Of a stretch of DNA of 64,000 nucleotides, positions 1-64,000 are shown piece after piece. Source of the DNA: Lepidodermella squamata (lineage: Eukaryota > Animalia > Gastrotricha); the NCBI GenBank assembly GCA_047495785.1, contig JBLDXI010000009.1, forward strand, positions 992,001-1,056,000, in the 5' to 3' direction. The translations under genes and the position numbers were made by a program. The notes under the pieces are model-generated. The model was not told the DNA's origin and ran no database searches. It saw nothing but the letters and a program-made list of their open reading frames with translations. Position 1 is the stretch's first letter. The number at the start of each line of letters is the position of its first letter.

Positions 1-486
1 AGCCGGAGGCCATGCTTTTGCACCCAGGAGAATGGACTGCTGCAGTCGGGAAAGAAGTGAAAGAGTCACCAAGACTTTATAGAAGTTTTCGAGGTTAGCC
101 AGATCGCGTTCGGAAAACACGTCTTTGACGTTTAGTCCGAGCTTTTCAATCATGGCTTGCCGCACCAGCGTTATATTACTCAGGGCGAAATGCATCGACT
201 TGGAAAGAGTAGTAACTTTTTGTCGAGGAATCACTCCGGGAACGATCCGATTCAAAACAGCGCATAAGATCACTCCATCTCTTAGCATGTTAGCGAATTC
301 TACCAAACTTTGGGATCGGAACAATCTTGGAAAATTTAAATAAATTAGGTCAAATAAATATTTATGAGGGGTGGCTTACTGATGATCAGAAGGCAATATT
401 TTCAGCTCTGAGATCCACTGAAGACACATTTTCCAGTCATCATTGGTGACATTCGACGAAATCCGTATCAACGCCGATCCCGCCAT
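1..486 (-). CDS. VAV: Vav-like guanine nucleotide exchange factor, 5' part (calponin-homology domain); runs off the window start
   Basis: Manual minus-strand translation over two exons gives DDWKMCLQWISELKILPSDH|LFRSQSLVEFANMLRDGVILCAVLNRIVPG...DVFSERDLANLENFYKVLVTLSLLS. This parallels the Vav N-terminal CH domain (LWRQC..WL...VLP..H, LRDGVLLC, F...DL....DF.KV..TLS.LS). Not in the ORF track. The frame is open a little upstream of the ATG at 486, so the start is uncertain. Confidence 0.8.
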
Positions 487-2235
487 CCGTGTCACGTCTT
501 GAATAATTCTCGTCTACAATTCAAAAGACAAAATTCACGAATTTAGCCTCGCTTTAGTACGGCACAATAACAGTGTGCTTGACGGCAAAAAAGTCTGTAA
601 AATTATCAACTAACTGTCCGATAGTGAATAAATGAACATTAAAACCAAGCAAAACAAAATTTCAATTTGTTAAGAAACAAATCATTGTAAGAATCAAGAA
701 GCAGGGTAGTCGGAAACTATTCGAATAACAAGTAAAAAACGGAAATATCATAGTAACGCAGCCGCTGTACATGTATAAATACGGTAATAGAACAATGTTT
801 AAGCAGGATCTTGATTTACAAATGCTCAATTTATAGTAATCAGCTTCAAATGAGCCAAGATGTGTTGAAAATAATCAACGTAATATTACAAAAAAGACGA
901 TCATATTGAAGAAGACAATTTCTCAACAATTCTCGGATAGCCCACAACTACAGCAAACGACTTGATTTTTGATAGGCTCTTATTTTTTCGTTTAGGAGTT
1001 CATGACCATGAATGGTTGGTTTTTTAGGGCGGTCGTGACATCACATAAATTCGCTGATAATGTTGACAGATTGCCCTCGTTGCCGAGTAGCAGCCCGTCA
1101 AATCATTGAAAAGCACCGAAAAGTGCACAGAATCTTAGCATTTTCACCTAAATTAGCCTTCGCTTTCTTGAATTTCTCGCAAATCAATATCATGAAATTT
1201 AACATTTTCGTGCTAATGATTTTCCACAGCTAAACAGAATGAGCCACTGGGGAAAATGTTGACGATTTTTAGTTTTTAGTTCTGGTGTTTCAAGAAATCC
1301 ATCCAATACTTGGGGCACGCCAAAAATAAATTCCCATCTAAGATCAAGTCGTTTACAGTAATATCAGTTCATCAAAAAATCACATTGTGACCATTGAACT
1401 CTATTGCACTTGAATGCTGCTCTGCTCTGCTTAGCCTATTCCGTGATTCAAGTCAAACAAGAAAGTATGGGATTTCTAAAATGCTGTGAATCACTACGAT
1501 AGATGAATTTTTGCATTCAAATATTCGATGGCAAAGAAATTCTTCCACTGATTGGTCCCAACTGGCAAAATCTGATTCCTTCCAGTTTCCAGTCGTTCGG
1601 AAAGATGAGAGAAATGACATGATTTCGTCAATAATTTAAATAAGCTCTCGGATTAAGTGACATCCTTAGCTTACGTCAGATCTGATTCAATACATTCAAT
1701 TCAAGTAAGCACCGAGTTCCGACACAAAAGACATCATCGAGTTATCATGCCATTAGCTTTCAATGCTTGACGCTGTTTTAGGTCATATGCGACCATAGAA
1801 TTTCAAGAGGCCTGGGACAGAAACTCTCACCCGTTATTCTACGATGTATACGGCATAACAAGTATGTCAGCAGGAAATCAAACGTTAGCATATTTGATTC
1901 TCAATTTATGATAAAAAAAACGCCCACGCGAAATACAACAAAATGATGCAAACTAAGAGATGGATGTGAAGGCAGGAGAGGAAACAAGAGAGAAAACAGT
2001 GCAACCGAAACGGAATGCTGCCACTATAGGAAATAACTTCCACGTAATGTTACAGTTATCAACACGTACGGATCAAGATCAGTCTTTAAAATCAAACATA
2101 AATGAGACGCGAAATTCTTACAAATCATAAATTATTACGCGTTAGCGATAAAATATCCAATTATAAAATCAAGCGATATAGCCGAAGAGGTCAAAGGATA
2201 GACGCACTATTTAATTCTATTAAACGCTGGTCTCC

Positions 2236-3953
2236 CTACCGACCCCCTGACACGGGTTCCACGGTTTTGAAACCACTTTGAGCGACAGGTTCGTTCGAAG
2301 ATGACGCCGGTGATTTTGGCGATTCATTACCAGCCTTCGGCTTTCCTTTAATTGCAGACAATACGGCTCTCGCAGGCAACGGAGAATTACCAGAGGCAGA
2401 TTTTTCCCCGCAATTTCTGTCATTGCCAGGAGACGAAGGAGGTGATGGAGGCTTCTTTCGCTTATCTGATTTCGCAACAATAGATTCATTTGGCTGTATA
2501 TCGAATAACATGAAATCAGGCTCGGTTTTGTCGCATTTTCTTACCCTGTTTGATCTGACGACGCCATCGATTTGCATCAAGTTCTTCGACCGCTTTGCAG
2601 TTGGCGCACCTTCTTCGCTTGGAATCGGTTGCTGTGCTTTACCCTTAAATGGCACCGTCTTCACCAGCAAACAGTCAGAGCGCAAACAGGGAGCTTGGAT
2701 GGCTTCAGCGGGCCCAACTAATGTGCACACAACGCTGACATTGTCCGATTTTATTTGACGATGCTTGCATATTCTCACAGCTTCCGAAACAAGTTCAGCG
2801 GCGATATCAACATTGGTCTAAGAAGTAAAGAAAAGAAAATTTCAAGAAAATCCGTGATGCATGAAAATCATACTTGAAGAGACTTTCCGCTGCAATGACG
2901 AGAAACGATTTGGGCGGCGTCGTTGGCAGTTATCACATTCCACAGACCATCGGTAGCAAATACTAGAGCAAAATGCTCTCCGGGAATTAGCTTTGTCACA
3001 GATACATCGGCTATAAAAGATAAACCCTCAGAATATTCAAAATAAATTTCATCGTAATCTAACGCTCAGGTGAAACAATATACAGGTCTCTGGACGGATT
3101 GTAGCTCCATAAATCTCCTAATGACAACAATGTTAGAAGCTTGATGATCGCGTCAACAATCATGACTTACCTAAAGAACGGGAGACAGCGAGGAAAGGGA
3201 TGTGTTCGATCTCCGTAGTCATCACTTCCTTGTATGAAAGACGCTCACACGAAGCCAGGGCAGATGGCTTAGGACGGCACCAAACAACACGATTTATACC
3301 CAATCGTGATTCAACAAACCCTCCTGAAGCTTCAATGCGGGACCTTTCACTGGGAGTATCTGGTTTGTGATCCTGGTGTGTCACAGTTTCGATAACAATA
3401 TGTCAATTCTCAATCTCTATTTCTTACCTCGGTTATGTACTTGCCGCTAACGCTACCAGAAGGAGATTTTTGACACAATACAGCAGTGGAATCTCCAACA
3501 TGAGCAACGTATAGTTTATTCTCACGGATTATGGCAACAGTTGCGGTAGATCCAGAGGTACTAGGATAGCCATTAGCTGACTTCGGCCAATTATCTGTAA
3601 AATATAGATTAGACTTTCCTCAGCTGATAAAGACTTGTTTCGAATCCTTTACCTATCTCTTGCCACATTGCTCGGTGGGTTTTCAAAAAGGCTTCCCTCA
3701 TAGCTCGAATTACGCTCTCATCGTCATCAGCCCAGAAATCGTCGAGCTCCGTCAGCTCTTCGAATAGCTTCACTTTAGCAAAGCGAGCCGCATTTTCGCC
3801 ACCATGTCCATCAAAGACGGCAATAAATGCGAATGCCACTGATCCCTTCACAACTTCTTCAAAATGAATTCTAACCGCATCCTCCATGAAATCGCGGTCA
3901 CCTGCACTGACGTTGCAGGTAATTCGTAGTCCCAGCAATTCCTTGGATTCCAT
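2236..3953 (-). CDS. PPM1D: PP2C-family protein phosphatase PPM1D/Wip1, multi-exon
   Basis: PP2C motifs RDFMED, VFDGHGG, HVGDS, DHKP and LAVSRSLGD. The PPM1D-typical segments [16 protein letters not shown] and [10 protein letters not shown] are present, followed by a low-complexity C-terminal tail (ORF 2236..2778). Confidence 0.9.
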
Positions 3954-4520
3954 CCTATTAAACATGAATAGAATCATATCACGCGCATTAAATATGATTA
4001 CGCAAGAATTGAAGACATAAGGCCATTCACTTAAGACTAAGATACTTATTTCACTAAGAGTTGTTGGCCAGAAACATGAAAACTGACAAAGGACATGAGG
4101 CGCTAACGCACAGCAAAAAGCCCAAATGGAAATTTAAAATCACGAGTGGAATTGTATAACTCGTGATTTTGAATTGGAAAATTGCTGAGAAAATGCTACA
4201 ATTATCTCAGCTTAATCAAAGTCCTACTCTTCAGCCAAATATTCGAACTCCAATGCGGAGAGACTACCTACAGCGAGAAAATCAAAATATTCGCTTGCAT
4301 TCAAGGTTTAAAATTCAGAACAAAAATTCAGCCAAGAGCAACTAAGCAAGTCAGCAACTCGCAGCTCACTTGGAAGTCCCAGTCAGACAGCAATGGCAAA
4401 GACATTTGTATTTTTATCAACATAGACATTACGAATTACGATACACGATTACATTTCACAACAGCTTTTAAGCACAGACGTCCCAAAAAAGCAGAAAGCA
4501 GACGAACCTGACGCAGTTCT

Positions 4521-4546
4521 GCCCGCGCAAAAAATTTGAATTCAAA
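4521..4546. promoter_or_regulatory. Possible E2F-like plus CHR (DREAM-type) element in the divergent PPM1D/VPS36 upstream region
   Basis: GCCCGCGCAAAAAATTTGAATTCAAA: a GC-rich E2F-like core next to a palindrome carrying TTTGAA on both strands. Motif resemblance only. Confidence 0.25.
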
Positions 4547-4854
4547 ATGTATTAGACACTTATTTACATTTGTGTTGACATGATCAACCATATGTCATAG
4601 TGACATTGAATTGAACATTAATACTAATTTAGCCGCAGTTTATATATATATTTTTTGAATTAAAAATAGCGCGCGTCTCTTGGTCCTCGATGCATATATA
4701 GGTTTCACGCTGGCCTCGTAACAGGCTTTCTTGAGGCTTGTGGGAAACTTGTTCGTCGTTCATCGGGACAAACGCCTCGAGATTCGTAGCGGGTGACTCT
4801 TTCAATATCAAGGCTGTTATGGCTGAAAGTTTCATGAGGTTGAAAGGTGAAAAA

Positions 4855-5090
4855 CTAGCTCGAAAGCTTGCCGAATACTTGAAGCAACTCTTCATCAAAC
4901 AGGTGTCTGATTGGACATTGGACCAAATAGACTATAGCTCATATCTATATTTTTATAATTTATTTTTGTGCCACGTCTGCGCCTAACACGGAATTATCGG
5001 TGGCAGGTCTTTTCACTTTACCAACCTAATTCCTGTTTAATCACCAGAGTTGGTGGCAGGGTCTAATATTCATCAACTCATCTATCCATA
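4855..5090 (+). mobile_element. Short diverged 3' end of a non-LTR retrotransposon, same family as the element at 58927..60470
   Basis: Aligns by eye to the reverse complement of ~58960..59180. Shared blocks are ACTAGCTCGAAAGC, CAGGTGTCTGA, GGACCAAATAG, TTTTATAATTTATTTT, CTGCGCCTAACAC, AATCACCAGA and CAGGGTCTAA, ending in a decayed CATC-like tail. Confidence 0.85.
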
Positions 5091-5496
5091 CTTACATGAT
5101 GAGACGATTCTCAGAGCAACACGCTCGAGATTCCTGCCTTGTCTGGTGGTTAGGGAATCAAAGCAGTTCCATTTGAGCACTTTCCTCTTTCCTTACAACT
5201 CTACTCAAACTATCCTTTTCACTCGTTTCAAAAGCGCTTCTTGTGATGACTTGTGACAGAAATGGTCTCAAATGTCGAGTCTCACTCTTTTGCGAATCAT
5301 GTATCGCCTATGTTGCACGATTGCAGATATGGTTTTCAGTGTTTCTATTCCAAGTGGTAAAATTTTGCAGTGAGAAATACAAGTGTGTGTAAATATTCCT
5401 TTATTTCTATAAATGATCATGACGAATGCGGAGCCTTATGCTTTCTTTCTTCCTTGAATGATATGGATAACTTGAAAACTTTGCATTTAAATTAGT

Positions 5497-6765
5497 ATGG
5501 ATCGCTTCAGCTGGACTGAAAAAGCAATTTATTCTGCTTTAAACGCTTGTGTAACTCTTGGAGGGGTGACTTTATACGATGGTGATGTTAAAACTGGCTT
5601 TGCCGATGGAGAAGTGCGAGTGAGCCCCAGTCATCTTTTCTGGGCCAAAGACTCTAAATACATCAGTCTCCCGATAAGCTCGATAGTTTTAGCTGAGGAG
5701 GTTAGCGAAGGCTTGTTATTGTCAAAGAAATACTTCGTCATACTTCACCTCGCGGCTGCCCAACCCGATAAAGCTCCTGGCCCATCCACCTACAGCCAGT
5801 TTCATCAAATCAAACTGCGATGCAAGTCTGCTCAAGCGACGAACTCAATTTGCACGGCAATTAAAACCACATTGCAGTCCCATTCAGATAAAGCGTCTGC
5901 GTCCGTCAGCACTGCAGCTGCTGCTACTACTCCTGCCCAGTCTTTGAACCTCCGTGGTGGACTTGTTCGAATAGAACAAGACCTTCAGAAAAAAGATGCC
6001 GCTGCCTCTCGTGACATAGCTGATGCTTTTCAAGATTTTAAAAACTTGATGGGTCGAGCGAATGACATGGTCGAGTTAGCTAAAACTATTGCGGAGAAAG
6101 CCAAACGCCAATCACAGGCGCTGCCCACCGAGCAAAGCAAAGATAACCTTACCAATGACGAGTTGTCAGAGTTCAGGTCTGATTTGCTAGCGCTTGGTGT
6201 CTCGGGCGGAGTATCAAAAGATGATTGTTCATCTGAATCCAATTTCCATGTCCAGCTTGCATCAGAAATGTGTCGACTCCTTGAACCTATTATAAGGAAA
6301 TCTGGGGGTGGCCTGATGTCACTTACGGATGCTTATTGCCGGTTGAACCGTGCCCGTGGCTTGGACCTTGTCTCGCCCGATGATGTTTGTCTTGAATTCA
6401 ATCATGAATTATCTCATCCTTGATCTGGTTTGAAATTTTAATAGGTCCTATCTGCTGCGAAGGTCATGGAGAAACGAAACATGACGTTGCGCATGCATCA
6501 ATTCCATACTGGCGTGCGATGCTTACGTCTTGCTGATGTTGATAGCCGCAAACTCTGCATAGAAACCATGCGTTTACTTGACGCCCAGCCCAAAGGCTGC
6601 TCGATTGATACCTTTTCTGTTTTGTTGTCCATACCTTTCGCAGTTGCGCGCGAGAGACTGTTTGCGGCTGAGTCAGAGGGCTTTGCCTGCCGAGACGAAT
6701 CTGCTGGTGGCTTATTATTCTATCCGAACAAGTTCATACATTTCGAACCTACAGTTGCCTTTTAG
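5497..6765 (+). CDS. VPS36: ESCRT-II subunit VPS36/EAP45; two exons, intron 6385..6444
   Basis: N-terminal MDRFSW...[15 protein letters not shown] domain; [15 protein letters not shown]; [21 protein letters not shown]; C-terminal CRDES..GL.FYPNKF. Confidence 0.95.
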
Positions 6766-6847
6766 CTTGCAGCTTGGCTTCATTTCAGAATAATTATTTA
6801 TTAATTATTGTCCGTTTGATGATTTTAGATTTTTATAAGGACATAGA

Positions 6848-7404
6848 ATGGCTGGTGGGTGCAACTTTATCAAAGCGACTAATAATTTACCATGATACAC
6901 TCTTTTTAGAGTCGGAATCCTGCAAGAAACTACGATGGATTGCCGAGCTAGAATTTGTCCAAATGCTCTCAAATCCGTGGTATTTAAATCGTAGGTCAAT
7001 ATATGTTCTTCCGTTCAAATTTCTCTTGACAATTTTTTTTGAAGATCTAGCCCAAAATGATTATTTGAAAAGGAAAGAATTTATCAATTACCTGAACTAC
7101 TTGCAATACTGGAAGCGCCCTGAATATGCTCAGCACCTAAGGTATGAAAATATACTATTGAAGATATTGATCCAAGTTCGAATGAAATTCAAATAGATTC
7201 CCGCAATGTCTACATTTCCTGGACCTTCTTCAAAATGAAGAATTTCGAAACAACATTGCTAACCAGCAAGTCACAAGGTTCATCGACGATCAGCTGCTTC
7301 TCCATTGGCACAATTACGCTCGTCGCCGGCAAAGATTGCTCGACAGCGAAGCTGCTAAATTCGAGAAGGCGAATGCTTCTATCAAGCCACCTGTCCAACC
7401 CTAA
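6848..7404 (+). CDS. MED31: Mediator subunit 31 (SOH1); four short exons
   Basis: [19 protein letters not shown]....[17 protein letters not shown] and [16 protein letters not shown]. Joined across short GT-AG introns, with a 7-nt first coding exon (ATGGCTG) and stop TAA at 7402..7404. Confidence 0.93.
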
Positions 7405-7577
7405 CTTGACTGTTTTGTTATTTTTATTATACCGGTTGCTCATTTCTCTCTAAGACTACTGTGGCAAATAAAAAATGGATGTGCTTTTCAATCTTGATTT
7501 TATTTTATTTGATCAACTAATTGTTAAATGAAAAACATTAACGAAACCGGTTGAAGTGACCTGAATCCTATTGGTAT

Positions 7578-8494
7578 TTACGAGAGCATTAAATAGGAAA
7601 CAGTTAGCAAGAGCGCTGAAATTGAGCCATCGATAAGTCCGCGGTACTGCGCGCCGTGATTGCAAAGGTTATTGTGACAGCAGGCGTAAGTGATGTTTCC
7701 GTCGCTGCGAGGGCATTCCCCGGCTGAACAGTACTGATTGATTTCCAAGTCGATCAGATTCCGACCATTAATGGCGATGCGCCGGCCAACAGCTACCTCT
7801 TTCTATATGCCATAAAAAAATATAATACCGCAAGGATACCAATCAATTGACTTACCACGCACATGTCGAGACCACGAGGACAACGGCGAATTTTCCGAAT
7901 GAAATAGGTCTTGCAAGCGTAACACTCGAAGCAGCTCAACGTAGTGAAGCGTGAAGTTTGCTTAGGCAGCGCTGGCACGTAAACAGTCTGATTTTCATCG
8001 TTATTTCCCTCGGCACTAACGCGATTGCCATCGACTTGAATTGCAGCTTTTTTCAAGTCGACCGGCTTTCTGGTAGCCGTGGTCGTTGGGTCAGCAGCAG
8101 TTGTTGTTTCGTTCAATTCGGTCGCTGTCGGTTCAGAAGTAGACAAATCTGGCTGCGGTACAGCAGTAGCGTCTTCCGATGCAATTGCCTCCTCGTAAAA
8201 TTGAGCGGGCGCAGTAGTCTCGGCTTTCAGTTTCTTATTCCACAGAAATCGCTCGATCGCATTTTGCTGTTTAACAGGAGTTGCCGCGTCATCATAAACC
8301 TCAAGCGGAGATTCCTCTGCGCCTGCATCGTTGGGAGCCGAATCGCCAGATGAAACAACAGGGTCAGTTGCCAGCGTTTTAACCCGACCCCCGCCAGGGA
8401 GCTCGCTCAGCGCTTTGAGGTTAACGACATCATCTCCGCATGAAAACCTTTGCAGAGTGAAAGATATTAGGTAGACGAAAAAAAATCGGTGCAT
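7578..8494 (-). CDS. Secreted, probably GPI-anchored Ly6/uPAR (three-finger) protein with a Thr/Glu/Ala-rich N-terminal region; two exons
   Basis: Signal peptide, then a low-complexity stretch. Then LSCFECYAC...RCPRGLDMCV|KEVAV...YCSAGEC...ACCHNNLCN (10 Cys, CCxxxLCN), ending in a hydrophobic C-terminus ISALLLTVSYLMLS*. Confidence 0.8.
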
Positions 8495-9356
8495 TTTAAA
8501 CGACGTTTAATAGTTGCGACGAAGCTCTTTGAGTCACCAAACGCCGATTGCTGCAACGCGACTACCAAGTGTATCAAAATTACGTAGTTTTGAAGTGGGC
8601 GACAACACTTGCCATGTGAGCACATGCCACTGCTGTAATCGGATTAAGGGCTACCCTCTGCGCTCCTCGTGGGCGCGCTTCTTTGCGTCAAGTGGCGTGA
8701 TTTCAGGAATTTCGGCTTTATTTGCACTTCGCAACAATCGCGCGTTACCTGATGGGCGGTGTAACTGTATAGCAATGGGAAATGGGCAAAAATAAAAGTC
8801 TCTTCGTTCCCGGTTATAAATTTCAGACGCATTACGTAAGGAAACCGTTTTATTTCAATATCATTGCTTATATAACGCAACAAGATGAATATTTTCATTT
8901 TCAAACAAAGAATCAGGGCAAATTTTAAAGACAATAGAAGTTCTCGATTAATTATTCTGCAGAATGATAAGTATGATAAGTTGTTGTCATTAGTCATCTC
9001 CATCAAAAAGTTGGCGCCAATAATCGAGTGCATTTCGTCGGATCGATTGGAAGATGGCTAACTGACCTGAATTTACGTAATAATGGGGTTCTAATTTTGC
9101 GCGAAGACATTCAATTTCGAAAAGTCGCTCATGAACAATTTTAAAAATAATCTGTGTATCACGTCAAACATGACGGCATTTTATACAAAGTCAGCAGCAT
9201 TCAATTCAGGTTAAGATAGTAAAAAACTGGCGCTATCATATTTCACAGTGACTTGGCACATAATTCAAACAGCGATATCAGATTATTTCTTGATGACGGT
9301 TGAAGATGCATGAAATTATAGCTTTATATTTACACCGCAGATCAACAATGCGACGA

Positions 9357-9751
9357 TTATTTGGGTTGCGGATTGTGCTTGCCCATGAGCATATCGTGGA
9401 AGTGGTCGTAGGACACCCGCCCTTCTCGAGTCGGATCCATTGAATCAAGAATCTGAAACCCAAGAATTACACGCCGCATTAGAGCATTAAAAATGTACCA
9501 ATGAAAATAACCTCTTCGATATGCTCCTCGCTGATGTTAATTTTAGCTTTATTTTGGTCGAGTAATATTCGACGAATTTCTTGTCGCGTAAGGTAGCCAG
9601 TATTATCGCGATCGCATTCCTTCCATAGGTGCATGATTTCTTTTTCGCTCAGAAACGGGCTTAATTAATAACAATTAATTATACGAAACCAGGAAGATAA
9701 AAATAACGCTTACCCGGCGGTGTTGACGCTCCTGCTGCTCGTACAGCCCAT
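9357..9751 (-). CDS. Small (~93 aa) two-EF-hand protein with an N-terminal acylation motif; three exons
   Basis: Spliced translation MGCTSSRSVNTAG|PFLSEKEIMHLWKECDRDNTGYLTRQEIRRILL...HIEE|ILDSMDPTREGRVSYDHFHDMLMGKHNPQPK*. Canonical EF loop DRDNTGYLTRQE. Not captured by the ORF track. Confidence 0.8.
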
Positions 9752-12250
9752 ATCATATATGCAGTCAGGCAGAAGATTTTTTCGCTCAAAAATATAAGCT
9801 AAATATAAGAAAAAATAATTTGATTTAATTGTGAAGAATCAAATCGACTATTGATGTATTTGGTTGGCATTGAGCTGAATTGGGAACACATTTTACAGTC
9901 AACTAAGAAAATCACAAGAGCAACACCGAGAGTATATTAACGACAAAACGGATCAGCGAACATATTTTAATAATTATTACTATTTGTACGTCGCGCCAAG
10001 AAATCGTAACCAACAACTTTCTAATATTGGCATGGTGACGATTTGTCGCCTACCTCTTGAAGCCTAATATTGTATTGCTCAGTGCGTTTTCTAGAGGGAA
10101 AGCTGAGAAACATCAAAATTCAATTTTACACCGCTATTATTTGCCGTTTTTCATCGCGTGGGGCACGATCAGCCATAGGTATACCTTGCGTTGCTTTATT
10201 ATGCTTTAATTTTCTTCGGCGAATAGAAATCGACCGTGATCGTTAACATTTCAATGGCTGACCGATACGCGCTTCCGCATGTTCAGATTTTGTTTCAATC
10301 ATCAAGTTGGCATTTCTTTTCGATGTAGGTAATATCGATCCGATTCGCAAGCGGGCCCACATGCAGCAAATGAGCAGCTTCTGCGCATGCGCCATGCTTT
10401 CCATAATAACTGGTCTCGTTGGCAACGCCGCGCTGTACTTCCATCTAGAATCCAGAACTTGCAGTGTTCGCGACGGATCTAGGCAGCACTACAAAAGGTC
10501 AACATGTGACGTGAAGCGCCGTAGAATTTGTTGTTAATTGTAAAGGCAGCCATTCATTATTTGGGCAACCGACCGTAAAACCTTGGCAACATTTCTCATT
10601 TTGCACCGGCGTTATTCAGATTTCCGATTGTGCGTTAGTGCCAAAACGAAATCGGCATGTTAAACCTGATGAATCAGCGGCGGCAACTTCGACCAATTGA
10701 TATGGGTTGAGAAATAGCCGAAAGCTGTGCCGATGGGCACCCACATTTGAACGCTGACAGACGCTGATGTAAACAGAAGAACAATACAGGTAACTTGGGG
10801 TGAATTCGTTTTATTTTAGCGATAATTTCATCACGTTTTTCATTTGAAAAAAAGTTTAGGTATACGGAAGCAAGTTATTTTTCTTCAAGTACACAATTAT
10901 GATACGTATTAGTTAAAAAATATGTTAACTGCAAGTTGATAAAATTGTATGAATATTATGAACAATAAGTGGCTACGAAATCAACACTTGAATTTGTACG
11001 TTATAAAGCTTTGAATGTAAAGACATGAGTCGAAACTCGAAACGGTGTTCCAAGCCTATAGACAAAGTTGACTGGTCATTATTTGCTTGAAAAAAATATT
11101 CAGAAAATTCCTGCTGCTCTGAACGTGGCGTGGTAAAACTTGGCCTGGAAGAAACTGGTAATCGATTATCGAATCTAGCCGGTAGCTGTTCAGCTTTCAA
11201 GTAACAAATTTGATACCGAAAAAACACCTGTGTGATTCTTGATCGATGTCGAAACCGCGGGATTAAATCTGTTTTATCAAGGTAAAATGCAAAATGAGTC
11301 AGTGACGTAAGGGGTAACTCGTCCGATACGTGGGGTAATTTGGCCGCATTTGCCAAAAATGATTCATGAATCAGCTTCTAGCGAGTGAAAGTTGGAGCGT
11401 TGCAGCAACGCGCATTTCGATTACAAATAGGCCATGCATTCTATAACATTTAGGTGACTGAAGCCCTAGATTCCTGCCATCTAAATTTGAAAGCTGCCAT
11501 CAGAGGAATCTCTTAATAAGGTCCCTGAATTCCGAGATTTTTACGCCCAAACTTGCGAGGCCTAAAATCGATCGATCCCAGCTTCGACCTTTCGACAGAG
11601 AAATGGAGGTTGTAACATCGGTGCGAAAAAATCCCACTACAAAATGTTTCAGGAGGAAAAACAATTACTCCACACCTCGGTGACTCACCGCGACAGCACA
11701 GAACAAATACTCTTATTGGTAAACCTAGGTCCAGGTGTCTACCATTTTGTCCACCAGGCAAATTGTGGAATGGTCACCTTTAATTTTAATCTGAAATTGT
11801 GTAAAGATTCCACTTGGATGAGTTGATACAGAGGTTTGATTTTTGTTTTTATGGAACTTCCAATATCCAAAATAAATAATCCAATAATTCGCAAAAACAA
11901 AATCGATAGCCTTGGACCTTGGGTGGCTGGTAATTTTTCCGAAATTAGTCCTGTATGACTACAACGGCAAAAGTATGCCGACAGGTGAAAGAAGTGCGGG
12001 CAAAATTGTACTGGAAAAATAATGTTCATCTTTACGGTAACGCTGGAAATGCTGGAGCCGAAGTGTGCATAGGACTCTAAGGACCAATATCGTTGTCTCA
12101 TTTAGTGATAGCAATAGCTTGATATTTATTTCGGTGTAAGTGCAGTGATGTCAGTGGAAAAATAGCGTCTGTTTGAAGGCCTTCGCGGTTCGGTACATTA
12201 GGCCAATGCCTTCATTATTATGACCCCAGCCAAGTAACCCAGAATGACGG

Positions 12251-12830
12251 TGTTGGGGCCCGAGCCCGATTTCGGCCCGTACGCAGACGGGTAGCATTGA
12301 TTTGCCACTCCGCGCTCGGGCCGGTTTAAAACATGCCCGTATGCGACGTTTACTGTAAATTTAATAAATTCGAGAGAATCACGCTTCACCGCACACGGGC
12401 CGGCCAGGGTGCCAGCCCGAGCACGGCGGAGAACAATGGGATCCAGTGCTATTGTTCAGCGCCGTACTCGGGCCGCCGGGCTCGGGCCCCTGGAATCGGG
12501 TCGTCGGGCTTGGGTCGCCGGGCTCGGGTCATCCTACAACCAACGCCCACCCCGACAATTTTACCAAGTCCCGGCCCGAGCCCGGCGGCCCGAGTACGGC
12601 GCTGAACAATAGCACTGGATCCCATTGTTCTCCGCCGTGCTCGGGCTGGCACCCTGGCCGGCCCGTGTGCGGTGAAGCGTGATTCTCTCGAATTTATTAA
12701 ATTTACAGTAAACGTCGCATACGGGCATGTTTTAAACCGGCCCGAGCGCGGAGTGGTAAAGTGCCGTTACCCGACCGCGTACGGGCTGACCCGAACGCGT
12801 TCGGGCCGAATTCGGGCTCGGGCCCCAACA
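12251..12830. mobile_element. GC-rich foldback / MITE-like element with long inverted arms
   Basis: Perfect 184-bp inverted repeat, 12305..12488 versus 12573..12756, around an 84-bp spacer. Imperfect outer arms (TGTTGGGGCCCGAGCCCGA at 12251 and its complement ending at 12830) and many GGCCCG/CGGGCC sub-repeats. No target-site duplication found. Confidence 0.8.
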
Positions 12831-12879
12831 ACGGCACTAATGAATAAAGACAGGTTTATATTTCTAGCCATCAAATTTA

Positions 12880-14483
12880 CTAAAACCTTCGAAGCAGTGA
12901 TCGTCGCAAGAATACTGCCGTCCTACCGATAAGCATGATTATCAGCACGACCGTAAGGAACGATGTAAAAGAATGATATATCACGAATGTTTTGAAATTT
13001 GTCATTGGTGAGAAAAAAGGATAATAGAAAATTGATCTATCCGCTGAAAATCGATTGCCAACCGAAGAGCAGTTGCTGAACTCGGAAAATGTCATTCGAG
13101 AATGAAATTGTATGCTTTGTTCTGGTTTCCAAATATGATCACAGGTTTGCATCATAGACTCGAGTAGAAATGGCACGCCATCAGGAGCCCACGTGTAGTG
13201 CCAGGAATAATATGTCCTTAATTTTTCTTCACTGCCTGGAGATGACAGCTCTTTCAGGTATTTTACCAACTCTTCCAAGCTTGTGTAGTTGAACATATCG
13301 ATGTACGAACCTGGCGGCATAATAGAATCGTAGTTGGCTCCGCCATAAACAATTGGAATTGTTCCATATCTTTGGGATGCCATTAAGCCACGTTCAGCTT
13401 TTTCTGTGGTGTAGTTGTCGCATATGGAGTTTTCAAAGGACAAGTAGAATCTGTAGTCAGACATAAAAGAGTCGCCAAATATCGATAATTTTTCGTCGAA
13501 GTTGTCCCCGGCGCATCGACCAAAAACGTCGATTTTCAGACCAAGCTCAATTAACCGCAAAACAATGTCCTCTCTTTCACCTTCAGTTCTGAAACGAATA
13601 TTGTTATCAATATAAAAGGATATTTATAAGAACACTTACTTGCAATGCGAAACGACCCAGAAGCCATCAGCCCGTCTCTCAGAAAAATTTTCAGTGAAAT
13701 GATCGATATGGTTCTTGACCCCAGAAACAAAGTTTGCGTCTGCAATAATATCATTATGAAATTTCGACACTTTCCAATAAGGCACGACGATGTCTGATGA
13801 ATACGAGTAACTCATTGTCAAGTTGAAGCCAGTTCGTGAAATAAAATCCCAATCAACGGCCGATCGAATATTTTCTGGTGGCTCCATGTTGTAGAATATG
13901 TATCTCTGCCATGATGCTCTCATCGGTGGCATGTCGAATCGATTGATATCGAGGGCATGGAATGTAATCGCTGATGATGATGCTAATCGTGAGCGATCAG
14001 TGGTGATGAGGCAAGCCGGAGATTCTGGATCACTGTCATTTGCCGTTCGTGCAACGAGTATTAAACCTTCCTCCATTAACGATACGATGTCGATCCAAGT
14101 CTTACTTCCGAACCTGATTGATAAATTGAATCAGTTTATACAAACTATAATAAGTCGTTGTAGAGCTACAAAAATTGTCTAGCTTTATAAAAATCTAAAT
14201 ACCATGGCGTCCACAGCAGAACCGTTTTCACTTTCGTGAATGTTCGATATCGAGAGATGGGCTCAAATCTTGGAAGCTGGTCAATTGTTAAATTTCTGTT
14301 TCGAATGTAGCTGACAGATTGCATTAGAGAATATTTCAGGTCTGAGGCCCACATGCAGATTCCGACAGCGAGCACGACAGCGAATATCCAAATCACAAAC
14401 TTTGGTGGCCGAGATAGGACTAATAATGGATACCGGTTGCCGCGATATAAAATATTTCGACATGGCTTCAATATGATTCTCAT
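12880..14483 (-). CDS. Alpha-1,3/4-fucosyltransferase (glycosyltransferase family 10); three exons
   Basis: Type II N-terminal TM helix, then VLLWTPW, FYNMEPP, FNLTMSYSYSSDIVVPY and FWVVSHC. GT10 motif YRFYLSFENSICDNYTTEK and PIVYGGANY...PPGSYID. Confidence 0.93.
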
Positions 14484-16003
14484 TGCTTATGCACCCGTCA
14501 GAGTTGGTAAACGTCTAGAATTGTGATAATCGATTGACTTGAAATAACCATAAGAAATTTGCCAATGAATTAAAGCTTTCGCATACCATTAGTCCTGCTG
14601 ACCATTGATCGTTTAGTTTGATGTGAATACTGTTCTTTTAAGCAGAACGCAAGCGCGGCGGCTGCACTTCCACTCAATGCAGTGGACCAATCTTGCTGCT
14701 AGTTATGAAATTTAGCCCTAGGAGCAGCGTACAACATTGCAAACTTAGGATAACGCCTTTCTCTCATGAAAGGGTCATACAAACAACAGCAGCGCTTCTA
14801 ACGCTGTTACATCTCTCGTGTCTTACTCACACGTTACTTTTTACCTGCTATCTACGCTATTTCCAGTAGTTGCAGTGTCATTCTACTGTCTCTTTCTTGA
14901 GCGCAACGAGATTTCGACTGCGAAGTTACGCAATAATTCATAAGGTGTGCAGCAACACAACGGCGACTTTAGAATGAGACACCGGGCACAAATATATAAG
15001 CCAGTTTCGATACTATACGGTATGCGACGAAATTATCGGGCGGTTCTTAAACCACAAAAAAATTAAACTCTCAACTTGTGGTCAATTTCCAGCATTTTCG
15101 AGTTTTTTTGCTGATATACCTACCATATAAACACTTGATTTCGAGGCAAAAAGAGTAATTTAGGCGCAAAATCCGCAATTATTCGACGCAAATCCACCAG
15201 CGATGGTACTTTTCTTACAATTGATTCCATTTTTGTGAGATCTCTAGTGTGCCCTGCCTCGGTCCCGGGTCAGATTTTCTTGAAATAATCATTACTGGTC
15301 TAAGCATTGCTCATTTTTTGCCAACGTTTTTCAACGCAGTATTTACACCTCCCTATGTTTTTCACATTACGCTTCGGGACTGTTAGAGCTAATTCTGCCG
15401 CCCTCTTCGGTCGATTCAGAATAAAGAAGGATGTTCGAAAACACAATTAATGTCTTGCCACTTGCCACGATATGCTGTAATTAAGGTTTTTTGTTATGAA
15501 CGTTGAGGCGCCATCGCGACTATTTTGAACTGAATTAGGAAAAGGCAATTCCTTCCTTCACTTCCAAAATTGTTGTCCCATACAAACCGATATATAAGGC
15601 TCGTCATTTTTCGATATCTCGAAAATTGCCCGACGAAAGAGGCTAATATTCAAGGGGTAGTTGTTCGAGGCGAGTTATTATTTTGCTGGTTTGTCAAAGT
15701 TCATGTAAAATCATCATCGTCGCCACTAGCTATGACGTTTTGTTGCAAATTTTCCTCACTTTAAATTGGCTATAATCGGAATATGCTCATGGCCATGAAT
15801 TGATGCCTGTATAAGATCAAGCTTTAATAAGGAAACTTGTAACAGGGAAACAATGCAACAAATTTGCAACATAGCAACCCATATTTATTCATCGAGAAAT
15901 CCATACTTTGCCATTATTATTTAAATATGCATGCAACGATCCATCTATCAGCGAAATATAGTGAAAGCGAGGTCAATGACACGGAGATGATGCCTCATGA
16001 TTT

Positions 16004-18172
<2,169 letters not shown>

Positions 18173-19747
18173 TATATATCTTCAATTTCTAATTAATCAG
18201 TTATAAAGAACCATCAAAATGCAATCAATAGGCAGAAACTTCCGCTATAGCTTTTTTCTGCCTAAAATTCTTCTAGGCAGCCTAATATGCTCGGCACGAT
18301 TGGATCGTGCAATTCGACATATTTTTTATCATCTACCAAAAACATCGATGACTAGTGCAGTACAAGTATGGGGAATAGGGCTACTTGGTCAGTGTGCAAG
18401 TTGCTGTACTCATTGGCATGCCATTCCCTTTCTCTCAAATTACAGTTTGGGCCGATGAGTGTTAGGTGTTAGGATTCGCCTTAATATGTGAAAAAATACG
18501 TTGAAACGATTGCTCCCTAATGCCTTCTTTTGAAACTTCTAAGGTTGTGCCACATTGCGCACAACCACATAGTACTTTAGCCATAAAAGATTCAGGTTTC
18601 AACTTTCAGAACAATTACCCATGATAAATAAGACATAAATTTGAATCAGTCAGCTTTTCGCAGCTGCAATCGCAGTTTTAGCGCTGGTTTCACATTTTAA
18701 GCAGAAAAAGCTGAAGCCATCCTGGCTGAGCTCGCTATGTACTGCACGCTGCATGCCGTCAAGTGTCAAGTTAAAGGCTCAGTTAATGTAAGAATTGTAA
18801 GAATGTCGGTTTTTTATGGCAAAATCTAGGTTATCCGGTAACCTAGCCCCTAGCGTCGTCTGTCGCTCATGCTGCATGCACGATTCCAAAACATCGCCCA
18901 TCGCCCAAAAACTACTAAAACCGAGCATATAATGCGAAAATAGCGCGGTATTTTCAAACTTTGCCAATTTTTCTCAATGATAACCACGTTTTCACACATA
19001 TATATATTTAATATCTATTAAATTGTCACTGTAATGATTAATCAGTAAATAAAAATTTAGTCTAATAAGAACCATAGCAACGCCCAAGCTTTTGTTCAGC
19101 TACGGCTATCGTGGCGACGTTGATGTTAGACCGCTCTAACAGCGAATCCGCGGTATAAATACATAACTGCGTTTATACGTACGCAAATTGAATTTACCAG
19201 AGAGTTTGAGTGGGCTTGTGAGTCTGGTCGTTGCAGAGATTAGCTATCTGACATATTTTGTATAAATTTTAGTTATCGACCTCATGTTTACTTCAGAAAT
19301 ACCTCCCAAAAATGTCGACAGATCGTGCGATTGATGAGTAATTTGCACTTGTGTCTCGTTTCCATCTTTACCAGCATCATGTTAAATTAGAAATTTGGCT
19401 GAAATGATATCCTCTATTGATTTTCCCAATGACAGAGAGACGTTTTGATAGAATGTTAGAGCGAGGCTTATTCGGCGATAAATAAAGGAGTCACTCTACA
19501 TCCGGGTTTAATTAATAGCCAACGCCCAAGCCAAATCTTGAACCTGAACCAATTACGTACATAAATGTTACGTGTATGATTGTGAAATATAACAAAATAG
19601 TGATGGTGACTTGTTGTCATATGATAAGTGGCGAATATAATTGCAAATTTCTCTGTATTTGCCCTATTTTGAATTTTGACACCAATCTCAATTACTACTT
19701 TTCCTGTCATTTTAGATATTCGTTGTGACCTTACTTACCGGAACAAG

Positions 19748-21745
19748 ATGCCGATTCCTTTCCAAGGAAAAAGCAATTTACAGACTGCCGATCCTTACCA
19801 TGTGCCAGGGTACATTTTCTGCTGACATTTATCGATTGATTTGCATGAGCCTTATATATGTCGTAGAAAGAAGAGCAATTTCTATTTTTAGCCCAAAAAC
19901 CTATAATTTAGAGCAATCCGAAGGGCAATTTCTACTATAACAGTGAAAATGAGGTCTAATAATTGATGCCCCGTGAACATGTTCGCTCCGCTCACATGTA
20001 AATGATTTTTCAATAAAAATATTGCTAAGCTAGCAGAGTTAGCTAGAAAGCCAGAAATGCATGTCAAAAATGACTTTTAGGCGATAATTGGGTAAAAAAC
20101 TGAAAATCTAAATTTTTTGGCAAAAACGCGGATTGCTCTTCTTTCTACGACATATATTTAAGCGGTGGCCTTGGGCTTACTAAAAATAACAGTGAAAAGT
20201 CAGAGAGTTGCGAGTGTTCTTTATGTATATTACATGAGACGTACTGTAGGACACCACGGCCCAGAGAAAATCAGAAAAATGTGATTTTTTAATGTATACA
20301 TTCACACTTCTAGCCCGGTATTTTTTTTCTCAAGGAAATATTATGAAAGCTTCGAAGCCGGGGCGTCCTATAGTACGTCTTATGGTATATTATTGATGTT
20401 GAGTAAACATCAATGTTACACAGCATTGAATCCAATGCTCAACTAGAAAATGTAATCATATTTCGCTGATCTTTACAGAATTTCAAATTTAAACAGGCCT
20501 TCATTGGAGATTAAGCGTCAATGATTTTTTACGTTAATTTAATGGGTGTTTTGCTTGCAGATACATCGGCTACGTTCCTCAATCGAAGTATCAAATCGGC
20601 GATACTTATGCTCACACCACTCATAACCTATTGTTGGATAAGCATACTCCTGGATCTACCCGATCAGTGCTATCAGAGATTCATTACAAACCTCCAATGG
20701 AATACGAGAAATTGAACGATCTACGTCAATCTCTTGTCAGGTGGGATTCTTATCAAAAATAATGATCTCCTTTCATTAAAAATAAAATTTCAACAAAATT
20801 TGCAGAACTCGTACTCAAAGCTGGGGCGATCAGAAGTATGCCGAAACAATGGTTCCCGGATACACGGGATTTATTCCAAAAATGAAGAATCATTATTTCG
20901 GAAAACGCTATGCTGAGGATACCTTAAGAGCAGTCGCAAATTTCGAACACTCTCACATTCAAGATGAAGTTAGTCCTTCTTTTCCCTGAAATAAAGTTGC
21001 TAGCGTGTTTTCATAAAGAAAAGTATGGCTGAATTGCGGACAAGTGTAGCCCTTCAAAGTGGTCGAGCACCTCCACAGAATGCGCTCTGTCAACTGCCTA
21101 ACCTCGAAGACCCAGTTGCAGCCAGCAAAGGATTGCCGCTCAGACAATGTGCACGAGATGCCGCACCATACCCTGAGCACCATGTCTATCCTCAATCTGT
21201 TTACACGATGAATGACGAGAATCCTAAGAAGTTTTTAATATCTGGTGAACAACATTTTTAAATGGTATTGTTTAATATAATTTCATTCATCTTCAGGATA
21301 CAAAGGCTACGTTCCGCGGGAGAAGTATTTGCACGGCCGAGGCCATAAAGAACAGACTCATTCTGCTGTAGCTCAGTTTGGTAGAGAGCAGACGGAAGCT
21401 AAAATTATTGAAAAGCAACCAGTTCAAATCGAAAAGCCTCGGCCTCCGAGTCAATACGAGGGTGTTGTCATTTATCCTGAATGCTCTGGAGTCATACCCA
21501 AGTTTTATGGCTACGTCCCAGGTGATTACTAACGTTTATTCAAATTATATTGGCTATAAGCTGATGTTTTTCCAGGAGAAAAATTCAGATTCGGAAGGCG
21601 ATTTGGAGAGAGCACCAAAAATGCCCTGAAGGTTGGTGAACCTGACACACTTCAACCGTCGCGAAGTTACAACTGCGATGACAAAAATTGCTTTCCTGTG
21701 CAGCGGTCCAAAACAATGACCAATATTTCACTTTGCTGCAGTTAA
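19748..21745 (+). CDS. FAM166/CIMIP2-family ciliary microtubule inner protein; multi-exon with a 751-nt intron 1 (19810..20560)
   Basis: Spliced translation starts MPIPFQGKSNLQTADPYHVPG|YIGYVPQSKYQIGDTYAHTT. Repeated PGY/GYVP motifs follow: MVPGYTGFIPK...FGKRY, SG|YKGYVPR and IPKFYGYVPG|EKFRFGRRFG. Confidence 0.85.
19854..20157. mobile_element. MITE (~300 bp) with 26-bp perfect inverted ends and TA-rich termini (Tc1/mariner-like)
   Basis: ATATATGTCGTAGAAAGAAGAGCAAT at 19854..19879 and its exact reverse complement at 20132..20157. Non-coding interior. Confidence 0.8.
20233..20384. mobile_element. 152-bp MITE with ~28-bp imperfect TIRs and an 8-bp target-site duplication (P-element- or hAT-like)
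   Basis: Left end CATGAGACGTACTGTAGGACACCACGGC versus reverse-complemented right end CATAAGACGTACTATAGGACGCCCCGGC. GTATATTA is duplicated at 20225..20232 and 20385..20392. Confidence 0.85.
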
Positions 21746-23049
21746 ATTTAATCCCGGAGACTAGTTATTTAACAGATGTGTATCAATAATACTAACGTTC
21801 GCTTCGGATGCTACTGAATTGTCAATAATTAGGTCGCCATAAACTCGATCCGAAAGCATATTTTCTTAAACCCAAATTTTGATAAACTAGATGAACTAGT
21901 ACAAAGCGATGTTCCCGCGAAACACTTCTCTTAATGCATACCTTGAGCGGATGATGTTTACAGATTCTTGAATAGTCGAATTGTGTATTTTTGAATGAAA
22001 GACAGTTTTTTTGATCAAAAAGGTAACGTGTAAATAAATATTCTTCTATTATCGTGTTCTGCCTCCTGTTTACCATTTAGGAAAAGTTAGGAAATCAAGG
22101 TAGTAAAATGGATGCATTTATAAAATATATATTATATGTGCATCTTTTAGGGCGGCGAAGAACTCCAAGACCTATGCGTCACAGAAACATGAAGACAGCA
22201 AGTTTTTATGCCTACCTATCATGCACAATTTTATTGAAAGGAAAAAGCGTATTTTCTCGAAGAGCAGTGCAGCAAAAAAAATGCAAAAAAAACATCGAAA
22301 ATAATATGAATCATAGCTGTGTCCGATTAAAGCACCATTTACCACTAAAAACCGTTTCCGATATTTGTCGATTTCAATTATTGATGTTTAATGAAGAGCT
22401 GATACTCATATGAGTATCATGAATGAGTATATTATCGAGATTGTCGGTAGGTTTCGGAAAAGGGTCAATCGACGATGCCTTATGCAGCGCCAATGAGTTG
22501 GAAACATCTGAGACCTTGTAATTTTGCCATTTCACACAGCGTGTGGTCCAAGCTGGATAAATTTCGAGTCACAGGCCGCAGGTCGGAGTAAAATACGGAT
22601 CGATGAATATAATTCGCAGTAAATTGAATTATGCCATTGTAAAAAAGAAACAGCGAAACGAGTCCAACAGAATTTGGATTCAACAATCGGACCACACTAT
22701 CATAATCGTATCACCACGCTTCGAGTTTCATTATCATTATTATTATTATTTTATTCGACTTGCAATTAATCGTATCGATCGGTAGCAATCATAGAAATCA
22801 CTGTAGGAAGCAAGAATCTAGTTTTATCCAACCTAGGGAGCTACCTAGTGAGTTCATCTGACTTGAGAAAAATTCAATGTCCTCAGTGTTTTCGGGTAAG
22901 CATCTGGCCGGTAGTAGGCTATGAGAATGGCATTAAGAACTAGTAATGGCTCGATCTCTGCGCCTGGCTTTCGTGGAACCGCACTTTGCCGCGGCGTTTA
23001 CAATGGCACCTGGTATTGGTGCCGTGCGAGCGATCCACGAAGCGTTCGT

Positions 23050-23480
23050 GTATCCCTTCTTCGTTCGAGGATGGTGTGTGTCTCCGCGTGCCACGATGTT
23101 GCCCAGTCATGATGCCCACAGAACGACGTTTTTCAGCGGTTGTAGTTCGACGCCGGTCGCTTTGCAGAAGCGTTCTGGGACCGCCTCTAGCCGATCGAGT
23201 ACCGAACGCGCGACCACAACCCACAATGCCGTACTCCAGGAGGGGCAGGGCATTCGTTTTGAAAGCGTTACAAAGTTGGCGCTTCGACAGGTATGACCGA
23301 AATCATAACTGTGGCGCTGTGTTACGACTATTGTCGCTCTTGCCACTTTGCCACTCTTGCCACCGTTGATACACTCCGCAGATTCGACATTGTCGAATCC
23401 AGTCTCAGGCCTAGTAGCGACGGCTGACCAGTCGTGAATGTTCAGCGTGAATGTTCCTCCAGTTTAGGTTTCCCAGCTTT
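23050..23480 (-). mobile_element. Heavily decayed non-LTR retrotransposon fragment (post-RT region); may extend over ~22930..23850
   Basis: Frameshifted minus-strand peptides LLGLRLDSTMS, QLCNAFKTNALPLLEYGIV and LDRLEAVPERFCK occur in the order expected for LINE ORF2 (LG..D..L; LY...RP.LEY; LE.VQ.RF). Confidence 0.6.
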
Positions 23481-25270
23481 TCTTCCGCATCGAAATCGTG
23501 GGTAGAAAAACCGCGTATCAATCCTTTTTTCGGGTCCATGGAAACTTCGGGTCCAGGCCGCTGGGTCCCGGCACTCTTCCAAGCCTCTACTGTACGCCTC
23601 AAGCCTCCTCGCATTTCCTTTTTCGTCACCCGAATGGACGAAAGGATATTTCCCGTTTCCAAATAGTTCTTTGTCCAAGAACATTTGGTAGCAGCCACAA
23701 AATGGTTTGCCAAACACTCCAATTTTACCAGATTGCCAGTTGCCCAGAATGCCTTGCCATTCGTGCCCTTACCATTCTCCAGCGAGGGTATTCGTCCACA
23801 GTTTGGCTTGACAGATATTCGCGCTTGTCGAAGCATTTGATGGTATTTCTTCGTTCAATTAAGGCAGCATTCCGTCAGCTGGTTTGGGCATGGTTTGTGG
23901 GCTAGACCGCTGGTGAGCGAATTCTTCTAGGAAGAGACCGAGTTGGCAGGCCAGTCCGAACAAGCTGTTTGTCATTGGAGATGAGCATGGGCGACGGCAC
24001 CTCGCTTTGGACTATGAGAGACTCCTTTAAATGTTAAATACCCGTTGAAGCAGACAGCGATTGTTTCGCGCAAATCGATCCGGCTGGAGGAAAGAAGGTG
24101 GAAGAGTCAAGCAAGATTCAAGAGAAAATTCGTTAGATAATAATTTTCGAGCTTTGAGCTCTAAGCTCCAAGCTCCGAAAGGGACTCCAAGCTCAGAACT
24201 CGGCAGGAATATTTAGCAAAAAAGCATGCTATCAAAATCATGATTTTTGATGTGTACTATTTTGCACGTTGCTGCTAATTATTAATATTCTATTGCAACA
24301 ATAATTTTATATTAGTATTATATGTCAGGAGCAAATGACTTGTTGCCGGTTTATTTGCTCAGTGAGCGGCGGCCGCGACTATTATGATGCCGCGATTAAA
24401 TGACGTGTGACTTGCTTGGCGAGAGGCGAGAGATCTAAAGTTCCTAACTCTGCCTAATCTTCGCATCTTCGAATCTTCGTATCCCCAAAAATTTAATTTT
24501 TAGAAATGAAAAGGTATCCTGTATTTCCTGAACTGGCCTGGGTATTGGGTAGTTTCTGACTTCTGACTACGAGCTTGTTTTCGTGCCAATCAATACTCAT
24601 TAACGGCAGAATCAATTACATTTTAGCACGGCAAACTCGCGATAATCGAATTTGCTTTCCGAGGAACCTAAGAGAACATGCAAGAAGCGAAACTCGATGT
24701 TGCGAGAAGTGCCAAAGCCGCATCATCATAATTATCACACGTAATTGCAGACTTTGCTTGGATGAGGTGTCACCTGAAATCGTTCTTCGTTCAACCGACT
24801 GTTACGCCAGAGCACATAAGCGCTTACATTATTCAAGGGCATGCATTTGGTTACTCCGAAATACGAAATAGCGACTGGTTTTATCCCATGCTCGAAAATC
24901 CGTATTTGAGACCCCGCTAATGATTTCGGCGCTATCTTTATCTTCACAATCATCTGAAAGGGTAACAGTTGACGTTGAATCATTATTGCGCACCGTCCCA
25001 TTTAAAATGAACTGGAAATGAAGATCGGGCTGAAATCGCTTGACGGTTGACGGTTGACAGATCTCACATCCCATTATTTCAGATGAGGATTGTGGTTAAG
25101 TCGGGCCCGGGCATGCATATCACACCACACCCATCCCCTTTTCTCCGGACAAATAGCATCTGCTATCTCATCATTCCACTTCAATTTCAGCTTTCAGCGT
25201 GATTTTACTATTTATCTCTTGTATCAATCTCGCAAATTGTACATTTTTATATTTAGTTTTCCAACTTGAC

Positions 25271-25948
25271 ATGAAACTTCCTCTCTTTATTATCACTATT
25301 GCCGTGCTGAACATCGCCGTGAGCGATGCTTACTTCATTGCCGTAGATGCTCACACGGAAGAGTGCTTTTATGAGCGACTTACTTCTGGCACTAAGATGA
25401 CTCTGATGTTCGAAGTTGTTGAAGGCGGATTTTTGGATATTGATGTTGCGGTTTGTTTACATGATTTACTCCAATGACGGCGTAACTGAACTATTTCATG
25501 TTTTCAGGTACTTGGTCCAGATAACAAATCCATTTACTCAGGTGAACGCGAGTCAAGCGGCAAGTATACATTTGCTGCTCATATGGACGGGCTTTACAAA
25601 TACTGCTTTGGTAACAAAATGTCCACTATGACACCGAAAATTGTCATGTTCAGAGCTGACGTGGAAACGAAGCACGGCCTCAAAATCGCTGCGGCACCCG
25701 GCGAAACGACAGATCCTCAGCATCTGAAATTGGAGGAAATGATTTCGGAGCTTTCAAATGCTTTGACGAATGTTAAGCATGAGCAAGAGTACATGGAGGT
25801 TCGATCGCGTGTTCATCGTGAAATCAACATCAATACGAATTCTCGCGTTGTGATGTGGTCATGCTTTGAGGCAGTCGTTCTGTTGGCAATGACGATTGGT
25901 CAGATCTACTATCTCAAGCGATTCTTTGAAGTTCGTCGTATTGTTTAA
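25271..25948 (+). CDS. TMED2: p24 beta cargo receptor TMED2; intron 25451..25507
   Basis: [70 protein letters not shown] and [12 protein letters not shown]. Confidence 0.97.
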
Positions 25949-26194
25949 AGTTATTGCCGTAGTTATGCATGTGACACTAATCTTGTGGGATGGTTTCAGG
26001 TGTGCGACATTGTGCATATGCTAGTTAATGTATTGAAAGACCTGGTAATCTATGTAAATGGGTTCAAAAACCCTTTCGAGGTTCGTGCTTTATTTGCGGT
26101 TATTTGAAATAAACGCTGATATGTTTTTTGAAGAGTTTTATAATCTATACATTCTTGGCCTTGTTGTTCAGTATATAGTGTTTATGAATTGAGT

Positions 26195-29100
26195 ATGGAG
26201 CGAAAGTACAAAACCATATGTGGTAAGATAAACATACTTTTTTACTGAGTCTCTCTATTCAAGACATAATCATAGAGGGTTTGGATTATGGTGACAACAA
26301 GAAGGCGTTACAAGAATGCGATAAGTTGCTGAAAAAATTCGACTCAAAGAAGCAGGATAAAGTTGACGTCAAATTCATTAAAGTAAGTTTTCAGGCTTGC
26401 TATCACGATGCATAATAAACAAGATGACTATTTTGCTAGGCGTTGAAAAGTCTTGGATTCTGTCGTATGGGCAAACGTTCTGAATCGATTGAAGTTTTAA
26501 ATGGTTTGATCGATGAAAAGCCGACCGATATCGAAGTATTGCAGGTTATGCAGACTGTATGCAAAGAACTTCGCTTATGTAAGTTATAACCGAGCGAAAG
26601 TACGCAAAATAATGATTATCTTCAGACGAGTATCTCTGCACTATTTTTGAAAACGCTGCCAAGTCCAATCCGTCGGAGGAAGTTCTCTCGCATCTTTTCA
26701 TGGCATGTGTCATCAATAATGATTACAAGAGACAGCAACAAATTGCACTGAAGCTACATCAGATGTATCCGGAGAAAAATAATTATTACTACTGGTCCGT
26801 CGTCAGCATAATGATGCAGGTATTTGACAAAATTATAGTTCAAATTGTCGATAATCTCTTTCACCCAACAGGCGGCTTCTGAGCCGAAGCTTGCCAAGAC
26901 TATTTACCTTCCACTTGCTGAAAAGTTCTGCTCGAAGTCAGTAGCAGATGGACGAATGAATGCAGAAACCGAAATCATTCTATATTTGGATGTATTAAAG
27001 AGCCTCGGGAAGTACTCTGAAGCCATAGCGTTTCTACAGGAAAACAAGCTGTCCAAAATGATCGAGGAAAATGAGTATCACCTGACGCGCTTGGCTGAGT
27101 TTTATTATTTGCAGCAGGACTGGATGAATGCCTTTGACTGCTATAAGCGCCTATTACACAAGCATCCTGATCAATGGCTGTTTTGGGAAAGACTTGGCCA
27201 GAGTGCTTTGAATTTGCTGACCGATAAGAATGCTAAAAGAGTCGATGAAATCCAAGAGTTGGCTAACAAACTGCTCAGCTCTAAAAGCGACAAAAACATC
27301 CGAGCGTTGCTTCTAGCGCCGATTCAGGTTATTCTGTTGGCTAAGGAGAGCGGAATTCATGACTTACATTCAAGTGAGAGCTTACTAGCCTGCTATCTTA
27401 TAAATATTCGACTGCTTTTTAGGTAACTGCGATGCTAAAGTGCTGATAAAAGCATATTTGAAGCACTATTGCCACAAACCTTGTGCTATCGATGATCTGC
27501 GTCCCTACTTGACTCTGCTGAAACCGGAGGAAATCCAGGAGATTTATGAAGAAATTACCAATTCTCTTCGTTATTTTAAAAGTATATTTTGTGGCCATGA
27601 CGGTGATGCCGACGAGTCAAAAAATGGATTTCACATTCTTGACGATTTGGATAAGATAGCGACCGCCGAAGCGTTAACTTTCCACAGGGACGTCGTTGCG
27701 AGTGACACGCCTGTTTCTGTTTTCGAGGCTCGAACGAATCGACTCAAGGAAGTGCTGCTCAAGTTTGGAGCAATCAGCGACTCTAATTGCGGTAGCGTGC
27801 TGAATGAGGGTGATTATCGTTCCGGAGACCGCGTTGCTATTCTGGCTGCTAGCAATTTGTTGGAAATGTATCGCCGGTCAAAAAATGAAAACTATCTTTA
27901 TGAAGCTGGAACTTTGCTCATGCCACTTCCGAGCAACAATTATCAGAAACAGCTGTTGCTCTTGCTGATTTTTAATTTTCTGGGCGCCGGGGTTCACGCC
28001 TTCTATATTTACATTAAATTGGACATCAAACATATTCAATTCGAAACTTTGGGATACCTTTGCCTGTCAGCTTTGAGTCAATCTTGTTCCTACCAACACT
28101 ACTCAGCTTTGTTGGACGGCTGTTTACGTCAAAGCGCCGTATCTGGAGTTGAATTCAGTCATGCTATACCGCTAGCATATCACTATGGAACATTCACCAA
28201 GGCAAGTAATGAAAGCTGGAGTCAATTCAGCGATAATTATCATCCTACTTAAACAGATTCCTGAAATGGTCGAGCTGCAGCATCGATTGAAATTTTCAAT
28301 CGAGTATTTCCAGTTCACTGCTGAAAAAATGCTCCTTGATCTAGCGCATCAGTCAACTGAGGTAATTGTTGTCATGGTGAGTTGACAGGAGACGAAAGCT
28401 TTGATGATTTTAGGATATTCCGATTGTTGCGTCTGAGGTTGCAGAAAGCCTTTTGCGGGATAAGATACCTTGGAATGAGCTCGTGCTTAACCGAGATTTT
28501 TCCCCACTGGCTACGTGTTTTTTGCAACTGCCCAGCCAGAACGAAAAGGAGAAAATCTTGGAATGGCAGGTACGTAATTCTTACCCTCTATGTTTGCATC
28601 GCTTACAAAAAGATTAATTTTACAGAAATCTGCTCTTCGGTTGTCTTTGTCGGAAGCGAAGTTGGTGTCGTGCTGTGTTTCTCGACCGAACCTCGAAGAA
28701 ATAACTACACTCGGATCAGAACTCATTAACAATGCCAACGAATTTGCTTCAGAAAGCGAAAAGTTCTCAAAGACCATGTCGAATTTGTGGCCTATTGTTC
28801 CATATTTGTGTTATTGGCCAATGAATGATTTGTCAACGCTGTCCTCGAGATGCGTTCTACTGACCTCCGTGGCAAGATTATCAGCTAGAATTGTATCTGC
28901 TTTTGCTGACTTGGAGAAAGGTAAACTTTACAGAAATTGGTCACAGTTTTGAATTTTTTCCCTTAATAGCTGAACATGATTCATTCGATCGACCTATGGA
29001 GGCTGAGTATGACCTCATTCGCGATGTAAAAGAGCAGCTGAAAGGTAATAATTGATGGTATTCACTTATTATTGTATTTATTTCATGTGTTTTTAGGGTT

Positions 29101-29678
29101 AATTGTTACATCAGATGCCAACGGCGATGCAAGCTTCGAACGCCAAAACTTGTCTTTCCAGCGCTTGTCATCTATAATCAGGGTAAGATTTTGCATTCTC
29201 TGGTGTCATCGGAATTTTTCGCGTTATCTTCAGACGTTATGCGAAATTTCCGCTTGCGTGATCGTGCCAGTTGAGCGCATGCGGCATGTCAAAGCTCATC
29301 TGATAAAGTTGGCCAAGAAAAAGAGAGAAATCAACGTGGTTTGTTAATTTTGGCCAGATGATCCAGTTGATAATTTATTTGGGCAATTTTGTCAATTTTA
29401 GAACTGTAGCTTCTTCGATTCGCACAACGAACTAATCAAGTCTTTCCACGACACTGTGCAAGCCATTGCCAGTTACGTCAAAGAACAGTACGAGAAATTC
29501 AAGGTCATTTACGTGAGTGATCATTAATCAGTGTTAATGATAATGAGAATTTTTCCCTATACAGGAATCAGAAAATGCGGATAAATTTCGAAGCCGAGTT
29601 TTTGAAAGCTATTGTATTCAACTTCAGCAGCTTTCTGAAAGGCTGTCTCGCTTGAGCTCCCTAAAATTGGATGTTTAA
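26195..29678 (+). CDS. NAA25: NatB N-terminal acetyltransferase auxiliary subunit (MDM20); multi-exon
   Basis: LDYGDNKKALQECDKLLKK, EEVLSHLFMA, QQQIALKL, YYYWSVVSIMMQ, LDIKHIQFETLGY and AYHYGTFTK|IPEM. The C-terminal exons are less certain. Confidence 0.9.
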
Positions 29679-29895
29679 TGACCAGTTGCAGCAACGTGAA
29701 ATATATATTCGAATCAAAATTTCCAATAGGAAAATGTTGACGTGAGTGTTGGACTACTTTTTGATGTTTAACAAGGCCAAATCTAGTGAGAGTTTAACTC
29801 TAAAATATTGGCTGCGTAGTGACAAGGCTCTTTGTGATTCTTCTGACTTGAACAGCTGGCGCTAATTTTTTTCGGGCTTGCTTTGGTGTTTTAGA

Positions 29896-31079
29896 ATGGT
29901 TTTAATAATTGGTTACTGCGGCGATTCACTTTCACCCGAAACGCCGGAAGCATCTATTGAAGTCAACAAGATGGGCGGATTTCCTGTAAAATCAGTATTT
30001 TATCAATATTTTTACATTTTTAACTCTGCTGGCGTTGAAGGTTGTCCCTGAAGAATCAGCTAATGTTACGTTTTGTTGTTGCAAATGTGGGTCCCAACTT
30101 GATCTGGCATGTCAGCTATATTGTCCGCTGGATTCTAGTGAATTATGCCGGAATATCTACGTGTTCATCTGCCAATCGCTGAGCTGTTTGAGGTTGAAAT
30201 TTCATAGAATTGTGCGTGATGTAAAATGAAAATTCGCTATATGGACGATTAGCTGGGTGGCTTATCGAACACAGTACCCTGATTTGCCCAAGGTCTCTGC
30301 CAAACCTGGGCCTGTCGTTGTGAAGAAGGAGAACTGGTGCGAAGATGCTGATGAGTGGGGCGATGATTTCTCTGCCGTGGAAACCGTTGTGGAACCTAGT
30401 GAAAATCTACTGGGCGAGATCCCGATCATTAGAAAGGTTCGGTTGGTGAGAAATGCCGAAGAATCCTCCTTCTTGCCTTACTTCATTGACGCGTCTCAAT
30501 GCGTAGAAACTGATAGCAGTGATAGTGGCAGTGACCACATTTCAGGAGATGGTGTCGGGCTTGCTTCTGTTGACGCTAATGAATCTTGGTAAGCTATTTC
30601 TTCGGTTGAAAACTTATCCTCAGAATGCGATTTTTCCAGGCAAGATGAGGAATATGAGAAACCATCTCTCTCTTTTGACTTATGCACCTACAAGTTCTTA
30701 AAAAACGTGGAAGAAGATAGAGACCAGATTTTGAGGTATACGATGCTTTTCCGTCCTTATTGCCTATAAGTTTCCCCCCTATTCAAGGTATGATTTTGGT
30801 GGGAAGCCATTATGTTATAATCCCATAGATGAGCAACAAGATATAACTCCGTGCCGGCAGTGTGGTTCGAAGAGGCAATTCGAATGCCAATTAATGCCCA
30901 ATTTTTTTCGCTGCTTGAAACGTAATCCGAAATTTGGGCATTTGGATATTTTTTCGAAATACCATGTTACGACGGTTATGATATTCTCATGCCCTCTGAG
31001 CTGCGGTGGGAACTTCGAAATAACGCAAGAGGAGTGTATTATCCAAGTAGATAACGACTGCGACGGGTTTTTGAAATAA
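29896..31079 (+). CDS. PDCD2L: Programmed cell death 2-like protein (uS5/RPS2 chaperone family); multi-exon; may start at a micro-exon ATG at 29734
   Basis: NKMGGFP, C..CGSQL.LACQLYCPL....CRNIYVF.C, QILR|YDFGGKPL, C..CGSKRQFECQLMP and TVMIFSCPLSC. ATGTTGAC|GTGAGT at 29734..29747 splices in frame to the acceptor at 29894. Confidence 0.88.
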
Positions 31080-31112
31080 CAATCAGCTTATTTTATGTTT
31101 ACATCCATTTAG

Positions 31113-34100
31113 ATGTTTAAATTAGAATCGTATTTATCTCCATTTTTGTTGAATTGGTTAAACTCGTATGTCAAGCTGAAGAATGAAGATTTCAAGCTTT
31201 CTCTCTGGGAAGGAGACGCAGTGTTTAACAAACTCGATCTCAGATTGGAAGTTATTCAGGATCTGCTACGACTTCCTTTCAGTATTCGCAGTGGTCGAAT
31301 TCAAGAGCTGCGCATTCACGTTCCATGGACGAAATTGGGATCAGAGCCAATATGCTTGACTATCAATACGATTGAGTTCGTTATGTCGCTCCCGAGTGAC
31401 GAGGAAAAGTCATCTGGCACCCAAAAAAATGCCGAAACGTTGTCTACCGAATTTGAGAAATCGGCTGAATTCGTGCCTACGCCACCACAGCCTACTGTTG
31501 CTACTGCTCAGCAGCAAAAGCAGCCTTCTTATCTTGAATCTATGATTTTCAAAATCCTGAACAACATTCAGGTACTTCATTCCATTTTTTGTTTTAATTT
31601 TGTCATTGTGCTTGTTTTTCGCAGATTGTCGTCAACAATTTGATAGTGAAATACGTCGAGGGAGATATGATCGTATCTGTAAACGTAAAATCTGCCGAGT
31701 CTTGGTCTTGTGACTCGGATTGGAATAAATCATTCGTAGACGTTCTGCCACCTAATTTTTCACTGCGAAAAGTTGCTAACTTGAATGACGCTACAATCTG
31801 TTTAGGTTTGTTTCTGAGGACCAATCATCTTACTAATTAATAATTCACTTTATTCAGATAAATGTACCCCCTCTGGCAAGATTGAGTCTTACAATGAGCC
31901 GTTTATGTACAGATGCTCGCTTCAATGTCGCATGGTTTTCGAGTATCCTAATCCATATGCTCGCATTCCATCATCCACAAAGTTGGCATTTTTCTTCGGT
32001 GAACCGGAGTTTTCGCTTGCAGACACACAGTTGCCTCTTTTGTTGCGTTTGATCCGAACGGGACTAATGGTTGTTTACGGTAACAATCCGGATTCCCACC
32101 ATATATCCAATAATCCAGATCGAAGACTCTCGGCAACCGCCATCCAGATACCCGATGAGTAATTTGGCACCCCCACCAAGTTAACTAAATTACTTTTTAA
32201 CCTGTTCGAAATTTTCAGGTCATCGGCGCAGTATCCAGAAAATCAATCTCAAGGCGAAGGAGCGGGATGGGGTAATTGGGCAATGTCTTACCTTCCCGGA
32301 GTTGTCAGCTGGACAACTGGGATTCAAGCTCCTTTAATATTACCAGCTGATGCAGCTGCGCAAAACGAGCCTCCCAAACCCAGCTTCACTTTCGTCGGAA
32401 TATATGCAAAACGTGTGACCTTCTCTTTGAAGCTTTCAAAAAAGCATGTCGATCCTCTGGGAACTTCCAGTCGTATCCAGTTTCATCCATGCTTAACCGT
32501 CGTCGCCATCGATGTCAAAAACGAGTTGATATGGCGCGGAGATTCGTTCTTTTCTTGCTCTGTTATACTCAATACGCTCATAGGCAAAACCGCTGGTTTT
32601 TGTACTTGCCATGTGAGAGATGAAGGGGTAAGTTTATCTTTTTCTCTGGTCACCTACTTCAATTGAGATATTGATTTTGCTGATAGGAGCAAGTGATTGC
32701 ATGTGGTCAGTCTTCACCAGCGAGTCTTCCGATCCTATTTGATGAACTGATCGTCAGCTGCGATGGTGTTCCCAATAATGCGGACGAACATCTGCTGAAA
32801 TATTCAGACGAGCGCGTTGCCGAATTGCAGCCAGCTTTCATGTTGGATTTCATCGCTGACCAGGATAAGACTCGCGAAAAGCCCGAGGCTCCTCTTGATG
32901 AATTGCGTCGATTCCAGCGAGCTATTTTCAGGTGGTTTGTCTATAACCCGACAATATCTTTGACTGGCGGGTTGTTCCACCGAATGTCGAAATTCCTGAG
33001 CCATGCTCAAAAATCTGAATTCGATCTCTTTTCCGTTGTTCGAAGTGGAGACGGTGAAAATGCTTCCAAAAACGCAATACGTAACCCGTTTTCCGACCAG
33101 GATATTGCTAGTCTTGATTTCAATGTATGCGGCCGTTCTGATCGAGTGCTAATTCGCAACTTCACAGTTCTGGTCGCATTGAATAATCATCCATCGGCGA
33201 TGCCTGGAAAACATTCTGGAATATTCTCACCCCGTTTGTCGCAAGTCGGATCGCCTTTGCGCTTATTTGCCGGCAGCATCTTGGTCGCAAAAACCGAACC
33301 TCTTTTCCCTAAAGAAGTCGGTTTCGCTCTCAAAGCATATTCTGGCCCGTTGACTGAAGACCTGATTTCGCCGTGCTGTGCTCAGTACGCGATTGAATGC
33401 ACAAATGTTTCGCTGGACTTGCCATCGGAGACCGGAGCTACCTATGCAATTGCTTGCGGATTGAGCTTTTCTATGACTGCAAAGAACTACTCGGCACTTG
33501 ATCCAGTAATTCTGACTACTGCGGGTCTAGCCAGCGACTTCATCTCTTTCACCCTACCTGAAATTTCGCTGACGTTCAATTACCCATGTTTGCTGTATTT
33601 TTCCCTGCTGCTGTCCTCTTACAACGACGTCAGACCCGCTGTTGGCAGTAGCAATATGGCATTACCTTCACAGCCAGCAACATCGGGTCTCGCGATGCTG
33701 GCGAATGCTTTGTTGGGAATGATATACAGCGGTTCTCAGGAGGCATTTTTGTTCTCTCTCGGCAATGTGCTGGTTCAACGCGCTGATTTCGCCAATGCGC
33801 ACGTCGCATCTAGCACAATTTCGTGTCTCTCAACAGTTGTGTCTTCGATCCGGTTCGACTTAATCCGGAAAAATGGCGTTCTTTTCCCAATTCTGTCATT
33901 TACCCAATCTGATATTCCTTCAGTAGCTGTTTTTGCGCAGTGGGAGGCGTTGAAACCGCGAGTCCATTACGTTCTTGCGTCTTTCAGTCCATTGGTATTC
34001 AATTACTCCAAAGACCTGAACGAAATCCTGCAGTCAATCGATCTGACTCCATATCTCGAGCCAAACAAACAGATGAAAACTGGACCAGGAGGTGATCAAG

Positions 34101-37100
34101 GGCAGCTTTTAGGGGCTCGAACGTCAAATCCGAATAGATTGGAACAGCAAACCTCTGGTCACCAGAGCGCGTTTCGTCTTCTCGCAGATCTGCTGGCTAG
34201 CGAAACAGTGTCCACGAGCAAGCCGATTACAAGTGGAAATGATGATAGTGTCGTTTCGATGGTCAACGCGTTTCGTAACGCCGTGGTCAACATTCATGCT
34301 GGAAGTATTCATGTCAAAATTCTTGAAGATCTGTTGTTGCAACTTCCTCGTACAACCATCTCCACTCCAAGTGGATTTAAGCGTGTATTGACACAGCAAC
34401 TGTTTCAGCTGTCGGAGCCTTTGGAAGTCATTCAAGAAGAAACCATGTTATGGACAATTCGTCTGGAAAACATTGGTTTTATGTTTGGTTCCAAGCAGAT
34501 ATTCAACCCTCCTCTGACCATGTGGGCAACTCTCTCGGCAATTCAGAATGCTGGCGAGGTAACAGAGATCCTCGCCCCTGCATCTGCTCTTACGGCTCGA
34601 CAGCAGTTATCGCTTCATATTAACATGGAAACAGTTTCTCTTCATCTCCATCGTTCGGATTTACGCACTTTGCATTCGTTTCATTCGACTCTGATGCGAA
34701 CAGCCCGAGTCGTGGCTGCCCAACTTGATGTTTTGCCGTCATCTATCAGCCGACTCAATTCTCCTGATGAAAATGAAGAAAAAATGAATGTAGGGCAACC
34801 CCAATTCGGATCCATTCAGTTTTGGATTCAGTTGACTGTGCCGCGCTTTGGCGTCATTTTCTCCCTCGACAATGAGTTTGGCAAGGAGCGTCGTGTTGCC
34901 CTTACCCTGGAAACATCAACCTTGTCTATTGACAGCCATCCACTCTATCAAAAGATGCGCCTCAAAATTCAAACTCTACATGGGGAGGCTGAGCATAAGG
35001 TTGTTGATGAAACTACAGGTGTGATGACATGGGTACGAGAGAGCTCTTATTTCTATGCCACTAACAGCCAGCCCATTGAATTCGGCTCATACGAACTGCC
35101 GGCTTCCTCCGAAGTGACCGACGACGATTTGACCCATAGCGTTGGTGACGAGTTCATAATTAGTGTTACGACCGCAAAGGTGCGCGATGTTTTCGTCCGA
35201 GTTCAAGAGCCTGTCCAAAATAATGTAACTGTCGCCCGGACGACTAGTGGCGAACCATTTTCTCCTTCACTGGCAGGCGGAAGGGCCAGCGCATGTGCGG
35301 GTGACTCGAATAATTTTTCAGCTGGGTTAACGGAAGTATGTATTTCCTTACCCAACATGGATGTCGTTATTTGCCGGGAAGCTGTGGAAGTTGCAGCTAG
35401 TCTCATTATCTCCGAAGCCCCAACGCAAACAAATACCGCTCTCGAAGAAGCTTGTTCTTCGCCGGTGATTTACGTCAACTCAGGGACTATGCGGTGCTTT
35501 CTAAACATTCAGAACCCTCTTAATAACAACTGTCCCTTCGACTTTTTGTTGCTTTGCTGCCGATTGTCTATAACGAGTGACGTAGAATTCAAGTCGAATT
35601 CCCGGAGGCACACCATGACTTTTGACAACAGCGTGAACTTTGCAAATACTACTCGCTCGTCGACCGGCTTCGGTCAAAATAACCAAGGCGTTGCCGAAAG
35701 TCAGATGCAAATTTCTCTCGAGCAACTGAGCGCGTTTGTTGGACATTGGGCGTCATTGTCGCTTTTTAAAACAGCTGCTTTCGGTCGGTTGTCGCCTCAC
35801 GTAATGAATAATCCAGCTCTTCAATGGAATTTGCGCTCACCAGGACACTTGCCGTCGTTTCACCTGGCTGGTCATGATAAACACGCTTTGATTCCGATTT
35901 TGGTGAATCCAATCGACTTGACTATTTCCGTGTCGAATGTTTCTTTCGAGTTGATATTCAAGCAAGGAGTTGAGCTGAAAATGATATTGAATCTTGTTGA
36001 GCCAATCATGGCTTGGTCGAAAACTTTGTCAAACATTGGAAAAGACGGCTCGGCCTCGAAGGATCATGACTCCAAGCCTTTTGAATCAACAATTTTGTGC
36101 CCAAATCTCGTTGTTACGGTTGTTTCTGCAAAATCAGAATCATCAACTTTGACTAATCACATGAAAGCTGTGATATCTCGGCCTCAGCTCTCTCATCGTA
36201 TTGCTGGGCAATCTATTCTGAAGATTTCATGCCATGGAGTGGAGATTTCTGGTGATGAAAATAAGGAGATCATAATTTCAGCTTCGCGAGACCATGCTCT
36301 AATGTTTTCTCCAGTGATGTTGTTCACGTCGAAGGTTTCTGCGTCAACTCTGAACATTTTTGAGCCGGTTAATATCAGCTTGAATTCTGAGTCTATTCGA
36401 TTACTTGTGGACGTGGTTGAGGCCCTCCAAAGCGTGCTAGCCGCTATTCCGAGTGATTACTCAGGTCCATCCGCGGAGCCTGAGACTGGTCAGCAATTCG
36501 ACGTTGAGACCGATCGAGTCGTGTTGACGTATCGCAGTCGTGAAGACTTGATGAGTCAAGTGTCTTGCAACTCCTTTTCGATGGAAAAATTGGCTTCAGC
36601 CAACGGCAGCTCTTCCAAGTTTGTCATGCACGCCGAGAAAATCCTAGCCTTTCAATTCAATGATAAACTTCGTCATGATCATTGCGTGATGGAGCCAACC
36701 GATTTTGACGCTACAGTGAACATCCGAAACATTCGAATTGGGGAGAAAACTCACTCGTATGATCTTAAGCAAGCCACTGTCATGATGACAAGTTCGCCCA
36801 TCTCCATGGTTCTAACGGAGGAAGGGATTCATTTGGTGAATGAATTCACTCAAACGCTGCTTGATAGCATGGCCCGTTTGCAATCGCACAGTCCTCTGCC
36901 TGAATTGGAACAGAATCCTCTGAAACAACCAGAGATGTTCTTTTTATCGCACGATGACTTGCGTAACGAGGCTGTCAAATATTTCTTCATTTCTCAAACC
37001 TTGGTTGTCGCGTGTGAATCAGGCACTATTCCTGTCAACATTCCTGATCCGGGCCAAGTTTTCATAGCCAATGATGGTCTGCTATGGTCGTATCCCGAAC

Positions 37101-40100
37101 CGCGATCTCTCACAAAAATGACGTTATCTCCTTTGCCGTTTACTGTGCAAGGTGATCAAGAAGTGATTTGTGTCCTTCAGCGTTTCGATGACATTTCATC
37201 TCAATTCGTTCCGATTATCAGTTTCCGCGTTCCCTCTGAAAAACCGTTGAATGTGCAAATAGAACAAAACTACGTTCCATCGGTTTTGTATCGCATGATT
37301 TTAAAACAACCTGTGGCTCCTCCAATGCAAGTCGAGGCCAGTGCAGTGCAGCCAGAAGCCGTACCACCGCCGGCTACACTCGCTGCATGTTGCTGCGTCG
37401 ATTCCTGCTTCTCAAGCAAAGTAACCCCGACATTGACCTTCATCGCTTCTTTGTCAAGGATCGAGGTAACATTGGCGCATCGCTTTCCTCCTGTAACTCC
37501 TGCGGCAGCTAAGGTGCTACCATTTCCAGCTGTGCAATCGAGCCGTAGCTTTCCACCGCAGCGAATTGTAATGGCGAAACTATCCGACGTTGCTATTCAA
37601 GCCCGTGAACAGCCAGATAAAGGCACATCTGTCGATTGCCGGCTGTCTGTGTCAGTTTCATGTCTGAATCCTCGAGATATGTCCTACTGTGATATTGTTG
37701 ATGGGGCAGTTCATTTTAATCACATTTATAGCCATGTGGCCCTTGCAACAGACATTGAATTCCATCGCTTAAATATCGTGGTGAACGACGTGTTGTTGCG
37801 AAATCTTTATATCTGCGTCAACCGTCTGCTTTCGAAATGTCTTCCCCAGCATGAAGGGGGACAAGCAGCTGAGATTTCAAAACTGTCGTGTCAAGTCCCC
37901 AACTCGTTTCTGTGCAATTTGACTTCCGGAAGTCTTGTCATCTCAGACTTCGATCCCAATATGCCAGCGCCTGACATCAAAGTCGAGCCACAGCAATGTG
38001 CCCCCTTTCATTCTCATTCTGTCTACTTGTCATGTGATCATTGGCCTGTTGCCTTGAGTTTAGCCGAATGGTTCGAAGCCGTTGATAAAAAAGTCGTTCG
38101 CGTGATGCCAAACGAATCTCATGCTTTGATAATTTCTAAAGAAATCATCACAACTGACGACAAAACGGAAATAACCTATTTGGGGGTATCATCCTCCTTC
38201 GTCGTGGCTAATTGTTTGAACGCTTCTTTTGCCGTCAAGTGTCTCCAAGAATTCACGGTTTCAGCTATGCCTTTGTCAATCACTTCAGCTTCTTCCATTG
38301 TAAAAATCCGGGACGATCAACTTACTTTTGAATTCACAGCTGCTGATGGACTCTGGGCTTCCACCGCTCCTGTTAAATTGCGGCTTAAAACAGGCTCCTT
38401 CGCTTTCGTTGCAATGAAGGGAGCGACAAGTGATAAAAGCAGATCGTCTAATTCAGAAGCATCATCGTCAACTGGAATGTTTACTATGGTTGCTTCCGTC
38501 GTTGTTGAAAAAATCGAGTCATTTTACCACGTGATGCTACTTATTTTGCCACCTTTTCTGTTTGAAAATGACTTTCCTGTGCAAATGAACGCTATTCTCA
38601 CGAATCCTCATCGAGGAAAGGTCATGTGCGCGGTAAGAAACCTGAATATCTCCGCTTTAATGCCTTATTTTTGTTATTTTTCACCATCAGCTCAACTCCC
38701 TCAACACTCCTTATCCATTTTGTGATATTTTTCATGATGAAATGGTGCATTTGGCAATATCGGCAACATCAGAGCTGACCGAAACGAATTCATCCACGCC
38801 GCCTGTTACATTTTCTCTCGATTCGCTTACTGATGTTCGAGACCGTATCCAACCAACTACTGTAGAAAAGGCTATTCAGACGGTATCTAATTGGCTGAAA
38901 TCAGTTTCGAAAAATACTGTCTCTAAATCACCTGCAAACATCAATCTCGTTAACGAAGCCGCCATTCAAATCGTTTCTAGCCGGGTGTTCCCGTTTGCTC
39001 CAAGTTTGAGCGTTAAACTGACCCCCGGCATCCAAATTGTGAACTCAACCCCGATTCCTTTGGTTTTATTGAGTACTGACGGCTCTGCTATTAGCATCGC
39101 CGCGAACTCTACAATTTATGCTGCGCGGCTGATGGCTGGAGTCAAGCTTGGTTATTACGATTCCAACGTTCTCTGGCAATCCAAGCCAATCGACGTCATC
39201 CTTGAAGCTGATAAGGATGATGTGTTTGTTGTTGACGATGAAAACACAGATTACGAGGCCGAGTATCGCGAAAATTTTTCCGCTGATCGAATCACTCTGC
39301 CGGCGAACAAAAGCTGCCGGCTGGGTATAGTGATCCCACCTCAACAAGTGGAGTGTCTGCTAGTTATCTCTTCGAAAATCGTCACTCAACAGTGTTTGGG
39401 CAGTGAAAGCCAAGTTGCCGTTCTCAATTTGAGCTCATTTTTGTCTGTCAAAATGCAATGTGAGATGATCGGCAAAGTATCTTGCCAATATCAAAATGAA
39501 TCACCGTCACACAATTGCCCTCCCTTGGCTACCTACAATGTGAATCATGGCGTTTTGACTGAAATGCCCTTCGTCGCCATTGCCTCAAATGTCGTCGAGT
39601 CTAGCTACAATGACGCCGTTTACTTCTCACTGAGCGGGGCTCCGTCAAGTTTGCGCCTGCCATTCTCAGGCGTTCCAAGTCGATATTTGTCTGCGGTTGA
39701 ATCTGATCATGTATTGGCTTCTATCTCCACCTGGGTGTTTCATCGCGACGATAAGGACTGGCCTAGGGCGAAAAGGCTTGTAATTGGTGTTCAAGACAAC
39801 GCGTTCCATGATGTAACTATTCGCAATATGTGTGATTTTGACGTTCATATACGCGAAGCTCGAATGGAGACCCCGCCATCTCACGATATGTGGTGTTTAC
39901 CTGCGGGCATGTCGCTGGAATTGGCTTTTTCGACACCTGATTCTACGGCGGTTCGGTTTGGCGTCGCTACTCCTGGCACTGCTGATTTAATTTGGTCGCA
40001 AGAAGTAACTTTGCCGTCTGTTTTAAACAGCACATCTACTTCGTTGAACGCGGGCGGCGCCAATATTGTTTCGTTTGGGCAAAAATCTGTCTGCGACTTG

Positions 40101-42236
40101 CAAATGACAATCGACGACTATTGCGACACAATTCCTCAAATCGTCATCAAAAACCTGATCAAAGCTTTGGTCGCTAAGCAGGAAAAGAAAAACGTCGTAG
40201 TCCAGCCTGCCACAAAGGTGTCTCCAGTTCCGGTTTCAAGGCGGTCTTCTTCGATCAGCGCCCGCGTCTCTTCGCCTACTGCCTCGTCCATTCACTCGAA
40301 TCGTTCGGCTCGTCGAACAAAAACATTTGTATGTCGAATTGAAAACGTGCAAATCATGTGTACCGATAGTGGAAATGTCACGCCCCGCTTTGTTTTTACC
40401 ATGGATGGATTGCAGTTTGGTGCAAGCATGTTTGCCTTCCGTGGCGATGAATTGCGCGAAGGTTGGTACTGTTTATGAATATTTGAAGTAATTTATCCTC
40501 TTTTATTTTTAGCAACTGCTGGAACGTTTCAAGCGTCAGCCAAACGGATGCAGCTGGATAACTACGTTGCTCAGGGTTCGAAGTCTTCTAACTGCACATT
40601 CCCCGTCATACTGCTGTCTTCTGCTCCCGATGGTTCTCCCCAATGCTTCCGGTTAAGTGGAACTTTGTTGAATCGTCTTGGGGAAACAACCATCACGTCT
40701 TTGGCGCTGTCTCCTGGCTCGTTTACAGCCTTTGTCGAGGACATCAACATGCGTGATCTGGTTGATTACATCCTGCGATTGGTTTGCGCTTTTGAGAAGG
40801 AAGATGTTAGCCTATCTTGCGCTATTCCGCCCAATCCACTACCGTTGCGTGGCTTTTCCATCGACGCTTGCAGTGTAGATCTGACGGTTCGAGCGTCGCT
40901 ATACGTTTACATTGCAGCCAACCGGACGCCACTGAATTTGAGCGCCTTTAAACTGAGTTCGACTTCATTGACATGGTCTCAGTTGATTCATCGTCTGACT
41001 ACATTCTATGTGAGAGGTGCCATTTTCCGAGCTGGTCTCTTGTTTGGTTCGTTGAATATCATCGGACGGCCGCTTTCTCTCGTCAGAACAACGACCTCTG
41101 CCGTTCGCGACATTTGCTACTCGCCGTTTTCTGGCCGAGGTATACTTTTGACTGCTTCTAGCGCTGCAAGGAGTGTTTTGGCCGATGCCATTTTGAGCGT
41201 CGCCGACTTTGCTGAATCAGTGGGCCGAAATGTCAACTTCTCCAGCCAACCACCGATGTCACCTGCTCATCAGCCGGAGACTGTTTTTGAGGGCTTGAAG
41301 CAAGGCTTTACGGCCCTGGGAATAAGTTTGGTTGGCGCAATAGGTGGTCTGGCTGGTCGCCCGATGGAGGAGATTTTGAATGCCTTGGAAGCGTCTGATT
41401 CGGACCAAACTACTGTTGCTCGAAGTGGCGGATTTTCCTCCCTCGCTCGCGTTTCTGCTGCTGCAACTCGTGGTGTTGGTCTCGGAATTGTTGGCTTGGT
41501 AACGCAGCCCATGGCCGGTATTTCTGAATTTGTTGCCGTGACAGGTCATGGTCTATTGAACTCGGTTGGGCAACCTAATTTGCCTCGTGTCGCTGATATG
41601 CAACCATTCTTCTTCCAAAAAGACAAGCTAGATTCAAGGAACGTTTGGTATCGAATCGAAGATTCTCTTGCGTCTTTCCATTTCACAGGTGGTCACGTGA
41701 TTGCGTTGCTTCGGACTGAAGTCTCCAGTATCTGCGTCATTTTGTGTCGCAAAACCTTGTCACTGTTCAATTTATCCGAAAGAATTTTGCAGCAGTCATT
41801 TAGCCTATCGGATATTGAAATCATTGTTGAAGAAGCTGGGGATTCTTCTTCCGGAAACAATGTGATCAAGGTTTATCGAAAACTGTCTAGCTCTCGAACC
41901 ATTGAAGATGAGGATAATGGTCATCATGGATTAGGCGATGAGATTGATCTTAATCGGTGGCGTGTCGAAGCTTACCTTGCATCCTCAGCCGGTCCTCTTG
42001 CCACAGAAACCAGGGATGCGGTGAGATCGCCCCCTACTTATGGCATCTATTCTTCCGCTCTGTCAGTGCAAAAATCAAAGCAGAAAGTGTCAAATTCATC
42101 AAATTGGCAGAACCAACAACCACTTTGTTCTCTGGTCATTCATAAATCGCATAGTCTGAATAATGTGACGCGATTTTTGACGGTTTTTCTCTATTTGCGA
42201 GATGTCCTTTCTCCTAATTTTTCTGTAGATAAATAG
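31113..42236 (+). CDS. VPS13B: VPS13B/COH1 bridge-like lipid transfer protein; ~7 exons, including one of ~6 kb
   Basis: Chorein N-terminus MFKLESYLSPFLL.....YVK.....FKLSLWEGDAV..KLDLRL, SGRIQELRIHVPWTKLGSEP and YRCSLQCR. Internal NPALQWN, DDLR and WSYPEPR.LT. C-terminal QLDN, GAIFRAGLLFGSLNIIG and GISLVGAIGGLA..P. Confidence 0.92.
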
Positions 42237-42548
42237 ACACAGAGAATATTCAACCGGGAATTTAATTTTTGTTTGCTTGATCTGTTCCTGGTGCTGAATT
42301 ATCTGTGACGAATTCTAAAGCGAGCTATGCTCCATTTATATTAACTATGCGGAGGTTGTAGTCAATTGTGAGTCTTTTGGGTTTAACCTATTGTTTGTGA
42401 CTTTCTTGCTGATCTTTCTCTTGAAGAAGCATGTTTAAAGATTAACGATATTTATTCTGAATTTCTAAATTTTCTGAGAGTATAAAAGGTGAAGGAATGT
42501 ACATGATTATGTTTTACTACTAGGAAATATTTAATTCCATTAGATAAG

Positions 42549-45470
42549 ATGGATGCCGTGAGCTTGGCTCCGGATGCGGATCTTGACGAGTCGATTGACA
42601 GAGCCGATTTTTCCGTCGAGTTCACTCCTGAAATTTTACAGATTCTGGACTCAGTTCTCCCAAGCGAAGATCCCTTAGATCGTCCCGATTTCGACATAGT
42701 TGCTTACATCAATCAAGTGTTTCCCAACGAGCAATCGCTTGCCAATATCGATGGTGTTATATCAGAAGTGCGCGGCAAAATACAGTAAGCTTCACCTACC
42801 CTCGTTCGTGCTTCAACTTCAAATTATTCTTTCAGCAAACTGGACGACGATATTATTGCCGTTGTACGTGGACAGGCTGTAGCTGCGACAGCAAATGATG
42901 GTGCCGATGACGGTAGAGCGGCGTTGAGGGAAGCCGAAGGAGCCATCAAAAACCTCATCGGAAAAATCGTCGATATTAAATGTAATTATTTACTTTTGTT
43001 TGCTTTATCAAAATAATCATCTTTATTTGTGCGTCAGCGAAAGCCGAGAAATCTGAAGACATGGTGAAAGAAATTACTCGCGATATAAAACAGCTGGACC
43101 AGGCAAAACGAAATCTGACGCTATCAATTACGGCGCTTAGTAACTTAGAAATGCTTGCGACTGGCGTGGATTCCCTGGTTCAATTGTCGAAGCAGCGAAA
43201 ATACGCTGAAGTTTCCAGGATGCTGCAAGGTGTTGAGAACGTAGTTCAGCAGTTCGGTAACTACATGCATATTCCTCAAATTCGGGAAATGGCCGATAAG
43301 GTCAAAATGATCCAGTCGGACCTTTCGCAGCAAATAATGACGGATTTCAAAGACGCTTTTCAAGGTGGCGGGCTTCGACACGGATCCGGTCCAACGCAGC
43401 AGCAGTTGACAGAAGCGTGTCTTGTCGTTCAAGTCTTACCGCAGCGTGTTCGCCAAGAATTGCTGACATGGTTCATACAGCTTCAGCTCTCCGAGTATCT
43501 AGTACTTTTCGCTGATACTCAAGAATCGGCATGGCTAGATAAAATCGACAAGCGTTTTGGTTGGATCAAGCGGTTACTTGTTGACTTTGATGATACATAT
43601 GCACCGCTATTTCCTCCTAGTTGGAATGTTACCGAGAGAATTTGCGTCGAATTTTGCCGGACAACTAGGAATGAACTTTCTAAGTTGATGCAAAGGCGCT
43701 CAGCCGACATTGATGTCTCAACTTTGCTCTTTGCTATTCAAAAGACTACAAACTTCGAGCAACTGGTCGCTAAAAGGTTCGCTCGTTTGAAAACAAACAA
43801 GTGTCAATTCATGCTTCTTATGTCTATAGGTTTACTGGTGAGTCGATCGAGAATCGCGACCCTACCAGATCGCCATTTGCTGGCATAATTTCTAAATGTT
43901 TCGAGCCGCATCTGGTTGTCTACATTGACGCTCAAGATAGAAACTTGGCTGAGATGATGATTAAATGGCAGTTGGAATTACGCCAGCAGCAACCTTCGAA
44001 CACCTCACTCAGCGGTGGCGTTCTTCCACCTGACCCTCTAGCTGCCGCAGCCGCATCTGAAGGCTCCAATGTCTTCCGATCGGCTGGAGATTTGTTCCTT
44101 TTCTACAAAGATTGCCTGCGTCAATGTACTTCGCTGAGCTCTGGACAGCCGATGCTGGAACTCACCCGTGTTTTTCAAAAATATCTACGAGATTATGCAC
44201 AGAAGATTTTGTCTGCAGCTCTTCCGAACCCTCGGCAGCCGTCATCCGCCAGCGCTACTCTTGCAGCTTCGGTGGCTGGTAAAGACTTCAGCACTGCCGC
44301 AGCTGCTGCTGGATCTCTGTTCGGGTCGCTATTGAAAGACGAACGAACTGGACAGTCGTCTAGCGATGCCATCAGGCTAACCGACGGTGAACTGGGACGT
44401 GCCTGTGCAGTCCTGTGTACTGCCGAATATTGCTTGGATACCACGGGACAGCTTCAAGAGAAGCTGAAGGAAAAAATTGACAAAGAACTCGTCGATAAAG
44501 TTAACCTAGCGCATGAGCAAAGCCATTTTAATAAGTAAGCTCGAGTCTAAACTCAATAATTCGTTTTTATTTCGACTTTACTCACAGTGCTATTGGTCAA
44601 ACGATTCAACTACTTGTTGCAGATCTCGAATCAGCCTGCGATACCGCGCTATTGGCGATGACACGTTTGAATTGGAATACGGTCGAGACCGTGGGAGACC
44701 AGTCGCCTTTCGTAACCACCCTTGTCAGCCACTGGAGATCAACCGTGCCAGTTATCCGCGCCGGTCTCAACGACTGCCGGCAGTATTTCACGCAATTTTG
44801 TATCAAATTCGCAAAGTAATTTCAATTTTTCCGCTATCGTTTTCATTTCATATGGTTTCATTTTGTGTGTAGCGTATTCGTAACTAAGTACGCGCTTCAT
44901 TTATTCAAGTGCCGCTTGGCCGGAACTATGGGTTGTGAGCAGTTATTGCTAGACACGCATTCTTTGAAAACTGTTCTGCTCGATTTGCCTAACTTGGGAA
45001 GCAGCGAAAGTCGAAAAACACCAGCTTCCTACACAAAAATTGTTGTGAAAGGTATGACTAGGGCGGAGATGATTTTGAAGCTGGCTAACTTCCCGATTGA
45101 ACCTGCGACAACTTTTGTTGATAACTACGTTCGATTGTTGCCGGATGGCGACGCGTCAGAGTTCCAAAAGCTGTTAGAGATGAAGGTCGGTTGATAGCGA
45201 CATTATGTTGTCAACAAATTTAAAATCATTTTTTCCTTTTTCTAGTGTTTGAAGAAGTCGGACCAACCATCTTTGATTGAGCTTTACAGACAAAGGCAAC
45301 GGCAGCATTCGGGTTCCGTGTCGGAAGTTCCTGCGCGTAGCGAGGCGGAGAAGCCTACCGCTTCATCGGCATCGATCGCTGTGGTTTCACCAGGTGACAG
45401 TAGCAGAGGTGACGTTCCGCCTAGTCAATCGTTGAACAAATTGGAGAAATTGATCAAAAGGCATCTATGA
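42549..45470 (+). CDS. VPS53: GARP/EARP tethering complex subunit VPS53; ~8 exons
   Basis: [84 protein letters not shown] and EFQKLLEMK. Confidence 0.96.
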
Positions 45471-46181
45471 GACAATAAGCTGTGTTGTCCTTAAATCATT
45501 CAATTGGTGTTAACTATTTATAAAAGCTTTTCCAGCGATTTCAGTGCAATGTTCAGTCTACTAAAATTATTAGTCATACGAAAATAAAGCTTACTAATGA
45601 GTTTTACATCTTGACGAGTCATTCGCCAGGTTGGTGAAGAAACTATTTCTTATCGAGTTAAATTTGAAAAATCTGTGTTAAGACTCGATATTTCAAATAA
45701 TTGTTCAGGATCTTAACTGCACATGTTGGAGACCTCATTGTTTAAGTCGACTTCGGTGACAGCACAGCACGAGCTCTGAACCGCTACCAGTAATTCACGT
45801 GAACAGAATGCTCTCTCAGCTTTTACCATATATAAGTTGATCGATGAAAACTTGGAAACATCATCATCATTATTTCTTCAAAGTATGGACCGCTTCAAAA
45901 TTTTGGACTCGTTCGTTTCATTTCTGTTGATCAATACATGAAATTGAGCTTGCACCTTCTCCAAGGTCTTAACGTCTTACGCCTAAATTAAATAGCTCTC
46001 TCGATCGGTGATCTACGAATCAGATCCCACTTGATAATGAAGTGTTGGTCTAAATTAATGCGACAGCCAAATTTGATAACACTTCTCAACTCAAAAGCAG
46101 AATTGTGTATAGCGGTCTCTTTATTCTCCTCTCACAATGAAAATTATTAACACAATGCTACTGCAGCAAGCGTTAAGACGT

Positions 46182-46700
46182 TTATTCGAGCTCTTCCGAA
46201 CGCAACCGGGCGTTGGCGTTGGTGACCTTGATTCCCAGTTGTTGAGCACGTTCGACAATGGTCTTGCGCTGACGGCTGGATACAGCGTGGAAGATTTCCG
46301 CAGCGTATGAGCCGCTCTGCATCAACAGGACTTCAAGATCCTGGTCAATAACGGTGTGAGCAAAAATTTCGCCAAGCCTAATATATCATGAACATACCTT
46401 GATGTTGCGCACAACAACCTTCCGGAAACCATCGGGACACACGTGCTTGGTGCGCTGGGCGGATCCATAACCGATCTTGGGCATAAGATATTGACCCTTG
46501 AACTTGCGGCGAACGCGGTTATCAATACCATGAGGCTTGCGCCAGCTAGGCTGTGGTTAAAATTACGTCTTCATTACAACGTCATCGCTTCACAAGAAAT
46601 AAAATACCTTGAGCTTGTTATAACGATCAGACTGATGGCGGATAAACCTCTTCGTCCGCTTTTTGACGACCCTCGGCTTGGACAATGGGCGAATGGCCAT
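46182..46700 (-). CDS. RPL32: 60S ribosomal protein L32 (eL32); three exons
   Basis: Spliced translation [31 protein letters not shown]|[30 protein letters not shown]...|DLEVLLMQ...[26 protein letters not shown]. Not in the ORF track. Confidence 0.97.
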
Positions 46701-46767
46701 CTTAATTATCTAATCACCTATGAGTAATAATAACATGGTAATATTGATGTAAAATGGCACAATTAAA

Positions 46768-47932
46768 TTAAAAATGCTTTCGAGGCCGACCCGTATACTT
46801 CGAATTAGGTCTGGCATCCTGCCCTTTAGCAATACGGCGCTCTTTTTTATCCATAATCCACTGACGTGATTTAACAGAGGCTCGAGGTTTCTTAGACGAG
46901 TAATGGCTTTTCACATTACGGCTGTAAGGTATATGTTCCCCGTCCTCAACATCCTCGTCCAATGTGGAGTTCATAGCTTTTGGAAGCTGGTTCATTGAAC
47001 CACCAGCAAACAACACCAAAAAGATTCTATTAAAACATCGTGACCATAGAATGCGAAAAATTGAATGTGATAAGATACAACTTTTTAGCTTTGGTACTTT
47101 CGGGGAAGTCGACAACAACGCCGCCGCCAAAACCTGCACGCATAGCTTGTGCAGTCATTAGATCCAGCTAAGAAGAAAATATATAATTAGCATACAATTT
47201 CTTACAGAATTATCTACCTGTGAATCGTTTTCAGGATATACTTGAAACACGGCTCTAGAACCATACGCCTAAATATATACTGACCTCAAACACCTAACAT
47301 CGAGTCGGTCCGAAGATTTACCATGGCAGAATAGAGAGTTGAAAAAAATGTTGCGAATCGCTTTATAGGGTTGTGTTTCGCATTGTCCGAGTTGCACAGC
47401 CACTGTAAAGCTGAGATACTGATCACTCCGTCGAACATACCAGGTCTAAACGGAACACCTAAGCCCATATCAGCAAGCACCAGATCACCCTCCACCTCTC
47501 TCTCAATCGCAACATCCAACATTGCCGAACTAATATCCATGCCTATCCATAAATGACCAGCTTCTGAAATGCAGTCGCCGCTGAGCCCCGAGCCACACCT
47601 GTAGTATCATGCGTCTCAAAAATTATGAAAACAATAAATGATCGAAGCTCACCCAATATCCAATAGCAACCTCTGTTCATCATCTTCCGGAAGATTCAAC
47701 AATTCTAAAGCTCTCTGTGAAAGTTGTTCTTGAACTTCGATGATTCGAGAGCTGCAAGCAACAAACAGTTGAAACAATTCGAGTTTGACTAGCTCTTCTT
47801 ACTTTGAGGAATATTTTGCAGCTTCCGTTTCATCGTAAAACTAAAGTAGAAAGATGCATTTACTCATTCACATTGAATGTTAATCATTACCAGATCAGGT
47901 GGACCCACGTGCTCAGGACGCTTTGAAGGCAT
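46768..47932 (-). CDS. BUD23: 18S rRNA guanine-N7 methyltransferase BUD23/WBSCR22; multi-exon
   Basis: [14 protein letters not shown]|[15 protein letters not shown]|[37 protein letters not shown] and SKYTGRPRK. Confidence 0.96.
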
Positions 47933-49741
47933 TAACAAGGTTTAGAATTGAGTGGCTATTTCCGTCTAGGAAAACGAGGGTAAACATCAAAAATAAATAA
48001 TAAACATGGGGAAAGAAAATCAGTAATCAGTCTTAATCAGTAGGCCATTCCAGCAAAATAACAGATCGGATTCCATCAAATCGGTAGTACTTCAAGCGTC
48101 TAGCTTGGAAGGGCTTCAAAAAGTGCAGATGATCGATAGTAATCTCCACGTGATCATTTTCTGTCTCTCCATCAAAGAGCTGAGAGCTAATTGTAGCGAA
48201 ATGCCACAGAATCTTGAACCCTGCAACAGCAGCCAAAGCGCCGGTCTCTTGCCTCATCCTTCTCCCGGGTTTCAAGCCGAACTTGGAAAACTTAGAGAGA
48301 CCCAACCGCATGGGTCATTTTGTAAATTTTGCTAATAAGTTAAGAAACTAAAACTACAGCTATCTTCATATATTAAAATATTTTCTGTCACAGCTTACCG
48401 CGAACGTTGTTTGAATTTCTCATCCTTAATAAGTCGGGACAAATGTTTGGCTTTTTTTACGACGACAGTTGCCTACTTCACCATCCGTAACTGTTGTCAC
48501 TGGAGTTGACGATTTTCGAAGGCTAAACGTGGTTGTTTTTGTGTGCTAAAGAATAAAGAAGTCAAACATGTCCTTTGGCCCGAGTCGCTCCCAGCGATCC
48601 TTGCGCCCGGAAGACCTTGGACCTTATGAATCCATTCATGCGTTATCCATCGATCTTCATTATTTATCTTGCTTGCTTTGTGTCCATGTGCTTGGGTTTG
48701 TGACAGGTATATTAAAGCTCCCGAAAGTTAAAATAGCTACTCTTCCGTTTTTTACAATGAATTCAATGAATGAGTCTCTTTCCGCCTTGGTAAAATGCTT
48801 TTGACTCCACCTTCGTCATTCAATGTTAACAGTTACTAGTCTCTGCTCGAGTGGCCTCTAAAATGTCTGAAGCTGAATGTAGGACATTCCTCGTAGGTCA
48901 AAACCCTATGAAACTGTTGTCGAATTAGTCTGTCGGTTTGTCCCGGGTCCCGGCCAGATTTGTCATTTAACAGTTTCGTAATGCACATACGGGCAAACAA
49001 ATTACCATGGCTTCTTTCTCGTTTTACCAACACCTTGGCTAAAAGCTCTCTTCATCAGGTAAAATAGCCTTACATACAACTTCGGGCCAATTGTATAGCT
49101 TGCGAATCACGAGGCTTTCTCATTTAGTAACTGGCGGGTAGGAAACTGAGTACGGGGAACGGGGAATACTATGAAGCCAGATTGTGAGTTTCGGAAGATC
49201 TTGTTGCTTGTTGCGAAAATTTCGCACGCCTCTTGATGGACCATTGCTAAAATGTTCACGTATACCATATGCGCGAAAATGTCTATACGTACATGGTGTT
49301 GTGATATGTTTCGAAGGTACATAACTTTCGAAGGTACATACTCATTTCGAATTTTAATCTCAGATATCCGATCTGGCGATTCTCACAATTCTTCTATTGT
49401 GGATTCTGCGGAATTTTAGCCCAGCTTTGGGACCCCGTATTGCATCCGATGTAATTTTACCGCCAACTAGAACTAACTTTATCGCAGCAACCTGTTCAAG
49501 CTTATGATATTTATTGTCCAGTTGTGAAATTACAAGCCATAAGTCAATCCAAAATATCTGTTAAGTCGTGAAAACTGTGTAAGAATGGCTATTTTCGCGT
49601 AAATACATATCAACAACCTGACCCAAGAAGTTACTTATTTCCATTCATTTTCAATCACCTATGTGTTCTCTAGTGCAAACTTCTCTTAAAGGGGGCTTGC
49701 AGATTTTAAATTTAGTCACCACATATAATCGAAGCTGCGGG

Positions 49742-51400
49742 ATGGCCCAAGAGAAGCGATCTGTTATTCACTTTGGAAGCCTCGAGGAACACTTTGCTAA
49801 AGAACAGCAGTCAGCTAAGGACCAACCAGAGGCAAAGGAAGCTCCTCGGGATGTCGATGCTGCTGAAACCATGCCCATGGATCAATCTCAGCCTCTTACT
49901 GATGCTCAGATGGCTTTGCTGCAAGATTTGGAAATGCGCAAAAAAGCTAGAGCAGTCCTGGTACCAACCGACGATGCTGAAATTAAATTGGCTCTACGGC
50001 GAATGGGAGAGCCTATTTGTTTATTTGGCGAAGGTCCCGCTGAACGACGCGAGCGTTTACGTGATTTAATCGCAAGGAGAGGATATGACCAAAGCAAGAA
50101 AGAGGAGGCTTCTCGACGTGATGAAGCTGCAGCAGCGGCAGCTTCGAAGCTAGAGTTGGGAGTATCATCTGATGCTGCCAATATTCTGGGGAAACTGGAG
50201 GGTGAAACGTCAAAACGATCTGTTGAACAGGACAACGCAAATGTTACGTGGTACCACGAAGGTTCGCAAGCCCTTCTTGAGGCTCGGTTGTGGTTAGCCT
50301 CCCATAGTGTCGCCAATGCCCGCTCTAGGTTAAAAGATGAACGCGAGTGGTTGAGCCTACCCGCAGCGCAAAGGCAGGCGAAACGGCACGATTTGCGAAC
50401 GAAGCTTACGGCGATGGGCAGCTCTGCGAGTCAGGTTGGAGATAATCGACCTCTCGCGTCAGTTGCATTTAGCGAGGCGGATGAATCGGGAAGCAGTCAA
50501 ATGCTAGCCACTGCAGGTTGGTCCGGATCAGTTAAGCTGTGGTCCGTTCCTGACTGCAACCCTTTGATGAGTTGGCGAGGCCACGCAACTCCTGCTACTT
50601 GCGTTGCGTTTCACCCAGATGCCACTAAACCCCCAGATACTGGTTCCACCGAAATGACGGACTCTGTTGGCGGAACTGTTGCAGTCGCTAGCTGCGCTCA
50701 TGACGGTACTGTTCGTTTATGGAGCATTGATTCGCCCGAGCCTCTGGCTGATTTGGAGGGTCATGCACCTCATCGTGTATCTCGTGTTAGCTTTCATCCA
50801 TCTGGTCGCTTTTTGGCGACGTGCTGCTTTGACTCTTCATGGCGATTATGGGATCTCGAGGTGGGCGAGGAATTGCTTCATCAGGAAGGCCACACCAGGG
50901 CAGTGTATGACATAGCATTTCACCCAGACGGCGGTCTCGCGGCTAGTGCGTCATTGGACTGTTTTGCTCGACTGTGGGATCTGCGTACGGGAAGATGCGT
51001 TCTATTCATGGACGGTCATCAGCGCCCAGTTTTAGGTGTCGATTTTTCGCACGATGGCCTATTAATTGCGACCGCGTCACAGGACAACACTGTTCGTCTA
51101 TGGGATTTACGTCAGCGCTCTTGTTCTTATACTCTACCTGCTCATACTGGCTCGATTTCTCAAGTTAAATTTGGTAGCGCTCGTACTGATGGCAAAAGTA
51201 ACACAGCAGTTGGTTTCTTAGCAACTGCGAGTTACGACGGTACGTTACGTTTGTGGGACAGTCCAAGCTGTGCACCGCTTAGGACTTTGGCTGGTCATGA
51301 ATCGAGGGTCACCTCCGTCGCGATTGCACCTGGAGCTCAAATGATCGCTTCGGCCTCTTTCGACAGAACTTTCAAGCTGTGGACTCCTCTTACCGTGTAA
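49742..51400 (+). CDS. PRPF4: U4/U6 snRNP WD40 protein Prp4; intronless
   Basis: IHFGSLEE; PRP4 motif VPTDDAEIKLALRRMGEPICLFGEGPAERRERLR; TWYHEG; SQVGDNRP; WD40 repeats including ELLHQEGH, WDLRTGRC and SFDRTFKLW. ATG 49742 is preferred over the ORF start at 49661. Confidence 0.96.
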   Translation: MAQEKRSVIHFGSLEEHFAKEQQSAKDQPEAKEAPRDVDAAETMPMDQSQPLTDAQMALLQDLEMRKKARAVLVPTDDAEIKLALRRMGEPICLFGEGPAERRERLRDLIARRGYDQSKKEEASRRDEAAAAAASKLELGVSSDAANILGKLEGETSKRSVEQDNANVTWYHEGSQALLEARLWLASHSVANARSRLKDEREWLSLPAAQRQAKRHDLRTKLTAMGSSASQVGDNRPLASVAFSEADESGSSQMLATAGWSGSVKLWSVPDCNPLMSWRGHATPATCVAFHPDATKPPDTGSTEMTDSVGGTVAVASCAHDGTVRLWSIDSPEPLADLEGHAPHRVSRVSFHPSGRFLATCCFDSSWRLWDLEVGEELLHQEGHTRAVYDIAFHPDGGLAASASLDCFARLWDLRTGRCVLFMDGHQRPVLGVDFSHDGLLIATASQDNTVRLWDLRQRSCSYTLPAHTGSISQVKFGSARTDGKSNTAVGFLATASYDGTLRLWDSPSCAPLRTLAGHESRVTSVAIAPGAQMIASASFDRTFKLWTPLTV

Positions 51401-51486
51401 CATTTCTTATCGAAATAATAAATTCATGTAGCAACTTTGTATCCATGTCTTCTATTGATTTGTATGTTATTGCAGTCTAGATATTT

Positions 51487-52878
51487 ATGGAAAGTGAGAA
51501 AGATGTGAAATACGCATTAATAAGAAATATTCCGCGCAGCCTGCATTCCAAGAATTTGAGAGAGTTTTTCTCTGAATTCATCGAGTCTTCAAAATTTGAA
51601 TGCTTCCATTTTCTTCATCGAGCGGAGAGCAAATTGGATATTGTTGGAAATGTAAACGTTTCCCCGGCGTTGAGCCCATCTCCCGATATCTGTTGCTGCG
51701 TTGCGAAAGTCAACTCAAAGAACTTCGATTTATTCATCAGGAAATACCATGGTAAACCGTGGGGCATTGGCCAACCTCGCTGTCATGTTCAGTCTTTGAA
51801 TACTTCTGGTCTGGATCTTGACAAACTCCAGGAACTTCATCCTCCACCCGTGATGCCCAAGTGAGTTTACGTGCTAGAATTTTTTCTTCAATTTACTTAT
51901 ACTAAATTGTTCAGTGGAAACGTCGGTACGCCTACTAGCGTGTTCGTTGATGAAATTAGGCAATGTAAACTTCCGACATCAATAATCAGCAAACTTGGGT
52001 TGAAGTTTCCCAATTCTACAGGAAGGAAATACTCGAATGTTCCTTTTCGTTACGATGCTAAGAATGAGTCGGACGAAAGCTCCGACGAAGATGCCGATGA
52101 CTGTGAAGAATTTGAGCGTCACGAAGCTAACATGGATGATCCTAGCAATCAAGAAAGAAACCAAGAACGGATGTATGAAGAGCCGCTTGAGGTCGTTTGG
52201 GAGAAGGGCGGTTCAGGGCTATTATTTTACACAGATGCACAGCATTGGGACGAATTAGCTGGCGATTTCGACGCTAAAACCGCTGATGACCATGACGTTG
52301 ACATGAGCGTTTATTACGAAGGCTACGAAGCAGGGGATATGGATGCTCGTCAACGCATTGAAATGGCCGAAAGCGATCGTTTGTCAGCGGGGCTCTACAA
52401 ACCCGAAAGAGATGGCCAACCACCAAAGTCTAAAAAACCGGTTTGGATGAAGAGAAACCGATCGCGATCTAGATCGCCCTCCGCTGCATCAAGCTCAAAG
52501 CCTGTTGAAGGTTTCGGGAAGCATATTTTACAATCTCAAGGATGGAAACCTGGCGAGGGTCTTGGTCGTGACAAGCAAGGCATTCCAGAGCCTATCGAAG
52601 CAGACGGGCAAGGTCCGCGAGATCGAATCGGATTTGGATATCGGGGGTCAAAATTGAATCTACAGGCTGCAGTCGAAGCTGCTAAGAAAGCAGCGGAAGC
52701 ACGCCGTGGGCCACGTCTTATAGCCACAATTTATGATAAGACAACTTCTGATGATAGGGACCCTGGTATGCTTCGAAGAAATGACCATTATCAGCTACGT
52801 TATCGGGGCGATCCCGCATCTCCCACGAGCGTTAAGCCCGATGGATCGACTGGAATGTCTTCAACGGATTATAGATGA
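51487..52878 (+). CDS. GPATCH3: G-patch domain protein 3; intron 51861..51914
   Basis: FECFHFLHR.E, ELHPPPVMP.|GNVGTP, C.LP.SIISKLGL.FP, EVVWEKGGSGLLFYTDAQ.W and D.DVDMSVYY. G-patch GFGKHILQSQGWKPGEGLG....GIPEP. Confidence 0.93.
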
Positions 52879-53122
52879 CTCTTTTTTCACTTGAAACACG
52901 AGTTCAGCCGTAATATTTTATTTGAAAAAATTTGAAATAAAAACGAGCGCCACATTAAATTTGTCCTCTTAATAATAACACAAATCCTTCAAAACACCTG
53001 GTGCTTATCATAAAGTATTTTCAACTTCAAATGGAAGAATCGAAGAGAAAGAGCCCGAGTCGTGCACTTAGATAACAATAAAAGCAGTCATAGATTATTT
53101 TAGATTGTTGATATCCACCACG

Positions 53123-54195
53123 TTAGCTGATTTTGCATTCGATTGCCATTGGGTCACAATCCTCATACACCTTGGAAAACATCAAGCATTAATGAAGGCG
53201 AAGATGGAAACATTAAGCTAAAATTTACCTTGAAAAGCGGGTTGTCTAGGTCGCCTCGATTGCCGGTGTCTGAACCTTCACCTGAGAGGCCAGTTGTTCG
53301 AATGCATGCACACCTTGGGTCAGGTTGCCCCGGACGGTAGTATTTTCTAGGAACACCGCCCCATTCGCGTGTAACGCCTCCACTACCAGGAGCACAAGAC
53401 ACGTAACCACCTTCAGCTTTGCTCCATCGACTATTGCACGGCGGATATTTAACTCTGTCTAGTTCGGTTGCTTCTTTCTCCTTATCACCGGCCTCAGCAC
53501 ATTTATTGAAAGCATCCAAAGCGGCCGTCGGAAGGCCTTTTTCGTCGTAGAACCGGCCCACAAGTCGGCCAAGGTATACATAATTGTCATGATAAAATTG
53601 AGTCCAAGTTTTCAATTCAGCGCATTGATGAGCATCAAAATCAGAAATATCATCGATGAGACCTTCTTCAGTAAAATCCCCTGTCACATACTGAAAAACA
53701 ACAATTAAAACAGTCGTTAACAGGGTCAAAAAACAGTTCTCATACCGCTCGAGTAGCGTCCTTTCCTGAAACAAAATTGAAAGTAAAATTTGAAATCACT
53801 CAAATCGCGTAAAATTGACCAGAAAAGAAACTATATCCACCATCAACGCCGTAGTGTTTTTGACCTTTGGTCACATCAAAAACTCGGCCAAGAACAGATA
53901 AGTATATTATTTTTGCATCTGAAGAGTGGGCTGCAAGCTCAGCAGGTTGAATTATACGAATTTCCGGCTGAAAAAAGATCATGAATCAACCTTATGAATG
54001 ATACGTGTTGGTTATTACTTCGTTTTTCTGGTCAGAAGTTGGTTTCGATGGTTTGTGGAAGGCCATCAGTCCTTCATACAGACCAGGTGCGTGCTCCTTC
54101 ATAGCCAGAAAAATGGGCACGTGGTATCTCGCCACCAAGTAAGCAGCTATGCCCATTGTAGCCGAAAACAGTATCAACCTTAAAGCTAAGCCCAT
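53123..54195 (-). CDS. CYB5D2: Neuferricin (cytochrome b5-like MAPR-family protein); four exons
   Basis: N-terminal signal/anchor; IYLSVLGRVFDVTKGQKHYG..GGYSFFSG; YVTGDFTEEGL; GRLVGRFYD; PPCNSRWS; WGGVPRK; PRCAC. The last exon reads VYEDCDPMAIECKIS*. Confidence 0.92.
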
Positions 54196-54361
54196 TCTAC
54201 AAAACAAAAAATGGCAATTCTGGTTAACATTTATTACCAACATAGGTATGAAGTGATGTTTCTCTCGTAGCGTGCCGTAATTTATTATCACAGATTCACA
54301 ACAAATTTAATTGAGATCTTTTTTTGATGGCTCACAGCTATTGCCATTAATCTAGTAGGTG

Positions 54362-54815
54362 TTATTTTTGCATGGAAAATTGTTCAATAAAATCGTTTTG
54401 CTCGTTTTCCAGACGCTGAAGAGATTCCAACTCAGTTCGCAAACGTTCCATGTGCATTTTCCTTTCAGCAATGAGTGAGCGAAGCTGTTCTTCTTCAGAA
54501 ACTCGTTCTTTCGCCATAGAATTCACCAGATTTCGAGCAGCTATTGCTTTCATTTTTTCAGCTTCAACTTGCTTGGCCGCATTAGATAAAACTCCTTCGA
54601 AAAATACGATGAGCTTTTGAAATTCAGCCATTTCTAAGAGCAAAGATAAAAAGTCAACCATGCTGAATTATGACATCAAACTTACTGTCAGAGAATTCAT
54701 TGGCACAGTCGCGAATCTCGTTTGACAGTTGCGCTGTCTGAGGGTCTAGAATGCGAATTTTCTGCAGTTCATCAATGTACAACCCCGCGTCTTGGAGAGC
54801 TTGGTCAGCTGACAT
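54362..54815 (-). CDS. IFT20: Intraflagellar transport protein 20; two exons
   Basis: AGLYIDELQKIRILDP, EFQKLI, AKQVEAEKMKAIAARNL and ERLRTE.ESL...E.EQNDFIEQF. Confidence 0.95.
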
Positions 54816-55154
54816 CTTTTAAATATTGCAACTAAGAAAAGAATAATAATAAATTGATGCGAATCAGTTTTAAAGATTGTAAAGGAAAAATCGTAGAAAA
54901 ATATTTTGATTCTGAGCATGGCTAGAAATCAACAACCGAAGGCAACAATCAAAAAATTGCACTGATTTGCCGTAGCATTAGGACCATGAGTACAGGATGA
55001 ACCGCCAAGAAAGAATTATTCCGGAGCAAGCGTTGACGCATAAATGATCGAACATTAAAATATATCAATATATCACGTGGAAATCATTCTACAGGCAAAG
55101 ATATGGTTTCAAGTCACGTAAGGTCCCGAAAATAAAATATGATGTCTGCGCCGA

Positions 55155-56571
55155 TCAAACAGGTGGCAGAAATTTTCCAGGGTGACTTTTGAAAAGTCGT
55201 TGCCACCCTGAGCCATTAGGCCATTCCCACTCCGCTACTGAACTCTCTAATATCTTAGTGCTGTAACCAGAAGCCCGAGGCACTAGATAATGACCGGCTT
55301 TAACGACGGGGGGATCTATGAAATGCTCGTGAAGATGATCCGCAAATTCCGTAACGGCGGCGCCTCGCGCCAAAATATCAGGCGAGGCCAGGCAAAGATG
55401 GTAAAATGCCGATAAATGCTGAACCATTTCACACAACCCGACGCCACCGGCATGCGGGCAGACAGGTATTCCAAACTTGACAGCCATCAAAATGACAGCG
55501 ATGTTCTCAGAGACGCCTCCAAGACGACAACTGTCAATTTGCGCGTAATCAATAGCCTTCAACTGGAAAAGCTGCTTGAATATTATTCTATTTTGGCAAT
55601 GCTCGCCAGTTGCAACGCCCATTCCTAACGGCCGGACGGCCTCCGCTATAGCGGCATGGCCTACGGCATCATCCGGGCTCGTCGGCTCTTCAATCCAAAC
55701 TGGATGGAAACCAGCAAGTGCACGCATCCACTCAATCGACTCAGCAACGCCCCAAACTTGATTTGCGTCAACCGCCAAGGAGTTATTGGGGCCTATTTCA
55801 CGACGGATAATTGCGGCTCGGCGTTTATCAGCATCTAGGTCTTTGCCGACCTTCATTTTAAAGAACCTGAAACCCTCAGCGAGTGCATCGCGGCACTTCT
55901 GAGCTGCCTCCTCGTCTGTGTACCCAAGCCAGCCGGCACTTGTAACGTAAGCCGGAACGCCAGTTTCAAGCAGACCTTGCTCTCGCTGTTGTTTGTATAG
56001 TTGGCCTCGCCTTAGAAAATCTAGCGCTTCGTCCTTAGTAACAGCATCTTCAATGTATCGAAAGTCGATTGTCGCTATGAGTTCTTCAGGATCCATTTCA
56101 GCTAACAGGCGCCACAAAGGTTTCTTAGCCTTTCTAGCCCAAAGATCCCACACTGCATTTGTAATAGCGGCAAGAGCCAGGTGAACCACGCCTTTCTCTG
56201 GGCCAAGCCAACGCAGCTGAGGCTCGAAGGCTAGCTCGCGCCAGAAAGCACCGAATCCAGCTCCTGTTAAGAGCGTGCCAACATCTCTTCCAACAACGAA
56301 CGGCGCGTAAGCTTTGATCGCGGCGCATACGACCTCAGTACCTCGCCCGCAGGTGAAAGTAAGCCCATAGCCATGTTCGTGCTTAGAAGTCTCAATGACG
56401 ACATAAGCACACGAGTAATCCTGAATCCATAGACATAACATAAAATTGCTCTCAGGATATTGCTATCCAACTTACAGGGTCCGTGTGCATGGCGTCACTG
56501 CCATGCTGTTCCAGGCTCGTTGGAAACCGCAAATCGAATACTTTCACCCGAATTATTGTTTCAGCTGCCAT
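55155..56571 (-). CDS. ENOSF1: Enolase superfamily member 1 (L-fuconate dehydratase, rTS); two exons
   Basis: DLRFPTSLEQHGSDAMHTDP|DYSCAYVVIET, QLRWLGPEKGVVHLA, FKMKVG, DANQ.W, WIEEPTSPDD, ATGEHCQNR and VCPHAGGVGLCEMVQHL. Confidence 0.96.
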
Positions 56572-56724
56572 TTAAATGCCTAAACAGAAATCGGAAATCC
56601 ATTGAAAATAAGAAACATATTATCTCAGCATTGCAATTGGCAAAATAATATCCGCGACTTTTTCAGTCGTATAACTCATAATGATGAAAATTGCGCGGTG
56701 TTTAGAGGCTGGATAATATCATAT

Positions 56725-57795
56725 CTAGGCAGAGAGTTTGCAAGCAGTCAGAGTATTGTCCACCGTTCCAATGAGAATGTAATCGCCAACTTTTACCACG
56801 CTAGAAGCAGCAGTAACCAACTGGCCATCATCGATGAAAATTTCTTCAAGGTTCGAAAGTGAACCGTCCGGTGAAACAGTAAATTTGCTAACAAAGCTAG
56901 GGACAGTGTGACCACGGGTGACTTGGAGGTGAATGGCGGAATCGATCATTCTGTAGGAACCAGCCAGCCAGAGAGTGTCGGGCTTTGAACCCTTTCCGGG
57001 TAATAAATCAATGTTATCAACAAGGGAAAGCGCAGGATATTGCTTAATAAATTCCAACGAATTGTCTGCATTCCGTGCGTACATGGCTATCGATTTGGAC
57101 CCAGAAAGTCCAACATAAATGGTTTTCGCGTCGGTGGAAGATTGAATGCCATTAGGAATAAACAAGTTCTTCACCACTACAGTAGCACTGATGCCATCGA
57201 AAAACACCACATCGCCGATGGGAAGCATTAAAGTGGATTGAATGAAGTTAATGAGCTTATTTCGTCCACTCATCCAGTTTGTAGCATAAAATTTATAATC
57301 GTCAACCACAACAAGATCATTCAACAAACGGAAGGTCGGGTCGGTAATTCTTTTCAAATGAGTAAGTTTCAAATTATCGAAATCCATTTCGAAAACATCC
57401 ACGCATTCCAAATTGTTGTCGTGGTTCACGACATATAGGTGATACGCCCCGTCAGTAGTTGATTTCCATACATAAATACCATGAGGGTGGAAGGAATCTT
57501 TGGCGAATGAAGAATCAAATGTAAACGGCTCCGGTTTTAGGGAATCGATCACGTTCAGGTTTAATAAAAAAATATTTGACGGAAACTGAGGCACAAATCC
57601 CGAAGAAACGATAGCGATGTTTTTTTCTTCTATCACTTGAATATCTTCTGATCCGTACTTGATGCCAGGAACTTTGTAGCAGTTGCGAGGCCCAAGAATT
57701 TTTGCTGAGCGCCAGACATCCAATACCTCAATCAAATTGATAACGTGGAGGATGAATAGCGAAGCGAACGAAAGGGCTACGATTTTTCCAAACAT
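56725..57795 (-). CDS. Paraoxonase/arylesterase-family lactonase (six-bladed beta-propeller); intronless
   Basis: N-terminal hydrophobic anchor; NC..V.GI..GSEDI, FHPHGI, LYVVNH, NDLV, FYATN, PNGI, LVDNI and C-terminal IGTV.....CKL. Confidence 0.93.
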   Translation of the reverse strand: MFGKIVALSFASLFILHVINLIEVLDVWRSAKILGPRNCYKVPGIKYGSEDIQVIEEKNIAIVSSGFVPQFPSNIFLLNLNVIDSLKPEPFTFDSSFAKDSFHPHGIYVWKSTTDGAYHLYVVNHDNNLECVDVFEMDFDNLKLTHLKRITDPTFRLLNDLVVVDDYKFYATNWMSGRNKLINFIQSTLMLPIGDVVFFDGISATVVVKNLFIPNGIQSSTDAKTIYVGLSGSKSIAMYARNADNSLEFIKQYPALSLVDNIDLLPGKGSKPDTLWLAGSYRMIDSAIHLQVTRGHTVPSFVSKFTVSPDGSLSNLEEIFIDDGQLVTAASSVVKVGDYILIGTVDNTLTACKLSA

Positions 57796-58926
57796 CAGTA
57801 AAACTAGAAATAAAAATCACACAAAGCGCGCGAATGCGCAGTGTAGGAAATTTTACAAGTTAATGAATGAGCTCGAACTACACTTCTGCTAAGAGGGCAG
57901 TGGACAAGAAATCATCATTGTCAACATTATATTAAATGTGAGATGGATTAAATATACTAACAAAGCTTATAAGGTTCCTAATTCATTTGAACGCCACAAT
58001 CAATCAAGAGAATTGATACCCATGTGAAACAAAAATGTCTTTCAAACTATCAGCTACCAGCCACATGGAATTTCCAATTTCAATGCCTGCTTGAAACAGA
58101 AGCTAGGAGCTCACTTTATTTTGGCAGTTGGCTCGTTTAAAAACTCCTGGAAGTCAAATGCACACCAAGAGATGCGAGCTAAATGTGGTCTGCTGACAGA
58201 TAGCCTGCTTTATCCAATATGAAACATAAAAAAATCCACATTAAATGAATCCGAATCTTCCATCACGGATCACGGATCACGGCTTGAATCAATCACTCTA
58301 AAGCTCATCAGTTCATTCAGTAAAAAGACAAGGCACACCATAAGGACACATTGATTGAGCAAATAAATTGGGCAGTAAAGAATATAAGTATTATAGATTA
58401 CGGGGCTACTGTAAAGCGAATTCGACGACGAAAGCAGCTTGACAAACGATCTTCGATCTTGGCAAAACGATGAATTCAAGCGGCGGAGACCTTGGTCTTC
58501 GAGTCTACTCTTTTGGACAGCTACTTTTAGATACCCTTCATTCGGATGCTAATGAATACAAAAAACTAGCTCTATTAACACCATGTAGCCACTATGTTTA
58601 AAATTTTAATTATAACAGTTAACAAAATTTTGATAAATTTTAACGGTGAAAATATTTGGCGCTAAAAATTTTAAACCGTTGCAGATATATCGCGGAGCAG
58701 AGTGCGGTGAGTCTGTGTTTGTCTGTGTTTGTCTGCCTGCGTGAAAGTTGGCTAAGCTGGACAGGTCTTAACCACATCCGAAAGTGTGGACTTTACATTT
58801 TTACTCATGGTCTAAACTGTAATGGCGGTCCGTTGTTGTAGGTTTATAGCAAATCGATCCAGTTTGAGCAAATTGTTTTAAAAACCGTAGAAGAAGAAGC
58901 AGAAGTTATAGATCGCTTTAAACCGT

Positions 58927-60470
58927 TGGTTGGATGGATGGATGGATGGATGGATGGATGGATGGATGTTAGACCCTGACACCAATTCTGGTGATTTAAC
59001 AGGGCTTCGGTTGATGAGTTAAAACCTGTCACCGATTATTCGGTGTTAGGCGCAGAGTGGCACAATAGAATACGAAAATAAATTATAAAAATAGAGCTAT
59101 GATCTATTTGGTCCATTCAGACACCTGCTCGATGAAGAATTGCTGCAAGTAGGCGGCTTTGCGACAGGCTTTCGAGCTAGTCAGCTTACGAATGAAGGGG
59201 TCGGTCTGACTCCATGCCTTCGAGCCGCGGATGAGGAAAGTTCGGTCTTGGGTGACACTGTCGGACTGCGTGGCCTTGAGGCTGCCGTTAGTGGAACTGC
59301 GAAGTCCTGGGTTCACCTCCGTCTTCGGCTTGAAGAGCTCGATTAGCTCGACTGGTGCTTCGCCATGCAGGCACTGGAAAACCAGTGAGTGTGTTGTTTC
59401 GTGTACGTGCCTTCGTCCAGTGAGTGTGAGCCATTTCAGGTGGCGGCGCAAATCGTCAACTGGACATGAGTAGTCTTTCATCATCAGAGCTCTGATGGCG
59501 TTATCTTGAGCTCTATCAAGGGTCTTCCTGGCGGCAGCAGAGCCAGCACTGAGTATAACGGCACAGTAGCTGAGTCGCGAGTTTACCAGGCTGTTGAAGA
59601 TGGCTTTGCGACCGTCTAACGGGATACCGTTCTGGCCGGCTAGACGGAGGGCGTAAGATCCGCTGCGACACTTCGCATGGACGAGCTGGGCGTGTTCTTC
59701 AAAGCTGAGGCGATTATCGACTTGTACTCCGAGCAGCTTGATTGATTGTTGAGGATGAATGAGCGTTCCGTTCACATTGACTGGTAGGTTGGCGTCGATT
59801 TTCGCGGTTTTCGGGCCGATGTACATTATTTGAGTCTTCGTTTCATTCAACTTAAGAGAGTTGACACTTGACCAGTTTGCGACATTGCAGAGCTGTTTTT
59901 CGAGTATGGACTTCGCTTCATCAATTGTTGACCCAATCGCATAGATCGTAGTGTCGTCAGCGTACATAACGGAATAGCAGTTGGGATCGTTGATAGTCTC
60001 TGGCAGTTCATTAACATAGACGGTGAAGAGAAGAGGGCCGAGGACGCTCCCTTGAGGGACACCATATCTGATTGGCAAGGGCGACGAGGAGATGTTGCCG
60101 ACTTTAACCTTCTGGTGACGGTTAGATAGATAGTCCGTGAACAGGTTCAGGGCTTCGGGTCCAAGACCAAACGAACGGAGAGATTCGATAACCCCAGCAG
60201 GGTCAAGCGAATCGGACGCCTTTGATAGATCCAGGCTGGCAGTGGCGACGTACTTGTTTTGTGCTGCAGCTACGAGCCATTTCTCAGCGAGCGATACCAG
60301 ACAGCCGCTTGTCGAGTGGTGTTTGCGAAATCCGAACTGATATTTTGACAGGAAGCTGTTCAGGTGAGGTTTCAGTTGTTCACCTAGGCAGCGTTCGAAG
60401 AGTTACAGGCAGCCAGGTAGAATCAAGATAGGACGGTAATTCTCAGGCAGCTGGTTCTCGCCCGACTTGT
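58927..60470 (-). mobile_element. 5'-truncated CR1/L2-group non-LTR retrotransposon (RT domain, 3' UTR, CATC tail); defective
   Basis: ENYRPI, QFGFRKHHST, LDLSKASD, GVPQGSVLGPLLF, YADDT, LKLN..KT and KLLGV. There is an in-frame stop near 60404 and no endonuclease domain. Confidence 0.93.
58931..58967. repeat. (TGGA)n microsatellite, which is the (CATC)n 3' tail of the adjacent LINE
   Basis: About nine perfect TGGA units directly abut the LINE 3' UTR. Confidence 0.9.
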
Positions 60471-60679
60471 TATTTGTCACGTTATTCGTCACGTGCATTC
60501 GCTGCGCGACAGAAAAAATTGGTAGACTAGTTCATCATTTCATTAGTTATTGATACGTCTAGTTAACTTCTTATACAGGTTAAGCTACTTGATTATTTCA
60601 GGGTTGAGGGTTGTTAGAAATGTTTGTACAAATTAAGCCAAAATAATTGTCGTAGTCGTATGGCAATTCGTTGCGGATG

Positions 60680-61480
60680 GCGGCGATTGATGAGGGCGGG
60701 TTGTGGCAGTGGCAGAGAATGTGGCGACTGAGATTCCAGCTATTACCGTCGGTTTCGACTTCCTCGCAATGAGGGAACCTGATTGGGGCGGTAGTCTTCG
60801 GGGTCGGCCAAGGTGAACTCCTTGATTAGAAGGCGATGAGAAGTTGCCGGGTGGAGACCGAGGGAGCACTTAATATATCGCAGATGGATTGGTGGTGAGC
60901 CGGCCGGATGGAACAGCCCCCAGATTTCAGCGCCGTAGCCAAACTGCGAGAGCACGCCGCAATTGTAGACCTCCTTGAGCGCCCACAGCGGCAGCTGGCT
61001 GAATTGTCGAAACAACTTCGGGACGGCTCCGGCCGCTCGCTGGAGCTTCAGGTGAGCTTCGTCGATGGCTTTCTTGTAGAGCAGCGGACCGTCCAGCCAC
61101 ACCCCCAAGTATTTGAAACAGTCGACCATTTCGATTTCATGTTGATTCAGGTGGAACATGATGTGATCAACTTGATGCCGCTCTTTGCCTTTGTAAAAAA
61201 CCATCCATTTTGTTTTGCCGACGTTTACTTTCAGGCGGTTTTCCAAGGCGAACTTGTCCAATACAGCCAGGTATCTGTCCATGTCGCCTTTAGACAGAGC
61301 TAGAAAGACGACGTCATCGGCGTGGAGTAGCGCCCTGATGGAGTGGTAGCCGACTGGTAGAGCTTGCGTGCCTTTGAGCTGGTCGAGGTTGTCGAGAAGA
61401 TCATCTATATAGATAGAGAATAGTAGTGGGGAGAGGGGGTCACCCTGCTTGACGCCGCGTTGAATGCGGAAAGACTCGGA
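60680..61480 (-). mobile_element. Internal RT fragment of a second, different non-LTR retrotransposon family
   Basis: SESFRIQRGVKQGDPLSPLLFSIYIDDL...LLHADDVVFL...LKVNVGKTKWMVF...FKYLGVW...YGAEIWG. Truncated at both ends. Confidence 0.9.
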
Positions 61481-61557
61481 TCAAAATTGTTTAATCTGAT
61501 ACTAATTGGACTACATTGCTGACTTTATAGAGAAGGAAAACGTCAATTTATACGAAG

Positions 61558-64000
61558 ATGCTATGTTTTACTGATTATGAGCAGAATCTCAACAAGCTTG
61601 CTCAAGTACCAATCCTGCTGAAATTTTCGAGCTCTAAGGTTTGTTAATAACTTTTACCTATTCATCGGTCACATCCAACTTTTTCCTCAGGCTAGCAGTG
61701 ATACCGTCGAGATACGCAATGCCATTGAGTCAAATTTGACTGACAACAACTTGGTTTGCTATGTGCGAGATTTCAGCTCGATGTTGCCGTTTCAATGCGA
61801 CTTACATGTTAGCAAGATTCCAATGGGATTCATTCTTTACTCAAAGTGTCAATCTCTCGACGATCTTAAATTCGCTGTCGATGAGTTTGACAAAATGAAA
61901 AGCTGCTTTGGAGAAATCGAATGCCTTGGGCGCCATGTTGTAAACCTTTCTCATGCAAATGGTAAGCTGCCTCTTTATTGCCAGTTCGCAGAGCAGAGAT
62001 TTATTGGAAGCGCGTTCAATCCCATTTCACTATGTTTCTACAATTTATTATTAATTAATTTTTAGTTCAATTTGTTGACTTGAAGACTTGAATTGTTTAC
62101 GGAAAGATCTACAGAAAAATTCAAGGGCCCCATATTTAAAAGCTCTTTTAGCCGGATTGATATTTTAGAATTGCAGACATTGACTTAGGTTGAAGGCCGT
62201 AGGCCGTCATGCAAATCTGTTGAATTAGATAGAACTCACGAATTACGGCAATACAGATGCTGATGTTTAACTGCTTTGCATGAATTTTTTGGGTAATTTT
62301 TCAGATGAATCGGAATCTTACCTCAGCATGACGTTCACCGAGGAAACGATAATTATTACCAAAGATTTCGATGAAAAGTTGAAGTTGGCGTTGTCATCTT
62401 TTCAAACTAACATCTCATCGTGGATCTCGGAGTTATTGGAGAAAAGGAAAATGGTTTCATTGGAGGATACGGCAACAATGGAGCGTATGCTTCGACTCGG
62501 GATGAATGACGATAAGGTGGAACAAAAGCAAGTTTTAAAGTTGATAGTGGTTGAAATTACTGCTTGGGGGAAAATCAGCTATGTTTTTCGGAGACATTGC
62601 GATATGAATAATGTGGGGACATTTATTTCAGGAAGCAGAGAAAAATGCTGGCTGGGAAATGGCTGAAAGTTCTCGGTGATTTATCACTGTTTGTTGGCAA
62701 TTTAGCAGATGCTGAGCAGTACCTGCAGAGAGCAACTGAGCAGTTAAAAGGAACGTTGGATCCATGGCTTGCAGGTTTGCGGTTTTGTGGAAGAGTGCTT
62801 GAAATCACCTTCAACCTTTAATCCTTTACAGGCGCCAAAGAATCTCTAGTAGCTGCTTCTTTAATGTCTGCTCTAAAATCTAAAACTCTACCGGATGCTT
62901 GGCGTAATGATTGAATTGTAACAATTAATCACCGCTTGGTTTGCTTATTTTAGCCCCTAGTGGAGCGATCAGTAGCAAAATGTGGACCAATTGGACAAAC
63001 ACGTACGAAGAAGCGGTCAACATTTATCTGAACAACAGTTCTTGCAGCAGTCTCTATCTGGAGTCTTTACTTCGCATGGTTCATTTGCAATTGCTTGCCA
63101 ACAATAAGTGCAGCGCCGCTAAAGCTTTAGCAATATTTTGCAGCCACGAAATAACGGTCTCGCCTGGATCTTACATTCGGAACTTCCTTGAATATGATAA
63201 ATCTTCACGCTATTTGAAAGCCGCGAGAACGTTCGAAAGTTTTGGGTGGTATCGGAAAGCTGCCTTTTACTACAGAATGGCGGCAGTTCTACGCATCACA
63301 AATGTATCCGACTTATCCGAATGGGCCAATTGTCATCATTTGCTCATGAAAGCTGTGCGCGGATATGGGTTGGCCAGCTTCTCTAGCGGAGCCTCGCAAG
63401 CATCGACGAATGGATTCGTCCAGCTCCAAGCTCGCCTTCTCATGGACTTGTACTCGGCCGCGCTTGCCTTCAGAAACTATCCTCTAACGCTTCGCCATAT
63501 ATGCCACGTTCTGGATATTGGAGGACACACTCTTTACCCTTACCAGCTATCTCAAATTTTGAGCGATATGCGGAAACTCTCAAGTTATGGTGCTACTTTG
63601 GATTCGCCTTTGATAATTGATAAAGAGCTGGTTTTACTCCCGGTTGGTCCAGCGCCATTTCCTAAAATCACGTCAGTTTCATTTCACACCGAGACCCATG
63701 CGCGGTCTTCGTCAATTATTCGGCCTTCATCGGCAGAAACTGGAACTGCGATAAGAAGTTCTTTCATTTACTCACCATTCAGTCATCCAGATAAATCAGC
63801 GGCTGCTCAACCCATGTGGACGTGTTTGGACGAGGAAATAAAACTAGTCGTAGAATTCGAAAACACGTTCGTATTGCCCATCAAAGTCGATTCAGTGACA
63901 TTGATTGCATCTACTTCGTCTGATGGCATTGAATGCGTCCCAGTGACAGATCAAACGTTGTTCCCCGCTGATCCGCTTAGTTTGGAGCTTAGGTGTATTC
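61558..64000 (+). CDS. TRAPPC9: TRAPP II subunit TRAPPC9/Trs120/NIBP, 5' part; runs off the window end
   Basis: Spliced peptides FTDYEQ, DLHVSKIPMGFI...C, GKWLKVLGDLSLFVG......YL..A.EQL...LDPWLA|GAKESL.AAS, FGWYRKAAFYYRMAA, WANCHHLL......YGL and FIYSPF are colinear with recalled TRAPPC9. The protein is divergent and the start is inferred. Confidence 0.8.

Follow-up and report, generated by a model that had tools for sequence, protein, structure and literature searches.

We show trans-splicing for one gene of this animal: the ribosomal protein gene RPL32 receives a short non-genomic leader, joined at the AG acceptor predicted ahead of its first exon. We consider it likely that the animal uses spliced-leader (SL) trans-splicing and that the tight same-strand clusters of housekeeping genes in the window, which is the whole 64,000-nt stretch of DNA analysed here, are mostly polycistronic units. 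The tightest clusters are probably operons because their genes are separated by almost no sequence and one downstream gene carries the leader. In the mechanism that we propose, RNA polymerase II would start upstream of the head gene of a cluster; at every boundary inside the cluster, cleavage and polyadenylation would finish the message of the upstream gene, the short leader of a separately encoded SL RNA would be joined to an unpaired AG acceptor some dozens of bases further on, and this spliced-on leader would cap the next message. The leader would derive from an SL snRNP, and the other nine downstream genes would also be trans-spliced and driven from the promoter of their cluster head.

RPL32 receives a trans-spliced leader

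RPL32 lies behind BUD23, the head of the third cluster, on the reverse strand. BUD23 (46768..47932) encodes 284 aa in 7 exons, with 6/6 introns confirmed by RNA, and its message is polyadenylated at about 46753, where the BUD23 contig of run X3 ends in poly(T). RPL32 (46182..46717; ATG at 46700, 134 aa, 3 coding exons) has its own poly(A) site at about 46103. Its first exon starts at 46717, and the acceptor AG (46719-46718) stands 17 nt before the ATG. Only about 35 nt of intercistronic sequence (46718..46752) thus separate this acceptor from the point of BUD23 polyadenylation, a stretch shorter than the median cis intron and covered by RNA in run X1.

Sequencing runs X1 and X3 (RNA, from different studies and years, 2014 and 2015) and X2 (DNA) were used, the RNA test spanning 5.9 kb with four gene starts. 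A 24-nt loose end in X1 joins the genome at the A of the acceptor AG (46719), as predicted, and so do two loose-end contigs in X3; the first 7 letters of these loose ends are identical in the two runs. The leader, 26 nt long, ends ...TGCGATTGAATATTAAATTTTCTGAG, its 3' end reading ...TCTGAG without the AUG of the flatworm type; nematode SL1 also ends in -UGAG. In the DNA run the leader is absent from a difference-free contig covering 46597-47179. Even when 3 mismatches are allowed, the leader does not occur in the window; the pattern of a second leader is missing there as well, and a local cis exon is rejected as its source. Searches of JGI metagenomes with the RPL32 leader gave 0 matches, a search of the window against Rfam gave none, and the leader and Rfam searches together located no SL RNA gene within the window. 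The mixed consensus in X3 (agreement 0.68, 17/25) fits a mixture of the X1 leader with another of identical 3' end, and it is probable that two different leaders share the RPL32 acceptor.

The RPL32 acceptor has no GT 45-70 nt upstream, and the genomic form of the spacer is present alongside the leader form in the same RNA sample. Spliced BUD23 RNA also reaches into the spacer, beyond the point of BUD23 polyadenylation. The BUD23-RPL32 operon, with its poly(A) site about 35 nt from the acceptor, is well supported. At the 5' end, BUD23 RNA reaches upstream to at least 48194 across 6 upstream ATGs, and this RNA is either an outron or a long 5' UTR. A 92-codon open frame in this region (48033-48311, reverse strand) is unlikely to be an additional gene before BUD23: it has no Pfam match, RNA is lacking beyond 48266, and 47944-48159 is missing from a second haplotype seen in the DNA run.

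RPL32 RNA appears to be in excess over that of its head gene. Contig depth in X3 is 1004 for RPL32 and 28 for BUD23, about 35-fold, and the X1 contigs of RPL32 are likewise far deeper than those of BUD23, depth being in both runs poorly suited to ranking. This excess is a hint of an internal promoter, that is, of a hybrid operon; a pure operon would fit the abundance of RPL32 equally well. Some downstream genes, RPL32 foremost, may have an internal promoter as well, and the gaps of 217-339 nt elsewhere in the window could hold small ones.

Gene clusters and their spacing

Twenty-one complete genes could be modelled with open frames after splicing at GT/GC-AG introns; with Vav and TRAPPC9, which are cut by the window ends, the total is 23. 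Introns in the 21 models (n=73) have a median length of 54 nt and are almost always 47-89 nt long, one being 751 nt. Pfam backs the names VPS36, MED31, TMED, PDCD2-like, VPS13, VPS53, methyltransferase (BUD23), RPL32, G-patch and arylesterase/PON, together with fucosyltransferase, GPR107/GOST and the CH domain of Vav. IFT20 and cytochrome b5 domains were found on the orthologues from a relative, and the identities of ENOSF1 and PRPF4 come from named homologues.

On the forward strand, cluster 1 consists of VPS36 (5497..6765; 402 aa, 2 exons, Pfam EAP30/Vps36) and MED31 (6848..7404; 130 aa, 4 exons, Pfam Med31), separated by an AT-rich spacer of 82 nt (6766..6847) with several candidate AG acceptors. 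Cluster 2, on the same strand, is headed by a TMED2-like p24 protein gene (25271..25948; Pfam EMP24_GP25L), which is followed after 246 nt by an NAA25-like TPR protein gene (26195..29678; 948 aa, 13 exons; acceptor AG ending at 26171). The Pfam matches of the latter are to TPR alone, and the more specific name is a putative assignment taken from the preliminary description. PDCD2L (29896..31079; 323 aa) begins 217 nt further on and has candidate acceptors ending at 29855 and 29894. The VPS13B-like gene (31113..42236; 3596 aa) starts 33 nt past the PDCD2L stop, with an AG directly adjoining its ATG, and VPS53 (42549..45470; 863 aa) follows after 312 nt, with an acceptor AG ending at 42523 and no donor 45-70 nt upstream.

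Cluster 4, also on the forward strand, pairs the intronless PRPF4 (49742..51400; 552 aa) with GPATCH3 (51487..52878; 445 aa), whose intron at 51861-51914 is confirmed by RNA. Their 86-nt spacer (51401..51486) contains a poly(A) signal and an acceptor AG that ends at 51475, or alternatively at 51480. An X1 contig (51125-51522) runs across it from the stop codon of PRPF4 to beyond the start codon of GPATCH3, a contig not being the same thing as a single molecule, and the X3 PRPF4 contig ends at 51433, directly past the poly(A) signal; no RNA was found in 48267-49448. Cluster 5, on the reverse strand, is headed by an intronless PON/arylesterase gene (56725..57795; 356 aa). ENOSF1 (55155..56571; 453 aa) lies 153 nt past it with an unpaired acceptor at 56580, IFT20 (54362..54815; 133 aa) a further 339 nt on with a strong unpaired acceptor at 54832, and CYB5D2/neuferricin (53123..54195; 284 aa) 166 nt past IFT20 with an acceptor at 54197, 1 nt before its ATG.

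All ten in-cluster stop-to-ATG gaps of the preliminary description (33-339 nt) are reproduced by these models, that of BUD23-RPL32 being 67 nt. For NAA25-PDCD2L it had allowed 55 or 217 nt; the open, spliced NAA25 model ends at 29678, which rules out the shorter value and leaves 217 nt. The remaining same-strand gaps are 862, 1520, 1749, 3128 and 3525 nt, and tail-to-tail gaps are 173, 244 and 711 nt. Head-to-head gaps (1543, 1575, 1809 and 3781 nt) agree with the 1.5-3.8 kb claimed earlier. A model lacking operons, in which each gene is flanked on both sides by sequence of its own, predicts a mean same-strand gap of about 1.3 kb; under it, the finding that 10/15 are no longer than 340 nt has P ~2e-5, a value obtained with exponential flanks fitted to 4+3 gaps only and a threshold picked post hoc. 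The spacing is bimodal, as had been described, and speaks for operons. The bias towards the same strand is weak (15/22 adjacent pairs, P=0.07). The claim that cluster spacers are free of transposons is borne out, since no repeated 16-mer occurs in them, but it is nearly trivial because these spacers are shorter than 340 nt. The specialised genes do stand alone, as had been stated, but so do the housekeeping genes PPM1D, GPR107 and TRAPPC9, the last at the window edge. Neither of two spacers that were folded was more structured than its shuffles.

Acceptors preceding the downstream genes score like those of real introns, with a mean of 6.7 compared to a random-window median of 3.9, and 0/20000 resamplings reach this mean. 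A GT 45-70 nt upstream is absent for RPL32, VPS53, ENOSF1 and IFT20 (4/10 downstream genes), and only weak (score <=3) for three others; PDCD2L, CYB5D2 and VPS13B (3/10) have moderate candidate donors at this distance, and CYB5D2 and PON of the relative likewise have possible ones. Good upstream acceptors also precede the solo genes FAM166 and EF-hand, so that an operon need not follow from the presence of a leader.

Gene order in the relative provides a further comparison. The proteins compared are 52-90% identical, and 5/5 testable in-cluster adjacencies are kept, as against 2/5 non-operon neighbours (Fisher P=0.08); the count omits BUD23-RPL32 and cluster 2, for which no close relative was retrieved. 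MED31 again follows VPS36 (L034/L035) with a spacer of 58 nt, PRPF4 and GPATCH3 are 53 nt apart (L001), and PON and ENOSF1 are separated by 878 nt.

Operons and competing explanations

The preliminary description had ascribed the clusters to operons resolved by SL trans-splicing. Its leader is now seen on RPL32 in two RNA runs and is absent from a DNA run, while the single transcription unit per whole cluster remains a putative one. Transcripts across spacers, which it also anticipated, may be represented by the X1 contig over PRPF4-GPATCH3; the contig of BUD23 in X1 extends no more than 14 nt beyond the RPL32 acceptor, compared to the 31 nt of our bridging rule. The expected leader at AG acceptors is found for RPL32 and none is displayed for GPATCH3. 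Over the 5.9 kb, a leader is displayed on 1/4 gene starts, with 23 loose ends undisplayed; no break interrupts the RNA contigs at the acceptors of BUD23 and GPATCH3, and contigs lose minor branches. We are fairly confident that the tight junctions, with 33-86 nt from stop to ATG, are operonic, and lean only slightly towards the same conclusion for those of 150-340 nt. A PRPF4-GPATCH3 operon is reasonably supported by the RNA contig across its spacer; a VPS36-MED31 operon is suggested by spacing, acceptors and synteny, and a PDCD2L-VPS13B operon by spacing and acceptors.

The animal might instead possess a spliced leader and yet transcribe its downstream genes mostly as monocistronic units from compact promoters in the last exon or 3' UTR of the upstream gene, the leader merely trimming a short outron and the clustering reflecting compaction that outron removal enables. 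The apparent large excess of RPL32 over BUD23, the spacers of 217-339 nt (878 nt for PON-ENOSF1 in the relative), the good acceptors of the solo FAM166 and EF-hand genes, and the internal promoters of C. elegans hybrid operons (PMC4138322) would all suit this explanation. Nevertheless, we regard it as a minority possibility, given that head-to-head distances imply a usual 5' flank of about 0.8 kb or more that the ten junctions lack, that cluster order is conserved in the relative, and that spliced BUD23 RNA does not stop at its poly(A) site but enters the spacer. It is very improbable that there is no trans-splicing at all, with the acceptors belonging to 5'-UTR cis introns, the clusters reflecting compact packing alone, and the RPL32 "leader" explained by a far-off cis exon, by an allele or by an artefact of the library. 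Possible donors do lie at intron distance from some acceptors, the leader is known from a single gene, and template-switch fold-back artefacts are present in X1; against this, the leader is missing from the 17 kb upstream in the window while introns are nearly all 47-89 nt long, the exact join at the AG recurs in two different studies with probably two leaders, the same RNA sample also contains the genomic form of the spacer, and the RPL32 acceptor lacks an upstream GT at intron distance. Finally, the clusters might yield read-through or dicistronic messages whose translation relies on re-initiation or internal entry and not on trans-splicing, RPL32 being the exception; the unbroken contigs over PRPF4-GPATCH3 and through the BUD23 acceptor would suit this. 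The BUD23 poly(A) end within the spacer, the X3 PRPF4 contig that stops at 51433 after a poly(A) signal, and the acceptors of intron strength before downstream ATGs make this extremely unlikely.

Comparison with known systems

The mechanism is already known; what would be new is its instance in gastrotrichs, where the tight clusters are probably operonic. In the literature searched, no paper links gastrotrichs to SL trans-splicing or operons, and the phylum would, if our reading is true, be an additional one having both. Gastrotrichs would then be a key taxon for deciding between one and many origins of trans-splicing in Spiralia, because flatworms are their proposed sister group and rotifers and chaetognaths trans-splice. 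That sister-group placement is given in PMC6468455, and, with a leader that lacks the AUG end of flatworm leaders, the question of origin can be tested by comparing SL RNA genes.

Flatworms likewise have short same-strand clusters of conserved housekeeping genes and several SL variants per species (PMC8629364, PMC12582326), with candidate operons defined by gaps of <=300 nt in parasitic species (PMC12582326) and <=1 kb in Macrostomum lignano (PMC8629364). Their leaders, however, end in a conserved AUG (PMC12582326), whereas the leader here ends ...TTTTCTGAG; that of Macrostomum ends ...TTGCATG and is unlike ours by eye (unaligned). The chaetognath Paraspadella gotoi (PMC12460157), although of a different phylum, uses several leaders per gene, as is probable for RPL32, and no operon-specific one. 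Its operons, recognized by a 250-bp gap criterion, are enriched in protein-metabolism genes including those for ribosomal proteins and exclude signalling genes, and its SL genes often lie in rDNA clusters (PMC12460157). In Oikopleura dioica most ribosomal-protein mRNAs are trans-spliced and the median intercistronic distance is 31-33 bp (PMC7986045, PMC6883708), close to the ~35 nt between BUD23 and RPL32, but this chordate has a single 40-nt SL of unrelated sequence. The order of BUD23 and RPL32 resembles that of nematode fib-1/rps-16, in which a ribosome-biogenesis gene precedes a ribosomal-protein gene (PMC1657053; PMC4138322), and internal promoters can boost downstream genes of nematode operons (PMC4138322). 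Nematode SL2-type operons differ in their spacing of ~100 bp and dedicated SL2, the one spacing measured here being ~35 nt; among the four gene starts covered by RNA, no head gene displayed a leader for comparison.

A more specific joint reading, which we consider unlikely as a whole, is that gastrotrich SL and operons arose apart from those of flatworms, with unrelated non-AUG leaders and intercistronic gaps of ~35-45 nt, and that BUD23-RPL32 has no internal promoter. Most precursors would then shed the BUD23 part as outron, and competition between polyadenylation and trans-splicing would allow one promoter to yield a scarce biogenesis factor and an abundant ribosomal protein. In either case BUD23-RPL32 is a compact system in which to test how a downstream operon gene comes to be far more abundant than its head. 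Operons of this kind also bear on genome annotation, which may fuse their genes or misplace 5' ends. In a tree of PRPF4, the protein from the window and that of the relative together form a long branch outside every named group sampled.

Gene spacing and its conservation

Spliced models of the window (43% GC, no CpG depletion) comprise 21 complete genes and two truncated by the window ends, with tiny introns (median 54 nt) and names mostly backed by Pfam or named homologues. These models reproduce all ten in-cluster distances claimed in the preliminary description, the stop-to-ATG gaps being 82 nt in VPS36>MED31, 246, 217, 33 and 312 nt in TMED2>NAA25>PDCD2L>VPS13B>VPS53 (NAA25>PDCD2L at 217 nt), 67 nt in BUD23>RPL32, 86 nt in PRPF4>GPATCH3, and 153, 339 and 166 nt in PON>ENOSF1>IFT20>CYB5D2. 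The bimodal spacing that it reported also holds, with 33-339 nt inside clusters versus 862-3525 nt for other same-strand gaps and 1543-3781 nt for head-to-head gaps; tail-to-tail gaps span 173-711 nt. If 5' and 3' flanks were independent, same-strand gaps would average ~1.3 kb, and 10 of 15 falling at or below 340 nt has P about 2e-5; the simulation behind this figure is rough, draws on few data points and uses a threshold chosen post hoc. Strand bias taken alone is not significant (P=0.07). The clustered architecture is real, and the proposed division between clustered housekeeping genes and solitary specialised genes survives as a tendency, because the housekeeping genes PPM1D, GPR107 and TRAPPC9 stand outside any cluster. 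Fragments of one or two LINE-type reverse-transcriptase ORFs (RVT_1) at 59104-61480 (-) inflate the head-to-head gap between PON and TRAPPC9.

A relative known from ENA metagenome contigs, with proteins 52-90% identical to those of the window, keeps PRPF4>GPATCH3 (gap 53 nt), VPS36>MED31 (58 nt) and PON>ENOSF1>IFT20>CYB5D2 (878, 180 and 218 nt). Across these three clusters, 5/5 testable in-cluster adjacencies are conserved, versus 2/5 outside clusters (MED31/Ly6 and Ly6/EF-hand, the other three being broken), a contrast that is suggestive only (P=0.08). In the relative, CYB5D2 is followed after 312 nt by another PON paralogue (contig L003, 10149-11231), making a five-gene cluster there; the window lacks this paralogue. 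MED31 has two more introns in the window (6855-6909) than in the relative (L034, 1774), GPATCH3 has one more, and the CYB5D2 intron sets differ too; these differences represent intron gain or loss inside conserved clusters.

A leader on RPL32

RNA was examined over 46100-52000, using RNA runs from 2014 and 2015 and one 2024 DNA run. Data sets X1 and X3 behave as RNA, in that RPL32, BUD23 and GPATCH3 introns are spliced out where predicted; poly(A) tails and a SMART oligo are present, and 48267-49448 is devoid of RNA. The non-genomic 5' leader anticipated at AG acceptors was found on RPL32 in both. In X1, a 24-nt loose end is attached at 46719, the A of an AG that precedes the RPL32 start codon by 17 nt; on the gene strand its 3' end reads ...TGCGATTGAATATTAAATTTTCTGAG, and the leader may extend further 5'. 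Two X3 loose-end contigs at 46719 share their first seven letters with it. Their mixed consensus (agreement 0.68) is the pattern expected if the X1 leader were mixed with another one; as 7% of random sequences would also be compatible, this point is only suggestive. Over 46597-47179 the DNA run agrees fully with the window sequence, and searching the window for the leader with up to three mismatches gave no match. The RPL32 5' end thus bears the signature of spliced-leader (SL) trans-splicing, which is demonstrated for this one downstream gene. By rough depth-bin arithmetic, read-through would account for a small share of RPL32 5' ends in X1 (161 vs ~3900), although contig depth is unreliable for ranking.

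In the VPS13B>VPS53 spacer, the 21 nt at 42458-42478 (+), which lie 70 nt ahead of the VPS53 start codon and have no GT after them, match the leader 3' end (13 nt exact; 19/21 with one gap). The 13-mer occurred in 0/100 window shuffles, and 1/100 shuffled leaders scored equally in this comparison; the sequence is possibly a relict leader of a retroposed trans-spliced message, or chance.

Probable operons and the alternatives

Most likely, Pol II would start at the head gene and transcribe the cluster from one promoter, 3'-end formation would free the upstream mRNA, and an SL snRNP, its SL RNA being the putative leader source, would add a capped leader at the unpaired AG that follows, a few dozen nt downstream. 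BUD23>RPL32 has this geometry of leader, acceptor and poly(A) site. A poly(A) tail terminates the X3 BUD23 contig at ~46753, a site that is not A-rich and lies only ~35 nt from the RPL32 acceptor, so the RPL32 precursor almost certainly starts within the BUD23 transcription unit. Moreover, a fully spliced X1 BUD23 contig crosses the gap and ends 14 nt beyond the acceptor, below the tool's bridging rule. The second transcribed spacer is that of PRPF4>GPATCH3, where X1 contig 51125-51522 spans both the stop codon of PRPF4 and the GPATCH3 start codon; the X3 PRPF4 contig ends at 51433, ~40 nt short of the GPATCH3 acceptor.

The main rival, that the genes are trans-spliced yet separately promoted, is a minority reading that we consider rather unlikely. 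In X3, RPL32 contig depth is 1004 vs 28 for BUD23, an excess which, if real (depth being unreliable for ranking), requires that BUD23 contain an internal promoter or that most BUD23 portions be discarded; nematodes have hybrid operons (PMC4138322). That trans-splicing is absent altogether is very improbable given the RPL32 leader. The claim that SL trans-splicing resolves the clusters stands for RPL32 at its predicted AG, with no leader displayed for GPATCH3. None was seen at the BUD23, PRPF4 or GPATCH3 starts among the loose ends listed (23 more exist), and such assemblers clip short dead-end branches wherever a read-through path exists, so these missing leaders are not evidence of absence.

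Leaders are predicted for the nine other downstream genes too. With a scoring matrix built on the 73 introns of the window, the top-scoring AG no more than 60 nt from the ATG of each downstream gene averages 6.7 bits (equalled in 0/20000 resamplings), compared with a median of 5.7 for true intron acceptors and 3.9 for random non-coding windows, although T-rich spacers somewhat favour the score; head (5.3) and solo (5.1) genes are only marginally over background (P about 0.06). No GT lies 45-70 nt upstream for RPL32, VPS53, ENOSF1 or IFT20, and candidates are weak for MED31, GPATCH3 and NAA25. Moderate candidate donors there mean that the PDCD2L, CYB5D2 and VPS13B sites could belong to 5'-UTR introns. 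The tight junctions are likely operons, as the preliminary description proposed; its extension to whole clusters is unproven.

Known systems and further observations

As proposed, the clusters would work like SL-resolved operons of flatworms (PMC8629364, PMC12582326), chaetognaths (PMC12460157), Oikopleura (PMC7986045, PMC6883708) and nematodes, whose fib-1/rps-16 operon, like BUD23>RPL32, has a ribosomal-protein gene downstream of a nucleolar factor (PMC1657053). The RPL32 leader violates the flatworm rule of AUG-ending leaders, and the one measured spacing, BUD23>RPL32, is closer to that of Oikopleura than of C. elegans. The clusters' interest comes mainly from the lineage. Our literature search, with many subscription papers outside its scope and novelty hence unproven, found no publication on gastrotrich trans-splicing or operons, and the L. 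squamata genome paper (PMC11660948) mentions neither. PRPF4 is ~47% identical to its best named matches, mostly spiralian, and 75% to one ENA metagenome protein, with which it forms a long branch outside the sampled nemertean, annelid, mollusc, brachiopod, arthropod and deuterostome sequences.

Upstream of BUD23, RNA at 47966-48194 (-) reaches at least 260 nt 5' of the ATG, across a good acceptor and six upstream ATGs, and is outron-like. Library artefacts probably explain the fold-back joints near 5' ends (48103/48194 and 49484-49638). In the DNA run, PRPF4 and GPATCH3 carry many heterozygous SNPs, and a second haplotype omits 216 nt (47944-48159) directly upstream of the BUD23 ATG, predicted acceptor included, and diverges upstream from 48271 onward. 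A MITE-like element with ~184-nt inverted repeats (12305-12756) lies immediately downstream of the fucosyltransferase gene, and a short inverted/repeated element sits at 19854-20157 within the window's sole long intron (FAM166, 19810-20560, 751 nt). Between FAM166 and TMED2, a GC-richer stretch (21900-24200), in which several short ORFs overlap and Pfam finds nothing, is possibly a decayed mobile element.

Follow-up and report, generated by a model that had tools for sequence, protein, structure and literature searches.

How does the mRNA of VPS13B obtain its 5' end when another complete gene stops only a few nucleotides ahead of its start codon? This question is raised by a gene cluster of Lepidodermella squamata, a member of the Gastrotricha, the sister group of flatworms. 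The window, meaning the whole 64,000-nt stretch of DNA that was analysed, has a GC content of about 43%, equal to the value published for this species (PMC11660948). Within it, 33 nt separate the stop of PDCD2L from the ATG of VPS13B; both are housekeeping genes, unrelated to each other and encoded on the same strand. We consider it probable that the two belong to a conserved operon, that VPS13B is a downstream cistron in it and that spliced-leader trans-splicing at 31112/31113 resolves the unit. The features of the cluster and of the junction are the following.

25271-25948, plus strand: TMED/p24 gene (EMP24_GP25L), which opens the conserved same-strand block and is collinear by tblastx with locus L016 of a diverged relative
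26195-29678, plus strand: NAA25 gene (NatB non-catalytic subunit, MDM20; Pfam NatB_MDM20, E=2e-32)
29893-29894, plus strand: acceptor-like AG (GGTGTTTTAG/A ATG), 1 nt upstream of the PDCD2L ATG
29896-31079, plus strand: PDCD2L gene, 5-exon model, 321 aa
29896-29985, 30041-30192, 30253-30588, 30640-30735 and 30788-31079, plus strand: PDCD2L exons, the last including the stop
31077-31079, plus strand: PDCD2L stop TAA, read from the sequence
31080-31112, plus strand: intercistronic spacer of 33 nt, CAATCAGCTTATTTTATGTTTACATCCATTTAG, read from the sequence
31111-31112, plus strand: splice-acceptor AG abutting the VPS13B ATG (CCATTTAG/ATG), the proposed spliced-leader trans-splice site
31113-31115, plus strand: VPS13B ATG, immediately 3' of TTTAG
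31113-42236, plus strand: VPS13B gene, with exon 1 at 31113-31571, a 2010-aa exon at 32693-38725 and the stop TAG at 42234-42236
42549-43888, plus strand: 5' part of VPS53 (Vps53_N, E=4e-92), 312 nt past the VPS13B stop

The sequence-only reading of this DNA had described a 33-nt gap with TTTAG directly against the VPS13B ATG, as well as a spacer with neither AATAAA nor a convincing splice donor, and both descriptions agree with our reading of positions 31077-31115 and with our scans. Neither AATAAA nor ATTAAA is present between 31000 and 31112. The single GT in the spacer, at 31097, is located 14 nt ahead of the AG and is too close to it for an intron, so that the spacer has no usable donor. 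Pyrimidines make up 72% of the 25 nt preceding the AG. The spacer must accommodate the polypyrimidine tract as well as the end of the PDCD2L mRNA, and the putative VPS13B branch point probably lies in the spacer or just upstream of it, in the GAAATAAC / GCTTAT region. The base at -3 relative to the VPS13B ATG is a T, both here and in the relative, and this would be a poor initiation context if the mRNA included these genomic bases.

An AG abuts 6.3% of the 2338 ATGs found on both strands of the window, and 0.56% of these ATGs combine an abutting AG with an upstream 16 nt scoring at least as high as the site at 31111-31112. The acceptor matrix was derived from nine RNA-confirmed introns and is small and overfitted; leave-one-out scores are given. 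The AG at 31111-31112 scores 0.36, as compared with a leave-one-out range of -3.2 to 5.2 for the real acceptors, and it falls within the top 8% of all AGs, which is an ordinary score and not an outstanding one. An automatic short-intron finder was rejected as a training set because it was too noisy. A count of AGs before the ATGs of long ORFs over the whole window (4.3% vs 2.7%) was dropped, since most such ATGs are internal.

The genes on both sides of the junction were identified by profile matches and by homology. Residues 4-153 of VPS13B match positions 2-155 of the VPS13_N profile (E=8e-30), and the VPS13B homologues of other animals begin with MFKLES or MFKIES, as does the protein encoded here; thus, the ATG at 31113 is the true VPS13B start. 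The database matches of VPS13B exon 1 in a protein word search carry the name VPS13B, with identities of up to 52%. Upstream, the last PDCD2L exon (30788-31076) matches Pfam PDCD2_C (E=1e-14). The NAA25 gene ends with a TAA at 29676-29678, 217 nt ahead of the PDCD2L ATG, and its N-terminus was placed by comparison with the relative. The identity of TMED comes from the Pfam labels on the gene calls of locus L016, to which it is 68-93% identical in tblastx.

For the transcripts, one set of RNA contigs (X1) and one set of DNA contigs (X2) were used. The seven introns of NAA25 are confirmed by a spliced RNA contig (X1 record 1), and introns 3 and 4 of PDCD2L, its last two, by another (X1 record 2). 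All nine RNA-confirmed introns in the window are 49-63 nt long, which sets an intron scale of about 50 nt for this genome region. X1 record 2 spans 30272-31078 at a depth of about 53. No RNA contig extends past 31078 on the spacer, none is found at 31165-32700, and VPS13B, exon 1 included, has no coverage. Hence, there is neither an abundant bicistronic or fusion mRNA nor a long PDCD2L 3' UTR: PDCD2L has a separate mRNA that does not continue into VPS13B. None of the X1 contigs crosses 31079-31113, but such contigs drop rare forms; no loose ends, no spliced leader and no poly(A) junction were seen in this set. The NAA25 RNA contig runs to at least 29830, 65 nt short of the PDCD2L ATG. We rejected the contig ends at 29830 and 31078 as RNA 3' ends. 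The ends at 29830 and 30272 adjoin variant sites of X2 (29831 and 30271), and the end at 31078 adjoins an X2 DNA contig break (30781-31085) and thus probably marks a break in the contig graph rather than a true RNA terminus. An Rfam scan of the window returned no RNA family and no SL RNA.

The gene order and orientation are conserved beyond the background synteny, on two blocks only. A relative known from metagenome contigs (locus L016) keeps the same-strand order TMED, NAA25, PDCD2L and VPS13B, with VPS13B collinear on both L015 and L016. This relative is deeply diverged: its identity to the window is 75% for PRPF4, 73% for VPS13B exon 1 and 33-42% for PDCD2L. Its acceptor likewise abuts the VPS13B ATG (TTTTATAG/ATG), and its spacer of 96 nt cannot be aligned with ours except for the TAG/ATG. 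A second tight pair, PRPF4 followed by a G-patch gene, is also kept, with a gap of 54 nt in the relative and 96 nt here. On the upstream side, the synteny ends where the four-gene block begins; on the other side, it breaks off shortly after the PRPF4 and G-patch pair, and the DNA of the relative beyond these two points finds no match in the window. Synteny confined to tight blocks is what one would expect if the blocks were constrained by shared transcription. PDCD2L was not found upstream of VPS13B at the other-animal loci L001-L004 or at the metagenome loci L007-L014.

We infer from this arrangement how the junction is likely to work. TMED, NAA25, PDCD2L and VPS13B would form an operon-like same-strand cluster in which PDCD2L and VPS13B are neighbouring cistrons, and transcription would cross the 33-nt spacer. 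Splicing at the AG at 31111-31112 would then give the VPS13B mRNA its 5' end, and the piece joined there would most probably be the leader of this animal, added in trans. This leader would be the whole VPS13B 5' UTR and would give the AUG at 31113 its context, while the PDCD2L mRNA would terminate within the spacer. It is speculative that this trans-splicing cut also creates the 3' end of PDCD2L. The earlier proposal that VPS13B takes its 5' UTR from a spliced leader gains partial support from the conserved AG/ATG and gene order, the short introns, the T at -3 and the stop of PDCD2L RNA, and all of this support is indirect.

Could VPS13B be transcribed instead from its own promoter? Such a promoter would be located in the last exon of PDCD2L or in the spacer, the mRNA would have a short genomic 5' UTR, the TTTAG would be unused and the spacing would reflect a compact genome. 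The RNA levels of PDCD2L and VPS13B in X1, which differ more than 50-fold, would fit this arrangement. Promoter-like TGACG motifs are found in the intergenic DNA of the cluster, in groups at 24960-25060 and near 29738. As TGACGT, the motif stands where the relative's spacer begins, and both species also have it about 150 nt ahead of the PDCD2L ATG; it could mark internal promoters. Further downstream, VPS53 has TATAAAAG beginning 62 nt before its ATG, which also speaks for separate promoters. However, neither TGACG nor a suitably placed TATA-like element is present in the spacer at 31080-31112. A promoter of its own would also leave unexplained the retention of AG/ATG in an otherwise unalignable spacer, the T at -3 in both species and the limitation of microsynteny to tight same-strand blocks. 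We therefore regard an independent VPS13B promoter as unlikely.

A different possibility is that the AG at 31112 is a cis acceptor. In this case, the first exon of VPS13B would be non-coding and lie either ahead of PDCD2L or inside it, and PDCD2L would be nested in intron 1 of VPS13B; the first exon is possibly shared with PDCD2L and alternatively spliced to 29894 or 31112. In several other animals, acceptor-like motifs are found 5-19 nt before the same MFKLES/MFKIES start, where no PDCD2L lies upstream, suggesting an old 5' UTR intron, so that an acceptor near the VPS13B ATG may be an old cis-intron feature. In contrast to those genes, the AG touches the ATG here, and an entire gene of the same strand comes to its end 33 nt before it. 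The RNA-confirmed introns are 49-63 nt long, whereas for a cis intron ending at 31112 the donor would have to lie before or within PDCD2L, and the intron, at about 1.2-1.4 kb, would be 20 or more times as long as usual. A consensus donor, GAC/GTGAGT, does exist near 29741 in the gap between NAA25 and PDCD2L. However, this only consensus donor is read through by an abundant RNA contig, the relative has GTCTAG, a poor donor, at the same place, and no orphan exon or donor is conserved between the window and the relative. A cis intron thus appears quite improbable.

An already disfavoured PDCD2L-VPS13B fusion mRNA or protein, in which the in-frame GT..AG segment at 31047-31112 is removed or PDCD2L exon 1 (phase 0) is joined to the ATG exon, draws on the fact that this segment (GTAGAT...TTTAG) has a typical intron size of 66 nt, contains the stop and leaves both frames open, but it is highly improbable because the RNA contig of depth 53 is unspliced over 31047-31078, VPS13B exon 1 has no RNA, the GT is missing at the corresponding place in the relative and the VPS13 N-terminal domain starts at residue 1 in all homologues.

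The proposed trans-splicing at 31112/31113 can be compared with known operons. The mechanism, if it is the one used here, is already known from Ciona, Oikopleura and the SL1-type operons of C. elegans. As the sequence-only reading had noted, ascidians and, with SL1-type operons, C. elegans have operons with essentially no intercistronic DNA. In the documented Ciona and C. elegans SL1-type operons, the upstream poly(A) site adjoins the acceptor of the next gene, often with no AAUAAA (PMC1488885, PMC12582326). In Ciona intestinalis (Satou et al. 2006; PMC1488885), the operons have no intercistronic DNA, the upstream cistron is usually devoid of AAUAAA and the same leader is used by monocistronic genes and by genes in operons. 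It was proposed that trans-splicing frees the upstream 3' end, or that the two maturations are mutually exclusive (PMC1488885). The junction described here resembles these operons in its unrelated same-strand genes, in the downstream acceptor near the putative upstream 3' end and in the missing AAUAAA. As in Ciona and Oikopleura, no canonical AAUAAA is found in the roughly 40 nt next to the putative 3' end of PDCD2L. On the other hand, the stop-to-ATG distance is 33 nt here, the junction is known from its anatomy and conservation, and the host is a protostome, not a tunicate.

The C. elegans SL1-type operons, a minor class, have the upstream poly(A) site directly against the trans-splice site, and the three characterised cases carry a canonical AATAAA upstream (PMC1488885, PMC12582326). 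A 5' UTR of C. elegans can consist of nothing but the leader, the shortest being 22 nt (PMC5580712). A leader acting alone as the 5' UTR is also what we predict for VPS13B. PDCD2L differs from these cases in having no AATAAA, and the host is not a nematode, as its best named matches are only about 45-48% identical and spread over many phyla. In Oikopleura, the intercistronic regions are 23-30 nt and the upstream cistrons carry no AATAAA, while those of S. mansoni have a median of 99 nt and a minimum of 5 nt (PMC1488885, PMC12582326). Gene pairs in the spliced-leader operons of Oikopleura dioica and of flatworms (Schistosoma, Macrostomum) are conserved between species (PMC1488885, PMC12582326). 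Our locus shares with both groups the short gap and the conserved pairs, and with Oikopleura also the absence of AATAAA. The operons of these animals were established by leader-joined cDNAs, whereas the present one is deduced from gene anatomy and conservation.

Going further, we tentatively propose, as a rather doubtful extension, an essentially intercistron-less operon of the Ciona type in a protostome lineage (Gastrotricha). Its branch point would overlap the PDCD2L stop region, and the cut at 31112 would make the PDCD2L 3' end or else the two maturations would be mutually exclusive. A paper on Lepidodermella squamata (PMC11660948) does not mention trans-splicing or operons, and a full-text literature search for spliced leader and gastrotrich found nothing relevant. 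If the Ciona-type reading is true, a lineage with neither leader trans-splicing nor operons described in the literature searched would gain both.

If the leader joint at 31113 is true, the junction would be a very tight one for an animal operon, with a downstream 5' UTR consisting of the leader only, and the branch point, the polypyrimidine tract and the upstream 3' end would all share 33 nt. It would also provide a compact natural test of how trans-splicing relates to the formation of the upstream 3' end, by coupling or by mutual exclusion, a point left open in PMC1488885. The four-gene block, kept in a deeply diverged relative, offers an evolutionary handle on operon constraint beyond nematodes, tunicates and flatworms.

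Other genes of the window show related signals. AATAAA is present past the TMED stop (26108-26113) and after the PRPF4 stop. Acceptor-like AGs lie ahead of further start codons: 1 nt before that of VPS36, 1 nt before that of PDCD2L, 5 nt before that of VPS53 (CCATTAG) and 14 nt before that of TMED (TATTTAG). At the PDCD2L start, the relative has GTTAATTTAG/TG ATG, which matches the position of the AG at 29893-29894.

We found that the PDCD2L and VPS13B genes are separated by a very short spacer, as follows.

31077-31079, + strand: PDCD2L stop codon TAA (sequence read)
31080-31112, + strand: intercistronic spacer of 33 nt, CAATCAGCTTATTTTATGTTTACATCCATTTAG (sequence read)
31113, + strand: VPS13B start codon ATG (sequence read)

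The last exon of the PDCD2L model (five exons, 321 aa, GT..AG introns of 51-60 nt) contains a PDCD2_C domain (E=1e-14, profile match), and its last two introns are confirmed by spliced contigs of an RNA-like set (X1). The database matches of the downstream gene carry the name VPS13B. ATG 31113 is its real start, because VPS13B homologues in other animals share the N-terminus MFKLES or MFKIES and the VPS13_N match of exon 1 begins at profile position 2 (E=8e-30). Neither AATAAA nor ATTAAA was seen in the spacer or in the 80 nt preceding it, and the only GT of the spacer, at 31097, lies 14 nt from the AG at 31111-31112. With an acceptor matrix built from nine RNA-confirmed acceptors, this AG scores 0.36, which falls inside the leave-one-out range of the confirmed sites (-3.2 to 5.2) and ranks it among the top 8% of all 7232 AGs; an abutting AG scoring at least as high precedes 13 of 2338 ATGs (0.56%). 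TTTAG or TTTTAG ends three of the nine confirmed introns and is thus a common real acceptor in this window. The sequence and domain matches therefore bear out the sequence-only reading, which had described a 33-nt gap with no AATAAA, no convincing donor and an acceptor set directly against the VPS13B ATG.

We then compared the junction with that of a distant relative. A single metagenome-contig match to the window's PRPF4 ORF is 75% identical, while matches in named taxa are only 42-48% identical, save one moth match at 35%; named-taxon protein matches are about equidistant from many phyla. The 2010-aa VPS13B exon as a query retrieved the same relative; one of its scaffolds (L016, 34 kb) spans the whole region and carries TMED, NAA25, PDCD2L and VPS13B in this order on one strand, collinear with 25268-33655 and beyond. 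Its junction, identical in an independent contig from another sample, has a 96-nt spacer.

L016 7946-7948: PDCD2L stop codon TAG
L016 8045: VPS13B ATG, touched by the acceptor CATTCATATTTTATAG

The two spacers are unalignable except for the TAG directly before the ATG and the coding sequence. The conserved AG before the ATG argues that 31111-31112 is used as a splice acceptor, as does the T at -3 in both species, which would make for poor initiation if the mRNA included those bases. The same features make it unlikely that VPS13B has its own promoter and leaves the AG unused.

It is probable that leader trans-splicing occurs at 31112/31113: the cluster would be co-transcribed and a spliced leader joined there to form the VPS13B mRNA. 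Since only 33 nt are available, the branch point would probably lie at or just after the PDCD2L stop codon. Cleavage downstream of it would presumably prevent trans-splicing of the same molecule, a conflict also discussed for Ciona (PMC1488885). That the same trans-splicing cut makes the PDCD2L 3' end, as the sequence-only reading proposed, is a speculative possibility. AAATAA (31074-31079) overlaps the PDCD2L stop, 32 nt ahead of the AG, and the relative has AATTAA 21 nt ahead of its AG. These positions would suit ordinary cleavage a few bases upstream of the AG as well as polyadenylation at it. Acceptor-like motifs also precede the VPS13B ATG by 5-19 nt in other animals, where PDCD2L does not lie upstream, and thus the junction acceptor may derive from an ancient 5' UTR intron turned into a trans-splice site.

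In anatomy and conservation, by which it is known here, the junction resembles those of Ciona, whose operons have no intercistronic DNA, mostly lack AAUAAA and add poly(A) immediately behind the acceptor AG (PMC1488885), of Oikopleura, with intercistronic regions of 23-30 nt without AATAAA, and of a minor SL1-type operon class of C. elegans with abutting sites (both PMC1488885; PMC12582326). In C. elegans the leader alone can form the 5' UTR (PMC5580712). Trans-splicing and operons go unmentioned in the Lepidodermella squamata genome paper (PMC11660948), whose published GC content equals that of the window (~43%), and a full-text literature search for spliced leaders in gastrotrichs returned nothing relevant. 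Leader-resolved operons in Gastrotricha, if real, would be new to the literature searched, and PDCD2L-VPS13B would be one more candidate junction, notably tight and conserved.

We also investigated the contigs. X1 behaves as RNA, since its contigs skip introns. One crosses seven NAA25 introns of 49-63 nt and extends to 29830, 65 nt short of the PDCD2L ATG; a second covers PDCD2L from 30272 to 31078 at a depth of ~53. X1 has no coverage of 31079-32700, although such holes prove little. No loose end, leader sequence, poly(A) junction or precursor spanning the spacer was seen on the X1 contigs, which leave VPS13B uncovered. The contig ends were rejected as RNA ends: 29830 and 30272 adjoin variant sites (29831, 30271) of a DNA contig set (X2), and 31078 falls in an X2 hole (30781-31085) over the last PDCD2L exon. 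The hole and the X1 stop together point to filtering, or to an indel or strain variation around 31079-31085.

A long cis intron ending at AG 31112, with its partner upstream of or inside PDCD2L, is improbable. One consensus donor, GTGAGT near 29741, was found in the NAA25-PDCD2L gap. However, it is read through by an abundant RNA contig and is unconserved in the relative, and the intron would measure 1.2-1.4 kb against 49-63 nt for every confirmed intron. A PDCD2L-VPS13B fusion mRNA, named by the sequence-only reading as a refuting outcome, is highly improbable: removal of an in-frame 66-nt GT..AG segment containing the PDCD2L stop (31047-31112, GTAGAT...TTTAG) would fuse the ORFs, but the RNA is unspliced over 31047-31078 and the relative lacks the GT, so the segment is probably due to chance. 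PDCD2L RNA does not extend into VPS13B at comparable depth (with the same caution about holes), which makes it unlikely that a bicistronic or fusion mRNA is abundant or that a long 3' UTR overlaps VPS13B.

Where its edges could be tested, synteny with the relative breaks off: the relative's kinase genes upstream of TMED and its 9 kb downstream of the PRPF4 > G-patch pair have no match in the window. The pair itself is kept, its genes lying 54 nt apart in the relative and 96 nt apart in the window. The pattern, seen in only two blocks, is one of conserved microsynteny confined to tight same-strand blocks, as operons produce. The PDCD2L ATG also has an acceptor-like AG upstream, at 1 nt in the window and at 2 nt in the relative; other starts are preceded by such an AG at the following distances.

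VPS36: 1 nt
VPS53: 5 nt
TMED: 14 nt (10 nt in the relative)
G-patch gene: 8-11 nt
PRPF4, true start: 26 nt, motif AAATTTAG

Homology with the relative places the PRPF4 start at ATG 49739 (MAQEKRSVIHFGSLEE; region 49661-49741), so that ATG 49661, which comes first in the ORF, was rejected. Canonical AATAAA follows the stop in TMED and PRPF4 and is absent after NAA25 and PDCD2L.

TGACG(T) motifs occur at 24960-25060 and ~29738-29743 in the window and at ~6701-6706 and 7949-7956 in L016. They include a triple TTGACGG/TTGACAG run with TTGACGTT upstream of TMED (210-300 nt away), a TGACGT that sits at aligned positions in both species some 150 nt ahead of the PDCD2L ATG, and another directly after the relative's PDCD2L stop. 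These are candidate CRE-like promoter elements, which would imply internal promoters within the cluster.

PDCD2L (29896-31079 vs L016 6854-7948) diverges much faster than the genes around it: its identity is only 33-42%, against 73% for the VPS13B N-terminus (exon 1), 68-93% for TMED exons and 75% for PRPF4. VPS13B shows intron turnover (31572-32686 vs L016 8045-9925): its 5' part is one 626-aa ORF in the relative but is interrupted by short introns in the window (31572-31624, 31806-31857 and ~32628-32686 among them), and one intron of the relative (L016 9881-9928, equal to 104-151 of contig L015) lies within the counterpart of the 2010-aa exon. A reverse-transcriptase domain (RVT_1, E=3e-16) in an ORF at 59104-60078 (- strand) points to a retroelement fragment or copy near the window end. 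Four membrane-traffic genes, VPS36 (5497), TMED/p24 (25271), VPS13B (31113) and VPS53 (42549), lie in these 64 kb, three of them in or beside the same same-strand run, which could be functional clustering or coincidence.
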